From Neodothiora populina (lineage: Eukaryota), in the NCBI RefSeq assembly GCF_041146345.1, contig NW_027191405.1, positions 1 through 64,000 on the forward strand: a stretch of 64,000 nt of DNA, read 5' to 3'. The notes below the pieces were generated by a model. That model did no database searches. It saw only the letters and a list, made by a program, of their open reading frames with translations, and was not told where the DNA came from. The translations under genes were made by a program, and so were the position numbers. Below, piece by piece: positions 1 to 64,000 of the stretch (its first letter is position 1; each line of letters begins with the position of its first letter).

Positions 1-306
1 ATAGGCAGCTATCCCTTTATAACAACAGGAGGGTAGCGATTAAGGAATAAGGGGCGTTAAGCATTATATTGTTCTTCTTTTATCATCCGTGAGGCTAAGC
101 AACAGGCAAGAAAACAAGGGAATGACATTGGACAGCTCATACGGACGACAAGACCGTGAATAGCTTGATAGATCAATCAATCAATTAATCAATCAATACT
201 GGGTAGGATTGATTCCACGCGCAGGAACAACACGACAGCGTTGTCTATAGACTAATTGGTGGTTGAGAGAGGTTTCTTTTCAGCGGTGCGTAATCCGTGT
301 TTAACT

Positions 307-2080
307 TCAATAATAGCGTCCCTGCTGCAACCAATCACACCTCACATTGGCTGCAGGATCTGCTCCTAGATCAAAAGTCGTTCCATTCATTACCATCATC
401 GTCGCATTATGTCCGTATCTAGGCAGATATGGCAGACTTTTGCTATTAGGATGTCCAGTCAACGCAAACTCGGTTATATAACCCTGCAAGACCAGCGCGG
501 TTCGAGGATGAATGACACCACCAAAGGCGGAAGCTGCTGCACTCGGCTGCGGTTCTCCGTTGCCAGTGTAGAATGAATATGGTACATCTGCGGAGTGTAT
601 ACCGGAAGATGTCGAGAAGAGATATGAATGTGCGCTCTTTGAAAATGCCTTGCTTGCGTAGTAGGCATTACAGGTGAACAGCAGCTCGCTGTTGAAAAGT
701 GCAGCGCGGCCGACCTGACTAGTATAACTAGTCTTAGAGGAGTCGTTGAAGATGGGTGGATATAATGTCTCAGTGAGATAGCTCAAAATCTCCGGGAACG
801 CGGTTACGTCAGGCAAACTTCGTTTGACCAGTGCTTCAAATTCAGAATTGTTCTGTTGAAATGGGGAGGTAAAAAGTATCCCTTCCTCAGAGTTATGAGC
901 AGTCATGATGCGAAGATTATCATCGAAAAGCCCACGAGCAAGAAGGCGACCAGGAACATCGGGAATGAGATCACCATCAACACTCGGCCCAAAAATGAAA
1001 CGACCATATTCGCTTGAGCCGAGTGACATGACATTAGCAGTGTAGAGATCCGAATAGGACAGCTGCCGTGCTTCGTCGATAGTGGAAACATTCAAATTGG
1101 AAAGGTAAGTCTTCGCGATCTGCTCTTGCTGCTGTGATGACACATATGGCTCAAAGGCTGGACTCTGAAGAAGCGCTTGAGCGAAAGGTGCTCGACCCTG
1201 CCGTCCGCCAAAAGCAGTGATTTGGGCCAAGATACTACCACCGCCAGCACTTTCGCCAAATACGGTGACTCGATTTGGGTCACCGCCAAAGAGATGTATA
1301 TTGTCTTGAATCCATTTGAGCGCAAGGCGCTGATCGTACAATCCCGCGTTCGCGGTTCCATTACTCTGCACATCAAAGCCACCAAGGAAACCAAATGCGC
1401 CTAGACGGTAATTCAAGGAGACGAAGATGACCCCTTGACGACCCCCAGTGCGGCTACGAGCGAGCAAGCCCGAGGGACCCCCAGAGTCAGTCTTACTGCC
1501 GAGGGCGTAGCCTCCACCATGGATCCAGACAAGTACAGGTGCGCCATATCCATCGTCTCCAGTGTCCAGGATGTCTTTTGGTACGACAACGTCTAGAAAG
1601 AGACAATCTTCAGTCTCTCGAGGGTCTATCGAGGGCACTGAAGTGGATGAAATCGGGAACGAAGACGCATTGAAAATTGTCTGCCCAGCGAGATACTGCT
1701 GTACGAAGGGCCCTGAAACTTGGAGCCATGCAGCTGATGCCTGAGAGCAGATACGGCCTTGACTACCCGTTTCCACCACACTCCTATTGGATGCCGGAGG
1801 TTGAGGTAGTTGCCATCTCAGATTGCCTACTGGTGGTGCTCCGTACCTGATGTTGGAGAAATTGTAGAACTCGCCTGTAGACTGCAGTTCGCGTATGTAA
1901 GCCTTCAATATTCTGATCCGGGTCCAGCTGCAACTGAAGCTACGAACTTACGTTGTAGAACGCCGCTTGATGTCGAGCATAACCCAGATCTACGACTGGC
2001 AGAGTGTTGTTTGTGCTTTGTGCAGCGAAAGCCAAGCTGGGTACCAGAACAACGGCAACCAATGTCTTCGAGTAAATCAT
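307..2080 (-). CDS. Secreted carboxylesterase/lipase, type B (COesterase family); exons 2080-1952 and 1881-307
   Basis: ATG at 2080 gives a signal-peptide-like MIYSKTLVAVVLVPSLAFA followed by LPVVDLGY. Intron GTAAGT...CAG at 1951-1882 joins in frame to the 533-aa ORF. Motifs EDCLFLDV, WIHGGGY, GESAG (nucleophile Ser), EEG and GIHSAD (His) are present. Confidence 0.92.
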
Positions 2081-3419
2081 GGTAGTATCTTGGTTGGATG
2101 AATATCACTTTGACCCCTAGAGCGTGTGACTTTATACCTGCAGTCCAGACATGTAACCTCGGCGATCAGATAGTCACCCTGGGCCGAGCTAAGGCAGAGT
2201 ACTCTTGCCGATCGGCAATGTTCTCATTGATCGGATGGTTCATACGCATCAAAGTCAAACTAAGCTGGGATGCACACGACCTTCACTAGTGCCGCCCGCT
2301 CAGACTTGAAAGAAGTGAAGCTTTATGAGGGGATGGAAATAGCTCAAAAGCAAGTGTGGCAGGAAATGAATATTGATATTGAGCCCTAAGGCACCAAACC
2401 TGTGAGTATCGGGTCGGCAAGTAAAAGAGGCTAGTGCGAAGGTGATGTGGTGCGGTCGACTCGGGAGCTCGGGTATCTCGGGAAATTCAGCGAGCCCTAG
2501 ACACGGAAGGCACGTAAAACAAGCCCATGTCGAATAATCGTATGCGAAAGCTGGAGTTGGCACTAAAACGGAGGAAAATCTAGATCTTCTCGCCAACCCT
2601 AATGAGATCGACTAAAAACGCGAAGAAAATCCCTCTACATTGCAGAATAACAGATCTGAGCTCTGTTCTGTCACTGTCGCAGATCAGTTAGCACAACCTG
2701 ATATAGGCTTTCCGTTAAAAAGATACAAGGAGGATTTGATGTGGGAATGGAGTGAAAACGGGCTGCTTAAGTGCTAATACGTAACTTCGGAATATCTGCT
2801 AGAGCTCGCTGAGCTTGTACGACTTTTGACGAGCATGGCATAGTCAGAAGGTATATGCTTCAGACTGTAGACCTTCTCAAGGTTTGCACATCCTCGTATA
2901 TATGATAACAACAGCCTCTAAATAGCTTACAGGATCAGTCAACTAATCAGATCCAATTGCAGAGATCAGGTGACTCTAGCCATGAGTGACTTCAATTGAG
3001 ATTAGACATACTCCATAGGCCAACACTGTCTACTGCTATGAATTTGAAAGCAACGTGAGTGAGTGCGTGAGTACTATCAGATCTCTGCCTGATCTTCAAC
3101 TCAAAGGTCAGAAAACAGAAACACTGGGAGCATATGAAGTCGACTTTTGGTAAGTACGCTCTCATTTCAGGACCAAAGTCGGATTTCTAGCACATGACAT
3201 GTTGGTCCATATGGGTCAGATCGTGGGTCAAATGAACCTACCATAGAGCATTATGATACATGGCCGCTCAATAGCTTTAATATCCGGATGAGACCACTAA
3301 TCGTTATTGAAAATATTCCTGCCTTTTCATGGCGTAATCTAATATCACCAAATTACATATGGATCACGTTCCAATGCCAATACTGCCCCAGTACGCTGAT
3401 ATCATGGTACTTCCCCTTT

Positions 3420-4026
3420 TTACAGCTTGTTGAAAGCCCCAGATGCGAAAATGTCTCTTAGGGGGCTGTTTGGAAAATTCGTAAGACGATAGACGTCAAT
3501 GAATATCACAGAGTCGGTCTGGCTGAGGCATCCCACAGCAGTTGCACTATTAAGATGGTTGTAAGGACTAGCACCAGGTGCCTCTATCGTGATGTTTGTG
3601 AACCATTCAATGTGGTCCTGCGTAATAGTCGTAGGCATATCGGTCGGGGGTGTCGACGAGGAAGATGGCGACGTTGGGAGGGCAAATGTCCCAGCTGAAC
3701 GAATTGAAATGTAGTGATTGTCGTCTGTGCGAATGCTATAGCGAGCATCTAAGCGAGCAAACTACGACCTGTTAGTTATACACCCATGGAAGCTATAGCT
3801 GACCGGGTCAAGGTACATCAGATCCTGCGAGACTTGTAGCCCAATCAGCGCCCCCACTCGGCATGATATTCCCTCGGATATCTGGACCAGTGATTTTGCC
3901 TCCAATTATCGGCATGATGATTCGTGTGCTTGAACTACCCATAGGCCTGGGGATGACGATACGATCTGTAGGAGAACACATCTCAACCTCAAGTCTAAAG
4001 AGGTGGACAAGTGATGGGACTGTCAT
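3420..4026 (-). CDS. DUF3237/UPF0311-like beta-barrel protein; intron 3816-3762
   Basis: Joining ORFs 3808..4107 and 3420..3638 across a GT..ACTAAC..TAG intron gives MTVPSLVHLFRLEV...PIIGGKITGPDIRGNIMPSGGADW...ARLDARYSIRTDD...FIDVYRL, which matches the DUF3237 pattern. Confidence 0.8.
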
Positions 4027-4696
4027 TGGCGCGGCTGAGGGCGAGTACCCATTTCCAGGCGATGGTAAGGCCATAACTCGAGCGCTGCAGGCAATAAAGC
4101 CAATCAATTAAAAATTGAGGACAGGGAGACCCGTTTATAGTACTGCGCTGCCTGCGCCTACATAGCGGAGACCGAGGTAATGCTGCGGTTAGCAGGCAAT
4201 GACGTATCCGTGAAGCTCCCGACTACCTTATCCTAGAGCCAGTGAGAGTTGTTGTGGCTCGGCAATCATTTGGCGTTTATAAGCTTTTGCGCCCGAGTGC
4301 GAATCTGGGCTCATTAGTCTGACATATAATCTCATGTGAGAACAAAAGCGCGCATTGATCAAATTCTATATGGTACCAATGGTACCGTTTGGACGATCTT
4401 CCTAAGTTAGAGATTCTACGTGAATGCATATCCCTCAAGAAGCGGCTGAGCAGCAGGCTCGGCCCGGCAACCGTCCAGACAGGACCGTTTAGCTACTTAT
4501 AGCATGCCATTCAAGCCTTACATGCGCGCTAGTGTTCATGCATCTAATTAGTGAGGGGCACTTTTAAGCATGTACAACATCATAGCGGCCCAGGACAATT
4601 TTCAATCAGCAAGTGAAGAAGATTATCTGCATAATGATATGATTCTTGTCCTATATAACACCCCTTAGATTATTGGAAAGTGTGCGATCAACGGGA

Positions 4697-5278
4697 TCAG
4701 AATGTCACTGCATCTTCCTTGATCGGTATCAGGTCGCCCTTCCCCTTAAAGACTTCATTGATATCAGCCTGCTCTGACAACATAAAACGATCTGTCTGTG
4801 TTCCAAGTTCTGCCAGTTTTCTCCATCGCGCGAAGTCCTCAGGGTTGCGCTTGTCGCCGTGCGCTTGCTCAGGGTTCTCCCAGTGTCCTTTAGAGAATCC
4901 TAAGAGAGTCGAGATCTTCTTGTTCGGAATGTCATAAACTAGAGAGCAGATAGTCCCAGTTTCTTCTAGCCAGTTGCACTGCCATAGTTCATTGGGACGG
5001 ATGCACTGGTAGGTGCATGTCTGGTAATTAATGCGCCCAGCCATGGGTCCTCCGTGGATTGCCTGCATGAGTTAGATCGTTGTTTTTAATAGAAAAGCGG
5101 TCCCACTTACATAAACTATGCGATTCTCTGAAATGAACCACATCTCATAACGCCACTTTTCGGGCGCACCAGTCTTGGGATTCGCAGCGTCGTAATCGTA
5201 GATAAGATGCGTATCGAGGATATCATCCTTGAAGGTAGGATGGAGACGAGTGTTGGTAAGAAAAGAAGGCAACTGCAT
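4697..5278 (-). CDS. pad: Cofactor-free phenolic acid (ferulate/p-coumarate) decarboxylase, PadC-like; intron 5110-5063
   Basis: Spliced protein ...HLIYDYD...WRYEMWF...IVY|AIHGGPMAGR...WQCNWLEETGT... carries the YxY pair, IHGGxxAGR and WxEETGT motifs of the PA_decarbox family. Confidence 0.9.
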
Positions 5279-5452
5279 GTTGATTGAGATCAATTGGATG
5301 GAATGAGGAGTTATTGGTCTGTTGGTTCTGAGATGCTGTGTCCCGCTGTGCTGAGCTGGACTATATATAACACCTAGCGCACGTTGCTGAGCACGTTACC
5401 TTTATCATGGCTGCAGGTCTCGAACCTTCCGGTCCGTGAAACCGATCGTACC

Positions 5453-5566
5453 ATACCGTAGCTTCGGTAAGGCCGCGCCCTTCCGAGCAACAGACAGGCA
5501 GATGACGACACACAGCTATGATGCTGAGATACCGTAGCCTCGGTCACCAATTAGCGCTAACCTCGG
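5453..5566. promoter_or_regulatory. Duplicated ATACCGTAGCYTCGGT (CCG-N6-CGG) element and CCTCGG sites in the pad/esterase bidirectional promoter
   Basis: Near-identical 16-mers at 5453-5468 and 5529-5544, plus CCTCGG at 5538-5543 and 5561-5566. CGG triplets are typical of Zn2Cys6 binding sites. Confidence 0.5.
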
Positions 5567-5768
5567 TCATACATAACGGATCTCAATTCGGGAAGCCCGA
5601 GCTTGCTGGGTAACCAAACGACTCAGCGGCTTTCGCCAGCGGGCCGGTGCCAAGCAGGGCGTGAAATATAAGGATCACCATTGCTGTGTACAATACCCTC
5701 GCGAACAGACCTCTGCAGAATCTCTCTTTCTGATAGTTCCTGAGTGATCTTTGCCATTAATCAACAAC

Positions 5769-6659
5769 ATGAGTTTTATTACGCAGATTCGCAACAAGGT
5801 GCTTGTCACAGTGGTCCGGTGGGTTGCTGGCTCGAGCGTCGGCGCAAGCAACAACTCAACTCATCAGGACGAGACACGCTATGTCCAATCTCGAGAAACT
5901 GATCGGACCATCAAAGTCCATGTGTACAAACCGAGCGATGTTCTTGAGCCATCACCAGTGCTCATTAATTTTCACGGAAGCGGTTTTGTCATGTACATGC
6001 ATGGCACTGATGATGAGTATGCTCTACGCGTAGCGAGAGATACGCATTGCACTGTTCTGGACGTACAATACCGTCTTGCCCCTGAGCATCCCTATCCGGC
6101 TGCTCTTCACGACGCGGAAGATGTCATCCGCTATGTACTCGCTAGACCACAGGAGTTCGACGCTGGTTCTATCGCCATCTCCGGGTTCAGCGCCGGTGGC
6201 AACTTCGCTCTAGGTCTCAGCGGTCATGTTTTCCCACAGAACACATTTCGACATGTTCTTGCTTTCTATCCACCTACTGACCTCGCTAAAGATCCTCGCA
6301 CGAAGGTTGCGCCAGACACATCTGGAGAGCCTCTCGCTACATGGATGACTGACATCTTCAACGACTGTTACATTCCTGAAGGGACTGACAAGAAAGAGCC
6401 ATTGATCTCTCCCTATTATATCGCTGGGGACAAATTTCCTGCGAGCATGTTCTTTATAACGTGCGCGCAAGACAACCTAGCACCCGAGACAGAGGAGCTC
6501 GTGGACAACATAAAGCGCTCTCCAGGAAAACATGTCGTTCATCGCCGAGTAGAATTATGTGGTCATGCTTGGGACAAGTCATACAAGCCTGGAACTCCTC
6601 AAGAGAAAGCTAAAGATGATGCATATACACTAGCTGTTGAATTTCTGAATAAGAAGTAG
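5769..6659 (+). CDS. Alpha/beta hydrolase, HSL (Abhydrolase_3) family esterase
   Basis: Intronless ORF with HGSGF oxyanion motif, YRLAPEHPYP, GFSAG nucleophile motif, QDNL (Asp) and GHAW (His). Confidence 0.88.
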   Translation: MSFITQIRNKVLVTVVRWVAGSSVGASNNSTHQDETRYVQSRETDRTIKVHVYKPSDVLEPSPVLINFHGSGFVMYMHGTDDEYALRVARDTHCTVLDVQYRLAPEHPYPAALHDAEDVIRYVLARPQEFDAGSIAISGFSAGGNFALGLSGHVFPQNTFRHVLAFYPPTDLAKDPRTKVAPDTSGEPLATWMTDIFNDCYIPEGTDKKEPLISPYYIAGDKFPASMFFITCAQDNLAPETEELVDNIKRSPGKHVVHRRVELCGHAWDKSYKPGTPQEKAKDDAYTLAVEFLNKK

Positions 6660-7798
6660 AACTCCCCAGGTTGATAGTGTAACTGGGCACCGGAAAACAT
6701 CAGCACAATGGGGATTGACATCATCACTCTGGATTCAATGTTGAGCTAGGCGTCTGCGAGCTCCAATCCGAAGCTGATGGCTATGGATCTCGGTGGTGAA
6801 TGTCCGTTGTAGGCGCAGGGGCGATGATGCAGGGCAAAAGCAGGAGATTGTAGTATGATGATGGATATCTCGGAATGATGGAGGAGTGGAGAAAAGCCCC
6901 ACTATATAGATGCAGGACAGTGCCGGTGTTGTGCCGGTTGTTTCCCGCATCGAGGCAGGTGCTTTCCTGACACCGTGTCTGCCAACCTCAGACACGTATC
7001 GTACAGGATTTAAGACTTTAGTTACAACTATGAAAGGAGCCCACCACCCCTTCCCCATGTGCAACAGCGAATTAACAGCGAATTCTTTGACCTTTGGCGA
7101 AGTTCTTTTCTCTGAGTGAAGCTATACGTTGCCACACCCCATTCCACCGATGTCGAGAAATGGAACACTCCAGGAATTGCTTAGACACGCCTCAACTATT
7201 TGTCCTACCACCGGGACTTTCTATCAATGCTATCTGAACCCCAATTTATATGCCCACCACAAAACGGTCGTACACCTGAGAGTGTTTGACGTTGCGATGG
7301 GTCATGTGTCGTATGTCTTGTGATGTCTTGCTTGCGCATATTCTCCGCCTATAGTGTGCAAAGAGGTGTAGAGGGCCGTCACGTGTCTGCTACATCTGAG
7401 ACAGGTCGCTTCAGGTACGATCTTAGGAACGTAACCTTTTCAGAATACGTTGATTTGCATTTGGTCTTCATGTCTGAACCTCTTCGACTAGTCAGTTGGA
7501 AGAATTGTGTGAATCACGCAGGAGATGGGGATATTTCTGCGAGAAAAATCATGTTCTAGAAATCAGTGCTACGTGTCGACGCTTTTATCGGAAGCGCACG
7601 CTTACTAATCGGGTCATCTGGGTAATACTTCCTCCAAATGCAGGCTAGCGTAGGAGCCCAATCAATAAATTGGGTCCTCCAGCGTGTAATTGCTAGCTTC
7701 AATCTAGCGATCAATCGAATCTGGAGTGCAGAACAGGCTTGTCCTCCCGACTCTGTACCTTGTCTATATTGCGTGTACTTGGACCAGTACTCTGATCC

Positions 7799-8040
7799 AT
7801 CGTAGGATCTGCCTTTGTTGGAGTCGCTCTGTCGCACAATGGCTCTGCCACAATCATTACACTCACCATCACGCCATGGGTTGCTGGTATCGGCCTCTAC
7901 GACACACCCGTCTCGGTAGCCTGCATCTCAGTGGCTATCTTGTTGACGACTGTGCCAATGACCATTTGAGGCAAAAATCTCAGACGGTGGACTGCCGCAA
8001 GATATAGCAAGATGGCGCTTCTCCAGCCCGAGTATAGGGG
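7799..8040 (+). pseudogene. C-terminal relic of an MFS transporter
   Basis: Hand translation from 7799 gives IVGSAFVGVALSHNGSATIITLTITPWVAGIGLYDT...TVPMTI*GKNLRRWTAARYSKMA, resembling fungal MFS C-termini (IWGKxLRRWT) with TGG changed to TGA. No N-terminal part was found. Confidence 0.6.
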
Positions 8041-8569
8041 CGTTTGGTATTTCTATCGGTCCTTTGTGTGTCAAGTCTTGAGGACCCCTATGCACGCCTG
8101 AGTATCTTCTGTACCTTCTGAAGGCTCAAAGGTTCACTTGACAATACTGCTCTAGCTGCAAAGGTATTATATTCCACAACTGAACTATACTCACTCATAT
8201 ATGATATTACGCAACAGACAGGATCAAGACTCTGTCAGAAATGGAGAAGAATGTGGATCAAGACTACTTGTGCAATGTTTCAAGTTTGCCGCTGTCTTTA
8301 AATGGACCTCAAGATTTATAAAGACTAGTATGATGGCTGGTAGTGAAATTATCACTCGCCTGATAGACCAGCTACTATGGTTAAGCTCTTTTGAAACATG
8401 CTCAGATCAGCAAACAACCATAAATTCCAGACAAATCCAGCTTCGAGAACTGGACCAAGATTGACACCGAGGTAATTCAGGCCGATCTAAGACGAGGGAG
8501 CACTTCTTCCCCTCTACAACTACTATATCGGTAACACCTAGCTACTAATCTGTTTGCGATCGATATATG

Positions 8570-9904
8570 AGCGGATACTCACAACTAGCTCTTAAAACAT
8601 CATCGACAGTCTCCACAACATGAAGACACTCTGCATCCTTCAAACAGCGAGTGATGAGCTGTATAGCGTAAGGTGCGTTGTGGTTAACCATGGGATCATC
8701 TGATTTGCTTGTCGATATCTTGTGGTTACCGAGGCGATCAAATGACTGATATCTACATTTTGGTCCTTTTGCTGGAGGAGATGGCGCAAAAGGTTTAGGA
8801 TCGAGATCTTGAGACGACTTGGAAAAGGGTAGTACGATGGCCGGAAAGTAGTTGATGTCAGGTCTTCATTCTCTCGGTCAATGCTATCGCATCACCTACA
8901 TCCAGTAGATTCCGGTTTGTCATGTAAGGTATGAAATTGTAAGTATCATGTTCGACGGCAGTGTTTTGAGACGGCGGTGTCAGAAGCACATCAAGAGCGT
9001 TATCGACAAAGATGTGTCGCCAGCCATCAATCTTCTCCTCACGCTGTCTATCCATGGCAGCGAGATCGTTCAAAGTAATTTCTGGCTGTGCGACCTCGCT
9101 ACTAAGGGTGTTCATTTTCTTAAGGCAATTTATCATTGGCTCCTCACTTTCTTCGATAGCCTTGAGTGTCATTTTTGTTGGATCAGTGCGGTAATACTCG
9201 AATGTCAGGTCGTTTGCCGTTCGGATGCTGCTGTTTGAGCCATGAGGAACATTGGCAATGGTGTATCCGGCTTGTTTGAGCTTTGCAGCCGCTTCGGAAA
9301 GTGCACGCCGGACGGGAGCATGGAGAGGAACGTCGGATCTTCCGCTAAAAAACCAATTGTCAAAGTCCGGGATTGTGCATTAACGACCTCGAATCTCCAA
9401 GGCACAGCATCAGCAGTAGAGTCATGATTGCTAGGATTGGCTGCGAGTACACTCTCCATTAACTACTCCATGTCCTCGAGATTGTTGCTGAGAGGACCAG
9501 CACAGCCTCGAATCGGAGAATACCCTCCGAGGGCACTGACAGTTTGTCGTCCATATGGAATTCGAAATGAGTACTGACTCCAAGAGGTGAGCCACGGAAG
9601 GCCACAAGCGCTGCTTCGCCACCGCTAGACCCGCCGGTCGTGGAGCTAAGGTTGAGAGGATTGAGTGTGCGGCCAAACACGTTCTCACTGTCACGTATCT
9701 AATCTATCCGTCAACTTCGCTCGACTGGAAAACCTTGTCTGCCTTACTATGAGAGTCTGCAGTATGTTCGTTTCGACATACAAGACCGCTCCCTATTCCA
9801 AGAGGACATCCACTAAAGATGAACTGTAGATGGAAGTGACGTTTGAGGAATGACACAAATCCAATTGTGCTAGAAATACACTCTGTGTTGAAGCTGTCCT
9901 GCAC
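8570..9904 (-). pseudogene. Amidase-signature family pseudogene
   Basis: Colinear fragments QDSFN..STIGFVSF, FGRTLNPLNLSSTTGGSSGGEAALVAFRGSPLGV, LDVLLTPP..HDTY and APYAIQLITRCLKDAECL. The catalytic GTDxxGSIR segment and the N-terminus are missing, and frames are broken. Confidence 0.8.
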
Positions 9905-9948
9905 CGAAGGTATGGTTAATGGATGTTGTCAACGTACGCACCTTAATG

Positions 9949-11277
9949 CTAGTGGGGAGTCCATGTAAAAACACGACGGGCTTGCGGCATACCATCTCCT
10001 GTGAAACCCATGATGCCAGACCAGATGCTTCTCGGTTCGGGCTTGGCAGACTCCCAGCCTTCGCGGAAAAGCCTAGGAAGTATTATGGCAATGTTGTTCT
10101 GTGCACATTCGGCAAACACACTGTCATCGCTTTCGAGCGTCTCATGAAGCTTCTGGACCTCGCCACCAACGTCAATGTCGTCGGTATCGGGGCTCTGCGT
10201 AATGTAGTAGAGCCCCGACGAGAACACGCCGGTCGTTGAATCGTAAGATCTCTTGTACCTGGCTGCCCACGATCTTTGCCTTTCCAGATTTGGGATCGTC
10301 CGACCAGGCTTCTGAGTCGACATCGTTCCGCGCAATGGAAAGAGCTTCGTTCGGAGGCTTGGAAGGAGATGGGAAGCAAAAGCGTTGGTGCAGTGTATTA
10401 CTTGCTTGGCCTTGATGATGCTACGAGGAGTGATCAGTAGGTACGGGTAGTCATCGTCGCCCATCCGAGATGTAAAGTTGACTTCGGTGACAGGAGTGTT
10501 GGTCTTAATTAATTGAGAATCGTCCTGAGTGATCCTTAAGCAACTTTTCCAAAATGCCAGTCACAAGACGGTACGGCTAGAGAGCACCTGCCTCTCGGTT
10601 CTCCAGGGTGGCAGCTCCGTCGCATAAAGCATGAGCCTAAAAATCCAAGATCGTCAGCAAATTGTGTGGAAACCGTCGACGAGATATGTACTAACCTTGA
10701 CTGCTTCGTTCCCTTCGATCAAGTGATAGTGCTTCTTCTACTCTGGCAGAGCCTCTTCGAACATAGCAATTGCTTCTTCGACATGTTTCAAAGTCGCCTC
10801 GTCTTTGATCAAGCCGATGCCCATGACATTTCGAAGCTGGCTGGTCTTGTTCATTCTCCACCCCGAGACTGGCGACGATCTCTCTCACTCGAGCTACACA
10901 ATGTAGACTGAACCTCACAAGCTTTGTCGCCTCCGGTAGACCAAGGTTTGCAGCATAGCCAGGGTATTTATAAAGACCGTCGGAGACTAAGTGTCCGCCC
11001 TTGCGTCCCGTCGCACAGCTCGTGAGTGTACGTGCTTCGAGTACTACGATAGACTTGTTGACAATGGAAGCGTCTTCCAGAAGCGACTTGGCTATGCTGC
11101 AAGCTGTGATGCCAGATCCGATGAATGCAAAGTCACCTGTTTGCGGTAGTTGCGGACTTTGGACATGGGCCACAGTAGGATGAGCGGGCTCTTGCCAGAA
11201 TGCAATGGTCGAGTTCGCACGTGGAAGCAGAGGGTCTGTTGACAGAGCCCCACGACTGTCAGGTCAAAGTCGGACAT
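9949..11277 (-). pseudogene. FAD-dependent oxidoreductase (DAO family) pseudogene
   Basis: IGSGITA, VVLEARTLTSCATGRKGGHL, VIHCTNAF..HLLP..PLRGTMS and WSGIMGFTGDGMP are split across frameshifted ORFs. The C-terminus is missing. Confidence 0.8.
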
Positions 11278-12296
11278 GTCAAATTGAGAGCTCGAGTTAT
11301 CCTTGTCTCTAGGTGCAGCTTACGAGGCAGCAAGATACTCGTCCATCTCTGCCATCAATAGTAATAGCTTCGACGGGTAGGTGATGGCGTCAAGGACAAC
11401 TCTAGGAGAACACTTCGCAGGAACAGAAGTGTTGATGTGAGAACTGGGAAGTGACACTCCGATATCAGCGTATGATTGGTAGATGATAGGCATGCGATTT
11501 TCAGTATCCAGGTCGAAACATGGCCTTGAGCCAGGCACCACCGAGCATAATATTGGGGAGAGACTGCTTTGCGCAACCCACTGTTTTTCCCCATACCTTC
11601 AGGCGATCATACGTCGGAGGAATGAGCCGGTTGGTATCTCCATACTGTACCGTGAGATTTCAGCATTCTTGGGAGGCAAACCATCCGGCGTGTCGACCTA
11701 CGAGGTACTGACGAGGCAACGACACGGGCCTCCCGGCTGGCAATCTGTACGTCGAAGCGTTTCTTCGAGAGCGGAACCGGAGGATTTGACGCCCTGTGAT
11801 TAGGCAGCGATAGCACAACAATGCCACACAGTGGAACATCCCAATCATGAGTCCCATTGTGGTAGGATCCTCACGACTTCCTCCTCAACTCTGTCCATAT
11901 TCTTGATCTTGCTTACCTCAAGCTTGTCTACCTCCTCAAGTTTTCAGTATTTTCTAGCTCTAGTACATATTGGGTGACAATGTCTGGGTCGGCGACATTC
12001 ACTGTCAGCGCAGTATTGCTAAGTAGTGGTGGAATCTAGTCCATTACCATTTGCTCCGAGCACCACAGGATAAGCGAGGTCACAGGGCCTTTTTCCCACG
12101 ATCACTTTGTACGCATATCGTATGAATGCATATATAACTAAAATCTAGTTATAGCGTGCTGGAGATCCACAGAGTCAATATACTGTAGTGAAGAGACACG
12201 CCTTGCATGTAGCCCTGGATTGAGTAAAGTTATCTTGATCAATATTATGTTCCTATGTCCCTATATCTTTCTTACTCGTGTCCACTTTCTTGAATC

Positions 12297-14089
12297 CTAG
12301 TTATCGAATGGCCAGGCCATCTCCCAAGCAGAACGCTCCTGTGGATTGTTTGCAAATTGGTTCAAGAATCTGCGCCTTTACATGTCGAAGCTCACTCTTA
12401 GCCTCAATATATTGCTCGTGACGAACAATACCCCTCTCCGGGAAAAGGTCGCCCAGCGACTCTTTCACTTTGTTCATCAACTCTTGGCTTTTTATAGCCA
12501 TTTGTAAGCTGTCTTCAATTTCTGCAACATCAGCGTCGGAAAATGTCAACGGGAACGGTGGGTGTCCTTGCTGTATTACAAGAGGTAGTTCATGCCACTT
12601 GTCGCGGAGGGCCAAGATTAAGGACATCTCATGAGCTTCACCAATCTCGAATAAACGACGCGCAAGGACTAGAATATCAGTAGCAGGTGATTCTTGGAAA
12701 GCGAGCGCCTGGAAGACAGGCTTGATATGGTTTTCTAAGAGAATCTTGAAAGCGTAGGCAAGTGAATCACTGTAAAACAGTTGCATCACTATTGATTGTT
12801 CATTTTCGCTCTTGTTGTCAGGTGTCGCAGGCATGCTTGGCTTCTTGAATGGGTGGAGATTTGAACCATCATAGTTAAGAAAAGCAGGCACAATGGTGTG
12901 GTCGAATAGAGGAGCAACAGAAACGGACTGCCAATCAATGATCGATAGTATCTGGCTCGGATCCTCTGGATCAACAAAAATGTTTTCGGCATGGAGATCA
13001 TTATGCCATATATATGGTTCAGCAATTCTTTCCACTTCCGGCAGTATGTACGGCAAGATTTTCATGAATGAGTCCAGTGTCTTCAGCTTCTTTGTCACCG
13101 ATGGTTGATAAAGACCAGGACCACAAAGCATCATTAATGTTTTAGGAAGCTGACGAGGTTCCCTGATTGCTGCAATTTCTTTGTGGGCCATGGCTTTTCG
13201 ATAATCCAATGCAGACGTCCCTACATCCAATTAGTATCCTTAATATTGCTCGCCTTAAAAAGTTTTCCATCCACTTACAAGGTCCCCTGTCGCAATGCAA
13301 CAGTCCACGACCATTATCAATCCATTCGCGAGCAGTAATAGGACCAATTGCAAAACGATCACTCTTGACTGCAGCTTCAGAGTCCCGGTCTACGTATAGT
13401 GGAGTCGTTCTGGCTATGTTTGGTATATCGTTGGTGTAGTAGAGGCTGCCAATTCTCGAGAACGACTTGTTAGAGCATATCTTTAGATATCTTGCAATTG
13501 CTCGAACAATCATTGCCCTTCTTCTGAAATCAAGTCCTGGCCAGACTTGTTCGAGAGGTACGCCCTTAGCCTTTTCCATAATGATATACACTGCCCCGAT
13601 CGCATTGTTAAAATTCGAGCTCCACGTGATAACTCGAGGTACGGGTATTCCAAGATCGTTGCGTGCCTAATCAGTCAATCAGACATCCAATCGATTACCT
13701 AAGTAAGCTTGAATTGCTAATAGGTTAAGACCTACAAGATCCATTGTAGCGACTTCACTTGCTGTGGTGCAATGTGGCCTACCAGCATTTAGATTAGGCA
13801 CCTTAGCTATGACTTGCTTGCCATCCTCCATTGTGAGAACGAAAGCTTTGTTGTACATGCCATCTGAACATTTCTCGATGTTACTGCAATACGAAGATCC
13901 TACAGCGACTGCAGCTGCGCTGCATAACTCATTCATGTCAGACTCGATATGTCTTTGCGACATCTCGTGCGTCTCATCGCAGACGAAGCGACCGCGCGAG
14001 AAACGGAAGAAGTCATCGGATCGATTTAAGGCAGCATTTGTATGGGTAGCACGCGTGAAAGAATTCTTGAAAGTCTGTCCACGCAACAT
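12297..14089 (-). CDS. APH/choline-kinase-like phosphotransferase family protein; introns 13735-13667 and 13278-13221; probable +1 frameshift near 12359
   Basis: Motifs FFRFSRGRF, DGMYNKAF, AKVPN...TTASEVATMD, PVPRV, YIIMEKAKG, WHNDLHAENIFV and IIDWQ. Both introns are canonical and splice in frame. Confidence 0.75.
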
Positions 14090-15417
14090 GCCTTGAGATA
14101 ATCTTGTGCGATGGATTAGGTATGAGCACGAAATAATTGAGCCGTTGTTGTTAATAATGATGCATCGTCGCAATTTGAAGTGCTTAAGGCCTAAAGATCA
14201 GCGGAACCTCGGCCAATATGATCTGCATACTGCAAACCTGGTAGTGATGAGACGCGCCTTGGCGCCAGTACTGTCACATTCGATCGAAGAAGTAAAGCAG
14301 CAACAGCAATTGATCAATCAAGACTCTACATCCCAGCGCCAGTTTTCACACCAGCGGACTAGTGTACCGACCGAATGAAGCTGCAAGCTGCAATGAATCT
14401 CTATCATATGTAGATCAACTTGCTCCGCAAACTTATCGCAGGTAAGCCCGAAATCTTACATCTTCTTTTTCAAGTCGTCGAAGACATTGTCCACCAAACG
14501 TTTCGCAGTTGCATCATCCGCATACGAGAGCGGCGAGTTCGAAGCACAGAAGGACGATTGATTGCCAGATGATGGAGATAATCGAGGACGAAAGCTATCA
14601 TGAACTTGCCACGACCTGTGGTATGACCGGGCTCTATTATTACACCGATAAAAGTGAGTCATTGTCGGAATGCGTTCATCGAATCTGCCTCGTTTTATTG
14701 ATCTACGAACTTGGCAGTCTCATCTGTAAAGTTGTGGAATTTCAATGCATCGACATACTAGATACCAGAATCTGGGCCATGTAGCACACGCGAAAGCAGT
14801 CTCAATTCATCTGACAGCGAGGAACGATGATTCCATTGACGTTGTCAAGTACAGTCTTGTTTTCCGAAAGAAATTTACTCACCACTTGTCTACAAGAACG
14901 GTCGATGATGCTAAGAGTTACTACATCGGGGAAAAACCAAATCCGGGACACGAAGATGTTGCCCTCACTCGTCAAATGTAGTAGACTCGAACGACAACAG
15001 CCGAGGTGGCCACTCTATTTCACTGTACCTATATGCTGCTAGTCTAAGCGCCAGAATACTCCCAAGCGGAACGGTATTGATCCCCATATATAGCATATAG
15101 TGACACGTTCTCTGTCAGTAATTACTCTATCACTTTTTAGACCCAGTGTACGTCAGCAAGTACTCTACATACCTGGGCCCTTGACCTGGCTGTGTCTCGA
15201 AGTCTTACGGGGACCTCCATCCATCGCATTCACAGGAGGGTCTCTTTCGCATGGAGTAGCTTTCCACGCTCAATCTTGGTTCATGTATATGTTGTGGGCA
15301 TCTCAGGGGTGCCTGACCATGGCATTTGCGATCTGTAAGGAACATTACCAAGTACGTTGATACTAGTGTTAGCGATAAGAGAGGAGAAAACAAGACAGAA
15401 GACATGTTGATGCTCAA

Positions 15418-16250
15418 CTCCCAACAGTTCTTCGTACCCAGTGGCCAATTTTTTCAACGATGCGTCAGCTTCTGGCGCTCTACCTGCCATGAATTCGCAG
15501 ACATGCTGTTGTGCCTCATGTATATCTATCGTGATGTCCGCCCCAGCGTCTTTCGCCTTATTAGCCAGCCTCACCCCATCATCACATAATATATCGAAGC
15601 CGCCACATGATATCCATGTAGGCGGAATCTGGTCCAGATTTTCTGCGAACAAAGGCGAGACAAGAGATTCGATCTTGATGACTCCTGCCGTAAATTGGTT
15701 CGCAGCCATTTCTAGAATCGACTGCGTCTGGAGTGTGTCCTGATGAGATTTGCGAATGATGCTGGCGCTGGTATTAGTGAGGTCACACCATGGGGACAAC
15801 GCTACAGCCGCTCCAGGAAGAGGCAGCCCTTCTTTCAATGCTGCGAGCGGAATGCTAGCAGAAAGCGCACCACCCAAAGAGTCTTCTGCGATGATAACAT
15901 CTTCTGCTCTAGACCCATGGGACAGAAGCCATCAATACACTGCTAGATAGTCCTCCTCGGTGTCGAGATGTACTTGCTCGGGTGCAAGGCGGTAGTCGAC
16001 TATTAATGCAAACATGTTGCATGCTTTTGCTAGATGAGCAGCAAGTTCGCGATGGCTATTCGTCAACCGGAGAGTGTAGCCGCCATCGTGACGGAAGAAC
16101 ATGACATGTTGCTTTGATGCGTTTCCGGTCGAGCCCATTTGCAAGGAACATTCTCGGGGACAGAATCCCTAAAAGAGACGCCGGGGCACTCCACAGCTGC
16201 CTGATGGACTCATATGCGGAGCAAGAAATGGAAAGATCATTACTTTCCAC
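15418..16250 (-). pseudogene. HSL-family esterase pseudogene
   Basis: HDGGY in place of HGGGY, VDYRLAPE, an in-frame TGA at ~15932, EDSLGG in place of GDSxGG, then LSPWCDL, VSPLF, DILCDDG and QQHV. Confidence 0.8.
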
Positions 16251-17137
16251 AAGTACAATACCCAGGATATCTTATTCTTTCGAAGAAGCCATGCCAGGGG
16301 GCTCAGTGTAAGTTGTTGCTTGACTGATTGTGAAGAGATGAACATCACCCTATGGAGGAGAGTATATATAGGACGAGTTGCTTTGTAAAGCATGTTTCGG
16401 CACTTTCATCTCGCGGCAGGGTCTTCAAAGTCGATTTCAGATTGAACAGACTATAGACATCCGATTGCAGTCTGCGTAGAACCGATTGTCAAGACAATGC
16501 GTGGTGACTTGTCGTTGTGGTGGAGGCATGTTCGCCGCCCCACGTACGGCCTGTTCCTCCCGCTGGCGGCCTCTTTACACCCCTCCTGAATGATTTCGGC
16601 CCATTAAATTCTCACCGCATCAAAAGCAGACCAAGCCTGCTCATAAGCATTCAGGATTATAGCAGTAGGATAGCGAAGCTCGGAAGCCAAGGGGGAGAGG
16701 CCCAACGGTCACACTGTTCTCTCGACTCCGCGATTGGCTTGTTCTGCTTCGCCATGTTTGTAAGCCTTCGCATTCAGCCTATACGTGGACACTTGCTATC
16801 TTGACTTGAATATGCACAGTCTAGCTGTAGTAGAATGGTATCTTGTAGAAAGCGTATGAAGTAATCGGATCGTGTGCCGGGCTTCTTGACATTTTCTTCT
16901 TTTGTCCGTTCGCACTAAACATGGAAAGTGCTTGTAACCTGCTGAAATTGCGAGGTATTCATTTCGTCTCTTATACAATACATTATGTAATTTGTCATGT
17001 ATCGGTAAGTCGAAGCGTGAGCTACTTCGACGGATCTTCAGTTTTGTTCCAGGATGTATCGAGTCCGTTGTCTGAACAGTGACACGGATTTGAAGCTCAG
17101 ATCCATCATACACTCCTGGACCGCAGTCTTCGAACAC

Positions 17138-18457
17138 TCAGGGCTTTTCTCTCTGCATCAGTTCGACGGGCTGCGCTCGTGAAGGATCGAGTTCCACCAG
17201 AGCTGGAGCAGAGCTTAATTGATGCAGTTCCTGACTGTCGAGCTCGTACTGCTGATCGTTGTGCCCGTATTTGTGAGCTACATACTCATTACTGGTAGTA
17301 ACATCTGTGTAGTGTTGATTGTGAACATCGGAATGCGAGTCCTCGACTTGTGTATGAACTGGAATGTGTCCCCGTCCTGCGCCTTTTCGCTTTCGCAGGA
17401 ACAACAAAACGACGGCAAGGATGAGAGCAACGCCAACAACACTGCCTACTGTTGCACCAGCGATTACTCCAGCTCTGCTGCTCTTACTACTCGAGGTCGC
17501 CTTCCCTGTCAGGTTGGGTAGCGCAGCAATAGTACGGTTGCCCATCACAAGTGGCCCTCCACCCTCTTTGAGATAGCAGTTTTCGTATCCATCACCCATC
17601 GTATCATCGAATTCCACCCCCCAGCAAGGCTTTGTAGGATCCTGGTATGCGTCGCATGTATTAATACAATCATGCAAGTCATCAGCGTGGACCGATTCGA
17701 TGGTGGTATTGACGATATTCATGTTGCAGTCGATCTTGAATGAGCTGGTACTGGAATTTGGTGCATAGTTCCCACCATCAACGCACGAAGTGTCATTTGA
17801 TTTCTCGGGTAAAGATGCGATGGCGAAGTGTGACACATAATTCTTGGGGGTAAAGAATGTGGTCGAGTCGGTTGTGTTGTTGCTGCTTTTGGGATAGCAG
17901 TTGGGCCAGCCGTTTGTCATTCCTGGATTCCATGCTACAGCTGAACACAATGGATGAGTTTCGGCGCATGACTCCATACATTCGGACAGTGAGTTGGCAT
18001 GGAAGGGATAGTTTGCGTTCAAGGCGCCGACATCTGATCCATACATGTCTTTGTTGCAGTAGACTTGGAATGTCAATCCTGAGTCTGTTTTCGCAAACGA
18101 CTCGTCAGGGTGCCCACAAGCTGTGTCGATGTCGCTGAACTGCGAGGCGTACGCAATCGCACTATGCGTGACTTTCTCATAATTAGGCAGAATCTGGTCG
18201 TTGATAATGGTGACGTTCTTCAGAAAGCACTGGCCCAACTGGATGTTGAACGCCACGCCATAGCATGTACTATTGGTGGCCTGCCGATCGGAGCATGTAT
18301 CCATACATTCAGCAAAGGAATTTACTGGTACATGGAAGAGATCGTTGTTGGGCATGTTCGCATTGCAGGTACGATCGAACACCAGACCATTTGGTGTAGT
18401 GTAGTTGCCCACTGCGCAGGAGGTATCGTACCTCTTGTCTAGTGCTGAGTTGAACAT
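17138..18457 (-). CDS. Single-pass membrane protein with about four Cys-rich PAN/apple-like repeats
   Basis: Repeated C..(S/D)xxECMxxC...CxGVxF...CY(L/P)K units, a hydrophobic helix GVIAGATVGSVVGVALILAVVLLFL followed by RKRK, and a cytoplasmic tail with (V/Y)ELD repeats. The true start or signal exon is uncertain. Confidence 0.75.
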   Translation of the reverse strand: MFNSALDKRYDTSCAVGNYTTPNGLVFDRTCNANMPNNDLFHVPVNSFAECMDTCSDRQATNSTCYGVAFNIQLGQCFLKNVTIINDQILPNYEKVTHSAIAYASQFSDIDTACGHPDESFAKTDSGLTFQVYCNKDMYGSDVGALNANYPFHANSLSECMESCAETHPLCSAVAWNPGMTNGWPNCYPKSSNNTTDSTTFFTPKNYVSHFAIASLPEKSNDTSCVDGGNYAPNSSTSSFKIDCNMNIVNTTIESVHADDLHDCINTCDAYQDPTKPCWGVEFDDTMGDGYENCYLKEGGGPLVMGNRTIAALPNLTGKATSSSKSSRAGVIAGATVGSVVGVALILAVVLLFLRKRKGAGRGHIPVHTQVEDSHSDVHNQHYTDVTTSNEYVAHKYGHNDQQYELDSQELHQLSSAPALVELDPSRAQPVELMQREKP

Positions 18458-20179
18458 GATATCGGTAAGACTATGGTGTCGAATGCAGTCGCTTGACCAT
18501 GCTACAAACAGATAACAAGAGATGGCGAGAAGAGAGGTCTGAAATCAATTTGGGAGGCCTCAAGTCGCTACATAAGATGTAGTTTGACAATGGATCAATC
18601 TTTGCTCGACTTCCATCCGCTTATCGTCAAAAAAGAAGTCCAAAGTACTTGCAGCTAAACTCAGACATACCAATCTGGAAGTGAACGACAGCCAATAGCC
18701 TGCATATTTGCAGAGTGCCGTGAGTGGCTGGCGACGGAATGTGTGATGCTATTGCATGGCGCGAGTGTAGCTCAGCCATCATCACTTTCTCTAGGAAATC
18801 AAGGATCCGCGAAGAATCCTTTTCCTTTTCTGTAAGAGGCAAGTATCCGCAGAGTGGATGATATAGAATTTATGGCAATATACTATTAATATATTGACAT
18901 CGATCACGCACCCGTGCAACAATGTATGTTTATGCAGGGACATGGAGGCACTTCGGTAAATTGGGCTCTACTGGACTTGGAAGACAATTATACATCTGTA
19001 TACTCATGACGCTCTTCAAAAATAGACATGTTGTACACAAATGGAGACAGATCAAAGCACGGTTGGTCGAGCGATGCTATTCGAGTGTGGACTTGTGATT
19101 TGTTTTGACAAGTCTCACGATTCCGAGAATATCACAAGGACACGACAAGACAAATTCGTTGACCCAATTTGTAGAGGGTGGGCAGGATACAAAGCAGAAT
19201 AGATACACCGCCCTATTCTTTGAGATATTTTGGCCTCATCAATATTAGGGCCTTGGGAATGCGCCGATCCTACAAAATTCTCCGAATAGCGACTCAGCTT
19301 ACAGAAACGCGAAGAGCGTCTCTAAACATGTCGATTCAAGTACTAAAAGATTTCACCCCACTGGTAAAAACAGCTAATTTGGTGTTCACCAATCCCAGTG
19401 ACTTCTTGAGTCCTATAGTCACTTGTTGACAGAGGCTCACAGCTACAAATAAGTGGAGGCGCATCGGAGCAAAGTCTGATAATCCTTTTCGGCCGATCGA
19501 TTTCAAGTTCCGAAACATGACTATATATATTACGACCCAGTCTCATTCCCCCTGGCGATACGTTGGGCAGAGGCGACTACTGTCCATGCCGACACGGCCA
19601 TGTCCATTACTTTGACAAGTACGTCTGCAGCGCAATATTGCAGTATGTACTCCGTAGGTCCCTTGCACACGCGCGAAACGCAGCCATGCTCGTCGCTCGA
19701 CTTCTTGCGTTCCCAGCTACAGCAGAGAACACGACCGGCGTGGGACGCCAGTGATACCGTTGCTGAGGTACTGAAAAAGCTGTGGATAGACTGCTAGTAC
19801 TGTAGATGGTCTGAAGCTGTTGGACTCTTCACGGAGGATTGTGCTATTCCCATCTTTCCTGCACACAAAACACACTCGAACGTGTCGCCGCATAGTTATG
19901 ACACTCTTGTTCTGACGCGATGCTTGCTGATAAAGTCCAACATCGACCAGCAAAACAGGATACACAGCTACATGATGCTGATTACAGGAAGATGACCAAT
20001 CGAACCTGATTAGAAATGTAACTTGTGTACAGAGTACAAGAACCCTTCATTATTATCAATCACACAGGTGCGGGGCAACTGGCGCTGTGCGTTCTTACAT
20101 ATGTTACCCATCGTCCCTCTGCACAACAACACAAGTCCGCTTCCAAGTTGAGACTACTCTAGATCATAATAATCCCAAA

Positions 20180-21002
20180 ATGTCGTCCAGTCTACCAGTG
20201 ATGTTGATACTCGGCGCAGGAGCCAATATCGGTGCTAATGTTGCCCAAACCTTTGCAGCAAACGGCTACAAAGTCGTGCTGACGTCCCGGACCGCGGTCA
20301 AGGGAGACGACGATTCTGCTTACACACACATTCAAGGCGATCTGTCAAAGCCTGATACTGTTGCAGACATATTCGCCAGAGTCAGAACACTTGCTGGGGA
20401 GCCCAGTATGGTAGTGTATAATGGTCAGTTACTTGACCGACTGATAGTCCCCACTTTCGCATGACCAGCGTTCTGAATCAAATCAGCAGCGGCAGCGGCG
20501 ATGACTACCAAAGAGGATCCGTTCGCGATAAGCCTGGAGACCTTCCAGCAGCACCTCGATATCAATACTACGAGTGTGTTCTCGGCTATCAAGGAGACAT
20601 TGGTTTCCTTCGCCTCGCCGACTCTCCCAGCAACAGCTTCACGAACATTCATATATACTGGAAACGCACTGAATACAATACAGATGCCAGCATTGCTAAC
20701 ACTAGGCGTCGGTAAGAGTGCCTCGGCGCATCTCATCGCATGCGCAGCATCAGCTTATGGGCCCAAGGGTTACAAGTAAGTCGAGGTGGCCACGCCCCTG
20801 TACAGAATGGTACTGAATGGAAGACCTCAGATTTTATTACACAGATGAACGACGTCTGGATGGGTCTGTAGCCGGGCAAGGTATAAGCGGTGAGGCCCAT
20901 GCCGAATTGTACGACACGCTTGCAAAGGCAAAGGCACAGGGTCCGTGGCTGCAGACTTTCGTCAAAGATCATGGTTATGTCGATTTTGCTTCCAAGCAGT
21001 AG
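20180..21002 (+). CDS. Atypical short-chain dehydrogenase/reductase (NAD(P)-binding); introns 20424-20486 and 20776-20830
   Basis: LILGAGANIG Rossmann motif, GDLS, VVYNA, FIYTGN, LGVGKSA and FYYTDER. Splicing joins three ORF-track fragments in frame. Confidence 0.82.
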
Positions 21003-21059
21003 TTTATCTTCATCCGAACTCAGAATCAAGCCTTGGCTCGCCGCAGTATGGAAAGACCA

Positions 21060-21340
21060 CCAGTCATGATCTGCGGGTGTGCATCAGAGGGCCGGCGGAT
21101 GTACCAGACTATCGGGTTGAGATGATGGAACACGATGAAGTGGCGAGCGCTGTGGAGATGAAGGAAGTGGTAGTGAGGCACAAGGATCGCGGTCCTCGGC
21201 AAGGCCTACGAGAGCCCGTTTTCCATCAGAGCCGAAGTTCGGAATCAGAAGGTGAGCTACATGCAGTTCATGGAGGATGCTCTAGGCACATCGGCCACTT
21301 TTGCTCGCAAGGGAAAGACGACTTATGAGGTCGAGGAGGG
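21060..21340 (+). pseudogene. SnoaL/NTF2-like protein relic
   Basis: Hand translation from 21183 gives RIAVLGKAYESPFSIRAEVRNQKVSYMQFMEDALGTSATF, resembling the C-terminal SPFxI...YMQFMED segment of small NTF2-like proteins. No start or intact N-terminus. Confidence 0.45.
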
Positions 21341-21444
21341 AGTATCATCTGGGGATTGGCGATGTAGCCGGAAGATCGTAAAGCGTAACCATCATTAGGG
21401 CTGAGAATCATTAATGCCACGGCAATTCTCCTTTTTGATTAACA

Positions 21445-22935
21445 TTAGAGTGAGCGGCGTCTGGAGAGATCAGTTTTCCACCGTAGACCAGCGTTCCTCG
21501 CATCGTCAAGAACATTGATCACGTCCTCTTCCTGACGAGCCAGATCTTCGTGGCCTTGTTGAATGGCCGCCTCGATGTCCCGTATGGCCTCGTCTCGAGT
21601 CTGGTGCAACTGTGCAATGGCATCGTCGGTGTCTTCACGCAGTTCTACCTGAGCTTGGACATGACCGTCACTCACAGTGGACAGAAAGGTCTCCATATTT
21701 GCATTCAAGATGGTATCAGTGATGCTGGGTAATTTGACATCAACGAACGTTTCAAGTCGGCGGCCCAGCTTCTGGTCCAGCAGATGATCGAGTTCAGCAC
21801 GTAAGAGAGGGTCAAGGCGAGTCGGCCTGACTGGCGATACTTGTTCTGGTCTCGTCGGAACCTTTTGCTGTTCTTGTGTCGCATGAATGGAAAGATCCAA
21901 GTCCAGACAGGGCGCTGGTTGTAGATGAGCAAAGGCCTGTTGGAATGCACTCTTGATGAGCTCCGGCGGCAATCGCTTGAACGTCTCGCTGAGCATGCGC
22001 ACGACATCTGCGGAGGCAGCAATGTTCTTGTGGAAAGGCGTCGGCCGAATGTCTGATTTCCCATCTCTTGAGCAGGCTGAAGTGCCGGTGCCTTGGGTGC
22101 TGGGGGTGTTGACCTCCGTGGGAGAGCCTGGCGGAGGCGTGTTGAACAGCGCGCGCTTGAACAGAGGCCGATCGAAGGCTGCTGGACTTGTTGATTTATT
22201 CCGAGGCCGCTTCTTGACGGGCACAGAAGCACGCGACGGCGACAGCGACTGGCTGTAGCCTGGAGGACCGAGTAGAGAGGCGGGATGAATGTCGCTCCAG
22301 TCACACTCTTGCGCTCCACTGCCGCCGGCGAGTCTCCGCAGGTCGATTGCAGGCGAATGCAGCTTTTGGTCTGTCACACATTGTGCGAATTTCTCTAGGC
22401 GAAGCCATCGATCCTTCGAGAGCTGCTTCCTCCCGAGGTAGATGGTGAGGCGAGTCGCCTGGCAGATGCGAGAGAAGGCGATGAAGCTGTGCTCTTCGGG
22501 CTTCTGCGGGCGCATGGGCAGATTGGTCTGTGGACAGATGACGCGACCGGCAGCCCTGAGGGTCAGTGTCAGACTGAGCACGTCGGCGGCGCTCTTGATG
22601 GAATCATCCGGCATCGACGAGAGCAGACGCTGCGGCACAAGGTTCGACATCAAGTCACAGCGGATCATGTTTTCGGGGCGAATGAGGAGTGAAAGAGTAC
22701 ACGGCCTGTCCGATGCTTCCAATTCGAGGCTATGGCGCATGGTTATTGACGCTTCGGCAGTCGTTTCATCATGTTTGACATAGAGCTCAAACAAATGAGA
22801 CGCATCGTCGTCGTCGTTGTCGTCGTCGTCGAAATCTGTCACGTGAGCAAGGGCAGGCTTCCTGCGAAGCAACCAGGCATCCGACGCTTTCATCACTTCA
22901 ACAAATACTCACGACCCAGTATGAGACCAATTCAT
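21445..22935 (-). CDS. Hypothetical protein with Pro/Ser-rich linker and C-terminal coiled-coil-like region; probable intron 22912-22862
   Basis: 483-aa open frame. A GTGAGT..CAG intron joins MNWSHTGS in frame to KPALAHV. No recognisable domain. Confidence 0.65.
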
Positions 22936-23426
22936 CAGTCTTGACAACGGCTCGTCACATGAGAGAAAGACAGACACTTGTGATTCTGTTTCGATATCTC
23001 TCGCCAGCGTAGGCGTGGGGCGAAAGAGAGGCGGTATAGAGCTATCGACCTGGACACCCGTCTTCATCAGAGACACATCAAGACCGTTTTTTGCGGACCA
23101 CTCTCTCAATGCCGTGGCGGTTCTGCCACAAGTCACACCCTCCAGGCCTGCAAAGCAAGCACTGGAGATCGCTGAAGAATGGTGTGACCGGCGACAGATA
23201 CGGCCAGGCAGAGAAGCGGATCGGCAGCGAACGGTCGTGATTGTCGCGGACTTGGAGGATGACAAACTCAAGAACAGATATACCGCCAACTATGAGATGA
23301 AGAGCGATGGCTCAAGTGCAGGAAGTGCAGTGGTTGATGAAGAGCTCAAAATAAGGTACTGTACCTTACAGTAGCTGAGAGGAATGTGACGGGCGTCGCT
23401 TCCGCATCAGGAGAGCATTCAAAGGG

Positions 23427-23451
23427 CAAGTGCCAAGTGCCAAGTGCCAAG
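23427..23451. repeat. Tandem heptamer (CAAGTGC)x3.5
   Basis: caagtgccaagtgccaagtgccaag read directly. Confidence 0.85.
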
Positions 23452-23535
23452 ACTGAAGCCTGGCTTACCTTAGTCACAATCTCTCAACCCTGCAACACCT
23501 CCATAATTACCTTGTAGTAGCCTAGCTACCTATCC

Positions 23536-24304
23536 TCAAACTACCTGTAGGTAACTCATGTCGCCAACAATCTCTGAATATCGTCTGTAACTCTCCTGTA
23601 GACTCTGACCACTGCGCGCGCGCGATGAATAACATGCCCGCCCTCGCTCGAACACCAGGTCATGACTCTCTCTGACGTCCTCGGCATGCACGCAGCAATA
23701 ACCTCCATCATTGTCAACCGCCACACAGCTGTGCCATGGTGACTTCTGAAAACTCCCATCCTTGGCCGGTATCAACGCAATCGAAAGCTTGTTTGTGCCA
23801 GATGACGGGTGCATGGACAGTCGAACGTGATGAGGATTCAACGTCCGAATCGCAAGTGTAAATGCTTCCGATCGCTGCATCATCTTTCTCGCCGTCTTCT
23901 TGTAGAGCCTTGTCTTGGCCGAATTTGCTCGCCCTACGACGGCCGCGCTGCTTTCCATCTCTGACTGTAGAAATCTCACCATGCCGCAGTAGGTCAAGCT
24001 TGTGTCCTTGTCATTCTTAATCAACGTCGTCAGTGTCTCCTCCGCTAGAGCGAACCCTTCTTCGACTTCTGTACGACACTTTTCCACACTCCCGAGATAA
24101 GCTTCTTTGCTCATCTCACACACTCTCTCTTGTGACGTTCGGACTGATCTCACCGTTAAGTAACACACCATCCGATGCAATGTTGATTACGGCTCCTGGA
24201 TCGTACACCCGTCGGATATCCTCGCCCATCGCGTGCAGACGACGCATGGCTAACTCTTCTCCCAAGTCCGGAAGATGACCGAGCACCTTGTTCCGACGGT
24301 CCAA
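23536..24304 (-). pseudogene. Isocyanide synthase (DIT1/PvcA, pyoverdine/dityrosine biosynthesis family) relic
   Basis: KVLGHLPDLGEELA..RL..VYDPGAVINIASDG in one frame and MMQRSEAFT...VRLSMHPS...KLSIALIP...SPWHSCVAV in another. The segment normally between them looks deleted. Confidence 0.78.
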
Positions 24305-25120
24305 CTACACATCCCGCGATTAGTATCTTTAGTGTGTCGATCCTTACAACACAGGCACTTTTGCTATTTCCAAATATGAAGATGTTTCATGGGCAGTAGC
24401 TGAGACCAAAGTTCCAGCTATGGGCACCTCACAGCGGCGATGAAGATGTTGGTCCTGCAGGATCTCGGGGCTTTCGCTTCGACCATGCTCTCCTCACATA
24501 ACAGACTTAGACCATTGTCCGTCTATTTTGGTCTGAAGAGTGAAGGAAGGATATGGTGTAGCCCTTGCGAAGCAACATGTTGTGCCCTCGGTAAACACTC
24601 AGACATAGCCTATTGATCGGACCCCACGAGTGATGGTATGAGTGCCCCTCGGTGGTGAGCGTCGAAATACGACATGGCGTAGACTTATCAACCGAATACC
24701 TCGGGAATGCTCCACCATACTGCCTTTGCAGATAGACGGGAGCCATAATACCGTACAAGCTATTGATCACGGCCTCCGAGTCGTTCCAGAAGTTGCAGTC
24801 CCAGACAAAGGAACTAAGATAATCTAAGGCTGTGTCTGCACACTTGACATTCTCGATGTGGCGCCCCAACTGTCGACCAGTCATGAGATTCATAGCACAT
24901 CATGAATAATGTGACGAGTGGCGAAGTCAAGAACGGCTTGTTCGTCGGGCTGGGCCGGTGGGCCTTCGAACCATTGCGAAAATGTGAGTGGCACTAATGG
25001 ACTGATCACAAACTCACGTTGCGACCAGACTCTGAGCGGTATATATATATGTGGTTATACATCTGGTTGTAATCACCAATAAGCTCATGTTCTTTTGACT
25101 TGCTCATATCTGTCTACATC

Positions 25121-27230
25121 ATGAATCATTCTCTCCGTATCACAGTGCTTGCCCTAGCTTTCCGCCATTTCGCAGAAGCGGCACCAGCGCTGTGACCAAG
25201 ACACTCATCTCCCAGCAACGTTGCCTACACAAACCCGGGAAGTGCAACTTATGACTACGTGATAGTCGGTGGAGGTACCGCTGGCTTGCTCATGGCTGCG
25301 AGGTTGTCTGAAGACCCATCGAATTCAGTAGCGGTGATCGAGGCTGGTGACTATCATGAGTCGTATGGAAATTCCAGTGATATACCCCTCTTCGATTCTT
25401 TGTGGACTGGGACAGACCCCAGCGACAGTGTCCCAGATATCGACTGGGGCTTTGTCACTACTCCTCAATTGGTGAGTCGTTGGGGCTTCATGGTTCGAGA
25501 CTCGCGTGTCAACCTTTGGTGTCCTATGGAAGGACGCCTTCTTTTTCACGGTATTGCTGATGTTTTCCAAGGGGGCACTGAACGCATCAGTCCACTATGC
25601 TCGGGGCAAATGCCTTGGAGGTAGTAGTGCCTGCAACTACGTGGGTACCCCAAGAGGGACAAAAGACTCGTATGCGAAATGGGCCGATATGGTTGGCGAC
25701 CAGAGCTACACATTCATAGGACTTCTGCCATACTTCGAGAAAAGTTTGAACTTCACACCTCCAGATATGGTCAATAGAGCTGCGAATACAACGCCTCAGT
25801 ATGATCAAAGTAGTCTCGGGAGGGGAGGCGGTCCGCTTTCCATCACATTCCCCAATTACGCCATGGCGATGTCGTCTTACGTCCAGAAAGGTATGCAGGA
25901 GCTCAGCACCAGGGCGATCAATGGCTTGACCAGCGGCGCACTCGTTGGATCTTCCTATGTCATCGCAACACTCCAATCGCCATCACAAAGGCGCGAATCG
26001 TCCCAGACAGCATTTCTAACTCCGGCAGGAAACAGGTCTAATCTGAAGGTCTACCCATTGACCCTGGGTAAGAAGATTGTCTTCGACTCGGCGAAGCGTG
26101 CAACAGGCGTTGTTATTACCACTGGGACTAAATAGTACACTGTGTCAGCCAGGAGAGAAGTGATTATCTCTGTGGGAGTCTTCTAGTCTCCCCAATTATT
26201 GATGGTCTCGGGGATTGGTCCCGCTGTGGCTCTGGCGAAACACAACATTCCTATAGTCACGAACAGACCTGGTGTAGGCCAGAACATGCAGGTAAGATGG
26301 AATTTGAATGCGCCGATTCGAGGAAACACGCAATAATATACAGGATCATGTTCTCATGGGACCGAGTTACCGTGTGAACGCCATTACGGGCTTTTCGCTA
26401 GCAGATGCCCAATTTGCCATCCAAACTGCCGAGGAATTTGACACCCAACATGTTGGTTTTCTTACTAGCCCAGGAGGCGACTTCGGTGGGTGGGAGAAGC
26501 TACCCCAAGGCCTCCGCAGGACGCTTTCTGCAAATTCGCAGAAGACCCTCAAGGCTCTGCCAGCCGACTGGCCCGAGATAGGATTTCTCAGTATTGGTGG
26601 CTATCTCGGTTACCAGCAGGGCTGATGGGTGTGACTACACGACCATCGCAATGGCACTCCAAGCACCACAGTCACGCGGGACTGTTGACATCAGCAGTGG
26701 TGATATGTCTGACCCTCCACTCATCGATCCCCGTTGGCTCATGGACCCTATTGATCAAGAGGTGGCTGTTGCCGGATACAGGAGGGCTCGAGAGATCTCC
26801 AAAACTAATGCTATATCACCTGCTCTTATTGTAGATGAGGCGTTCCCTGGGAAGAATATATGTGCAGATTGTCTCCGAAGACGAGATGCGATATTAATGG
26901 AAAATTACAGGTCACGACTGATGCTGAAATCCTCCTCATGATTCAGCAGTCTGTCTCGACAGTGGTTCATGCGTCGGCAACCTGTGCAATGGGGAACCAC
27001 AGCAATTCCAATGCTGTAGTGGACTCACGTGCAAAGGTCATCGGGGTGACAGGTCTCCGGGTCGTAGACGTGAGCGCGTTCCCGTTCCTACCTCCGGGGC
27101 ACCCAACGGCGATAGTCTGTAAGTGCTTTGCTCGAGTCACGAATGTGCAACCATCATTCTTTTGTGAGGACAAGCTGACGATCTTGCAGATACTTTGGCA
27201 GAGAAGATTGCTTGTGATATATTGGGCGAG
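25121..27230 (+). pseudogene. Secreted GMC oxidoreductase (aryl-alcohol/choline dehydrogenase-like) pseudogene
   Basis: YDYVIVGGGTAG, IEAG, ARGKCLGGSS, GVGQNMQDH, HASATCAMG and GLRVVDVS motifs. In-frame stops at 25193 (TGA), 26133 (TAG) and ~26184 (TAG, in [13 protein letters not shown]), plus a frame break near 26620. Confidence 0.88.
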
Positions 27231-28098
27231 AATCGTGGAAACGGTCATTCCAAGAGACAAGCTTTGCGTAGCTTGATTGAGAACCTGCTCGCGATGCCTA
27301 AGAGCCTATATCGTTCATGAGGACTTGACTGTTACGCAACAGAGGAACCTGGAGGAGTTTTGTATAAGACACGCGAGACGAGTGCGTATCTTATCAATCA
27401 GATGCAAAGTACAAGGATACCAACGTGAGCAATGTGTAGCTTTTGCTAGAAGCGGCAAGAGTATCGCTTGTCGTACAGAGGGGCATTGTGAGCAGACCAG
27501 ATGAATTAATTAAGCGACCCATACAAGAGACTGTCATCTCTTAACATGTCTGCTGTCTACATGGGCTGGATGACCTTCTCGGTGTTATGTGTACTGCCTA
27601 CGAGTTGTTTGAACATTTTCAAAGCAGTCGCGCGTTATGTTACTGGCCGAGCCAAATCAAGAACTGTGGATGCTCTATCAGCTGTCCTCGGCAGACATGT
27701 TGATGGAGATGAGCGGTAAATTATGGCCGTCAGGTTGAGCCCAGGTAAGGTAGCAATCTGGACACCAATCTCATGGCACAGGGTAACCCACCACACTCGG
27801 AGTTGAGCCCACCAAGCGAGGATATAGTCAAACCCACCAAGCTAAAAGCTGAGCCCACCATACTTGGCGCCAAGACTTCGCTTGGCATGGTGGGAAAGGA
27901 ATTGACATGTCTGCCTCATCTCGCCTCTAATCACTGGCTCAATTTATGTTCGGCTTGACAGACCTACTGGATGATCATCGTTCAGGTAGTGTCGCACAAG
28001 TATGACAAGGGAATAGCATTTAGTATGACAAACGTACCATGGTTGATACACTCTGACTACGTAGACTTGGAGAAGCCCTCCTCCCTCCCTATCTGTCC

Positions 28099-29342
28099 TC
28101 AGTTGACCAGAACATATCTGAAGCGTGCCAAGCCCTTGTCCATATCCTTTACCACCTCGTTGGCATCGGTCATGTTGCGTTCCTGAATATGAGGATGTAT
28201 ATCATGCTTGACGGCAAAATCAAGCATCTCGCGGATCTGATCAGGTGGCCCAATGAGTGAGCCGCTCAGGGTAAGCCTTTTGAGGATGATCGAGAACATG
28301 TTAATTGGAGGCAAAGCAGGCGCGCCGAGCTGGACGAAAGCACCATTGGTACGGAGAAGGCTCAAGAAACCGTCGAGTGGTACCTGCGGTGCGCTGACTG
28401 TGCAGATGATAATGTCGAGCGTACTGGCGTGCTTGGTCTCCCACTCGCTGTCCTCATCAGTCGATATGTAGTCTGTTGCACCTAGCTTGAGCATGTCGGC
28501 TGTCTTGGCCGTGCCACGCGACAGAGCATCGACTTTTTCGGCGTCGAGTGCTTTCGCAAGAGGATGCCAAAATGACCGAGGCCGCCGGCACCGACGATGC
28601 CGACGTTCTTGCCAGGCCCACAATTGAAGCGTTTCAAAAGGGCGTAGAGGGTCATGCCACCGCACAGCATGGGCGCAGCTTCAGCTGGCCACATACCCTG
28701 GGGGATCGCAAAGACCCAAGCCGATGGCCCGCGCCAGAAACTAGCAAAGCCTCCGTACGTCTTCTGGCCATCTGGGTAACGGCTTCCATATGTACCGATC
28801 AGCTTCGGGCAGAAGTTCTGTTTGCCTGAAGAACAGGCGTCACAGTCGGAGCACGCTTTCGAACTTGTCAACGATTTTCTAGAAGTGTTGATGAAATCGT
28901 GGCAGAGGAGTATACACTTACAGCCGATCTGAGAGCCAACGCCCCCGGTATCTCCGGTCTTGAAACCACCAACGGCTCTGCTGCCGACTTGAGTGACTTT
29001 GCAATGATTCTACCATACCTTGTTAGCCGATAGCCGCCAAGAGAAGATCGTGAAGGAGACGATACTCATGGCCAGGACAGCAAGAAAAGTCTGTAGGAAA
29101 TAAGCCGCTTCTGAGCGAGTGGACGTCGGTGCCGCAAATTCTTGTCGTTGGCAACATTCAGCATGCTACTAAAGATAGATATCTACCATCAAATACTGTT
29201 GGAGAGACGTAACACAGTGCGTGATTTGTATGTCGATGTCAGTATCGTCGAACCTCTTCGGCTCGAACTGCTGCCATATCATCCCACCAACGCCAGTTTC
29301 TTTGTCGAATCCGAACCAGCCCTCGAACTTCGTGGTAGTCAT
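28099..29342 (-). pseudogene. NADP-dependent Zn alcohol dehydrogenase (ADH6/cinnamyl-ADH type), frameshifted
   Basis: MTTTKFEGW start, ICGTDVH, PGHE, CSDCDAC..NFC, AAPMLCGG, GAGGLGHFG, then a -1 frameshift at ~28559, LSGSLIG and RFRYVLVN end. Further disruptions lie in the 5' exons. Confidence 0.8.
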
Positions 29343-31043
29343 GATTTCCTGGGAAGTTTTTGCAATTCTTGAGTTTTGTTAACCTCTGGCCTTAGGATGT
29401 CTGGTTTGCTGAGGAGCGAGCTGATACGATGACTGTACTTGACTACTCTTAAATAGTATACGTGTATCCTTCTCTCCTCTTTGATCGTGACAGAGATGAC
29501 CAAACTGTGGGTGCTAGAGGCAAGAGGCACTGATGGATTTCTAAGCACAAATACGACGACGCAAACATGGCGTCAGTGATGCAGCCACAAAGGCAAGTGC
29601 CAGATCGTTGGCGCCTTGAACAGACGTAAATTGAGGAATGGGGATCAGGGCCCCACACTCGGTAAATTGGTTCGAACCACTTGATGATCGAATATCAAAG
29701 CTGATAGTCCTGGAACCCTTATTCTCCAGATGTTGTAGGCACTACTAGCTGAAATCCCTTGGTGAGGATCCGGAACTCGGCCAAGGGTGGAACACTGCTG
29801 CTGATTGAATTCCACTTCTGTGCATGTTCATGATCTGTTGGCACCAAGCACACAACGCATCCTTGGATCGCCCAGCTCCGTGTGACCTGTGTTCCGTGAT
29901 AGTGGAAGGAATCCGTAGGATTGTGGACATGGAACAATAGCATGGCATGCACTGCAAACGCTTGCAGAATTCCTCGTGATCTGACTCAATCAGATCAGCC
30001 ATATTATTCGCGCAGTCTTGCAGATATGAATCACATAACGACGCTTTGCCAGGCATCGAAAACCCCATGAGTAAGGCAAATGCGGTAGACTGCACTCAAT
30101 TGTATGTCTTGCGCGACGGTGCGGCCCAGAAACCTCGACCCCGCATCTGTAAGGGTTTTTGTCTGCAGGCATGTGGCCTAAATGGTTTAATCGCTGGCCC
30201 TTTGCAGAACAAGCTTTCTGCACACACGGTGCAAAGACTGTCAGTTGGATCTATTTGCTGTAGCTCGCAGTCCAGATATCCAAGCAAGACTCTTTTGACC
30301 GCAATGTAAGGACTGTCCAGTATCAGACACACCTGACTGGTGATAGTGGGATGCCTTGCGATAATACTGCAGTAGGGTGTCGTGGCCCCCAATACTACGT
30401 TTGCGCCCAGCCGAAGCCACAAACAATTATCCTGCCAAATTACAGATGCCTCTCAGACTGGGAAGGTTCCACCGATCCACTGCCATTATCGCCATCTGGT
30501 AGGCGGCCAAACCTAAATGGCCCCTTCCAGGGCAGGTGGAGGTGATTGCATCATTGCAGAGAAAGTCTTTCTTTGTCTGACGCCTCCGAACACTCACAGT
30601 CGCGATCAAGTTTTCAGATTGATCCAGTTCATCCGTTCCGGGTCATAGCCACGCGTTAGCTCAATAGCACATGAGAAATTCCCTATTGACCACAAAGTGA
30701 TCTACAGCAAGTCACGAACTGGATCACGATTCACAGTGGTCCCAGACAAGATGACCCGATGATCGCCAGATTACAGCAGGAGCGCCCCATCCAGAGCTCA
30801 GCTCTACGTATTAGGCTTCCACTTCTGGCCTATAACACAGCTAAGAGGCCATCTTCCTGCCCGCCTGAGACTTGTATGGTAGAGACCACCGACCTGTTCT
30901 AGGTTTCACTCGGGCACGGTCACGATAATCCGTTATGGATGCACTACACCGTTCGTTTGTCGATTTTATTTACATTGAATTCATGAGTCTTGCATGAATA
31001 TTGGTCTACAAGGTCTTTTTCGAGAGTGATATATATTTCATAA

Positions 31044-31352
31044 ATGCCGACTAGGCTTATGGGTAGTTCTAAACGAATCGGGGATGTCGCGCAGATTCGA
31101 GAGGAAAATTTGGCACACATTCAAGATGTCACACAGCGCAAGAAACTTCAGAATCGCATTGCTCAAAGGGCATATCGTGAGGTCAATGATGGTGCTAAAA
31201 CGACAATACATCTCTGATCTGTTATAGGGAAACGATTAAAATCGTGTATGGAAGAACTCGAGAGTTTCAGGAAGATCACGACTGCAGCGCAGATATCTGA
31301 AAACGACCCTATCTCGCATGAGCAGGACATCACAATCGTCAACAAGCAGTAA
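31044..31352 (+). pseudogene. Truncated bZIP transcription factor; intron 31177-31227
   Basis: Not in the ORF track. Hand splicing gives ...EENLAHIQDVTQRKKLQNRIAQRAY|RKRLKSCMEELE..., a typical fungal bZIP basic region, followed by TAA at 31350-31352. Confidence 0.7.
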
Positions 31353-32240
31353 GATCGATCTAATTCGGTTCAAACAGTTTCAACACCACTCACATCATCG
31401 CCACATGGTCTGCAAAGGCAATGCGCCTCTTTAGGCAGTTACCCCATCGATTCTTTCCCCGACACTAATACAGACACAACGGCTTCCCAACCCTGCTTTT
31501 CCGGGTACAGCACGGCGCCAGTGACACCACTGATAGACATACCTTACAGCGCACTCAATAGTCTCGAAATTCTCCTAAGTGACTACTCTCGTCCAGAGCT
31601 ACAGGCCGCGTTGCTTGGACTGAGCGGGGACCTACTCTCAACATTGACGCCGATCGAACGTGTGAACGCTTTGGAGATAATAATGGGGGCGCTCCGGAAC
31701 ATGTGAGTTTGATTGAAGCCAGAAGATGTAGCATCCCGAAATGCTGAGAAGTGGCTACTCGTATCTATGGTTTTAGAATTGCTGACTTATCCTACCGTAC
31801 AGTTTCATTCTGGTTCATGCAGCCGCCGCTCTTGGCGTTGTGGCTTCGCTGGGATTGAGGGTGAGTGGTTGTTGCGGAAGCAAGAGCTATTGGTTGATAT
31901 GCTGACAAAGTATAGCGTGTCAAAATGGCGCTGGCCCCTCCAATGTGATCCGATGAGATGAGTGTTGCCACTCGCTAGCACTAATGCGAGGATACTCTAT
32001 CTAATCAAAATCTAAGTCTTCGAGCCCGCGATAAAGTGGTCATTTTACAGTTAGGACACGGTAATGGCAGCCCTGTCCTACGAAGGACTTACGGTGAAAG
32101 CGAGATTACGATTTCACAGAGACAGTCTCTCGATCAAGGGAAAATACGTCTTCCTAATTTATGCATCTTGTTCTCTCCACAGTGTCCTTGTCTGTATATA
32201 ATCGTTGATGTTGGCCCCGACGGGGACGGGACCGAGTACT

Positions 32241-33713
32241 CTAGGTAAAGTACCTCCATCCTATATCATCTTGTCCATTGACAGTAGCGCTCGTATCGAC
32301 TGTTTCCGATCTCGTACTACGACCCTGAACTTTGTCTCGACGTTTGTTCTCCAACTTCATCCACATACCCAAGCATAGTGTTGCGATGATACAGGTCACG
32401 TTACAAGCACATGTAGTGATGAGGGTAGGTCTGTATGCCGGCGCATATTCTGTCCTGAACGTCGCTGTGCTCAAAATGCCCGCCAGATTTCCAAGTCCGA
32501 CAAGAACACCAGTCGTGGCAGCTCTGGAGCTTTCGTTAACATTGTTATTGTTGTGCCAAGAATGGACTAGACACGAGGGGATATATGCTCCAGCACACAT
32601 TAAGAAGCATGCAACATATGCAGCAGCTTTGTGCGTCAGGACATCTATTGTCGCCAACACTATCATGCCGGAGAGCGAGATGCATAGTGCTAGGACGATA
32701 TGAAAAGTACGCTCTCGAAAGTAATCGGAAGATTTCGTGACGCACAGTAGAACAACAAATCCTACACTGTTAGGCGCGACGGTCCACAGATTGGTCTTCA
32801 CAGCCGAAAAGCCCAGTCGAGCAACGATTTGAGGTAGAAACGTCGCGGTGGTTGTGAAGGCGACAGGATAAGTAAATGAGATGATACACCACAGTGCGAA
32901 CTTCCAATCTCCCCAGTGTTGGAAACAGGCGCGGAAGCTGAACTTGGTTCCAACTTCCGAAGATCCATCTCGAAGCATGCGTGTTCTCGCGACCTGTCTT
33001 TCCGCATCCTTGAGGAACCATGCCGACTCTGGTGTAGCTGGCAGCCAAAAGTAGGCCACAACAGCGATAATGACTGTTAGGCCACCTTCGATGATGAACA
33101 GAAGTTGCCAGCCCTGGACATGTGGGTCGTGTGTCTGGAAGACGCCGTATGATATGAGACCCGAGAATGCGGACGCGAGCAATGCTGATCCGAAGTATAT
33201 GGCAATGCGGAATCCAAGCTCTCCGCGGGTATAAAAGAGAGATAGATAGAAGATAGTGCCAGCAAAGAACCCTGCCTCGAACGCTCCAAGGATCAGTCTG
33301 ACTGCGAGGAGGCCACCAAAACTCGTTGGCGCGCACTGAATTAGAGCCATAGACCCCCAACCAAGCATAAAGGTTGGTAGCATTACTCGTCCAGAGAAGC
33401 GCTTAGTGAGCATATTAAGAGGAAGATCTAGGAGTCCATTTGGTATGTAGAACAGCAGGAGCAGTAGCGAGTACTCGTTACCGACAAAATTTAGGTCTTT
33501 GTCTATGCCGTCTGTTTTCGCATTTCCAAGATTGCTTCGATCGATAGAATTGAAAAAGTACATGATGGAAAGAAAAGGTAACAAATAGAAGTCGACTTTT
33601 CGCACATATGCTCGGTCAACGGCGATGTGGAAATCTGCGACTTGAACAACACCTGTCTCGGTGTCGGCCTGCCATACGACGGCATCTTGTTTACTGGGTT
33701 TTTCACTCTCCAT
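32241..33713 (-). CDS. MFS transporter, Dal5/Tna1 (allantoate/nicotinate permease, ACS) family
   Basis: 490-aa intronless ORF with RKVDFYLLP, IDRSNLGNAK, RLILGAFEAGF, FYTRGELGFR, GWQLLFIIEG and about 12 hydrophobic segments. Confidence 0.92.
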   Translation of the reverse strand: MESEKPSKQDAVVWQADTETGVVQVADFHIAVDRAYVRKVDFYLLPFLSIMYFFNSIDRSNLGNAKTDGIDKDLNFVGNEYSLLLLLFYIPNGLLDLPLNMLTKRFSGRVMLPTFMLGWGSMALIQCAPTSFGGLLAVRLILGAFEAGFFAGTIFYLSLFYTRGELGFRIAIYFGSALLASAFSGLISYGVFQTHDPHVQGWQLLFIIEGGLTVIIAVVAYFWLPATPESAWFLKDAERQVARTRMLRDGSSEVGTKFSFRACFQHWGDWKFALWCIISFTYPVAFTTTATFLPQIVARLGFSAVKTNLWTVAPNSVGFVVLLCVTKSSDYFRERTFHIVLALCISLSGMIVLATIDVLTHKAAAYVACFLMCAGAYIPSCLVHSWHNNNNVNESSRAATTGVLVGLGNLAGILSTATFRTEYAPAYRPTLITTCACNVTCIIATLCLGMWMKLENKRRDKVQGRSTRSETVDTSATVNGQDDIGWRYFT

Positions 33714-34651
33714 CTCTCAAGTGTATTGCAATATATCCTGCATAACATATGCAAGAGTGTGCCATGCTGTGTTAAATGATTTATATAGCCCGGATGCCTA
33801 TCTCCACTCTTGCGACAAAGTCATACAGACTGATAGTGTCTTATCGTATATCTCCTGCAGGGTTGTCTCTTATCATTGGAGGATTCCAACGAGGGTCGTC
33901 CTTACACAAGCAGGGTACGGAGTAGATTAGGCACATCTCGGTAGAAGATGCCCCACCTGTACCAAGGTACTATGATATGGACGACGGCTGGCATACGCAC
34001 AGCGTCTGTTCTCGGATTATCTTGGTCAGCACTATGCTGCGTGTAAGAAAGATATCATCTGGCTCAGGACTCCCAGCACGTTCCTTTACACTGAGATGAA
34101 TAAATCAACGTAGCGTTGGAGGGGTCCTGTTACCATGCTCAACTGCTGTGGTGTTATCTGGCATGTATAAGCTACCCCACATAGGAGGTCCGAGGGGGCA
34201 AAAGTGGGGATATGCTGAGGACAAGTCCCAAAACATCTACCCATGCAACTGGTCGTACCTCACAAATACAATTGTCGCATGCTATGTTTTACACATGCTA
34301 ATGGTCGGCAATATCGAAGCCAGCATGAATATGACTGAGAAGTGTCGGTCTCTCAATACTCAAGATCTGTTTACTGCCAGGAAAATTTCGCCAAGAGGTA
34401 TTTCATGCTCGCTCTCGCGAGTGGCAAAAGCATCGAGTCGTCCAGGAGCGTGGTAATTGTTCTACTTCAGGCGACAGAGACTCACGATACAGCAGCCTGG
34501 ACTCTGCTGGGCCCCATAGGCTGCAACTCTGTCACGGCGATGATGCTGGCGGTTGCGACAGTGAGCATCGTAAAGACAAAATTGCGGTGTTGCTGAGGGC
34601 AAGTCACGAAGTAAAGTGTCGAGCATCATTCCGCGGTTCCTAGAAAGACGA

Positions 34652-34906
34652 GCCAGGCTCGACTACAAGTATCACGTTGGCCTTGTTTGGAAACACGTGC
34701 ATCGCTCAGAGAGACATGAGAGGTGCTCTGTCACTCATCCACAGTGTTGCTAAGAAGTCGACGGTTTTCTTGGAAGACTTGGAGAGGCGCTGTGGATCGT
34801 GTGTTGTGATTGGTCAGACCGAAGCCAAATCCGTCTTAGCCGCACACGTGGGGGTTCGAAGCTCTGTGACAGGGAGACTCGAGAGTTGCTTGGTAGATTC
34901 GCCAAG
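34652..34906. promoter_or_regulatory. Putative PHO-regulon E-boxes and PacC sites upstream of the phosphate symporter
   Basis: CACGTT at 34673, CACGTG at 34694 and 34845, GCCAGG at 34652 and GCCAAG at 34901, all within about 570 bp of the ATG. Confidence 0.55.
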
Positions 34907-35218
34907 TGGTGCCGAGACCCTGTCCTTCCTCTCGAGACACCACTTCTCTTGCTTTCTCTTCCTTGGCGAAAATGTAAAGGCGATCAATGAGCAAAATCAT
35001 AGGCATATCAGGCGTGTTCCAGTAGTTCTATGTGTAATACAGACGATTTGTATAGTCTTGGTATGCTCAGCCACTGAAAGGTTCTCGGAGCAGCAGAAGG
35101 ATGTGAGATGGACCTTATAAGTGAGGAATAGTCCTCGAGAGAAATGGCTCTTCCAACATCGGCAAGATTGTGAAGGAACATCATCCCTGAACATCTTGTT
35201 GCTATTCGATCGTTCACA

Positions 35219-37127
35219 ATGGCACTCGACCAGTACACCTACGTATTCGTTATCGGAACATTTTTTGCTCTGCTCGATGCTTTCAACAATGGCGCGAGTA
35301 AGTGCTGCAAGCCCGAGGTCATACCTACGGTGAATTATGGCGGATAACTGACATGTCAATTCTCGCAGACGATGTAGCCAACGCTTGGGCGACGAGTGTC
35401 TCGTCGAGATCGATATCATACCGACAAGCCATGATCTTTGGTACCATATTCGAAATGCTTGGAGCCATCACCGTTGGTGCCAGAACCGCTAGCACCATCA
35501 AGAATGGAATTATCCCCAACTCGGCTTTCCAAGACAATGCCGGAGTCCAGATGCTCGCATTCACATGCGCTCTAGCAGCTGCTTCTATATGGGTCATGTG
35601 GTGCACCAAGCACTCCGCTCACGTTTCATCGACCTACTCACTCATCTCAGCAGTAGCTGGTGTTGGTGTTGCGACAGTTGGAGCTTCCCAAGTCCAATGG
35701 GGATGGAATGGTGGCAAAGGCCTCGGTGCCATCTTTGCTGGTCTTGGTATGGCTCCTGCCATCTCCGCTGGGTTCGGAGCTACCATCTTCATGCTCATCA
35801 AACTTGTTGTACACGTGCGCAAGAACCCTGTCAAGTGGGCCGTGTACACTTCGCCCTTCTTCTTCCTTATAGCCGCTACCATCTGTACACTCTCGGTCGT
35901 CTACAAAGGCTCTCCTCGACTTGGATTGGGCCAGAAGCCGGCTTGGTATGTCGCATCTGTGACCATGGGAACAGGTGCAGGCGTCGCTGTTATGGCTGCC
36001 CTTTTCTTTGTTCCTTATGTACATGCGAAGGTCCTCAAGAAGGATTACACGGTCAAGTGGTGGATGTTCCTCCAAGGTCCCCTACTTTTCAGCCGTGTCC
36101 CTCCTGCCGATGCGGAGGTGGCCAAAGTACCTGATTATGCTGTTGTCCAGGATGATGAAAGTGAGCTTTCTTCGCCTCGGTCCAACAGCTCCGCCAGCAT
36201 CGAGCGAGGCCCAGAGTACGAGAAAAACCCTGCGACTACCACTACCATAGCTCCACAGAAGACCTACAAAGAGATTATGGCCGAGGGCGAGGATAAGCTC
36301 CGCCGAAAGCTCTTGCAGAAGAGTGGCCCTCTCGGCTGGGCTATGCGCACACTGGAGAAGAACCAGCTCGGCGCCGGTCAAATATATGAGCTACACAACA
36401 TCAAGATTATGGCCAAGCGTATTCCTGCGACCATTGTTTGCGGTGCTCTATATGGCCTTCACTATGACATTCATGCTGCCCAGAGCGGTATCGCTGGCAC
36501 TCCCGAGGGAAAACGGATGCAGCGCGTCTACGCTCACGCTACAAAGTATCCCAACGAAGTCGAGCACACTTATTCGTTCGTTCAAGTCCTTACTGCCTGC
36601 ACTGCGTCATTCGCGCACGGCGCCAACGATATTGGTAATTCTGTCGGTCCCTGGGCTGTGATCTACTCGGCTTGGTCCACTGGCAATGCTGCTGCGTCAA
36701 AAGCCCCGGTCCCTCTTTGGCAGATTGCTGTCCTCTCGGCAACTATCTCACTTGGACTCATCACATATGGCTACAACATCATGAAGGGTAAGTCAAGTCT
36801 CGATATATGCTTATGAAGCAACGCTGACTTTGCACAACAGTTATGGGTAATAAGATCACATACCACTCCCCGAGCAGAGGTTGCTCAATGGAAATGGGTG
36901 CCGCTATTACCGTCTTGGTCTTCTCTCAGTTCTCGCTCCCTGTCTCTACATCGATGTGTATTACCGGAGCTACTGTTGGAGTTGGCCTATGTAACGGAAC
37001 CCTCAAGGCTGTGAACTTCCAGCGAGTTGGCCTCCTTCTTCTCGCCTGGATCGCTACGATTCCGATCGCCGGCACTCTTGCTGGCGTTCTCATGGGTCTC
37101 TTTCTTAATGCGCCCCACTTTCTCTAA
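35219..37127 (+). CDS. pho89: Na+/phosphate symporter, PHO89/PiT family; introns 35298-35368 and 36788-36840
   Basis: Spliced MALDQYTYVF...NNGA|NDVANAWATSVSS, with HVSSTYS, FAHGANDIGN, SPSRG and LPVSTS...GATVGVGL PiT signature motifs. Confidence 0.93.
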
Positions 37128-37845
37128 GCTTGTGGTACACGCCGAAGTTTTATTAGCTTGAATAAGTCCTGTTTGATTGGAATTACATACACAGTCTCAA
37201 AAGTACATGATTTGGAACAATCTGGGAACATGTGGCTATGCACAAAATTGTTAATGATCCTGAATTTCAGAGTTCTTTTCCAAATCGTCCCTGCAGCACT
37301 CCTCTTTGCGTCCGACAATAGTGCCTTGTCTTCTATACTGTAAGTCAACAATCTGTGGGTTTCTAGTGGGCTTGGAGGTTCAATGCTCGATCCCATGAGT
37401 TGCCAGTCTCCGATAAGCGCACATTTGATAAGCCTAATTCATCTTCGCAGCCCATGCAAGATTGGTGGTTACCTTTCTTCCAGATGATTATAGACTGGGA
37501 GAACAAGATCATAAGATGATCCACACGCATCGCGTACATTACGGACAAGTCATCCGTCCCTCGGCAAGACTGAGATCTTCGCAGGACTACACACATTGAG
37601 TACGAAGCAAGTCGTCAGCCTGAACAGTGGACTAAGCAATTTCGTACCAGCGTATCATCAAGATCTTCACCACACTGGAGACATGAACTAAGATATAATC
37701 AGAGACATCACAAAAGTGGATGGAGTAAATACTAAAAAATGTGCAATTATAACTACCAGATTCTATCCTATTATGGTGACGATTTTTCCTTTCCTTTTTC
37801 TAGCATCGCATGTGAATATTTATACATGACAAGTCATGTCATTCT

Positions 37846-40800
37846 TCACAGTGCCATCAACTCGCGTATGCACGCCAAAGCCTGAACCTCTATCTGAAGC
37901 ACGAACGACCTCATCTTCTCCTCAGACATGAGACCTGCATCGCATCTAGCACCAAACACGATTCCGTGTTCACCTGGACCGATATCAACAAACAAATTGT
38001 GATTAGGAAGGAAGCCTGTAGCCAGCTCGTCAACAGCAGTATTGCCGCTTATGACGCTCGTGGACGAAAAGTCTGTGGGGACGCCGATCGGAAGTGGTTG
38101 CAGCAAATCTTCACTGCTCTGATCGCCCAGAAGGGAAGACTTATGCCACAAAAGGTTGACATTGGCATTGAAAGGTACAGTCGTAGCTGACGGGTCACGT
38201 GCCACAACAGCGTCTTGGAGTCTGCTTTGTTCATACGGCACACGCTGGCCCAGGATCTGTTGAATTTCACGAGTTGCTTGCAATGCAGCCTTTTGAAGCA
38301 CCTCTCGGAGTCCGAGAGGAAGCATGTTCACGCAAGGGCCAGAGACCTGATCAATGCGCTGGAAAGCTGCAGACCGTCCGAGCTGGAAAAAGCCGAAAAG
38401 TGGACTTTCAATATTGGTGTGAAGGGCGAGAGCGCGGGCAAAAGCCAGTAACAACAAGTGATGTGGCGAAATGCTCAGCTTGGAACATATGTCTTCAAGC
38501 TCTGCTATCACAACCCTGTCGCCATACACCATGCAAAAGTTTTGTCTCCGGTCATTCATATCCTCGGAGGTATTGTCGGACGGTATGGTAGTGTTCGAGC
38601 ACCCTTCGAGACTTTCTTGCCAGAACTTGGTCTCTGAAGAGTCCTTCAAGGAGATGGTATCGTAGACAAGCTCAGAGAATTGCGGTACTGGATCTCTGAA
38701 GGAGACTCCTTCGTAGATAGAAGCCAATTCGGCAATGAGTCGCGGCATTGTCCATGCATCGTAAGCCGCATGGTGAACCAGAAGCATTATTGCATCATCA
38801 TCCTGCGCCTGGATCAAACGCAATCTGAAAGGCAAAGAGTATAGATCAGATGGATGCGCAGCCTCGACGGAGGCTCTCGACTTCGCAGCATCGACTACGC
38901 ACGAGTCAGCTTGAACAACTGCAAAACCATCGGTATCCCACGATCCTGATCGTAACACGACCTGGAGAGCTTGAGTCTCATTAAGTGCCACGAATGTGGT
39001 CCTCAAAATGTTGTGTCTCTCTCTCAAGATGTGCCAAGCTTCACGCAGACGCTCTTTATCAATTCTTTCCCGGGTTTTATAGGTCCATGCAGGCTCATAC
39101 AACGTTCTTCCGCTCTTCAACCAGCTGATGAGGTGATACTCTTGTCCTGGAAGACATGGGAACACATCCTCCACCATCTCAGCTGGGAACTTGAGCTTGG
39201 TAATGGCACTCATGCGGTCATCTGGCGAGACCAGAGCGTTTCTCTCCTTCTCAACACCATTAGTCAAACCTTTTGTGGTCCTTTCTGCGGTAAGTTCACA
39301 GATCTTGCCCAAGCAGCCGCCTCGAAGTACATCTGCAACACTGAGACGCACGCCTGATTTCCTGCAGCGCGAGACGATCTGAATAGCCGCAATGGAGTCC
39401 ACTCCAAATATGTAGATGCTGGAGTCGAGCTCGATACGATCTGCAGAGACTTGAACGACTTCTGCCATTGCGGTTCTGATAGTTTCGGCGAATTCAGCTA
39501 CTGCCTCAGGATTAAAAGTCAGAGGAGCAGTTTTCTTTGCCTTCGTAGAGACTGGTAGAGATGATAATTGTTTTGGAAAGGCTGTTGAGAAGCGGCTTGG
39601 TTGATGGACGATGTCTCTGACTGCGTCTCGGAAATGATCCATGAAGGCCTCGAGTTTGTCGGGTTGAATAATCGACGACGCTCTCGCAACGATCTCCTTA
39701 TCAGTGTGTTCCACCTCAAAGTTCATCAAATACTCCGATGACACAGGTGCTTTATCCGTACTAAGTGAGTTACCAAGCACATCCAGACTGAATGGACCTT
39801 CGGCGCCAATCTTCGAGTACACGAAAAGACTCTCAATCAGCGGTGCTGATGGGTCGCTCGTTGTTTTGCGCCACGCCTTCTGCACATCGGCGAGGGACGC
39901 ATGTTGATGCTCGACTGACTTTGCATTCACATCATTGACCTTTCCAATCATGTCCTTATTGCTGATAAGATTATCGCCTAGAGTGACCCGGAGAGGGACG
40001 GTGTTGAACATGGGCCCAACAACGTCATGACCATCTCCCACTGAGTCGTGACGTGCGGCAACGACATGGCCGAAGACAACGTCTCTCCTCTCTTGGAGGC
40101 AAGCCAAAGCCTTGCCAAAAGCAAGGGCGCATACATCCTTGATATCGATGTCATGGAGTCTGCAAGTTTCGTTCATCAGATCAATCTCATCCGAGATCGT
40201 TCGAACGGCGAAGCGATGTCTCTCTGCTAGCGATGCTGGAGGGATTGGGCTTGCATCGTAACCAGACACCTGGGCGACCCAAAAATTTACAGCAGCTTCT
40301 GCGGTGCTAGTGATTCGTCTCGCTGCTTCATAAAATGGTGTGACAGGCGTAGGAGATGCGCTCACGTACCGCATCACAAGATGTTGAAACATTAGTCCTA
40401 GAGAGATTCCATCGTAAAGACTGTGGTGCATAGTCAGGACCATAGCGGTGCTTTCCGCCGACTTCAGTATCTGTATACGAGCCAGAGGCTTGTGAGTATG
40501 GATCCTTTCCTCAAAATCGTTTGAATTCGAGAGATGTAGCCAATGCTCGTAAGGGCTAGCAACCTCAAGTTCTTCCCAATCCGGACCTGCAGCGGGGTCG
40601 ACGATAGCGATCCAAGGGGTAGATGCATCCCGGAGCCAATAGAATGTGGTTCGAAGTATGTCCAGATCGTCAACAAGACTATCCCAAGCCGACCTCAGAC
40701 GTGACAGATCAACATTTTTGAGTAGTTCAAAAGCATGGTGATGCATGTACAATGCTCCTTCGGTAGCGAGTGACTGCGACAGCATACCAGCTTGTAATGG

Positions 40801-43800
40801 CGTGCACTCATAATATTGCAAGCCTGGTCTATTTAAGTCTGTGACACCCTTGGATTCGAGGAGCGAGCGAAGATTCTTCGCACTAGGTTGAACGTTGTTT
40901 GAGGACGGGTTGGACGAGAAAGCGAGTCGGGACTGGATGTTCAGGCAGAGAGATCCAACTCGATTGTGGCGGACGATTTCCGCAGAAGATACCTTCATGC
41001 CATTCTCTCGGAGATATTTCGCAAATCTAATGGCGACGATAGAGTCGATGCCAAGATGAATGAAGGAACTGTTCTTTTTGATGTCCTGGATCGGTATGGC
41101 GGTAAACGAAGACACTAAGCGGCGGACTTCTTGTTCGAGAGAGGACCAGTTGGCCTCATCGAAGGTCGGAGTCGTTAACTGGATACCTTTCTGGGATGAC
41201 TCTGGTAGTCCGAGCAACTGGACGAGACTTGCGCCCCCAGTCAGAATCAATAAAGTCAGCATCTCGAGTTTTTCCAAAAGTATATCAGCAGTCTCTGTGC
41301 TACCGAAGCTTTCTGTAAAGCCTGCCCTTACTATGAGTTTATCCTCCGGCACATTGGCCTCAAATTCCACAGCCAACGGATAGTCGACAGCGATTGTGTT
41401 GCTGGCTTGCTTGAGCATAGGGACTGAGACTGCTTCTGGCTGGATCCTGGAATAAGAGAAGAGAGAATTATAAAGTGCTCTATCAGCTTTGGTCCATGCC
41501 TGGATGTCTCTTGGGGAGACATGCTGAAATTCCAGTGATACTGAGGAAGAGTTTTGAACAGCGGTCAGTAAGTCGTCGATTGTCGCCTGAGGATCTTGGA
41601 TGCTGATACGTTGAGGTACAGTGCTGATGCATGGGGCGAGGATTGTATCCGCCCCCTCCACAGGTACCGTCCGACCAGATAAGACGGTGCCAAATATCAC
41701 ATCATTTGTGTCAATGGTCTTCGCCATGACAATACCAAATGCAGCCTGGAGTAACGTAGCGAATGTAAATTTGCGTGAGGCCACGTCAGAGTCTAGCTCG
41801 GAGAGAGGCGTCTCAAACATTCTCTCTCGTGTAGAAAGTGTGATGGTAGAGCTTTGTTCTAATGGCCAGAGTGAGGCATCTTGCCAATTGCTGAGTAGCG
41901 ATGTCCAATGCTTTTTCGCACGTTTATGGTCTTGAGATGCGATGTGCTCAAGGAGGGGCACCATGCTCTGGTGCTTGTCAGGAATATTGCTTTCGTAAAA
42001 TGATTGCACGTCCCGTAGCATCATGTCCATTGAGTTTCCATCGTAGAGTGCGTGATGGATTGAAAGAATGAGGCACTTCCCTGCCCCACTGTCACGATCG
42101 CACACATTCAGGCGAAGTGGTGGGATTTCTGCTATCTGCTCGATGATAGCTTTGCCACTGTTCGACTCGACAGAAGTAATGTCTGTGGTAGAAAGAGGCT
42201 TGTCGATGTATTTCCATATCGAAGGCATTGCTTCTGTGCTCAGAACAAGTTGCAGGAAGCTATCTTTATGCGACGCAAAGCACGTTCTCAAGATTTCGTT
42301 CTCCCGAATAACGGTTGACCAGGCCGCGTGAAGTCTGTCGATATCGATGTCCTCACCCAAGTCGAACCTGACATGGTTGATGTAGGCAACGTCCTCGGCT
42401 GTTGGGTCCTGATGCATTGATTGTCCGATAATAACATCCTGTAGTGGGAAGCAAGGTCTGACTGCTGTCACATGACCATTTGATGCATCGTTGCTTTGCA
42501 GGTAATCGTTCGCAAGGACATTCATCTGTTCCCGAACTTTATCTAAGGTTGCAGAGTCAGCAGAAGCACCTTTCCTTTGTAGTCCGGCAAGTGCTTCGAG
42601 AGTCGGGTTCTTCATCACCAGGGAGACACTACAATCGTAGCCAGCGGTGCGCAATCTCGAGAAGACGGTGATTGCAGATAAACTGTCGATACCTAGCTCG
42701 AACACAGTCGAAGATGGTGAGACTGATTTGGATCCATCCGGTATCACGCTACGAATTATCTGAAGCACGGCTTCCTCGCCTTCATTCAGTTCTTTGCGAT
42801 TACTCTCGTTGTCCGGTTTGGCATTGGATCCTCCAGGCATAAGTTTAGCAATGGAGAATCCGGAAAAGATACTGGTCAGCAACTTGTTATCCGCTTTGCC
42901 CGATGTCGCAGCCAGAGGGATGTAGGATAGAGGTACGATAAGATCTGGGACCATGTAAACAGGCAATGACTTCTGACATTGACGGCGAAGTGTGTCGTTG
43001 ACCTCAAGAATGGCCTCGTCGAGAATGACCGGGAGATCTCCGCCTCCTCTGCGCCTCGAAGACCCAGACTCGGCAATGAATGCCACCAGTTGAGTTCTTG
43101 AAAGTTCGGGGTGTTTCAAGATCAATGCCGTAGTGTCGATGGGTGAGGATGCAGCCATACGTAAGCCCTCAGAAACCTCCCCGAGCTCGACTCGCTGTCC
43201 CCTAATTTTGACCTGATCGTCTTTGCGCCCCAGAAATTGAATGTGATCATCCGGCATGAGCCGAACAATATCGCCAGTACGATACATCCTCTGGCCGTGG
43301 AAATCATCAACAAACCCTTTAGCATCAGGGCGATTGAGATAGCCGTTGGCAACAAAACTACCAGTGAAGCAGAGCTCACCGGACAACCCTCTCAAGACAT
43401 AAGAATCCGTTCCGGGAGTAAGCACATGAGCTTGACAGTCGCCAAGGGGCTTTCCGATGTCCCTCATATCAGTGTCGGAGAAGACTCTTGCAGAATTACA
43501 GCCAACGGTTGCTTCAGTTGGACCGTACGCGTTGATGAGTGTAACGCGGTGATGAGATGCCCAAAGCTTCTTCGTCTTTGCTGACATTTTCTCACCTCCG
43601 ACTGAAAGGTAGACGAGATCTGGTGTGTCATCAGGTTCTAGTCCGGTCTGATCGAGCAAAGAAGGCACAAAGCTGGCATGAGAGATGTGTAGAGATGAGA
43701 GCGCAAGCGGAAGGTCGTCTAACAACATGGATCGAGGTGCAGTAACAGCACTGAGCCCATGTCGCCAAGCTAAGAACATTTCTCCAATGTGAACATCGAA

Positions 43801-46800
43801 TGCCCTGCTCGCCAGGCAAAGATATTTACCCTTGCCACCAAGTTCTACTGTAGCGGGGCAGGCGCCGCAGATGAACTCAGACTGACCTTCAACAAAAGAG
43901 CTGAGATTTCCCTGACTGACGAGAACACCTTTGGGCTTACCGGTGCTGCCCGATGTGTAGAGCAAGTAAGCGTTGTCGTCCGGCACGCCTTGTCGAGGAG
44001 GGTCTGTGGAAGGGAAACCCACGAGGGCCCTCTGGGTGATGTCATATTCAACGTCAATGGTTTCGCAACTCGCTGGAATATATGCCGGGTCGAAAAGGTC
44101 GGGATTTGTGAAGACTAAGGCAGCGTCACTATCCTCAAGCAAGAATCCTTTCCGCTCTATTGGAAGACTCTCCTCGATCGGCAGGTAAGTATTACCAGAC
44201 TTGAAGATTCCGGCAACGACGGCGTAAGAGATCAAGGTACGGCCTAGACACATTCCAATCATACGATTTGAGACGCTCTTTGCTAATATCATGTTCGCCA
44301 CGCGATTAGCCTCGTTGTTCAGCTGATGGAAGGTCCAAACATCAGTGCGAGTCTCTTCTAGCTCTATACTCGTTGCTATCTCGATGGCCTCCCACTCCGG
44401 ATTGGTGTGGGCCCAATGTTCGATCCACGAGGTTGGGTGTGCCTCAATTGGACACTTTGTGTCATGGTTGATAGCAGACACAGACACAATGTCTGAGGGA
44501 AAGAACTCCGACAGCGACGATATCTTGCAGTGGGTTTGGTCGATCATGGCATTGATTATAGCATCTAGGCCGCGTAAAAGAATGTTCTGCTGTTCCTCGG
44601 TAACTAGCTGGTCGGCAATCGAAAGTTCAACCAGAGGGTGGGAGTCTGAGTCTTGCCAGATGTTACACGCAATCGGATGCTCGACTACGATATCGTGGGC
44701 ATCACCTAGGCTCTGCCAAAGCTCTGAGGGGTCCTGCGGTGACGCATTCGTATTTGGATGGAAGGCGAACATCGCAGGATAAAGGTGCTTACTAGTGGGA
44801 CGGTTGAGCACACCTTTGATGGTTGACGGTCGAATGTTGCGGTGCTGCCAGGCAGACTTCACAAACTGGTCTTGACGCACTATAGTCTCGAGCACAGTGG
44901 GCTCGCGACCGAACAGGATAGGGACGACGTTCAACATGGGCCCTACAATGTTCTCTAACTTATCGTCAACAATACGCAGCGACATGACTTCTGCATATAA
45001 AGCTTGAGCGGTTTCGAGAAGCTCAGTAAGAAGTAGACCCCAAGCAGTACGTAGGATAGTGACGAACGAGGAACAGCCCATTTCTTGCGCAGCTGCTCGC
45101 AATTTCGAAAGGGTTACTGTTAGTCTCAGTACAGTCGTCCGGTGTGTCAATTGCTGGTCGTCGTTGGCCATCTGCTCGAGCGAGGTTTCGTCGTCAAGAT
45201 CTTCTAGTGACTTCTTCCAGAAGTTCACGGTCTCAGTCCTGTCAGCATCAAGAGTAGAGTCAACTGCCAGTGCGTCCCTCAACTGATGCCTCCTAGCAGA
45301 GCCAAGACCATTATACTCGGCCTTGACATCCGCTGCTATCATCTCGAGAGAAGGTCCATCGTAGATCGAGTGATGGATTGTCAACATCATCGTCCTCTCG
45401 CTATCTCTCCCAAAGATGTCAAGAGCCCAGAGGGGGTGCTTGAAAAGCGATTGATGATGTCTGGAAGCAATCTCCTTCATCCGAGCCCCCGTTACAAGTT
45501 TGACGTCAGAGTAGGCATCATGTTCCTTCCAATCCACGCTAGCTTTAGCATAAGCAATCTGAACCCAGGAAGAGCCACCGCTCGAGTCTGGACTTAAGAA
45601 TGCCTTCGGCAGGAAGCCAACGCGCAAGGACTCGTTACGGACAGCTACACTCTTCCACGCAGCTCTGAGCTCATGCAGATCGACTTCTGCGCTTAATGCG
45701 AACAGATGAGTACTCCAGTACGCACATGGCTCTTTTAGAGTTTCACTCAGGAGACTCTCTTGCAGTATAGTCGTTGGCATGACGTTGAAGTTGATGTCTG
45801 AGACATGTTGCTTCACCTGGGCATGAAGACGCTTGTTGAAAGACTGCAGAGCATGTGTCGCATTCCGCGATGTGACAGTTTCGGCATTTGCAAGGCGGAC
45901 AAGATCGGCAAGATTGCGGCACTTAAGTGCTTCTGCTATGGACAAAGAATAGCCAAGTGAGTTGATCTTCGGAACAAGGCGAATAGCCCTGATAGAGTCG
46001 ATTCCGAGAGCTGGAAGACTGCTCGTGGGTTTGATGCTCCTGACCGGTATGCCAGAAACCTGGGATGCTACCTCTACTATGCCTTTGTTGTCAGTAAGCC
46101 ATTGTAGGACCTCGCTGTCTTCGGCTCCACTATCTGAGCTGACGGTCTCCTCCCAGACCGCAACATCGACAGCGTGATATGCTCTTGTCAATGATGATCG
46201 ATCGACTTTCGCGGAGGCTGTCTGTGGGATTTTAGGAACGACGACGAATAAGCTAGGGACCATGTAGCCTGGAAGAACGTTTCGCGCATGTTCTGCGACT
46301 GCTCGAGCAACTTCAGCAGCGGCGTCGGAGGTCACAGGTTCGTTGCTTCTCGTCGCATCCCCAAGTGACGGGCATGCAAGGAATGCCACTACTGAAGTTC
46401 CGCTCTCGTCTTGTCTCTTGCAGTTCAGTACTTCGACCCGTTCGACTGAGGGATGAGCATCGCGAAGGAAGAATGTGATCTCCCCTAATTCAACTCGGAT
46501 GCCACCTAGCTTGACAAGATCATCGTTACGTCCGATAAAGTCCAAGGTACCATCAGACAATTGCCTTACAATGTCTCCTGTCAAGTATACACGTTCTTCA
46601 AGCTTTTGGTTCCATACGAACTTGTTTTTGGTAATTTCGGGGTTCTTCCAGTACCCAGGGCTGACCTGAATCCCGGACAATGCAAGCTCGCCAACGCCAT
46701 TTTGTGGAACTAGATGTCCATCATCAAGGACGTAAGTACCTACCGATGGCAATGGTACACCGACGTTGGAGCTTGAATGATCACTGCCTCCGTCACCGAA

Positions 46801-49800
46801 TTGTGTGAGCGTGGAAACAACGGTTACCTCTGCGGGTCCATAGGTATTGAATGCTCTTCGCCCCACGCCATAGTCATTGGCTACTGACTCGGTGAGTTTT
46901 TCGCCGATCATTGTCACTACCTCAAGCGTTTCAAGGTTGCTTGAGGGTACTGTGGCAGCGAACGCAGGAGTGAGATGCGCATGAGTAGCGTGAGTTGCGT
47001 TTGCAAGCTCTGCAAACGTTTGCAGCATTATCTCCCTTGTACTGGAGATAACAACTCCACCAAGAGTCCAAGTATAGAACAAGTCTTGCACGAATACATC
47101 GAACGTATACTGGGAGAACTGCATGCATCGGACCGTTCCACCGGTCACATCTGAGGGTATCACTGCAGCCAATGCTTTCATGGCTGTAGATGCTGAGCGA
47201 TGCGTGATAGGGACACCCTTTGGCAGTCCCGTAGTTCCACTAGTGAAGATCAGATAAGCCAAGTCGTCAGGACCAGCTATGGATCGTACGATCGGTGGTG
47301 TCAAAGGCGTTTCTGCGCGAAGGGCAGATTGACACATGCTTATATCGAGCATCTTGATGCCGGATGGCAGCATGTCGCCATCAATTTTTACGGTCGATCC
47401 AGTTGTGATCAACAACTTGCTGCCTGTCTGCTTCATCACAGTTTGCTGTCTTGCAGGTGGTGCATATGGATCGATAGGGCACCATGCAGATCCAGCTTTG
47501 AGTATACCAAGTACGGCAATATACAACTCCGGACACTTCTCCATACAGAGAAGGATTGGCTCTCCTGGTGCAGGCCCAAAGGTTGCAAGCAAGTGCTCGG
47601 CCAGGCGATCAGCCAGAGTATTCAATTTGCCGTACGACCATTCAATGCTGGCTTCTTCGCCATCATCAAGCGACTGCTTGAATATTAGTGCAGTGTTATC
47701 AGGGCTCTGAATTGCAAAATTCTCAAAGGCCGAATGCAAGAGATCTTGTTGACGTGATAGGGTTATCGATGCATCCACGGGCGTCTGGGAAAGCAACTCG
47801 CTCCTCACTGCAAAGCGAGTCTCTGAATATGGTTCGTCCGGTCTATCGCAGATATAATTGATGTAATCATCAAGCTGACGAAGCATAGTTTCAGCAGCTC
47901 CACTATCCATGTGGGACTGCTTCCATGTTGCACGAAGTCGTAGAAATCCAGATTCGGTAGGCCAGACTTCTACCATGATAGCAAAGTCATTCTCCATTGA
48001 AGGATACTCAACGCGAGACCAGATCTGGTTTCTTTCTGCATTTTCATCGAATGACTGGAAAGCTAGGAGAGTGTCATACGGAAGTCGGCCGTCGATCGTG
48101 GTCAATCCCCCCAACGGGATCTGAAGATGAGGTAGCGCGTTCACATTGGCTGATGTCAATGCCGCGACAACCTCTCTGTTGGTAGCTCCACGCTTGTGAT
48201 CCTCCGATAGTCTGACTGGTATAGTGACAAATGTAGGGGCCACACAGCTCGCAGTCGCTTGTACCAACCTATCTGATACAACACTGCCAAACGAAATATC
48301 GGAGGTAGGCCCTGTGTATGAAAGAAGCACGGTCGCCCACGAAGCTTGTAGGAGCGAGAGGGGCGAAGCTGTAATGGCCCTCGAAGCCGCCTGCAATTTC
48401 TGAAGCGTGATCTTGCCGACGAATTCAGTACAGCCCGCACGCCTTGCTGCTGTACCGACGCGAGTGGCTGTGAGAGTAGGGAATGGCGTCGGAGAGAAAT
48501 CTGAAAACACATCGTTCCAATACTTTGCTGTGGTCTCTGTCGCGTATGCAAAGTGGCGTTGGACCGCGGTTCCAATATCAGTGCGCTGCGCATGTTCCCT
48601 TGAAAGAACACAGTCTGCCACGTCTTGCATGAGAAGCTCCAATGAACCACCATCGAAGATACCGTGAAACATGCTGAGTACGTAAGCGGTGCGGGTCGAA
48701 GAAGAGATGACAGACAGTGTCAATGGAGGTCGTTGAAGGGTGATCGAGGCTTCTGCATCGGCACAAGCCTGGCTCACAATTGTATCCCAGTCTCTGTCGT
48801 TGGCGTCCAGGTATTCCAGTATCTTCGACGAAGTCGCTTCGCTTGACCTCTTGATTACACATTGAGCAAAGGGAGAGATATGATCATCGATGGCCACAAA
48901 GGCAGTACGCAAGACCATGGGTCGGCTCAAGGTATCTTCCCAGGCCTGCAGAACAGCACTGGTATCCTGGCCAGTTCTTTGGTAGTAGACGGAGTGATTA
49001 ATGTAGTGTTTGTTCTCTCCTGCAGCCAGACTTCTGTGGTAACTAGCTAACATACCGGACTGGGTGGCGGTTGTTGGTAGAACAACCTCGATATCCTCTA
49101 TGCGTAGATCAAGCTGTTCGCTAACATACTTCGCATGTTTCTCACTGTAGACGGATAGAAGCTGCTGTACTTTGCTCTCATCAACATCACTATTGATGCT
49201 ACTCATGCCGCATAGGTCGGCTAGGGACCGTGGCGTCCGGGATTTTAGGATGTGAGCGACTGTCAGGTCATGCACATCCTGATTTCGGAGCTCTTGCAGT
49301 AAGCGAACAGCCCGAAGACTGTCGAGTCCCATGGAGAAGAGATCGGTATCAGCTGTGACCGTCGTCACGTCCGTGTTGGCGACCTTGGCGATGCACTGCA
49401 TGATCTTTTCGAGCATGCTACCAGGGACGACATCTGAGCCTTGGCTAGATGAAGTGACTTCATGCTTTCGCAGGCTGTGAGGTACTATTGTTGAAGTCCA
49501 CTCTTCGTTGATGGTACGGTCCAATGCCTTCCTGTCGGTTTTGCCGGACCTGGATCGCGGCATCTCGCGGATTATATGATATCGTGACGGATGCATGTAT
49601 TTTGGAAGAAGTCGATCTGCCGCGGCCTGACAATCTGCTATAAGCAATTCGGATTCCACCTCAATATTCAGCACTAAGCAGGCAATAACTTGTTCGCTGC
49701 CATGTCCTTGAGGGTTGTGCTGGTGGACCACAGCCACAACATCAGAGACACCTGAAACAGTGCTTAAGGCGCTCTCAATCTGACCTAACTCGACTCTTCT

Positions 49801-51904
49801 ACCACTCAATTTGACCTGGTCAGTGTTCAGACGGCCTAAGAAATCAACGACAAGCGTTCCTGCCCTATCTCTGACGACTCTTGCCTTGTCACCAGTTCTG
49901 TACAGCCTGCCATACTGGGGACTGGTCACGAATGCAGCCGCCGTTTGATCAGGTCTGTTCACATAACCCATGCTGACTTGAGGTCCACCAATGGCCAATT
50001 CTCCTGCAAAGCCAATGGGCACCGGAGTTGGGATTTTATTCGCCGGATCGATGACAAGAATCGAAGCTGTCTCTAGGGGATATCCAATGATCGAACCCCT
50101 TTGATCCACGGAGAACTCTGGCACTAGTGTGCAGTTTATTGATGCCTCTGTAGGGCCATAAGCGTTGAGGAGGCTGCTAAGCTTATCAGGTCTAGAGGAT
50201 GGGCTAGGTGGGCGGCTTCTTAGAGGCGAGTCCGATGCGAAGTTCTGGATCACTGTAGTATTGAGCTTCTCGCCCATGGTCCAAAGATTACGCAAAGTTG
50301 GAACTTTCTCCGGTCGTAAAGAAGTGGCCATGCTGGGCGTTGCCATCATAATCGTCGTAGATAGTTTAGTGACGATGAGCTCAGGGTCTGTGAGCAACAA
50401 CTGCCGATGTGCTGAACAAAGGGTTCCGCCACAGGTCCACGTTACATATATCTCCATGATGGATGGATCGAAAGTAGGCGCTGCGAACTGGAACCATCTA
50501 AATCCCCTTTTGGACATAGCTAGACTGATGTATTTTGCATGTGATGCTATGGAGCAGGCTGCAGAGATGTGCGAGATCTGCACGCCTTTGGGTCTGCCAG
50601 TCGACCCACTTGTGTACATTACATATGCGAGGTCGGTCTCAGCGACCTTCGGAAGCTCGAAGGCAGGCGTGTTGGAGCTTAGATCGAAGGATTGGATGAA
50701 TCTCGCGACATCAAAGGACGTAGGGAGTTCATCAAAGTCCGCATACCACGCATCCCATGGGTGAGCAAGCAGTTTGGGGCCATCAACAAGCACCAGTTGA
50801 GCACCAACTTCCTCTACGATTGTCTGAAGGTGATCAGAAGGGGCATCCACTGGTAATGGGCAGAACGCAAATCCAGCCTTCAGAGTGGCCAGCCACGAGA
50901 CGTAAAATGCTGGAGACTGCGACATATACGCAGGAACAATGATCTGATCATTGTTATTTCGAAGAGTAACACACTCACGAAGTTGCAGTGCAAGCGCAGT
51001 AGTCAAATGGTCAAGTTCCGAGTACGTGTATGTTACATTGGATCCGATCGTTCCTGATTCCGCTGAGGACAAGAAATCCAGGGCAGGTCGATCTGGATAC
51101 TGGCTGGCTGATCGCTGAAATCCAGCATGTAACAGCGCATTTTGTTCGGATGAATCTGCCAGATCTTGTGCGATCCTTGGTGGCCTGCTCAATGGAGGAT
51201 GGTTCAAAACGGACAAATTGTCATTACTGAGCTCTCGCACATTTGCGCAAGCTCGGTTCGCCGTTTTCGAGATTTGGTATATCAATACATTGAACAAAAC
51301 CTCCGCGGCTTCAGACTCCAGTAACCTCTGCTGGTATAGCAAGACCAACTTCAATTGCGTGGCATGGTATTGCACCGAAAATGGCTAAAGCTGGGTCAGC
51401 AAGGCCATTGCCGCGATGGATTTGACGATAACATACCGATTGAAGTAGCAGGGAAGTAGCAGAGGTGTCAAAGTTATCTGGATCAGCATGAAGTTCGATT
51501 CCAAAATCCGCGAGTTCCTGATCTATGCTTATCTCGCTGAGGTCGATGGTACACGGCAGCGATTCGCCACCAATCTGCGCAGCAGCCTGGCCCTCAGAAA
51601 TAGCAGCTTGTATCTTGTACACCTTGTCGGTATGATGTGGGCCCAATCGCTGAGCGAACTGATAAGATACTTCGGATTCACTGGTCAGTGTGCCAATGAA
51701 GCGAGCGAAGCCCTGCAATACTCCATCTTTGCTTCTTGGATAACTCTCGTTAGTAGAAAACTGATACTCGAGTCTTTCGCGAGACACATCCCTAGCCTGG
51801 TCTGTTGAGCTGGTGGCGTCGAGGCTCGTGACTCTACATTCAGCACGAAGGGTATCTAAGTCAGGGAAGGCAGTACATGAAGAAAAGCCACTGAACGACG
51901 ACAT
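37846..51904 (-). CDS. sidC: Ferrichrome-type siderophore NRPS (SidC/NPS1 lineage), A-T-C-A-T-C-A-T-C-T-C-T-C; intron 51436-51385
   Basis: Three A domains (YTSGSTGRPKG, FTSGTTGLPKG, YTSGSTGKPKG), five T motifs (GLDSL, GIDSI, GIDSL, GIDSI, GVDSI) and five C motifs (FHGIFDG, HHSIYDG, HHALYDG, HHSLYDG, HHAAYDA). A GTATGT..TAG intron links the upstream exon (MSSFSGF...) in frame. Confidence 0.93.
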
Positions 51905-52317
51905 CTTGCGGACAGGCAACGGATGATCTCGACGTGACCTTTGTTCCTATCGTGGAGTTCAGTAGCAAGTATGCGAGTTGATGAAACTCGAAAATTGCTC
52001 CTATGTGGTCGTAAAGAATGATCATCTTGATAGTCAGACCATATGGTCAACCTACTGTTCTCTGTACCTAATTCCCGATGGCTTTCGCATCATTGCCGCT
52101 ATCGGTGACAGTCACTTTGATCGTGGACCTTGCTAGTCAAATCTGTCGATCATCAGTCGACAGCGATGTATCCGCACTGGCCATTGCGTAGCATCGCGAG
52201 CGAGTACAACTGCCCACGGGCACACTTGCATCGAGTAAGGCAGCAAACGGTGCGTGATGAAGTTGCAGCTCCGATTGACGCCAAAGTTTTCCCCACTACG
52301 CGTGGGCTGAGAAAAAG

Positions 52318-52326
52318 TTATCAGAT
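52318..52326 (-). promoter_or_regulatory. SreA-type iron-repression GATA box (ATCTGATAA) in the NRPS/ligase divergent promoter
   Basis: TTATCAGAT is an exact reverse complement of the ATCWGATAA consensus. Confidence 0.7.
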
Positions 52327-52926
52327 CCGTCGGTCTTGGTGCGCCACGTGGTGTGTGGCTTGCGCTAGTGATAATGCTACCGCTTGAGCCAACTTGTCGG
52401 CTTTGGCGGGAAGTTTACGACGCTCCCTCCACCCTTGATACCGAACAGGAGGAGGCTATTCATGTCGCATTATTAGTTGCACACTTGCGATACAACCTTG
52501 TCGGTAATGAGATCAGCTATAGCCAACGGGACATCGCGGTGCTTGTGATCTGACACTGCCGAGGCAAGGTGGGAAAAAAACATTCATGCGGCTATGAGCG
52601 GACTTACTACTTCCGACCACTTTGGATCGATGGTACGTTTTTTATCTGTTGATCTAAGCGATGCATCGACTCCGTTTGTGAACCTTGTAGCGCCTCGTAT
52701 AGACCCTCACCATTCGGCAACTCTAGGGCGACGTTGAAGGATCTATAAACCACTATCCCTGGAGGGGCACCATGCACTCACTCGTTATCACACGGAACCG
52801 ATTCCATGCTCACTCCGAACTCGGCATGGTCTGCTCTCTCATTGTCGATACTGTTTGACGTGATCTGCATTTTCTAAAGCAAGTGCCCAGTGACTCTACT
52901 CTACCTAGCCAACCACGTCTACAGCT

Positions 52927-54714
52927 ATGGAGAGTATATGCCAATCGCAGGGCGAGAGTGTCTCGGAGGTGCAACTCTCATTGTTCCATGGCCCCTCCGA
53001 CCCTCCATTGACGACTTTGACACTTGCGACTTTCTTGGATCTGCAATGCAAGTTCTATGGCGACAAGGAGTGTATGATCATACCCTGGACGGATACAAGA
53101 TGGACCTATAATGACATACAGGGGCAGAGCTGTCTTCTGGCCCGCCACCTGTATTCTGCAGGTATCCGTCCAGGAGATCGCGCCGCGATATTGGCAGGAA
53201 ACTGTGCCGAATATATGGCGGTATTCTTTGCCTGCATGCGCCTGGGAGCCGTCCTAGTAATTCTAAACAACACATACACTGCGGCGGAGGCTACATACGG
53301 CCTGCAGTACTCGGGATCAAAGATACTATTCGCAACTCCACAAATCGGCCGACTTGACAATAGCGAAATGCTCGAAGGGTTCAGCACGAACCACAAAGAT
53401 CTGCCATCGCTCCAGCAGATCGTACTACTACGTGGAAGTCATGGTAACATGACCACATATGAGGAAGTAATCAGCACTGCCCAGCAGCTTTCTGCAAAGC
53501 CTGTCGAAGACATCCAGCGTGATCTCAATCCATATGACGTTTGCAATCTGCAGTTCACTAGTGGAAGCACTGGAAATCCAAAAGCAGCCATGCTCACACA
53601 TCACGGTCTGCTTAACAACTCTCGCTTTATTGGCGACCGTATGGCATTGGGCCCCGAGGATGTCCTTTGTTGCCCTCCGCCTCTTTTCCACTGCTTTGGG
53701 CTGGTGCTAGGGTTCTTGGCAATTATGACACACGGCGGCAAGATTGTATATCCATCAGATATCTTTGATGCGTCTGCCGTGCTTCAAGCAATCTCGGACG
53801 AGAAGTGTACTGCGTTGCATGGTGTTCCTGCTATGTTTGACACAATCTTTAGCACGCCTCTCCCGGCGAATTTTGATTGCAGTAGACTGAGAACAGGTAT
53901 CATTGCAGGAGCACCAGTGCCTCGCTATCTTATGGAGCTGTTGGTGAATGAGTTTGGCATGACCGAATTCACGAGTAGCTACGGTAGGTTACTCGTGTTC
54001 ATGCATCGAGTGTCTGCGAATACTGATTTAATTGATAATACAGGTCTCACGGAAGCCTCGCCTACCTGCTTCAACGCGTTCACTTATGACACCATCGATC
54101 GAAGACTGACAACAGTCGGAACATTACTACCACACGCGCATGGAAAGATTGTTGACAGGAACGGACGTATCGTACCTGTAGGTACAAAGGGTGAACTCTG
54201 TATCGCTGGTTACCAGTTGCAAAAGGGATACTTCAAGAACCCGGAGAAGACCGCTGAGTGTATGATCCGGGACGACCAAGGCGTCTTGTGGCTGCACACA
54301 GGTGATGAGGCTGTCTTCGACGAGCAAGGCTACTGCAGCATCACTGGCCGTTTCAAGGACATCATCATCCGCGGCGGAGAGAACATATACCCTCTTGAGA
54401 TCGAAGAGAGGCTGGTGAAACATGACTCAATCGAAAGGGCCGTTGTCGTTGGACTGTCACACTCGAAATACGGCGAAGTTGTGGCAGCATTCCTACAACG
54501 ACCGTCAGATCGAGCTCGACCGAGTGATGACTCTGTGCGGGCATGGACCAGAGAAACACTCGGGAGACACAAAGCCCCTTCACATATCTTCTGGCTCGGG
54601 GAAGACGGCGTTCCTGAGGACATTCCCATCACAGGAAGTGGGAAGATCAAGAAGTTTGAGTTCAGAAAGCTTGGCGAGTCGCTCTTGCTCAGTAAGGCAA
54701 GAGCGAAGTTGTAG
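52927..54714 (+). CDS. sidI: Acyl-CoA ligase, SidI (mevalonyl-CoA ligase)-like; in-frame 60-nt intron 53984-54043; C-terminal PTS1 (AKL)
   Basis: LSLFHGPSDPPL...PWTDTRWTY, LQFTSGSTGNPKAAMLTH, PPPLFHCFG, SSYG|LTEASP, WLHTGD, GRFKDIIIRGGENIYP and TGSGKIKK. Its position in a siderophore cluster supports the call. Confidence 0.82.
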   Translation: MESICQSQGESVSEVQLSLFHGPSDPPLTTLTLATFLDLQCKFYGDKECMIIPWTDTRWTYNDIQGQSCLLARHLYSAGIRPGDRAAILAGNCAEYMAVFFACMRLGAVLVILNNTYTAAEATYGLQYSGSKILFATPQIGRLDNSEMLEGFSTNHKDLPSLQQIVLLRGSHGNMTTYEEVISTAQQLSAKPVEDIQRDLNPYDVCNLQFTSGSTGNPKAAMLTHHGLLNNSRFIGDRMALGPEDVLCCPPPLFHCFGLVLGFLAIMTHGGKIVYPSDIFDASAVLQAISDEKCTALHGVPAMFDTIFSTPLPANFDCSRLRTGIIAGAPVPRYLMELLVNEFGMTEFTSSYGRLLVFMHRVSANTDLIDNTGLTEASPTCFNAFTYDTIDRRLTTVGTLLPHAHGKIVDRNGRIVPVGTKGELCIAGYQLQKGYFKNPEKTAECMIRDDQGVLWLHTGDEAVFDEQGYCSITGRFKDIIIRGGENIYPLEIEERLVKHDSIERAVVVGLSHSKYGEVVAAFLQRPSDRARPSDDSVRAWTRETLGRHKAPSHIFWLGEDGVPEDIPITGSGKIKKFEFRKLGESLLLSKARAKL

Positions 54715-55169
54715 ATACCTAATATATCCTACAGAAACTAGATCGACAATCTATAACGAGATGACCTTGACTTTCGATCACCTCTGACAAAGTCTTCTGT
54801 CTATACCAGATCGTGTGTCTTGATGCGTAGTCAGAAGTCACATACGAATAATCCCTCGGAAGGGCTTATCAGCGCTTATCGCCGAATTCCGTGCACCTTT
54901 GGTCCGCTGACTTACAAGTACATGTGGCTCACCATTGAGCATGGTCCGCACGTTTTCGAGGAATTCCGTTTGGACTAATAAATCACACGTGTAATCTGCA
55001 TGTGCTGTAGAAATGAATAGTGATATATCACGTAAGACAATGTATATCAGGTAAGTGGACTGTATCTGTTCATCAAGAGTCTTCCATGTTCATTCTGCGC
55101 CGACTTTTGCTTCCAAGTCACAGTAGTTTTGATTACATGAAACCTAACAGACCCTCCAACAGGAGATAT

Positions 55170-56724
55170 CTACAACATTGATTGATTGCTTACTTGCGAT
55201 CCTTGCTGATTCTGCTCCTTGTTGAGAAGACGATCCGAGGATGCAATCACTCTATGTGCCTGTTCGGCTACATGCAAGAACTCCTCGTCACGAGACTGTG
55301 ATTGAATGTCAGTTCGAGGTGCATCAAAATGAATTCTTCGTTTCGGGTAGTGAACGTACCATGTGATCCCCAAAGGAGATCAGGGACCAAATACCGCATC
55401 CGTTGTGCAAGACGCCCTTCTTGATATTGACTTGATAGTCACGATCCACACTGACGGCGCCTTGCTCCATCAAAGCAGAAAGGGAAGATAGCAAAGACTC
55501 GCCCTGCTTGCGGTAACCCGTAGCTACAACAACCTTGTCGAATGATCGCTCAGACTTCCTGACGGCGCCAGTCCGTGGAGATTTCAACAGCAAACGGACA
55601 TGAGGTTGAGTAGAGCTTGGTAGTATCTCTGCGCCAATGACTTTTGCCAAGGGCTCGATACCAAATCTCCACTTACTGGGATCATTTTCACGGATCTTCT
55701 GAGCATAGTCCATGTCATATAGGCGCTCGAGAAGCTCAAGCGATACAGGACTGGCGTTATACCCCTCCTTCGCGAATATAATCTTCTTGCGAAGCTCAGG
55801 AGGGAAGAACGCAAAATCCGAGGGAGGAACATCAACCAACGTACGAGAGCTGGAACCATGTTAGTGACATATTCCAGGATCACTACCGTCGTTAATGACT
55901 TACAATGCTGTCTGGTCGACTGGTCGGAGTGAAGAATCTTCGATGAAGAAGGTTGATCGGTGGCCACCATAATGCAATTGCAACTCTTCAAAGATCTCGG
56001 CGCCCTCTTGAGAAGCTCCAACTACGGCTACGTCTGGTAGGCGGCCGTTATGTTGAGCAAAAAGCTCATTAGATGAGTCAGAGTGAACGACATATCTGGA
56101 CAGCTCCGGAGTCGCGAGAGCTTTGGGGATATGAGGCGCTAGACCTGTTGCGACCACAAGTCTCTTGGAGTTCAGAGTGATCAAATCACCCCGCGCAGTA
56201 TCTCTGTAGAGAACCGAGAAGCTTTCCACCTGCGAATCTGCCGACTTCCTGATGGGATCAATCCTCAGAACCTCGGCGCCATAGTTCACCCAGCCTAATC
56301 TCTCTATGTGTTCCGTTACCCATACCAGATAGTGACTCATGAGCAGCTTTGAGGGATGTAGACTGGACGCATTAGTGAAGGCCACAAGCTGGCCTGTCGT
56401 CTGCAAGTAGTTGACAAAGGTGAACTTTGATCGCGGGTTTTGTGTGGTGATCAGATCCCGAAGGAAAGGTGTCGCTACCTTGTTGTCTGGTAGAGACTTT
56501 GCCGGTGCCCATGTGAAGGCATCTTGACGCTCGAGAAACTTGACACTCCTCCCCGAATTGCGATCTGCCAGAGCTGCGGCTACCGCAAGAGAAGACAAAC
56601 CAAAACCAACACCCAGAAGGTCTATAGATTGTTCGGGATCAGCAGATCTTCCTCTGGGCCTTGCAGCCTGTCGGCTCGATGTCTCCATACTGCGCCTTTC
56701 AGAAGTTGTCACTGTGGCTGCCAT
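55170..56724 (-). CDS. Divergent L-ornithine N5-monooxygenase (SidA/PvdA)-fold flavoprotein; introns 55903-55850 and 55359-55296
   Basis: DLLGVGFG, FLERQ, NPRSKFTFVNYL, VVATG, VAVVG, VVVATGY and DRDYQV follow SidA order. Both introns are canonical and splice in frame to an intact ORF ending QSML. Confidence 0.85.
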
Positions 56725-57297
56725 GATGACTATTCTGCAAGTATACTATTGATGCAGTATCCGAACAATCACCTTGTGGATTCCCTGAAAGAGTGAAAGA
56801 AAGGGTCCCTGCTAGCACTGAAGGTATATGACGAGCTTGGATCGCCCGTGTGCAAGATGGCAACCACGCGACAAACACATGATACGATAGTGTAGTGCTG
56901 CCAATGTACCCAGTCAGTGATCCAGCCTAGACCATCGGATCGCGGTCGGTCCCGTCATCGGCAAGCAATGCTTCATGGATGCAAGCACCGTTGGGTTGGG
57001 GAGACAAGGTTTTTTTCCCTCTTGCTACCACGACATCAGCCATGCATGTTTACGGTGAAGATCGTAGCTTTGTGTCTGCAGCACATACAGTAATAGGGCA
57101 CATAGAGCAGCGGAGAGATCTCGGCTTCGAAAAGTTCTGTGCTCCTCCGCCGCATACAAGTAGACGCAAACCTTCGTAGCATGCAGCATCTTCCGGCAAC
57201 ACTTTCCATGTGTGGGGCCAAAACAACTAGTTCATGGCGCCGTCCATCAGACCGTCTTGAGATCAGCACGAGGAGACCTGCACAGGTCGAATTAGAC

Positions 57298-57492
57298 TTA
57301 TCAATCTGATAATTAGAATCAGCGGGTCATTTCTGCGAAGGTTCAGCTAGGCGAAACATGGTGGGGCTCGCGTTGGCTCTAGCGCGGCGCTTCGACGCGA
57401 GCTCTTCCATATTAGACGTTACATCCATGGTTCTGCCCACACACTTGACCCGTCAATGTGCAGGATGAAAAACTTATCAGTGGATCAGATAA
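57298..57492. promoter_or_regulatory. Paired GATA/SreA boxes upstream of the SidA-like gene
   Basis: TTATCA-ATCTGATAA at 57298-57312 and TTATCAG-TGG-ATCAGATAA at 57474-57492; two exact ATCWGATAA matches. Confidence 0.72.
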
Positions 57493-57918
57493 CTCATCTT
57501 CAATAGTCCCAGTGCTACGCGCACGTACTCTGGCTGCTTTGCTGCACGCCATCGAGCCTAAAGTGGGTATCGCCAAGGTCGCAACACCACGCCTACCGAG
57601 CTGCTGCTGTGGTGTCTCACGCTGCTAGTAGTATAGCTGGAAAATTCTTCCTCGGCGCCTTAATCTCCCACGTTACGCTAACACCATACTGTATGTGCCT
57701 GAAGAACACACTGAGGGTAGACCGAGGCGATGGATCAGGAAGGAGAGGGATTGTGCGCTACCGCACCAAGCCGCTGCCGGCAACGTCCGGGGTCCCCAGT
57801 CGTGAAACGATTTCTGGTAGCAGTTGAGAGAAGCGCTTCGACAGCTGGTAATGCTGCTCTGATTTAATATTATACCCAGGTAGCTATACGTTATGCTAAT
57901 CATCTCATCTAATCTAAT

Positions 57919-60900
57919 CTAATCTCCCAGCACTTGGTGCAATGCATTTGTGCGATAAGTCTCGCTCTTGGACAGCAACTCCTTGTGCGTGCCCCTTGCA
58001 GTGCAGTTGCCATCTTCAATCACGAAGATGCAATCTGCTTTCTCGATCGTGTGCAATCTGTGTGCAATTGCAATCACTGTGATTCCCTTCCTGACATTCT
58101 CGAGTGCATCTTGCACCATCTTCTCACTTTCCGAATCAAGGGCACTTGTACTCTCATCTAATAGTAGCAAGCGTGGCTTCCTGAGCAAGGCTCTGGCAAT
58201 CGAAAGGCGTTGCTTCTGACCACCAGAGAATTGTGAACCATTAGGACCACATCGAGTGTCATAGCCATCTGGGAGTGCAGCAATAGTGTCATGTATGTTG
58301 GCCATACGACATGCGTTCTCGATTTCGGCATCAGTGACATCGTGGCCAGGGCGAGCGCCGAGAGACAGGTTGAAGCGAAGAGTTCCCTCGAACATCACAC
58401 TCTCCTGGGGAACCAGGGAGATAGAGTCTCGGAAGCTCGAGTCGCAGAACTTGCCAACGTCTCGGTTGTCAAGCTCGACCCTGCCGGAAGTTGGTCGATA
58501 GAATCTTTCCAACAGGGCGATGATCGTCGATTTGCCTGCTCCACTAGGACCCACAAGAGCGCAGAATTGACCGGGCTTGATGTCCATCGTCAATCCCTTG
58601 AGAACTTGCATATTAGGCCGGGCTGGATATGAGAAGCGCACATCGCGGAAAGTGATCCTAGCACCTGTGTCAGGGGCAGCTTTGGCGATTGCCTTCTCGC
58701 CCATAGAAGACTCCAAGTCCTTCTCGTCGAAGCCTGAGCTCGACGAGCTGTCTAGACGCATGTCAGGGGGCATGTTAGACCGCTCCGTCTTGCCGATCGC
58801 TAGTAGATCCAGAATTCTAGCAGCAGAGACCCTAGACTTTGAGAAGTCCGGGGCCAAAGCAAAGAGCTGCCCGCAAGTTTGAGCGCTGAACAGCAGCGCG
58901 GGCAAAACGATGAAAAATTGAGTCTGACTGTATCTGCCTTCGATGATGTTCTGAGAACCCCACCAGTATGCGAGAGCATATACCAGGTTGCTAACACTGT
59001 AAGCAGAGGCGAGCCAGACGTTGCTCCATAGGATAGCCTTTCGCGTCTCGTCGTATGGCGGCTTGAGTTCGCGATGGTAAACCGCAACTGCCTCATTCTC
59101 CAGAGAGAAAATCGAGATAGTTCTGATAGAATTGACTGCTTCAACAGCTACCCCTGTAGCTTTTGCAAAGGCTTTCTGATGCTTCGCGTGGAATTTCGCA
59201 AACACCCGTAGACGCATCATACCGGCACCGATCAAAACGGGCAGTGTAGCAAGTAACACAACAGCTATCCTCCACGCGATGATGTGGGACAAAATGATAC
59301 CAGCAATAGTGTTGACGATGATAGAGAACAAGGTCCCCAGAATTGTGCCGGTCAAACCAGCCAAGGCATTGGCATCACTTGTGATGAAAGATAGCAGCGT
59401 AGCAGGCGTTCTACCCTCGGATTCGTGCCATTGTAGGTCTTGACCAAGTAAAGTGCGAAGGGATTTGACACGGATCTTATACAGAGTGTTCTCCGATACA
59501 AGCCCGAAGAGGGATCCGCTGGACACGTTGGCGAAGAACTCGATAGCGGCTAGGATGAAGAACATCAAACCAAAGAATGCTCCGTCATGTCGAATAGATT
59601 CGGCGGTATTACAGGTCGAGAAGCTGCTGATAGTGTGACCGAAAATTACAGCCTCGCCAGAATACGAACCACCGACAATGGCGCTAGACGTGAGAGCAAT
59701 GAGAAGATAGACAGCCTGTGATCTCGTCTGAGACACAATTCCTGTGATGGTTGACCACACGCCACGCTTTGAACCTGCTGATGAGTCTGCCGGTGCAGGA
59801 GCTGACAGGGCCTTTTCGTCCTTGTCATTGGGATCCATTTCCTGAGCAAGGCTTCGGGATTCAATCTTCTCGGAAGGCTGGTTAAATTCTTCCTCAACAA
59901 CCGACATTGCTTCGTCGACTTGGGTGATTTCCGTGTCGCTGATGGACTCGCCAGATGCTGGATTACTAACGGTCTGAAGTCTAACCATACTCGCGTAGAC
60001 ACCGTCTTGAGCAGTCAATTCTTGGTGAGAGCCTTGTTCAATGATCTTGCCACTGCGCATGACGATGATGTTGTCGGCGTTCTTGATCGTAGATAAACGA
60101 TGAACAATAGAAATAGTAGTGCGTCCAAGAGTCGCTCGCTCGAGTGCCCCTTGGATAAGACGTTCACTGCGAGAGTCAAGCGATGATGTTGCTTCGTCGA
60201 GGAGAAGAATTCTTGGTTCACGGACCATGGCACGTGCTAGAGCGATTCTTTGCTTTTGGCCACCACTGAGCTGACTTCCAGCAGCACCTACGGAGGTTGC
60301 TAGACCATGTTCCAGACGACTGATGAACTCAAGGGCGTCGGCAAGCCTAGCAGCTTCTTTGACTTGATCAACAAGGCTTTTGATCACATCATCAGCGGAA
60401 TTGAGAGCGTCGTGAATGTTCTGACCATCCTGGACGTTCTTGACGAGTCGAGCGAGAGAACCATCCATGATCTTCAAGACCTCATCCTCTGAAGCCTTGC
60501 GAGAGTTAATCAGGCCGTGGGCAATGTTCTCGAGAATTGATCGATCCAGCAGCGAGGGGTCCTGCTGCACGGTGCCAATGCAACCTCTAAGCTGTCTGAC
60601 ATTGAGTTCGCGCACGTCAACTCCATCGAGTCGGATCTGTCCTTCTGCTGGGTCATACAATCTGCCAGTGAGAGCAGCAACTGTAGACTTGCCACTTCCA
60701 GATTGTCCGACAATGGCAGTATGTTTGTTTGCTGGTATGCTCAAGGAGATACCTTTGAGGACAGTGGTATCTGGACGGCCGGGGTAGGCGAATGAAACAT
60801 TCTCGAAGTCGATTTGACCTCCAACAGACTCGATGGGCTTGCCCACTGTAGTGGAGGTACCATCAATCAACGAGTTGCGGTTGATAGCGCCATTCAATTT

Positions 60901-61991
60901 CTCGGCGGCAGACGCGGCAGAGCCGAAGATCTGCAAGAAGGGGGCTACTTGACTGAGAATAAAGGAAGCTTATCTTGTTGTCAGTATAGTTCCACAATGA
61001 AAAGAAACGGACGATACATACCATCGATAAGCAGGAAGATGACTGTGTAGACTGCACCGACCTTTGAAGCACCAGTGCCACTAGCCACACCAGCAGCAAT
61101 GTCCCTACTGCCCTGCCAATATGCTAGGGCGTTGGTAGAATACGCAATGAAGTACAACAGACCGAGCTGAACCGCAGCGGTGATCGCCTTCTTGAAGGCT
61201 TCTTTCCTGGCAACGTCGAGATATTCGGCAAACTTGGCCTCTAGTCGGGCACCTGCGCCGAATGCTTGAACAAGTTGGATCTTCGAAAGACTCTCAGATG
61301 CAATGGACGTGGCAAGTGCAATGTTATCTGAAACGCGTCCACTGTACTTTTTGATGAAGTGAGAACCAATGAATGTCATGAGAAAGTACGCGGGAACCAG
61401 AGAAACAAGCATGCCGGCCAGCTTAGCATCCTTGATGAATGCCACCACGTAGGACGCGACGAAGTAAGACACACTTCCGATACAGATACCGACCTTCTCT
61501 GAGGTACCGGTCTGGATAGCCTCGAGATCCGTGGACAAGCGAGACGAGACATCGCCGGCTGGCAAAGTGTCGAAGAATGAGAGCTCCTGGCGTAAGAGAC
61601 TTCGAAGGTATTTCTCACGAAGACGTCGGACAAGTCGCTCTCCAAGAAGACTCCAGCAACAACTGTGGATGTAGATGAAGCACCAATTGGCGATGGTGAC
61701 ATAGATGACTTGCAGAACTTTTGTCCGGACCTGGTGCTCTAATGTCGAGTGATCGGCTACAGTATCGTTGCAGCCGGTGCTGTTCAAGTTGTTGATAAGT
61801 TCACCAAAGAGGATACCGAGCAAAGGAAAGGGTATTCCGGTTGCAATGCCACCGATGACACCTCCACAGAGCAATATCACGTCGACGAAAGTGTATCCAG
61901 GACTCAACAGTAGCCGGAAATACGCAGTTGCCTTTCTCCAGGACTCGTGCAGTCTGCCCACCTTAGGGGCATCTTCTTGCTTCTCTGCCAT
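57919..61991 (-). CDS. ABCB (MDR/P-glycoprotein type) full-size ABC exporter; intron 61021-60969
   Basis: TMD-NBD-TMD-NBD layout with Walker A GQSGSGKS and GPSGAGKS, signatures LSGGQKQR and FSGGQKQR, and Walker B LLLDEATS and LLLDESTS. Confidence 0.95.
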
Positions 61992-62340
61992 GTTCAAGAA
62001 GTACGGTGAATCAAAGGCCGCAAACAGTGGCCTCAATCGCACTTCGTGGACTTGAGCAGATCAATCCTCCTCGACATACCGTTGTCTAAGAAGCAGAACC
62101 TGAAGTTCCAAGAAAAGGATAGCGGCATCGGAGCGAATTGCAAAATCGGCCCATTCTGTTATGACCATCATTCGCCCGCAGAGTTTGATGCCAGCCTGTA
62201 CCCAATGATGGCCGATCTCTTCGCTAGACGTTGCATTGCAGCGGTGTTTGACGAGAAACACCTGCGGGTTCTAAACAATCCGCCGATGCGGTGTGGTGCT
62301 ATACTTTAGCGTATTGCATCGGCCAAGACGGCAAACGCGA

Positions 62341-62349
62341 TTATCAGTT
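62341..62349 (-). promoter_or_regulatory. Near-consensus GATA box in the ABC/acyltransferase divergent promoter
   Basis: TTATCAGTT (reverse complement AACTGATAA) has one mismatch to ATCWGATAA. Confidence 0.45.
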
Positions 62350-62903
62350 CGTCTGATTATTTTTCATCAGTCAAAGCGCCAACACATTGCGCTAAGCGAT
62401 GTCGTTATGTAATCCACGTGCCCCACTTAGGCAGAGCACAGTACAACGAAGATCTTCAACAATAAAGGCAGCAGCAATGTGCAGCTAATCGCAAAGACCA
62501 CCGCGGTCCCTGTCGATACAGTATCTGCTATACCTATTAGGCAAAGTATTGTAGAGCGGAGATCCTCGATGGCATCATCGCAACAATACTCTTGCCGAGC
62601 TTACGTCAAGCAGTGAACCGACAAGCAACGTGATGTTCGGAACATTAGCGGTAGCAGACAGCTCTGACATTTGTGTGACTCGGTATTGCACATTGATAGT
62701 CCATCAAACATCGTATCGGTAACCGGGTGTATCATGCCGCATCATCATTGCACCGACTGGAGAGCGCTGCCGGTAGGAAGTATTGGGCTACGTCGATCAA
62801 TCACATGAAATGAAAGGTAATTCATAGGTAAAGCTTTCAATCTTGTGATTCATTTTTATTCATTGTGATTTTGCTTTGGTCTTTCCTCCCATCACATTTC
62901 AAG

Positions 62904-64000
62904 ATGTTCAGCCCGACGGTGCCATCGACGTTGTGCCTTCCGCATCCATATCTCACAAGTTATCGTGTCGAGCCGTCCACAAAAGCGAAAGCCACCGACC
63001 AATACTCGTGGCTGAGGATATCTCACTCTGCGGCAGACACGCCCTCGCAAGGGAGGCCGTTATCTGCACCCTTACATGGTGACATAGAGTTTACGCTTCC
63101 ACAAGATCCAGAAGACAACGACAGCGCGCCACCACTGGCAAACAACACCTTTTGGGCGCGCATTCGAAGGAGTCCGGCAGCGGTCATCAGATGGGACAGG
63201 GAAAATGTGAATCTCGGCCATTTGTGGTTGCTTATATATGCCACTTTCACTCTGAGGCCAGATAATGAATATTATCGTCTTGTCATGCAGGATGCAAAGA
63301 GCGAGGATCTTGCAGAAGAATTAAAGACTGTAGGCCTCGCGATCCAGCATCCTGTGGCGGCAGACTCCTCAGATGAGGGGAGCAAAGAGCTAGTAGTCAT
63401 ACGTAGCACATTCTGGCAAGGAGCCGGGTCTCCGTTCGGCGCAAGGCCAGCGTGGGCACCAGATACAACAACTGTGAAGACCACGAAGAGACCGCTCGCC
63501 GCATATCCCGTGCTACCGACAGACTACACGTTGAGCACTAGATTTCCAAAGGCAAACATCCATGCCTTTCACCCTCGTAGACCCCAAAAGCCTACGCCTG
63601 GAGAAGTCATATACTCTAGATACATCCCGCACCTTGGCGAGAACTTCAACGTGATTGCGTTGGACTACCATAATCCGGAGCATCTCAATCTCTTCCACAC
63701 GTGGCAGAACGATCCTCGTGTATCAGCAGGATGGAACGAGACAGGCACGCTGGAGGAACACAGACATTATCTTCGCACACTGCACGAAGACCCGCACACC
63801 TTGACAGTGCTCGCGAGATTCGACGACAACTTCTTTGCCTACTACGAGATCTATTGGGCCAAGGTTAGTGTTTTCCAGGAGACATTCAATACCGAAGTAA
63901 TTTGCAGCTGATCAGAATCATAGGAGGATCATTTCGGAGTCTACTGCGACGCAGGCGACTTCGATCGCGGCCGCCACTGTCTAGTCGGAAACGACCGCTT
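62904..64000 (+). CDS. sidF: N5-hydroxyornithine acyltransferase (SidF/IucB/AlcB GNAT family), truncated by window end; intron 63864-63923
   Basis: LPHPYLT, NNTFWARIRRSP, FWQGAGSPFG, HPRRPQKPTPGEVIYSRYIP, FHTWQNDPRV and YYEIYWAK|EDH...DRGRHCLVG motifs. SidF versus SidL is judged from memory of the N-terminal motifs. Confidence 0.8.

What the first reader, a model, noticed from the sequence alone, without database searches (positions are those of the whole stretch)
37846..64000. Hybrid siderophore cluster: ferrichrome NRPS with fusarinine-type acyl supply genes and an ABCB exporter
Established: in Aspergillus, SidC makes intracellular acetylated ferricrocin, while SidI/SidH/SidF supply anhydromevalonyl-hydroxyornithine to SidD for secreted fusarinines. 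Seen: here a SidC-architecture NRPS shares a divergent promoter with a sidI-like gene and clusters with sidF-like and ABCB genes, with GATA boxes in each promoter region. Inference: the product is a secreted cyclic hexapeptide with mevalonate-derived acyl groups (ferrirhodin, ferrirubin, asperchrome or ferrichrome A class) or a new variant. No sidH-like hydratase is in the window; it may lie past 64000 or be absent, which would change the acyl group.
Basis: partly seen in the sequence, partly recalled or inferred. Interest (0 to 1): 0.75.

Follow-up and report, generated by a model that had tools for sequence, protein, structure and literature searches.

The report
Siderophore cluster with substitute dehydratase
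A fungal gene cluster for an iron-scavenging peptide of a known type, which seems to use an unrelated enzyme for one step and may thereby set the shape (trans instead of cis) of the peptide's side chains.

Summary
The cluster is real: a type II (SidC/NPS1) ferrichrome NRPS, sidI, ABCB and sidF, plus a degenerate sidA-like gene the finding omits.

The 'hybrid' layout is not new. sidI sits next to sidC in A. fumigatus, a probable orthologue (C. fulvum NPS9) was described in 2014, and NPS1-type enzymes already make secreted siderophores.

The new part lies 348 bp past sidF, outside the window: a peroxisomal hot-dog (MaoC/hydratase-2) dehydratase with an intact catalytic motif, while no crotonase sidH is nearby.
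- It belongs to a small clade (7 of 46 hits) with an altered segment beside the catalytic His.
- By accession order, six of the seven lie in this cluster and the seventh lies near a sidI.
- The NRPS A3 pocket has Gly239 like SidN (large acyl groups), not Leu/Val like the Aspergillus SidC hits.
- The genome also has a full sidD/sidH/sidF cluster and an NPS2/sidA cluster.

Best reading: a secreted anhydromevalonyl-ferrichrome. Stereochemical bookkeeping predicts trans (ferrirubin-type) from this enzyme and cis from SidH. No product or activity was shown. The scan's notes held nothing on this dehydratase.

The parts
37846..51904 (-). Type II (SidC/NPS1-lineage) ferrichrome NRPS, 4668 aa, intron 51385-51436; A1 code DPMMWMAINK, A2 DVQHTITVVK, A3 DVGSSGAVGK
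   Evidence: Pfam 3 A, 5 C, 5 T; model identical to database protein P0047; codes; best PDB hit of A3 is SidN 3ITE, E 2e-173
52318..52326 (-). SreA-type site ATCTGATAA in the NRPS/sidI divergent promoter (51905-52926)
   Evidence: consensus from PMC4162504
52927..54714 (+). sidI-like mevalonyl-CoA ligase, 575 aa, intron 53984-54043, C-terminal AKL (PTS1)
   Evidence: next genomic paralogue only 35% identical to a named SidI
55170..56724 (-). Degenerate sidA-like flavoprotein gene (OXR1-like), 478 aa, 3 exons; GFGLSSL and WAPAKSL where the genome's canonical SidA has GFGPASL and WHAGMQ
   Evidence: PF13434; model and motifs; canonical sidA lies on contig C3
57304..57492 (+). Two exact SreA-type sites (57304-57312, 57484-57492) upstream of the sidA-like gene
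   Evidence: 0 of 500 shuffles reach 2
57919..61991 (-). Full ABCB transporter, 1339 aa, intron 60969-61021; 52% identical to the ABC of the sidD cluster
62904..64000 (+). sidF-like GNAT transacylase, 443 aa, intron 63864-63923, C-terminal AKL; cut by the window end, it runs on to C14:64295. Directly behind it and wholly OUTSIDE the window (C14:64644-65831, + strand, L004 2644-3831) lies the MaoC/hydratase-2 dehydratase gene: 325 aa, 3 introns, catalytic YRLNGDFNPLH, C-terminal SKL; candidate SidH substitute
   Evidence: sidF; 41-55% identical to the sidD-cluster SidF, 28-44% to the SidL-like gene. Dehydratase; model identical to database protein P0001; clade and synteny

Best explanation
An iron-repressed pathway for a secreted ferrichrome-type siderophore with anhydromevalonyl arms. 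Steps: (1) The canonical SidA on another contig hydroxylates ornithine (inferred by homology). (2) In the peroxisome SidI makes (R)-mevalonyl-CoA (inferred by homology). (3) The clustered hot-dog hydratase-2 dehydrates it in place of crotonase SidH (inferred from position, PTS1, intact motif and synteny). (4) The clustered SidF transfers the acyl group to hydroxyornithine (inferred). (5) The NRPS joins Ser/Gly residues and three of these units into a cyclic hexapeptide, A3 loading T3-T5 as shown for SidC (inferred from PMC10192304). (6) The ABCB protein exports it (inferred). Hydratase-2 has the opposite facial sense to crotonase, so the arm should be E (trans, ferrirubin-type), while the sidD/sidH cluster makes Z (cis) fusarinine from the same SidI pool. 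Shown here: genes, motifs, pocket residues, clade, accession-order synteny. Not shown: any activity or product. About 0.6 for the pathway with this dehydratase, about 0.4 including E geometry.
For: Three neighbouring enzymes end in PTS1 (AKL, AKL, SKL), matching the need for SidI/SidH/SidF to share a compartment (PMC3709128). No crotonase in the window or the next 28 kb. The dehydratase keeps D-x4-H and the hydratase-2 fold. 7 of 46 homologues carry T-x6-QPTP in place of TPEPGxxMGFGG and form one clade (SH-aLRT 97, quick tree). By consecutive accessions the order NRPS/sidI/x/MaoC holds in two Zasmidium cellare assemblies, Cercospora beticola and C. kikuchii; NRPS and MaoC are 3 apart in Septoria linicola and Fulvia fulva; sidI and MaoC are 2 apart in C. 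berteroae and 9 apart in Rhinocladiella mackenziei. Control: 0 of 80 metagenome loci of the generic family carry the motif and none has an NRPS, sidI or sidF match in the DNA held (32 loci of 10 kb or more). A3 has Gly at 239 and shares 11 of 17 SidN pocket residues, against 7-8 for the four Aspergillus hits, which have Leu or Val there; the genome's own NPS2 has Leu. The acetyl and fusarinine jobs are covered by separate NPS2/sidA, sidL-like and sidD clusters. The CIP bookkeeping gives Z for crotonase on (R)-mevalonyl-CoA and E on (S)-HMG-CoA, matching fusarinine and ferrichrome A, and E for hydratase-2 on (R)-mevalonyl-CoA (enzyme senses recalled).
Against: No metabolite, expression or enzyme data. 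Coprogen (trans) producers such as N. crassa and P. chrysogenum carry crotonase SidH orthologues clustered with siderophore genes (PMC3709128 Table 1), so trans arms can arise without this gene in the cluster. Botryosphaeriales keep NRPS+sidI adjacent with Gly239, yet their dehydratase hits are of the generic type and, where both were seen, lie on contigs of other lengths. Synteny rests on accession order, not DNA; some assemblies do not show it (Fulvia KAK4612227/KAK4611859, UJO23646/UJO23844, WPV21015/WPV21456; C. beticola PIA numbers), and five of the seven clade members are one family. Gly239 is common (50 of 79 fungal hits), most with unknown products, and PMC10192304 warns that fungal A-domain codes do not predict well. 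No SreA site lies directly before the dehydratase. SidH from the other cluster is also peroxisomal and could supply cis units.
Confidence: 0.6

Rival explanations
1. Secreted cis-anhydromevalonyl ferrichrome (ferrirhodin-type): SidH from the sidD cluster supplies Z-anhydromevalonyl-CoA in the shared peroxisome and the MaoC gene is a bystander or a minor helper.
For: The genome has a crotonase sidH with SKL. SidN A3 accepts cis-AMHO in vitro although its product is trans (PMC3311397). Ferrirhodin is made by a SidC homologue in F. sacchari (PMC4162504).
Against: It does not explain why a specialised MaoC clade tracks the cluster across several genera. C. fulvum keeps the MaoC next to the NRPS yet lacks an NPS6-clade NRPS (PMC3895014).
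Confidence: 0.15
2. Aspergillus-like arrangement: the NRPS makes acetyl ferricrocin or ferrichrysin, and sidI sits there but serves only SidD.
For: sidI next to sidC is the A. fumigatus state. It is the only close SidI match in the genome and the sidD cluster lacks one. A1/A2 codes equal those of Aspergillus SidC hits. SidF can use acetyl-CoA (bioRxiv 2024.08.20.608788 and PMC11751504, search listing only).
Against: The cluster has a second SidF, its own ABCB and a dehydratase. A3 has Gly239, not Leu/Val. NPS2 with Leu239 and a sidL-like gene already cover the acetyl type.
Confidence: 0.12
3. A different acyl arm: methylglutaconyl (from HMG-CoA, ferrichrome A-like or its Z isomer), undehydrated mevalonyl, or an arm further changed by the sidA-like flavoprotein.
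For: C. fulvum NPS9 cluster was likened to the U. maydis ferrichrome A genes (PMC3895014). The sidA-like gene has no assigned role. F. graminearum NPS1 uses malonyl, with a candidate acyltransferase beside it (PMC4290682). A3 differs from SidN at 6 of 17 pocket positions.
Confidence: 0.13

Closest known systems
Cladosporium fulvum (Fulvia fulva) NPS9 cluster (PMC3895014)
   Same: Type II NRPS, homologues of SID1 and FER5/sidF, induced by iron depletion. The Fulvia 'sidC' hit is 60% identical over the A3 region; taking it to be NPS9 is my inference.
   Different: The passages, section 17 and supplement text I saw name no dehydratase or sidI in the cluster and no product. C. fulvum lacks an NPS6-clade NRPS; this genome has sidD.
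Epichloe festucae SidN (epichloenin A)
   Same: Type II NRPS with an adjacent ABC transporter, secreted, trans-AMHO; A3 is the best PDB hit, with 11 of 17 pocket residues shared.
   Different: Only the ABC gene is clustered with sidN (PMC3642064); the product is an octapeptide with Gln; the source of trans-AMHO is not identified in the passages read.
Fusarium NPS1 (malonichrome) and F. sacchari ferrirhodin synthetase
   Same: Three-NRPS layout (NPS1, NPS2, NPS6) in which the SidC orthologue makes a second extracellular siderophore, clustered with an acyltransferase and transporters (PMC4290682).
   Different: Malonyl or cis-anhydromevalonyl arms; no hydratase-2 mentioned in the passages read.
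Aspergillus SidI/SidH/SidF route and the sidC-sidI locus
   Same: Peroxisomal ligase, dehydratase and transacylase; sidI beside sidC.
   Different: SidH is a crotonase-fold enzyme that feeds SidD with cis units; here the clustered dehydratase is a hot-dog enzyme and A3 has the open pocket.
Peroxisomal enoyl-CoA hydratase 2 (MFE-2 domain, 3KH8, 1S9C, 7MKU)
   Same: Fold (TM about 0.7), D-x4-H motif, PTS1.
   Different: The 12-residue segment after the catalytic His is replaced (QPTP clade) and the gene lies in a siderophore cluster.

Membership tests
Type II ferrichrome synthetase (NPS1/SidC) | A-T-C x3 followed by T-C x2 | tested here: met
   definition from PMC3642064 and PMC3895014
Type II ferrichrome synthetase (NPS1/SidC) | A3 related to hydroxamate-activating domains | tested here: met
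   SidN A3 best PDB hit, E 2e-173; fungal hits named SidC or BcNRPS3
Type II ferrichrome synthetase (NPS1/SidC) | Makes a cyclic tris-hydroxamate peptide | not testable with these tools
   needs LC-MS and deletion
Aspergillus ferricrocin SidC (acetyl type) | Closed A3 pocket (Leu/Val at 239 in the four Aspergillus hits seen) | tested here: not met
   Gly239; the link between this position and acetyl products is inferred, and the products of those four species were not checked
SidI mevalonyl-CoA ligase | Orthology to SidI and a peroxisomal signal | tested here: met
   65% and 72% to named SidI proteins, paralogue 35%, AKL end
SidF transacylase | Acetyltransf_8 domain, closer to SidF than SidL, PTS1 | tested here: met
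   acyl-CoA preference not testable
SidH | Crotonase (ECH) fold | tested here: not met
   The clustered dehydratase is MaoC/hydratase-2; the true sidH is at C14:2002848-2003453
Enoyl-CoA hydratase 2 (hot-dog) | Double hot-dog fold with D-x4-H catalytic dyad | tested here: met
   the loop after the His is poorly modelled (pLDDT under 50 at 208-226)
Enoyl-CoA hydratase 2 (hot-dog) | (R)-specific hydration, and activity on mevalonyl-CoA | not testable with these tools
   needs enzyme assay; family stereospecificity is recalled
SidA ornithine N5-monooxygenase | Canonical FAD and substrate motifs | tested here: not met
   The in-cluster gene has altered motifs relative to the genome's own sidA
SreA regulon | ATCWGATAA in promoters | tested here: inconclusive
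   Exact in two of three promoters, one mismatch in the third, none before MaoC; no expression data

The most novel reading that the evidence does not exclude
A dedicated hot-dog hydratase-2 clade has been recruited as a non-homologous replacement for SidH and acts as the stereochemical switch of fungal hydroxamate arms. From one SidI-made (R)-mevalonyl-CoA pool, crotonase SidH gives Z units for fusarinine and this enzyme gives E units for a ferrirubin-type peptide, so one genome makes both geometries with two unrelated folds. This would name the biosynthetic genes for a trans-AMHO hexapeptide ferrichrome in Cercospora, Septoria, Fulvia and kin.
Probability: 0.4. Interest if true: 0.72.

Novelty: new variant of a known kind. 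Interest (0 to 1): 0.55.

Why it matters
How fungi choose cis or trans anhydromevalonyl arms is left open in the papers I read. PMC3311397 suggests that selective precursor synthesis, not the NRPS, decides it, but names no enzyme in the passages seen. This cluster offers a concrete candidate and a two-enzyme assay to test it. Arm geometry is a plausible factor in which transporters and competitors can use a siderophore (inference). The cluster is shared with several crop-pathogen genera; in C. fulvum NPS9 is iron-induced and expressed before leaf penetration. An E-selective mevalonyl-CoA dehydratase would also be a useful biocatalyst. The cluster layout by itself is ordinary.

Tried and rejected
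1. Plain GATA counts as evidence of iron control: near background.
2. 'Indels' beside the catalytic motif seen in MAFFT: an artefact. Pairwise alignments show a same-length substitution.
3. Metagenome scan for the QPTP clade: none among the 80 loci kept of 430, so no DNA-level synteny. The loci were used only as a control.
4. Expression: no RNA holder listed. The single run laid was probably DNA, with three short contigs. No evidence either way.
5. Siderophore-iron MFS near the cluster: no match to the sidD-cluster transporter in the window or the next 28 kb. The right flank continues with an FAD monooxygenase, Ap4A phosphorylase and bZIP gene, the left with a PHO4 transporter; I do not count these as cluster genes.
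6. The careful tree did not finish; the quick tree is cited.
7. Paper searches for a MaoC or hydratase-2 role in siderophore synthesis: searches returned nothing; two searches returned one paper each, seen as listing only; two searches listed 7 and 8 papers, of which I opened four (PMC3311397, PMC3642064, PMC11380514, PMC6941272) without finding such a role. The library lacks most subscription journals.
8. The SidN structure paper was not available; its pocket list is taken from a review.
9. No complex prediction was run, since binding is not claimed.
Full report
SETTING. The window is bases 1-64000 of contig C14 of a 24 Mb fungal genome. Database proteins identical to my NRPS and dehydratase models are labelled Neodothiora populina, AAFC00_005049 and _005054. 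Contig coordinates continue the window's.

OBSERVATION. The NRPS (37846-51904, minus) has 3 A, 5 T and 5 C domains in type II order. A ligase (52927-54714) diverges from it across 1022 bp. It is 65% and 72% identical to two proteins named SidI, while the next paralogue is 35% identical. Then follow a sidA-like gene that the finding omits (55170-56724), an ABCB transporter (57919-61991) and a sidF-like gene (62904-64295). Plain GATA boxes are near background: 200 in the window against 178.6 expected, and only one of three promoters is enriched. The SreA consensus ATCWGATAA (PMC4162504, passages) is a real signal: 3 exact sites in 3127 bp of promoters against 0.06 expected, none in the left 37.8 kb, a fourth inside the NRPS gene.

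WHAT IS NOT NEW. A. fumigatus SidI and SidC have consecutive accessions (PMC3709128 Table 1; PMC3895014 supplement), so the pairing is ordinary. The genome has a canonical sidD/sidJ-like/ABC/MFS/sidH/sidF cluster near the other end of C14, an NPS2-type NRPS with ABC and canonical sidA on C3, and a sidL-like gene on C13 (these labels are my assignment from Pfam hits and recalled cluster layouts). The sidD cluster has no sidI, so the ligase here probably feeds both routes. A three-NRPS layout in which the SidC orthologue makes a second secreted siderophore is known in F. graminearum (PMC4290682, passages), and SidN with its ABC neighbour makes secreted epichloenin (PMC3642064, passages). The C. 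fulvum NPS9 cluster, probably orthologous, was described with SID1 and FER5 homologues (PMC3895014: passages, section 17, supplement part 1 of 2; 6 of 15 supplement pages are pictures, so gene labels in its figures may say more than I saw).

WHAT IS NEW. No crotonase lies in the window or the next 28 kb. Instead, 348 bp after sidF and on the same strand (C14:64644-65831), there is a 325-aa MaoC/hydratase-2 gene with YRLNGDFNPLH and SKL. Its model matches hydratase-2 structures (pLDDT 78; TM about 0.7). SidI, SidF and this protein all end in PTS1.

THE CLADE. Of 46 homologues, 7 replace the segment after the catalytic His (TPEPGxxMGFGG in most of the others) with T-x6-QPTP, and they form one clade (SH-aLRT 97, quick tree). 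5 of the best 150 representatives at 50% identity carry the motif, so the group is small.

SYNTENY. Accession order gives NRPS/sidI/x/MaoC in Zasmidium cellare (KAF2170493/494/496; KAK4496852/851/849), Cercospora beticola (CAK1363027/026/024; WPB02118/119/121) and C. kikuchii (GIZ44158/159/161). NRPS and MaoC are three apart in Septoria linicola (KAI5361486/483) and Fulvia fulva (KAK4612884/881; WPV36402/405). sidI and MaoC are two apart in C. berteroae and nine apart in Rhinocladiella mackenziei. Limits: this is accession order, not DNA; three Fulvia pairs and the C. beticola PIA numbers are not consecutive; five of seven members are Mycosphaerellaceae (recalled); no Fulvia or Septoria sidI was named among the best 120 of 3183 hits. 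As a control, none of 80 metagenome loci of the generic family has the motif or an NRPS, sidI or sidF match; four show only ABC matches and one lies near a true sidA and ABC.

THE A3 POCKET. The code is DVGSSGAVGK against DVGGGGVIGK for SidN (read), with 11 of 17 pocket residues shared (list from PMC11253843, passages). The four Aspergillus hits have Leu or Val at position 239 and share 7-8; the genome's NPS2 has Leu. Among 79 fungal hits 50 have Gly, 16 Ala, 10 Leu, 2 Val and 1 Cys. Botrytis NRPS3 has Ala, and ferrirhodin is the one siderophore isolated from B. cinerea (PMC6941272, passages). A1 and A2 codes equal those of Aspergillus SidC hits, which points to Ser and Gly (PMC10192304, passages); that paper warns that such codes predict poorly in fungi.

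MECHANISM AND GEOMETRY. Crotonases handle (3S) and hydratase-2 enzymes (3R) hydroxyacyl-CoA with the chain trans (recalled). Bookkeeping on that basis gives Z for crotonase on (R)-mevalonyl-CoA, as in fusarinine, and E for crotonase on (S)-HMG-CoA, as in ferrichrome A; it gives E for hydratase-2 on (R)-mevalonyl-CoA. It also fits hot-dog hydratases acting on the tertiary alcohol citramalyl-CoA (recalled; itaconyl-CoA hydratase appears among the fold hits). This would explain why a genome with sidH keeps a second, unrelated dehydratase. PMC3311397 (passages) suggests that precursor supply sets trans geometry in Epichloe. Against a simple rule: coprogen makers have clustered SidH orthologues, and Botryosphaeriales have NRPS+sidI (KAK0664701/700; KAF2138336/335) with Gly239 but no QPTP protein among my hits.

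VERDICT. Member of the type II ferrichrome synthetase clusters; a new variant by its dehydratase. About 0.6 for a secreted anhydromevalonyl-ferrichrome made with this enzyme, about 0.4 including E geometry. Rivals: cis via SidH 0.15, other acyl 0.13, acetyl 0.12. I found no paper linking a MaoC protein to fungal siderophores, within a library that lacks most subscription journals. The scan's notes held only one on the sidA-like gene. Also read as passages only: PMC13462969 and PMC11380514. Interest 0.55.

Noticed in passing
window 55170-56724 (-): Intact but degenerate sidA-like gene inside the cluster with two exact SreA sites upstream; resembles the OXR1 type of Histoplasma clusters (name from PMC11380514; the likeness is my recall). 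Role unknown.
   Followed up: partly
G000 C14:1985848-2005700 (L007-L009): Canonical sidD, sidJ-like (DUF1749), ABC, MFS, sidH, sidF cluster near the opposite end of the same contig, with SreA sites and no sidI.
   Followed up: partly
G000 C3:2318700-2342300 (L019-L021): NPS2-type NRPS, ABC transporter and canonical sidA; last A domain code DVLDIGFIGK.
   Followed up: partly
L089 523-10964: Metagenome contig with ABC, true sidA, three SreA sites and a generic-type hydratase-2 about 2.5 kb downstream; its close relative L114 shows no such neighbours in the DNA held. May be chance.
   Followed up: partly
protein P0002 and P0269: Rhinocladiella mackenziei has a QPTP-clade dehydratase nine genes from a second sidI copy, with branch placement inside a dothideomycete group; possible transfer, untested.
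   Followed up: no
proteins P0062, P0065, P0066: Phyllosticta orthologues have the closed A3 pocket (Leu239), unlike other Botryosphaeriales, and no Phyllosticta protein was among the best 120 SidI hits; possible return to acetyl arms.
   Followed up: no
window 52927-54714: The database model of the ligase (P0219) is 428 aa; my spliced model is 575 aa and matches homologue lengths, so the public annotation looks truncated.
   Followed up: partly
window 23536-24186 (-): DIT1/PvcA-family (isocyanide synthase-like) frame near GMC oxidoreductase and zinc dehydrogenase genes.
   Followed up: no
window 17138-18544 (-): Frame with repeated PAN domains; the 487-aa frame at 21445-22908 has no Pfam match.
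   Followed up: no
G000 whole genome: Besides this gene, the only hydratase-2 match is a 31% hit on C6; a generic stand-alone peroxisomal dehydratase was not found, so this copy may be a repurposed one.
   Followed up: partly

Follow-up and report, generated by a model that had tools for sequence, protein, structure and literature searches.

A divergent SidA-like gene in a Neodothiora populina siderophore cluster probably encodes a functional paralog distinct from the standard L-ornithine hydroxylase

A SidA-like gene in a siderophore cluster

The window is a stretch of 64,000 nucleotides of Neodothiora populina DNA (contig NW_027191405.1, positions 1 to 64,000), which carries genes for a nonribosomal peptide synthetase (NRPS), a SidI-like acyl-CoA ligase, a SidA-like protein, an ABC transporter, and a GNAT of the siderophore transacylase type (Table 1). 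The SidA-like gene occupies positions 55170 to 56724 of the minus strand, comprises three exons, and encodes 478 amino acids with no internal stop codon. It is convergent with the gene for the SidI-like ligase, from which it is separated by a gap of 455 bp. The intact three-exon reading frame described in an earlier note on this DNA was confirmed, since the spliced product is letter for letter identical to annotated protein P0152, "hypothetical protein AAFC00_005051 [Neodothiora populina]". A 466-residue isoform starts at Met13. The position of intron 1 is common to the environmental relatives L001, L003, L004, L006, and L007. An RNA search of one run returned a single contig of 265 nt that was unspliced across intron 1 and probably represents DNA.

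The two exact SreA boxes reported upstream of the gene were both found. The matches to ATCWGATAA, at positions 57304 and 57484, are located in the 1.2-kb region upstream of the SidA-like gene, and each is paired with an inverted TGATAA at a distance of 3 to 4 nt. The window as a whole contains four ATCWGATAA sequences versus approximately 1.37 expected, a total that is not significant, as 6 of 100 shuffles reached four.

Table 1. Positions of the genes and regulatory features of the siderophore locus
Feature	Position	Strand	Description
NRPS ORF	37846..51384	-	Domain count like that of ferrichrome synthetases (AMP-binding, 3 stretches; condensation, 5; PP-binding, 5)
Third ATCWGATAA box	52318..52326	-	Divergent promoter between the NRPS and SidI-like genes
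SidI-like acyl-CoA ligase ORF	52909..54714	+	AMP-binding and AMP-binding_C; C-terminal -AKL
SidA-like gene, exon 3	55170..55295	-	Includes stop codon; encodes C-terminal helix (SRDEEFLHVAEQAHRV...) and tail -SML
SidA-like gene, intron 2	55296..55359	-	64 nt, GTACGT...CAG; spliced product is P0152
SidA-like gene, exon 2	55360..55849	-	SRTLVD (N293>R), YNAS (Y324>A), ATGY, end of PF13434 match
SidA-like gene, intron 1	55850..55903	-	54 nt, GTAAGT...CAG, CTAAC branch-like site
SidA-like gene, exon 1	55904..56724	-	Met1 to first two bases of codon 274; FAD GxGxxG (GFGLSS), VATPFLRD block, altered NAD(P)H motif GASQEG; ends with IEDSSLRPVDQTAF
Paired GATA site 1	57298..57312	+	TTATCA then ATCTGATAA (extended SreA consensus ATCWGATAA); 580 bp upstream of ATG
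Paired GATA site 2	57474..57492	+	TTATCA, 4 nt, ATCAGATAA; 760 bp upstream of ATG
ABC transporter, two ORF pieces	57919..62060	-	ABC_membrane x2, ABC_tran x2; adjoins the SidA-like promoter on its upstream side
GNAT, siderophore transacylase type (SidF/SidL-like)	62832..63911	+	PF13523 Acetyltransf_8; ORF piece may extend further

Family assignment and predicted fold

The window protein matched Pfam family PF13434 (Lys_Orn_oxgnase) with 212.1 bits (cut-off, 21.3) over profile positions 2 to 338 of 339, versus 351 to 360 bits for canonical proteins. The best relative of solved structure was Aspergillus fumigatus SidA (4b63; E = 6.6e-55 by HMMER). The AlphaFold2 model, of the kind that had been suggested as a check, predicted a SidA-like fold with a mean pLDDT of 88.4 and a pTM of 0.86, the confidence minima of the folded part falling in residue blocks 71-80, 271-280, 301-310, and 431-440, which include four of the replaced pocket motifs. 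Foldseek analysis of this model placed SidA chains at the top (TM, 0.76 to 0.83), the best matches across SidA, PvdA, and KtzI extending from 0.74 to 0.86. The FAD signatures, namely, GFGLSS (GxGxxG), the acidic residue of FLE(65), and VVVATGY, were all present. The sole NCBIfam match was far below threshold (histamine N-monooxygenase model; 86 bits for a cut-off of 700), and searching the ESM Atlas returned generic ornithine-monooxygenase clusters only.

Replacement of substrate- and coenzyme-binding residues

SidA, a drug target and a determinant of virulence, catalyzes the committed step in the synthesis of hydroxamate siderophores by fungi, and few N-hydroxylating flavoenzymes have an active site that has been studied as thoroughly. 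The window protein (approximately 30% identity with A. fumigatus SidA) shares with this enzyme the PF13434 fold, GxGxxG, FLE, D108, ATGY, the ...DL.T..NPRS.FTF.NYL block, the siderophore-cluster context, and SreA-type boxes, but differs from it in the QGCNExTHGLSDSLLS block, including S469, which is replaced. HMMER alignments to 4b63 recovered all the motif changes that had been listed in the earlier note. The replacements were GFGPAS by GFGLSS, WHSGM by WAPAK, MQISFIKD by VATPFLRD (M101V, Q102A, and K107R), SPFVNE by TAFSRT (N293R), and TNYS by YNAS, in which N323 is kept and Y324 is replaced by Ala. In the coenzyme site, GSGQS is replaced by GASQE (G255S and S257E), departing from the NADPH motif GxGQS(A), and MRDS by IEDS (R279E), so that the Arg or Lys for the 2'-phosphate of NADPH is absent. 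The HMMER alignment ends before the C-terminal block, whose correspondence was obtained from MAFFT alignments; there, QGCNERTHGLSDSLLS of SidA is replaced by LISFGDHMSRDEEFL, with the loss of S469 and Leu at position 469.

The available text of two reviews reports for SidA that substitution K107A abolishes hydroxylation, that N293A, S469A, and N323A weaken ornithine binding, and that S257 positions NADP+ (PMC7347517, PMC10696468), mutant R279E preferring NADH (PMC7347517). Lys107, which forms a salt bridge with the substrate carboxylate in SidA, is an Arg in the window protein, a conservative replacement that may allow carboxylate binding to persist. The Glu at the R279 position is in line with the NADH preference envisaged in the earlier note.

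Among 92 other representatives of the family, the canonical residue was conserved at Q102 in 91, G255 in 89, S257 in 87, K107 and N293 in 84 each, and Y324 in 83; R or K at position 279 and S469 were each present in 73. Single changes occurred in otherwise canonical members, with K107R in 4, G255S in 3, and Asp at position 257 in 1 of the 92. Thus, only the combination of replacements, not the single changes, is clade specific. From this combination, we infer that the window protein is probably not the working ornithine hydroxylase.

A canonical SidA is encoded elsewhere in the genome

A second sidA, as the earlier note had anticipated, was sought in the protein collection and was found on another contig: P0247 (AAFC00_001464) is a fully canonical SidA of N. 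populina, with canonical residues at the 16 inspected sites, including M101, Q102, K107, GxGQSA, K at position 279, N293, N323, Y324, D465, and S469. P0247 is encoded on a contig of 2.80 Mb, and the window gene on a contig of 2.02 Mb. The two proteins belong to the same family and genome but display only 35% identity over 413 columns, and P0247 ends with -LRI rather than with the [SA]M[LFI] tail of the clade of the window gene. A word-index search with the full window protein, a method of limited sensitivity, returned 18 matches and missed this second N. populina protein, and a search for longer proteins with exon 1 yielded one unrelated fused protein. The canonical and divergent copies were found together in four more species (Lecanosticta acicola, Rhizodiscina lignyota, Pseudovirgaria hyperparasitica, and Lophium mytilinum).

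The window protein belongs to a conserved divergent clade

In a tree of 66 rows that included canonical fungal and bacterial members, groups A, B, and C formed a single clade (SH-aLRT, 97), and group A was supported at 99. The tree of homologs proposed for this purpose thus contained a supported clade separate from canonical SidA: the window protein was in group A, apart from canonical SidA, and P0247 was among the canonical fungal SidA proteins, adjoining Aureobasidium. Exophiala viscosa P0029, from a chaetothyrialean fungus, was a member of group C.

Conservation was examined in 65 columns that are at least 90% conserved in 38 canonical-type members. The fold and FAD columns D35, G40, A49, D90, P97, S99, N118, P124, Y132, and W135 were kept in all nine group A proteins, as were G236, Y322, D378, and Y412. 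The canonical residue was kept in none of the nine proteins at K107, G255, N293, and Y324 and in one at Q102 and S257. The replacing residues were themselves conserved, with R at position 107 and Q or R at position 293 in 9/9 proteins and E at position 257 in 8/9. R or K at position 279 was found in none of the nine, Glu being the commonest state (4/9 proteins and 5/7 environmental loci). N323, which is kept in the window protein, was present in two of the nine. GxGxxG, the acidic residue of FLE, ATGY, and Q256 were kept in six to eight of the nine proteins, including the window protein. Group A had 47 invariant columns, including PPE.R, which is represented by PPELR in exon 2 of the window gene, and its signature consisted of F[LMI]RDL.T, Gx[SDNT]QE[AG]AE, Q or R at position 293, PPE[LV]R, and W.LGSL. 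The window protein displayed the complete signature except for the last element, which was WSLISF.

The Elsinoe/Sphaceloma subclade has lost the second FAD glycine in 3/3 proteins and ATGY in 2/3 but retains R89, D90, P97, S99, N118, and PPELR. The divergent copies of two Elsinoe species were only 47% identical, and some Elsinoe copies were truncated. These losses fit a nonredox role or relaxed constraint in that subclade. Between N. populina and Aureobasidium, identity was 41% for the divergent copy versus 67% for canonical SidA, indicating that the divergent clade evolves faster.

Environmental relatives, selection, and synteny

The group A signature was detected in seven metagenome loci, and the ATCWGATAA sequence was located approximately 300 to 350 bp upstream of the gene in five of the six environmental loci with a 5' end. 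The expectation that dN/dS would be below 1 held among close members, since the NG86 estimates for five close loci were 0.04 to 0.34 for exon 1 (10 pairs) and 0.13 to 0.41 for exon 2 (6 pairs), values that describe Aureobasidium-like loci, a subclade sister to that of N. populina, rather than the N. populina lineage itself. Synonymous sites are saturated in comparisons with L001, which at 54% identity is the nearest relative for which DNA was available; of the 11 exon 1 pairs involving L001 or L002, all of them saturated or unreliable, 10 gave no defined dS and one gave a dS of 1.98.

The earlier note had also proposed testing whether the homologs are tied to siderophore clusters. At the four loci with annotated flanks, the neighbors in all cases were those of a siderophore cluster (SidI-like ligase, PF13523 GNAT, DUF1749, ABC, and SidD-type NRPS), and clade members with readable flanks thus lie in SidI/SidF/NRPS/ABC clusters; L002, L006, and L007, which are records of 1.4 to 2.6 kb, were outside this annotation. 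The convergent SidA-like and SidI-like gene pair was common to the window, L003, and L004.

C-terminal tails and predicted peroxisomal targeting

A [SA]M[LFI] or SVL tail terminated seven of the nine group A proteins and the products of all four environmental genes with a C terminus, and a tail of the [SAC][KRHM][LMFI] type was found in only 7 of 120 canonical SidA proteins. The SidI-like and SidF-like neighbors end with -AKL. Since tripeptides -SML and -AML can act as PTS1, the window protein is probably directed to peroxisomes, as judged from the C-terminal tripeptides.

Relationship with described enzymes

A literature search for a SidA clade deprived of the signature residues returned only the description of sidA1 and sidA2 in Cladophialophora carrionii, in the text available for PMC10382037. 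In that description, sidA2 (CLCR_02414) is a second "ornithine monooxygenase" gene in a cluster with sidD, sidF, sidH, sidI, and an ABC gene, a layout identical to that of the window and of L003, whereas sidA1 pairs with sidC. The accessible part of that paper treats sidA2 as an ordinary ortholog and gives no measurement of its expression. As judged from this description, CLCR_02414 would belong to the divergent clade, and group A may correspond to the type called sidA2 in the literature. The accessible part of a study of sidA deletion in Aureobasidium melanogenum (PMC8313269) specifies neither the deleted paralog nor loss of hydroxyornithine.

Diamine N-hydroxylases (SsDesB, DfoA, and putrescine N-hydroxylase), which are among the structural matches of the model, have the same fold, lack K107, N293, and S469, and do not hydroxylate ornithine, which SsDesB does not accept, according to the available text of PMC10696468. 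They provide a precedent for substrate switching through loss of these anchors but are bacterial and far more distant in sequence (E = 1e-17 to 1e-20), and the window protein, unlike them, still has a cationic side chain, that of Arg, at position 107.

Alternative explanations

Together, these observations indicate that the window gene is probably a functional, neofunctionalized, cluster-dedicated SidA paralog rather than a standard NADPH-dependent L-ornithine hydroxylase. An enzyme that still N-hydroxylates L-ornithine (or L-lysine) as a cluster-dedicated, perhaps peroxisomal, isozyme appears unlikely. Such an isozyme would have a rearranged binding mode and relaxed or NADH-shifted coenzyme use, and would feed N5-hydroxyornithine directly to the SidF-like transacylase. 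The cluster needs N5-hydroxyornithine, and sidA is present in such clusters of many fungi, according to the sources in their available form. The FAD motifs of the window protein are intact, Arg at position 107 together with Gln or Arg at position 293 could still bind a carboxylate, and the K-to-R and N-to-Q replacements are conservative and therefore compatible with a retained amino acid hydroxylase; K107R (4/92) and G255S (3/92) occur in otherwise canonical members, and SidA R279E is still active with NADH in the available account. Databases and one paper, in its accessible part, name such genes ornithine monooxygenases, and some black fungi with no canonical sidA secrete a siderophore, for which the authors propose "an alternative enzyme" in the available text of PMC13274355. 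Against this explanation, Q102, K107, G255, S257, N293, N323/Y324, and S469, which are kept in 73 to 91 of the 92 representatives from bacteria to fungi, have been replaced together in the clade, S257E introduces a negative charge at the SidA contact to the pyrophosphate of NADP+, and the genome already encodes a canonical SidA.

The neofunctionalized paralog that we favor could act by flavin chemistry of altered specificity or in a noncatalytic binding or scaffold role, the former being roughly twice as probable as the latter. The noncatalytic version, a pseudoenzyme in which the SidA fold is kept for binding, is unlikely: it could keep ornithine or hydroxyornithine bound for use by SidF or the NRPS, act as a scaffold for peroxisomal enzymes, or form a hetero-oligomer with canonical SidA. 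It would account for the concerted loss of the residues that contact NADPH (G255, S257, R279, Q102, and Y324), for strong purifying selection on a protein devoid of the catalytic signature, and for the Elsinoe/Sphaceloma sister subclade, in which the glycine of the FAD GxG is missing (3/3) yet R89, D90, P97, S99, N118, and PPELR persist. However, GxGxxG, the acidic residue of FLE, ATGY, and Q256 (six to eight of nine proteins) would be superfluous for a pure scaffold, and Glu at position 279 (4/9 proteins and 5/7 loci) is a classic NADH-type residue. A decaying duplicate, that is, a future pseudogene whose frame is still open, is very improbable even though a single pair of species shows lower identity between its divergent copies than between its canonical SidA proteins (41% versus 67%), a sign of faster evolution, many family-invariant residues are gone, and the Elsinoe copies are very divergent and in part truncated. 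The 478-codon frame is intact with two canonical introns, conservation of the derived residues extends across orders, dN/dS is 0.04 to 0.41 among close relatives, synteny and the upstream SreA boxes are conserved, and the fold is predicted with confidence.

Proposed role and implications

The neofunctionalized paralog would be produced under iron starvation with the remainder of the cluster and would be directed by its conserved [SA]-M-[LFI] tail to peroxisomes, as would the SidI-like and SidF-like enzymes, which end with -AKL. In this compartment, the paralog would bind FAD and hold, through Arg89 and Asp90, a carboxylate-bearing amine derived from or related to ornithine. The reductant would be one devoid of the 2'-phosphate (NADH, given Glu at position 279), or no reductant would be used. 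The step catalyzed or assisted would be other than the NADPH-dependent N5-hydroxylation of free L-ornithine, which canonical SidA would supply. More tentatively, it is possible that a SidA-derived family widespread in the Dothideomycetes, probably including members from the Chaetothyriales, has given up ornithine N-hydroxylation and become a new peroxisomal component of extracellular-siderophore assembly, either as a flavoenzyme performing new chemistry on an intermediate derived from ornithine or as a noncatalytic partner handing substrate to SidF or SidI.

The databases apply the label "L-ornithine N(5)-monooxygenase [NAD(P)H]" to all members of the divergent clade, and our results caution against counting "sidA" copies from homology alone. 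A conserved clade that resides in clusters, has SreA boxes, and is under purifying selection, yet lacks residues needed for ornithine and NADPH according to mutagenesis, points either to an unrecognized activity in the pathways of extracellular siderophores or to a SidA pocket that can be rebuilt with its function kept, and both options are directly testable in Aureobasidium, for which genome editing and siderophore analytics exist. If the family does provide a new peroxisomal component, the textbook fungal hydroxamate pathway would be missing a step.

SidA-like gene and its substituted motifs

The gene, which the earlier note had called an intact three-exon ORF, was confirmed as such by its spliced 478-aa product, which is identical to the annotated protein P0152 (AAFC00_005051; source name, hypothetical protein, Neodothiora populina). 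The two introns, of 54 and 64 nt, are both of the GT..AG type; initiation at Met13 gives a 466-aa isoform. PF13434 was matched by exon 1 alone with an E value of 9e-50 and by the whole protein with 212 bits, and the best solved relative was Aspergillus fumigatus SidA (E 6.6e-55). The AlphaFold2 model, based on a 56-sequence alignment, was confident (pLDDT 88.4, pTM 0.86) and was superimposed by Foldseek on SidA chains with TM values of 0.76-0.83. Within the folded part, confidence was lowest in blocks 71-80, 271-280, 301-310, and 431-440, where four of the replaced pocket motifs are located.

Substitutions were read from HMMER residue-by-residue alignments and, for the C terminus, from MAFFT alignments, which reproduced all of those listed in the earlier note. 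Relative to SidA, whose numbering is used here, the FAD motif GFGPAS is replaced by GFGLSS, WHSGM by WAPAK, and the NADPH motif GSGQS by GASQE (G255S, S257E). The window protein also carries M101V, Q102A, K107R, R279E, N293R, and Y324A, with N323 retained, and the QGCNExTHGLSDSLLS block, which holds S469, is replaced. Glu is accordingly present at both 257 and 279. Excerpts from two reviews (PMC7347517, PMC10696468) report that K107A abolishes hydroxylation by SidA, that N293A, S469A, and N323A weaken ornithine binding, that S257 positions NADP+ via the pyrophosphate, and that R279 contacts the 2'-phosphate, R279E favoring NADH; they also describe the diamine hydroxylase SsDesB, in which K107, N293, and S469 are missing and which does not hydroxylate ornithine. 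On the basis of these data, the window protein retains the requirements for FAD binding and, where the substrate carboxylate is anchored, a cationic residue beside the invariant Asp; the remaining ornithine anchors and the NADPH-specific contacts are gone.

A divergent clade and a canonical paralogue

The earlier note had suggested testing whether homologues of the gene form a clade tied to siderophore clusters with dN/dS below 1 and whether the genome holds a second, canonical sidA. Our comparisons gave a positive answer to each of these questions. Exon 1 was used as the query in an exhaustive HMMER search, which matched 1156 proteins at E <= 0.001. The 150 best were listed, and 98 listed matches of 380-600 aa were tabulated together with 13 further proteins. 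The SidA signature was absent from 19 of these 111 rows, forming groups A (9 rows, including Neodothiora, Zalaria, Aureobasidium, Lecanosticta, two Elsinoe, and Sphaceloma), B (5 rows; Venturia, Tothia, Rhizodiscina, Pseudovirgaria, and Microthyrium), and C (5 rows, including Phaeomoniella, Exophiala, and Lophium). In a 66-row tree (IQ-TREE quick search, LG+G4), the three groups formed a single clade (SH-aLRT 97; 99 for group A, which contains the window gene) opposite canonical fungal SidA.

Among 65 columns conserved at >=90% across 38 canonical-type members, those of the fold and FAD core were kept in 9/9 group A proteins. The canonical residue was found in 0/9 at K107, G255, N293, and Y324 and in 1/9 at Q102 and S257. 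The replacements were themselves conserved (Arg at 107, 9/9; Glu at 257, 8/9; Gln/Arg at 293, 9/9), and 47 columns, the clade-specific PPE.R among them, were invariant in group A. At position 279, Glu was commonest (4/9 proteins and 5/7 environmental loci), with R/K in 0/16. The other representatives among the matches listed and the 13 further proteins had K107 in 84/92, G255 in 89/92, S257 in 87/92, N293 in 84/92, Y324 in 83/92, Q102 in 91/92, and R/K at 279 in 73/92, frequencies not to be over-read because single changes occur in otherwise canonical members (K107R, 4/92; G255S, 3/92; Asp at 257, 1/92). The divergent clade evolved faster than canonical SidA, with 41% versus 67% identity between N. 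populina and Aureobasidium.

When a canonical SidA from a dothideomycete was used to query the protein collection, 2377 matches were obtained. The best 120 of them included another protein of N. populina, P0247 (AAFC00_001464, 516 aa), which adjoins Aureobasidium in the tree. It is encoded on a 2.80-Mb contig, the window gene being on a different, 2.02-Mb contig, and has the canonical residue at 16/16 inspected sites, with Lys at 279, like Histoplasma SID1. Among the matches listed, canonical and divergent copies were also found together in Lecanosticta acicola, Rhizodiscina lignyota, Pseudovirgaria hyperparasitica, and Lophium mytilinum.

Genomic context, regulation, and selection

Coordinates of the features in the window and in the environmental loci
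Locus	Feature	Position	Remark
Window	SidA-like gene, exon 1	56724..55904	minus strand
Window	SidA-like gene, exon 2	55849..55360	minus strand
Window	SidA-like gene, exon 3	55295..55170	minus strand
Window	[SA]-M-[LFI] tail	55170-55181	
Window	SidI-like acyl-CoA ligase	52909-54714	convergent with SidA-like gene (55170-56724)
Window	NRPS ORF		4512 aa; 3 AMP-binding, 5 condensation, 5 PP-binding stretches
Window	ABC transporter		neighbor of SidA-like gene
Window	PF13523 GNAT		siderophore transacylase type; neighbor
Window	MFS transporter	32241-33716	minus strand
Window	PHO4-family phosphate transporter	35302-36816	plus strand
Window	PF05141 DIT1_PvcA ORF	23536-24186	minus strand; E 3.9e-39
L003	SidA-like/SidI-like pair	9893-13990	
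L003	[SA]-M-[LFI] tail	11412-11420	
L003	DUF1749 gene	7807-8814	
L003	AMP-binding ORF	14858-17020	
L003	SidD-type NRPS	19875 onward	
L004	SidA-like/SidI-like pair	842-3937	
L004	Intron 1	1637-1693	
L004	AMP-binding ORF	5252-7415	
L005	DUF1749 gene	1019-2029	
L007	Intron 1	557-613	
L002, L004, L007	[SA]-M-[LFI] tail	gene end	

Four matches to ATCWGATAA, the extended SreA consensus, are present in the window, a total that is not significant because 1.37 are expected and 6/100 shuffles reach four. The two exact SreA boxes reported upstream of the gene in the earlier note were found at 580 and 760 bp, each with an inverted TGATAA at 3-4 nt; a third box separates the NRPS from the SidI-like gene. 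The scanned window ORFs included no enoyl-CoA hydratase. The MFS and PHO4-family transporters are located just past the NRPS 3' end. The DIT1_PvcA ORF (pyoverdine/dityrosine biosynthesis, isocyanide-synthase type), ~14 kb from the NRPS and with GMC oxidoreductase and dehydrogenase ORFs close by, may mark a small biosynthetic cluster of its own.

Seven loci (L001 to L007) were identified when metagenomes were scanned with the group A alignment. All of them carry the group A signature, Arg at 107 being built into the search pattern and the other motifs being independent of it. Flank annotation covered L001, L003, L004, and L005 (the other three span 1.4-2.6 kb) and revealed siderophore neighbors at 4/4 loci. 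L003 comprises an ABC transporter, an MFS transporter, a DUF1749 gene, the SidA-like gene, a convergent SidI-like ligase, an AMP-binding ORF, a GNAT (PF13523), and an NRPS carrying a SidD N-terminal domain; L004 holds the SidA-like gene with a SidI-like ligase convergent to it and an AMP-binding ORF. The SidA-like gene is accompanied by a GNAT in L001 and by a DUF1749 gene in L005. The tail-to-tail SidA-like/SidI-like pair is thus conserved in three independent loci (window, L003, and L004). The gene immediately upstream of the SidA-like gene in L003 and L005 is the DUF1749 gene, from a family that probably includes SidJ, the siderophore esterase of A. fumigatus. The AMP-binding ORF downstream of the SidI-like gene is conserved in L003 and L004 (~545 aa) and is distinct from the SidD-type NRPS of L003.

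Six loci extend to the 5' end of the SidA-like gene; in five of them, ATCWGATAA was present ~300-350 bp upstream of the start, and none was found within the only 270 upstream nt of L002. Among the five closely related loci L003 to L007, Nei-Gojobori dN/dS values were 0.04-0.34 for exon 1 (10 pairs, the top value coming from a pair with a dS of 0.04) and 0.13-0.41 for exon 2 (6 pairs); the 11 exon 1 pairs involving L001 or L002 were saturated. The position of intron 1 is common to the window, L001, L003, L004, L006, and L007, and L002 has no intron there. In L004 and L007, intron 1 keeps the reading frame and includes a stop codon, so that tblastn runs straight across it.

C-terminal tails

Among the nine group A proteins, seven terminate in -SML, -AML, -AMF, -SMF, or -SVL, the other two appearing truncated. 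Of the four environmental genes that include the C terminus, three terminate in -AML and one in -AMI. Only 7/120 canonical SidA proteins match [SAC][KRHM][LMFI], in each case as -AML, and P0247 is not among them. Tails of the -SML/-AML type may act as weak PTS1 signals. The tripeptide -AKL terminates the SidI-like proteins (window, L003, and L004) as well as the L003 GNAT, and it is listed as a functional PTS1 in an excerpt of a study that places SidI, SidH, and SidF in peroxisomes (PMC3709128). The tails suggest that the divergent paralogue may reside in the same peroxisomal compartment as its cluster partners.

Relation to known systems and interpretation

Two "sidA orthologues" in some fungi are already in print (PMC10382037). 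In excerpts of that study, sidA1 of C. carrionii adjoins sidC and sidA2 lies in a sidD/F/H/I and ABC transporter cluster, sidA2 being handled as an ordinary ornithine monooxygenase and expression being measured for sidA1 only. In UniRef, every named member of the clade is labelled L-ornithine N(5)-monooxygenase, and our search of the full-text literature available without subscription turned up no account of a SidA clade lacking the substrate and NADPH signature. Excerpts of another study (PMC13274355) report that Knufia petricola and several related black fungi have no canonical sidA yet secrete an NPS1-dependent siderophore, for which the authors suggest an alternative enzyme.

Decay of the window gene is very unlikely: it has an intact frame and a dN/dS well below 1, and not only the derived residues but also synteny and regulation are conserved. 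An ornithine hydroxylase retained with a rebuilt pocket is a possible but less likely reading, at roughly one chance in four. A purely non-catalytic role, as a pseudoenzyme, is still a live alternative. It would fit the Elsinoe/Sphaceloma subclade of group A (P0007, Elsinoe ampelina; P0009, Sphaceloma murrayae; P0014, Elsinoe fawcettii), in which the second Gly of the FAD GxGxxG motif is replaced by D/N in 3/3 proteins and ATGY and the acidic residue after strand 2 are each lost in 2/3. This subclade is very divergent (47% identity between the two Elsinoe proteins); either FAD binding was lost or constraint was relaxed there. Within the best reading given below, altered flavin chemistry is favored over the non-catalytic role because the FAD motifs are kept in most members.

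In the best reading of the sequence comparisons, the window gene would encode a neofunctionalized, iron-regulated, cluster-dedicated, and probably peroxisomal flavoprotein derived from SidA. Its altered chemistry would combine an NADH-type or relaxed reductant site with another amine as substrate, one still carrying a carboxylate. Canonical SidA would supply the standard NADPH-dependent hydroxylation of free L-ornithine, and the window protein would perform another job.
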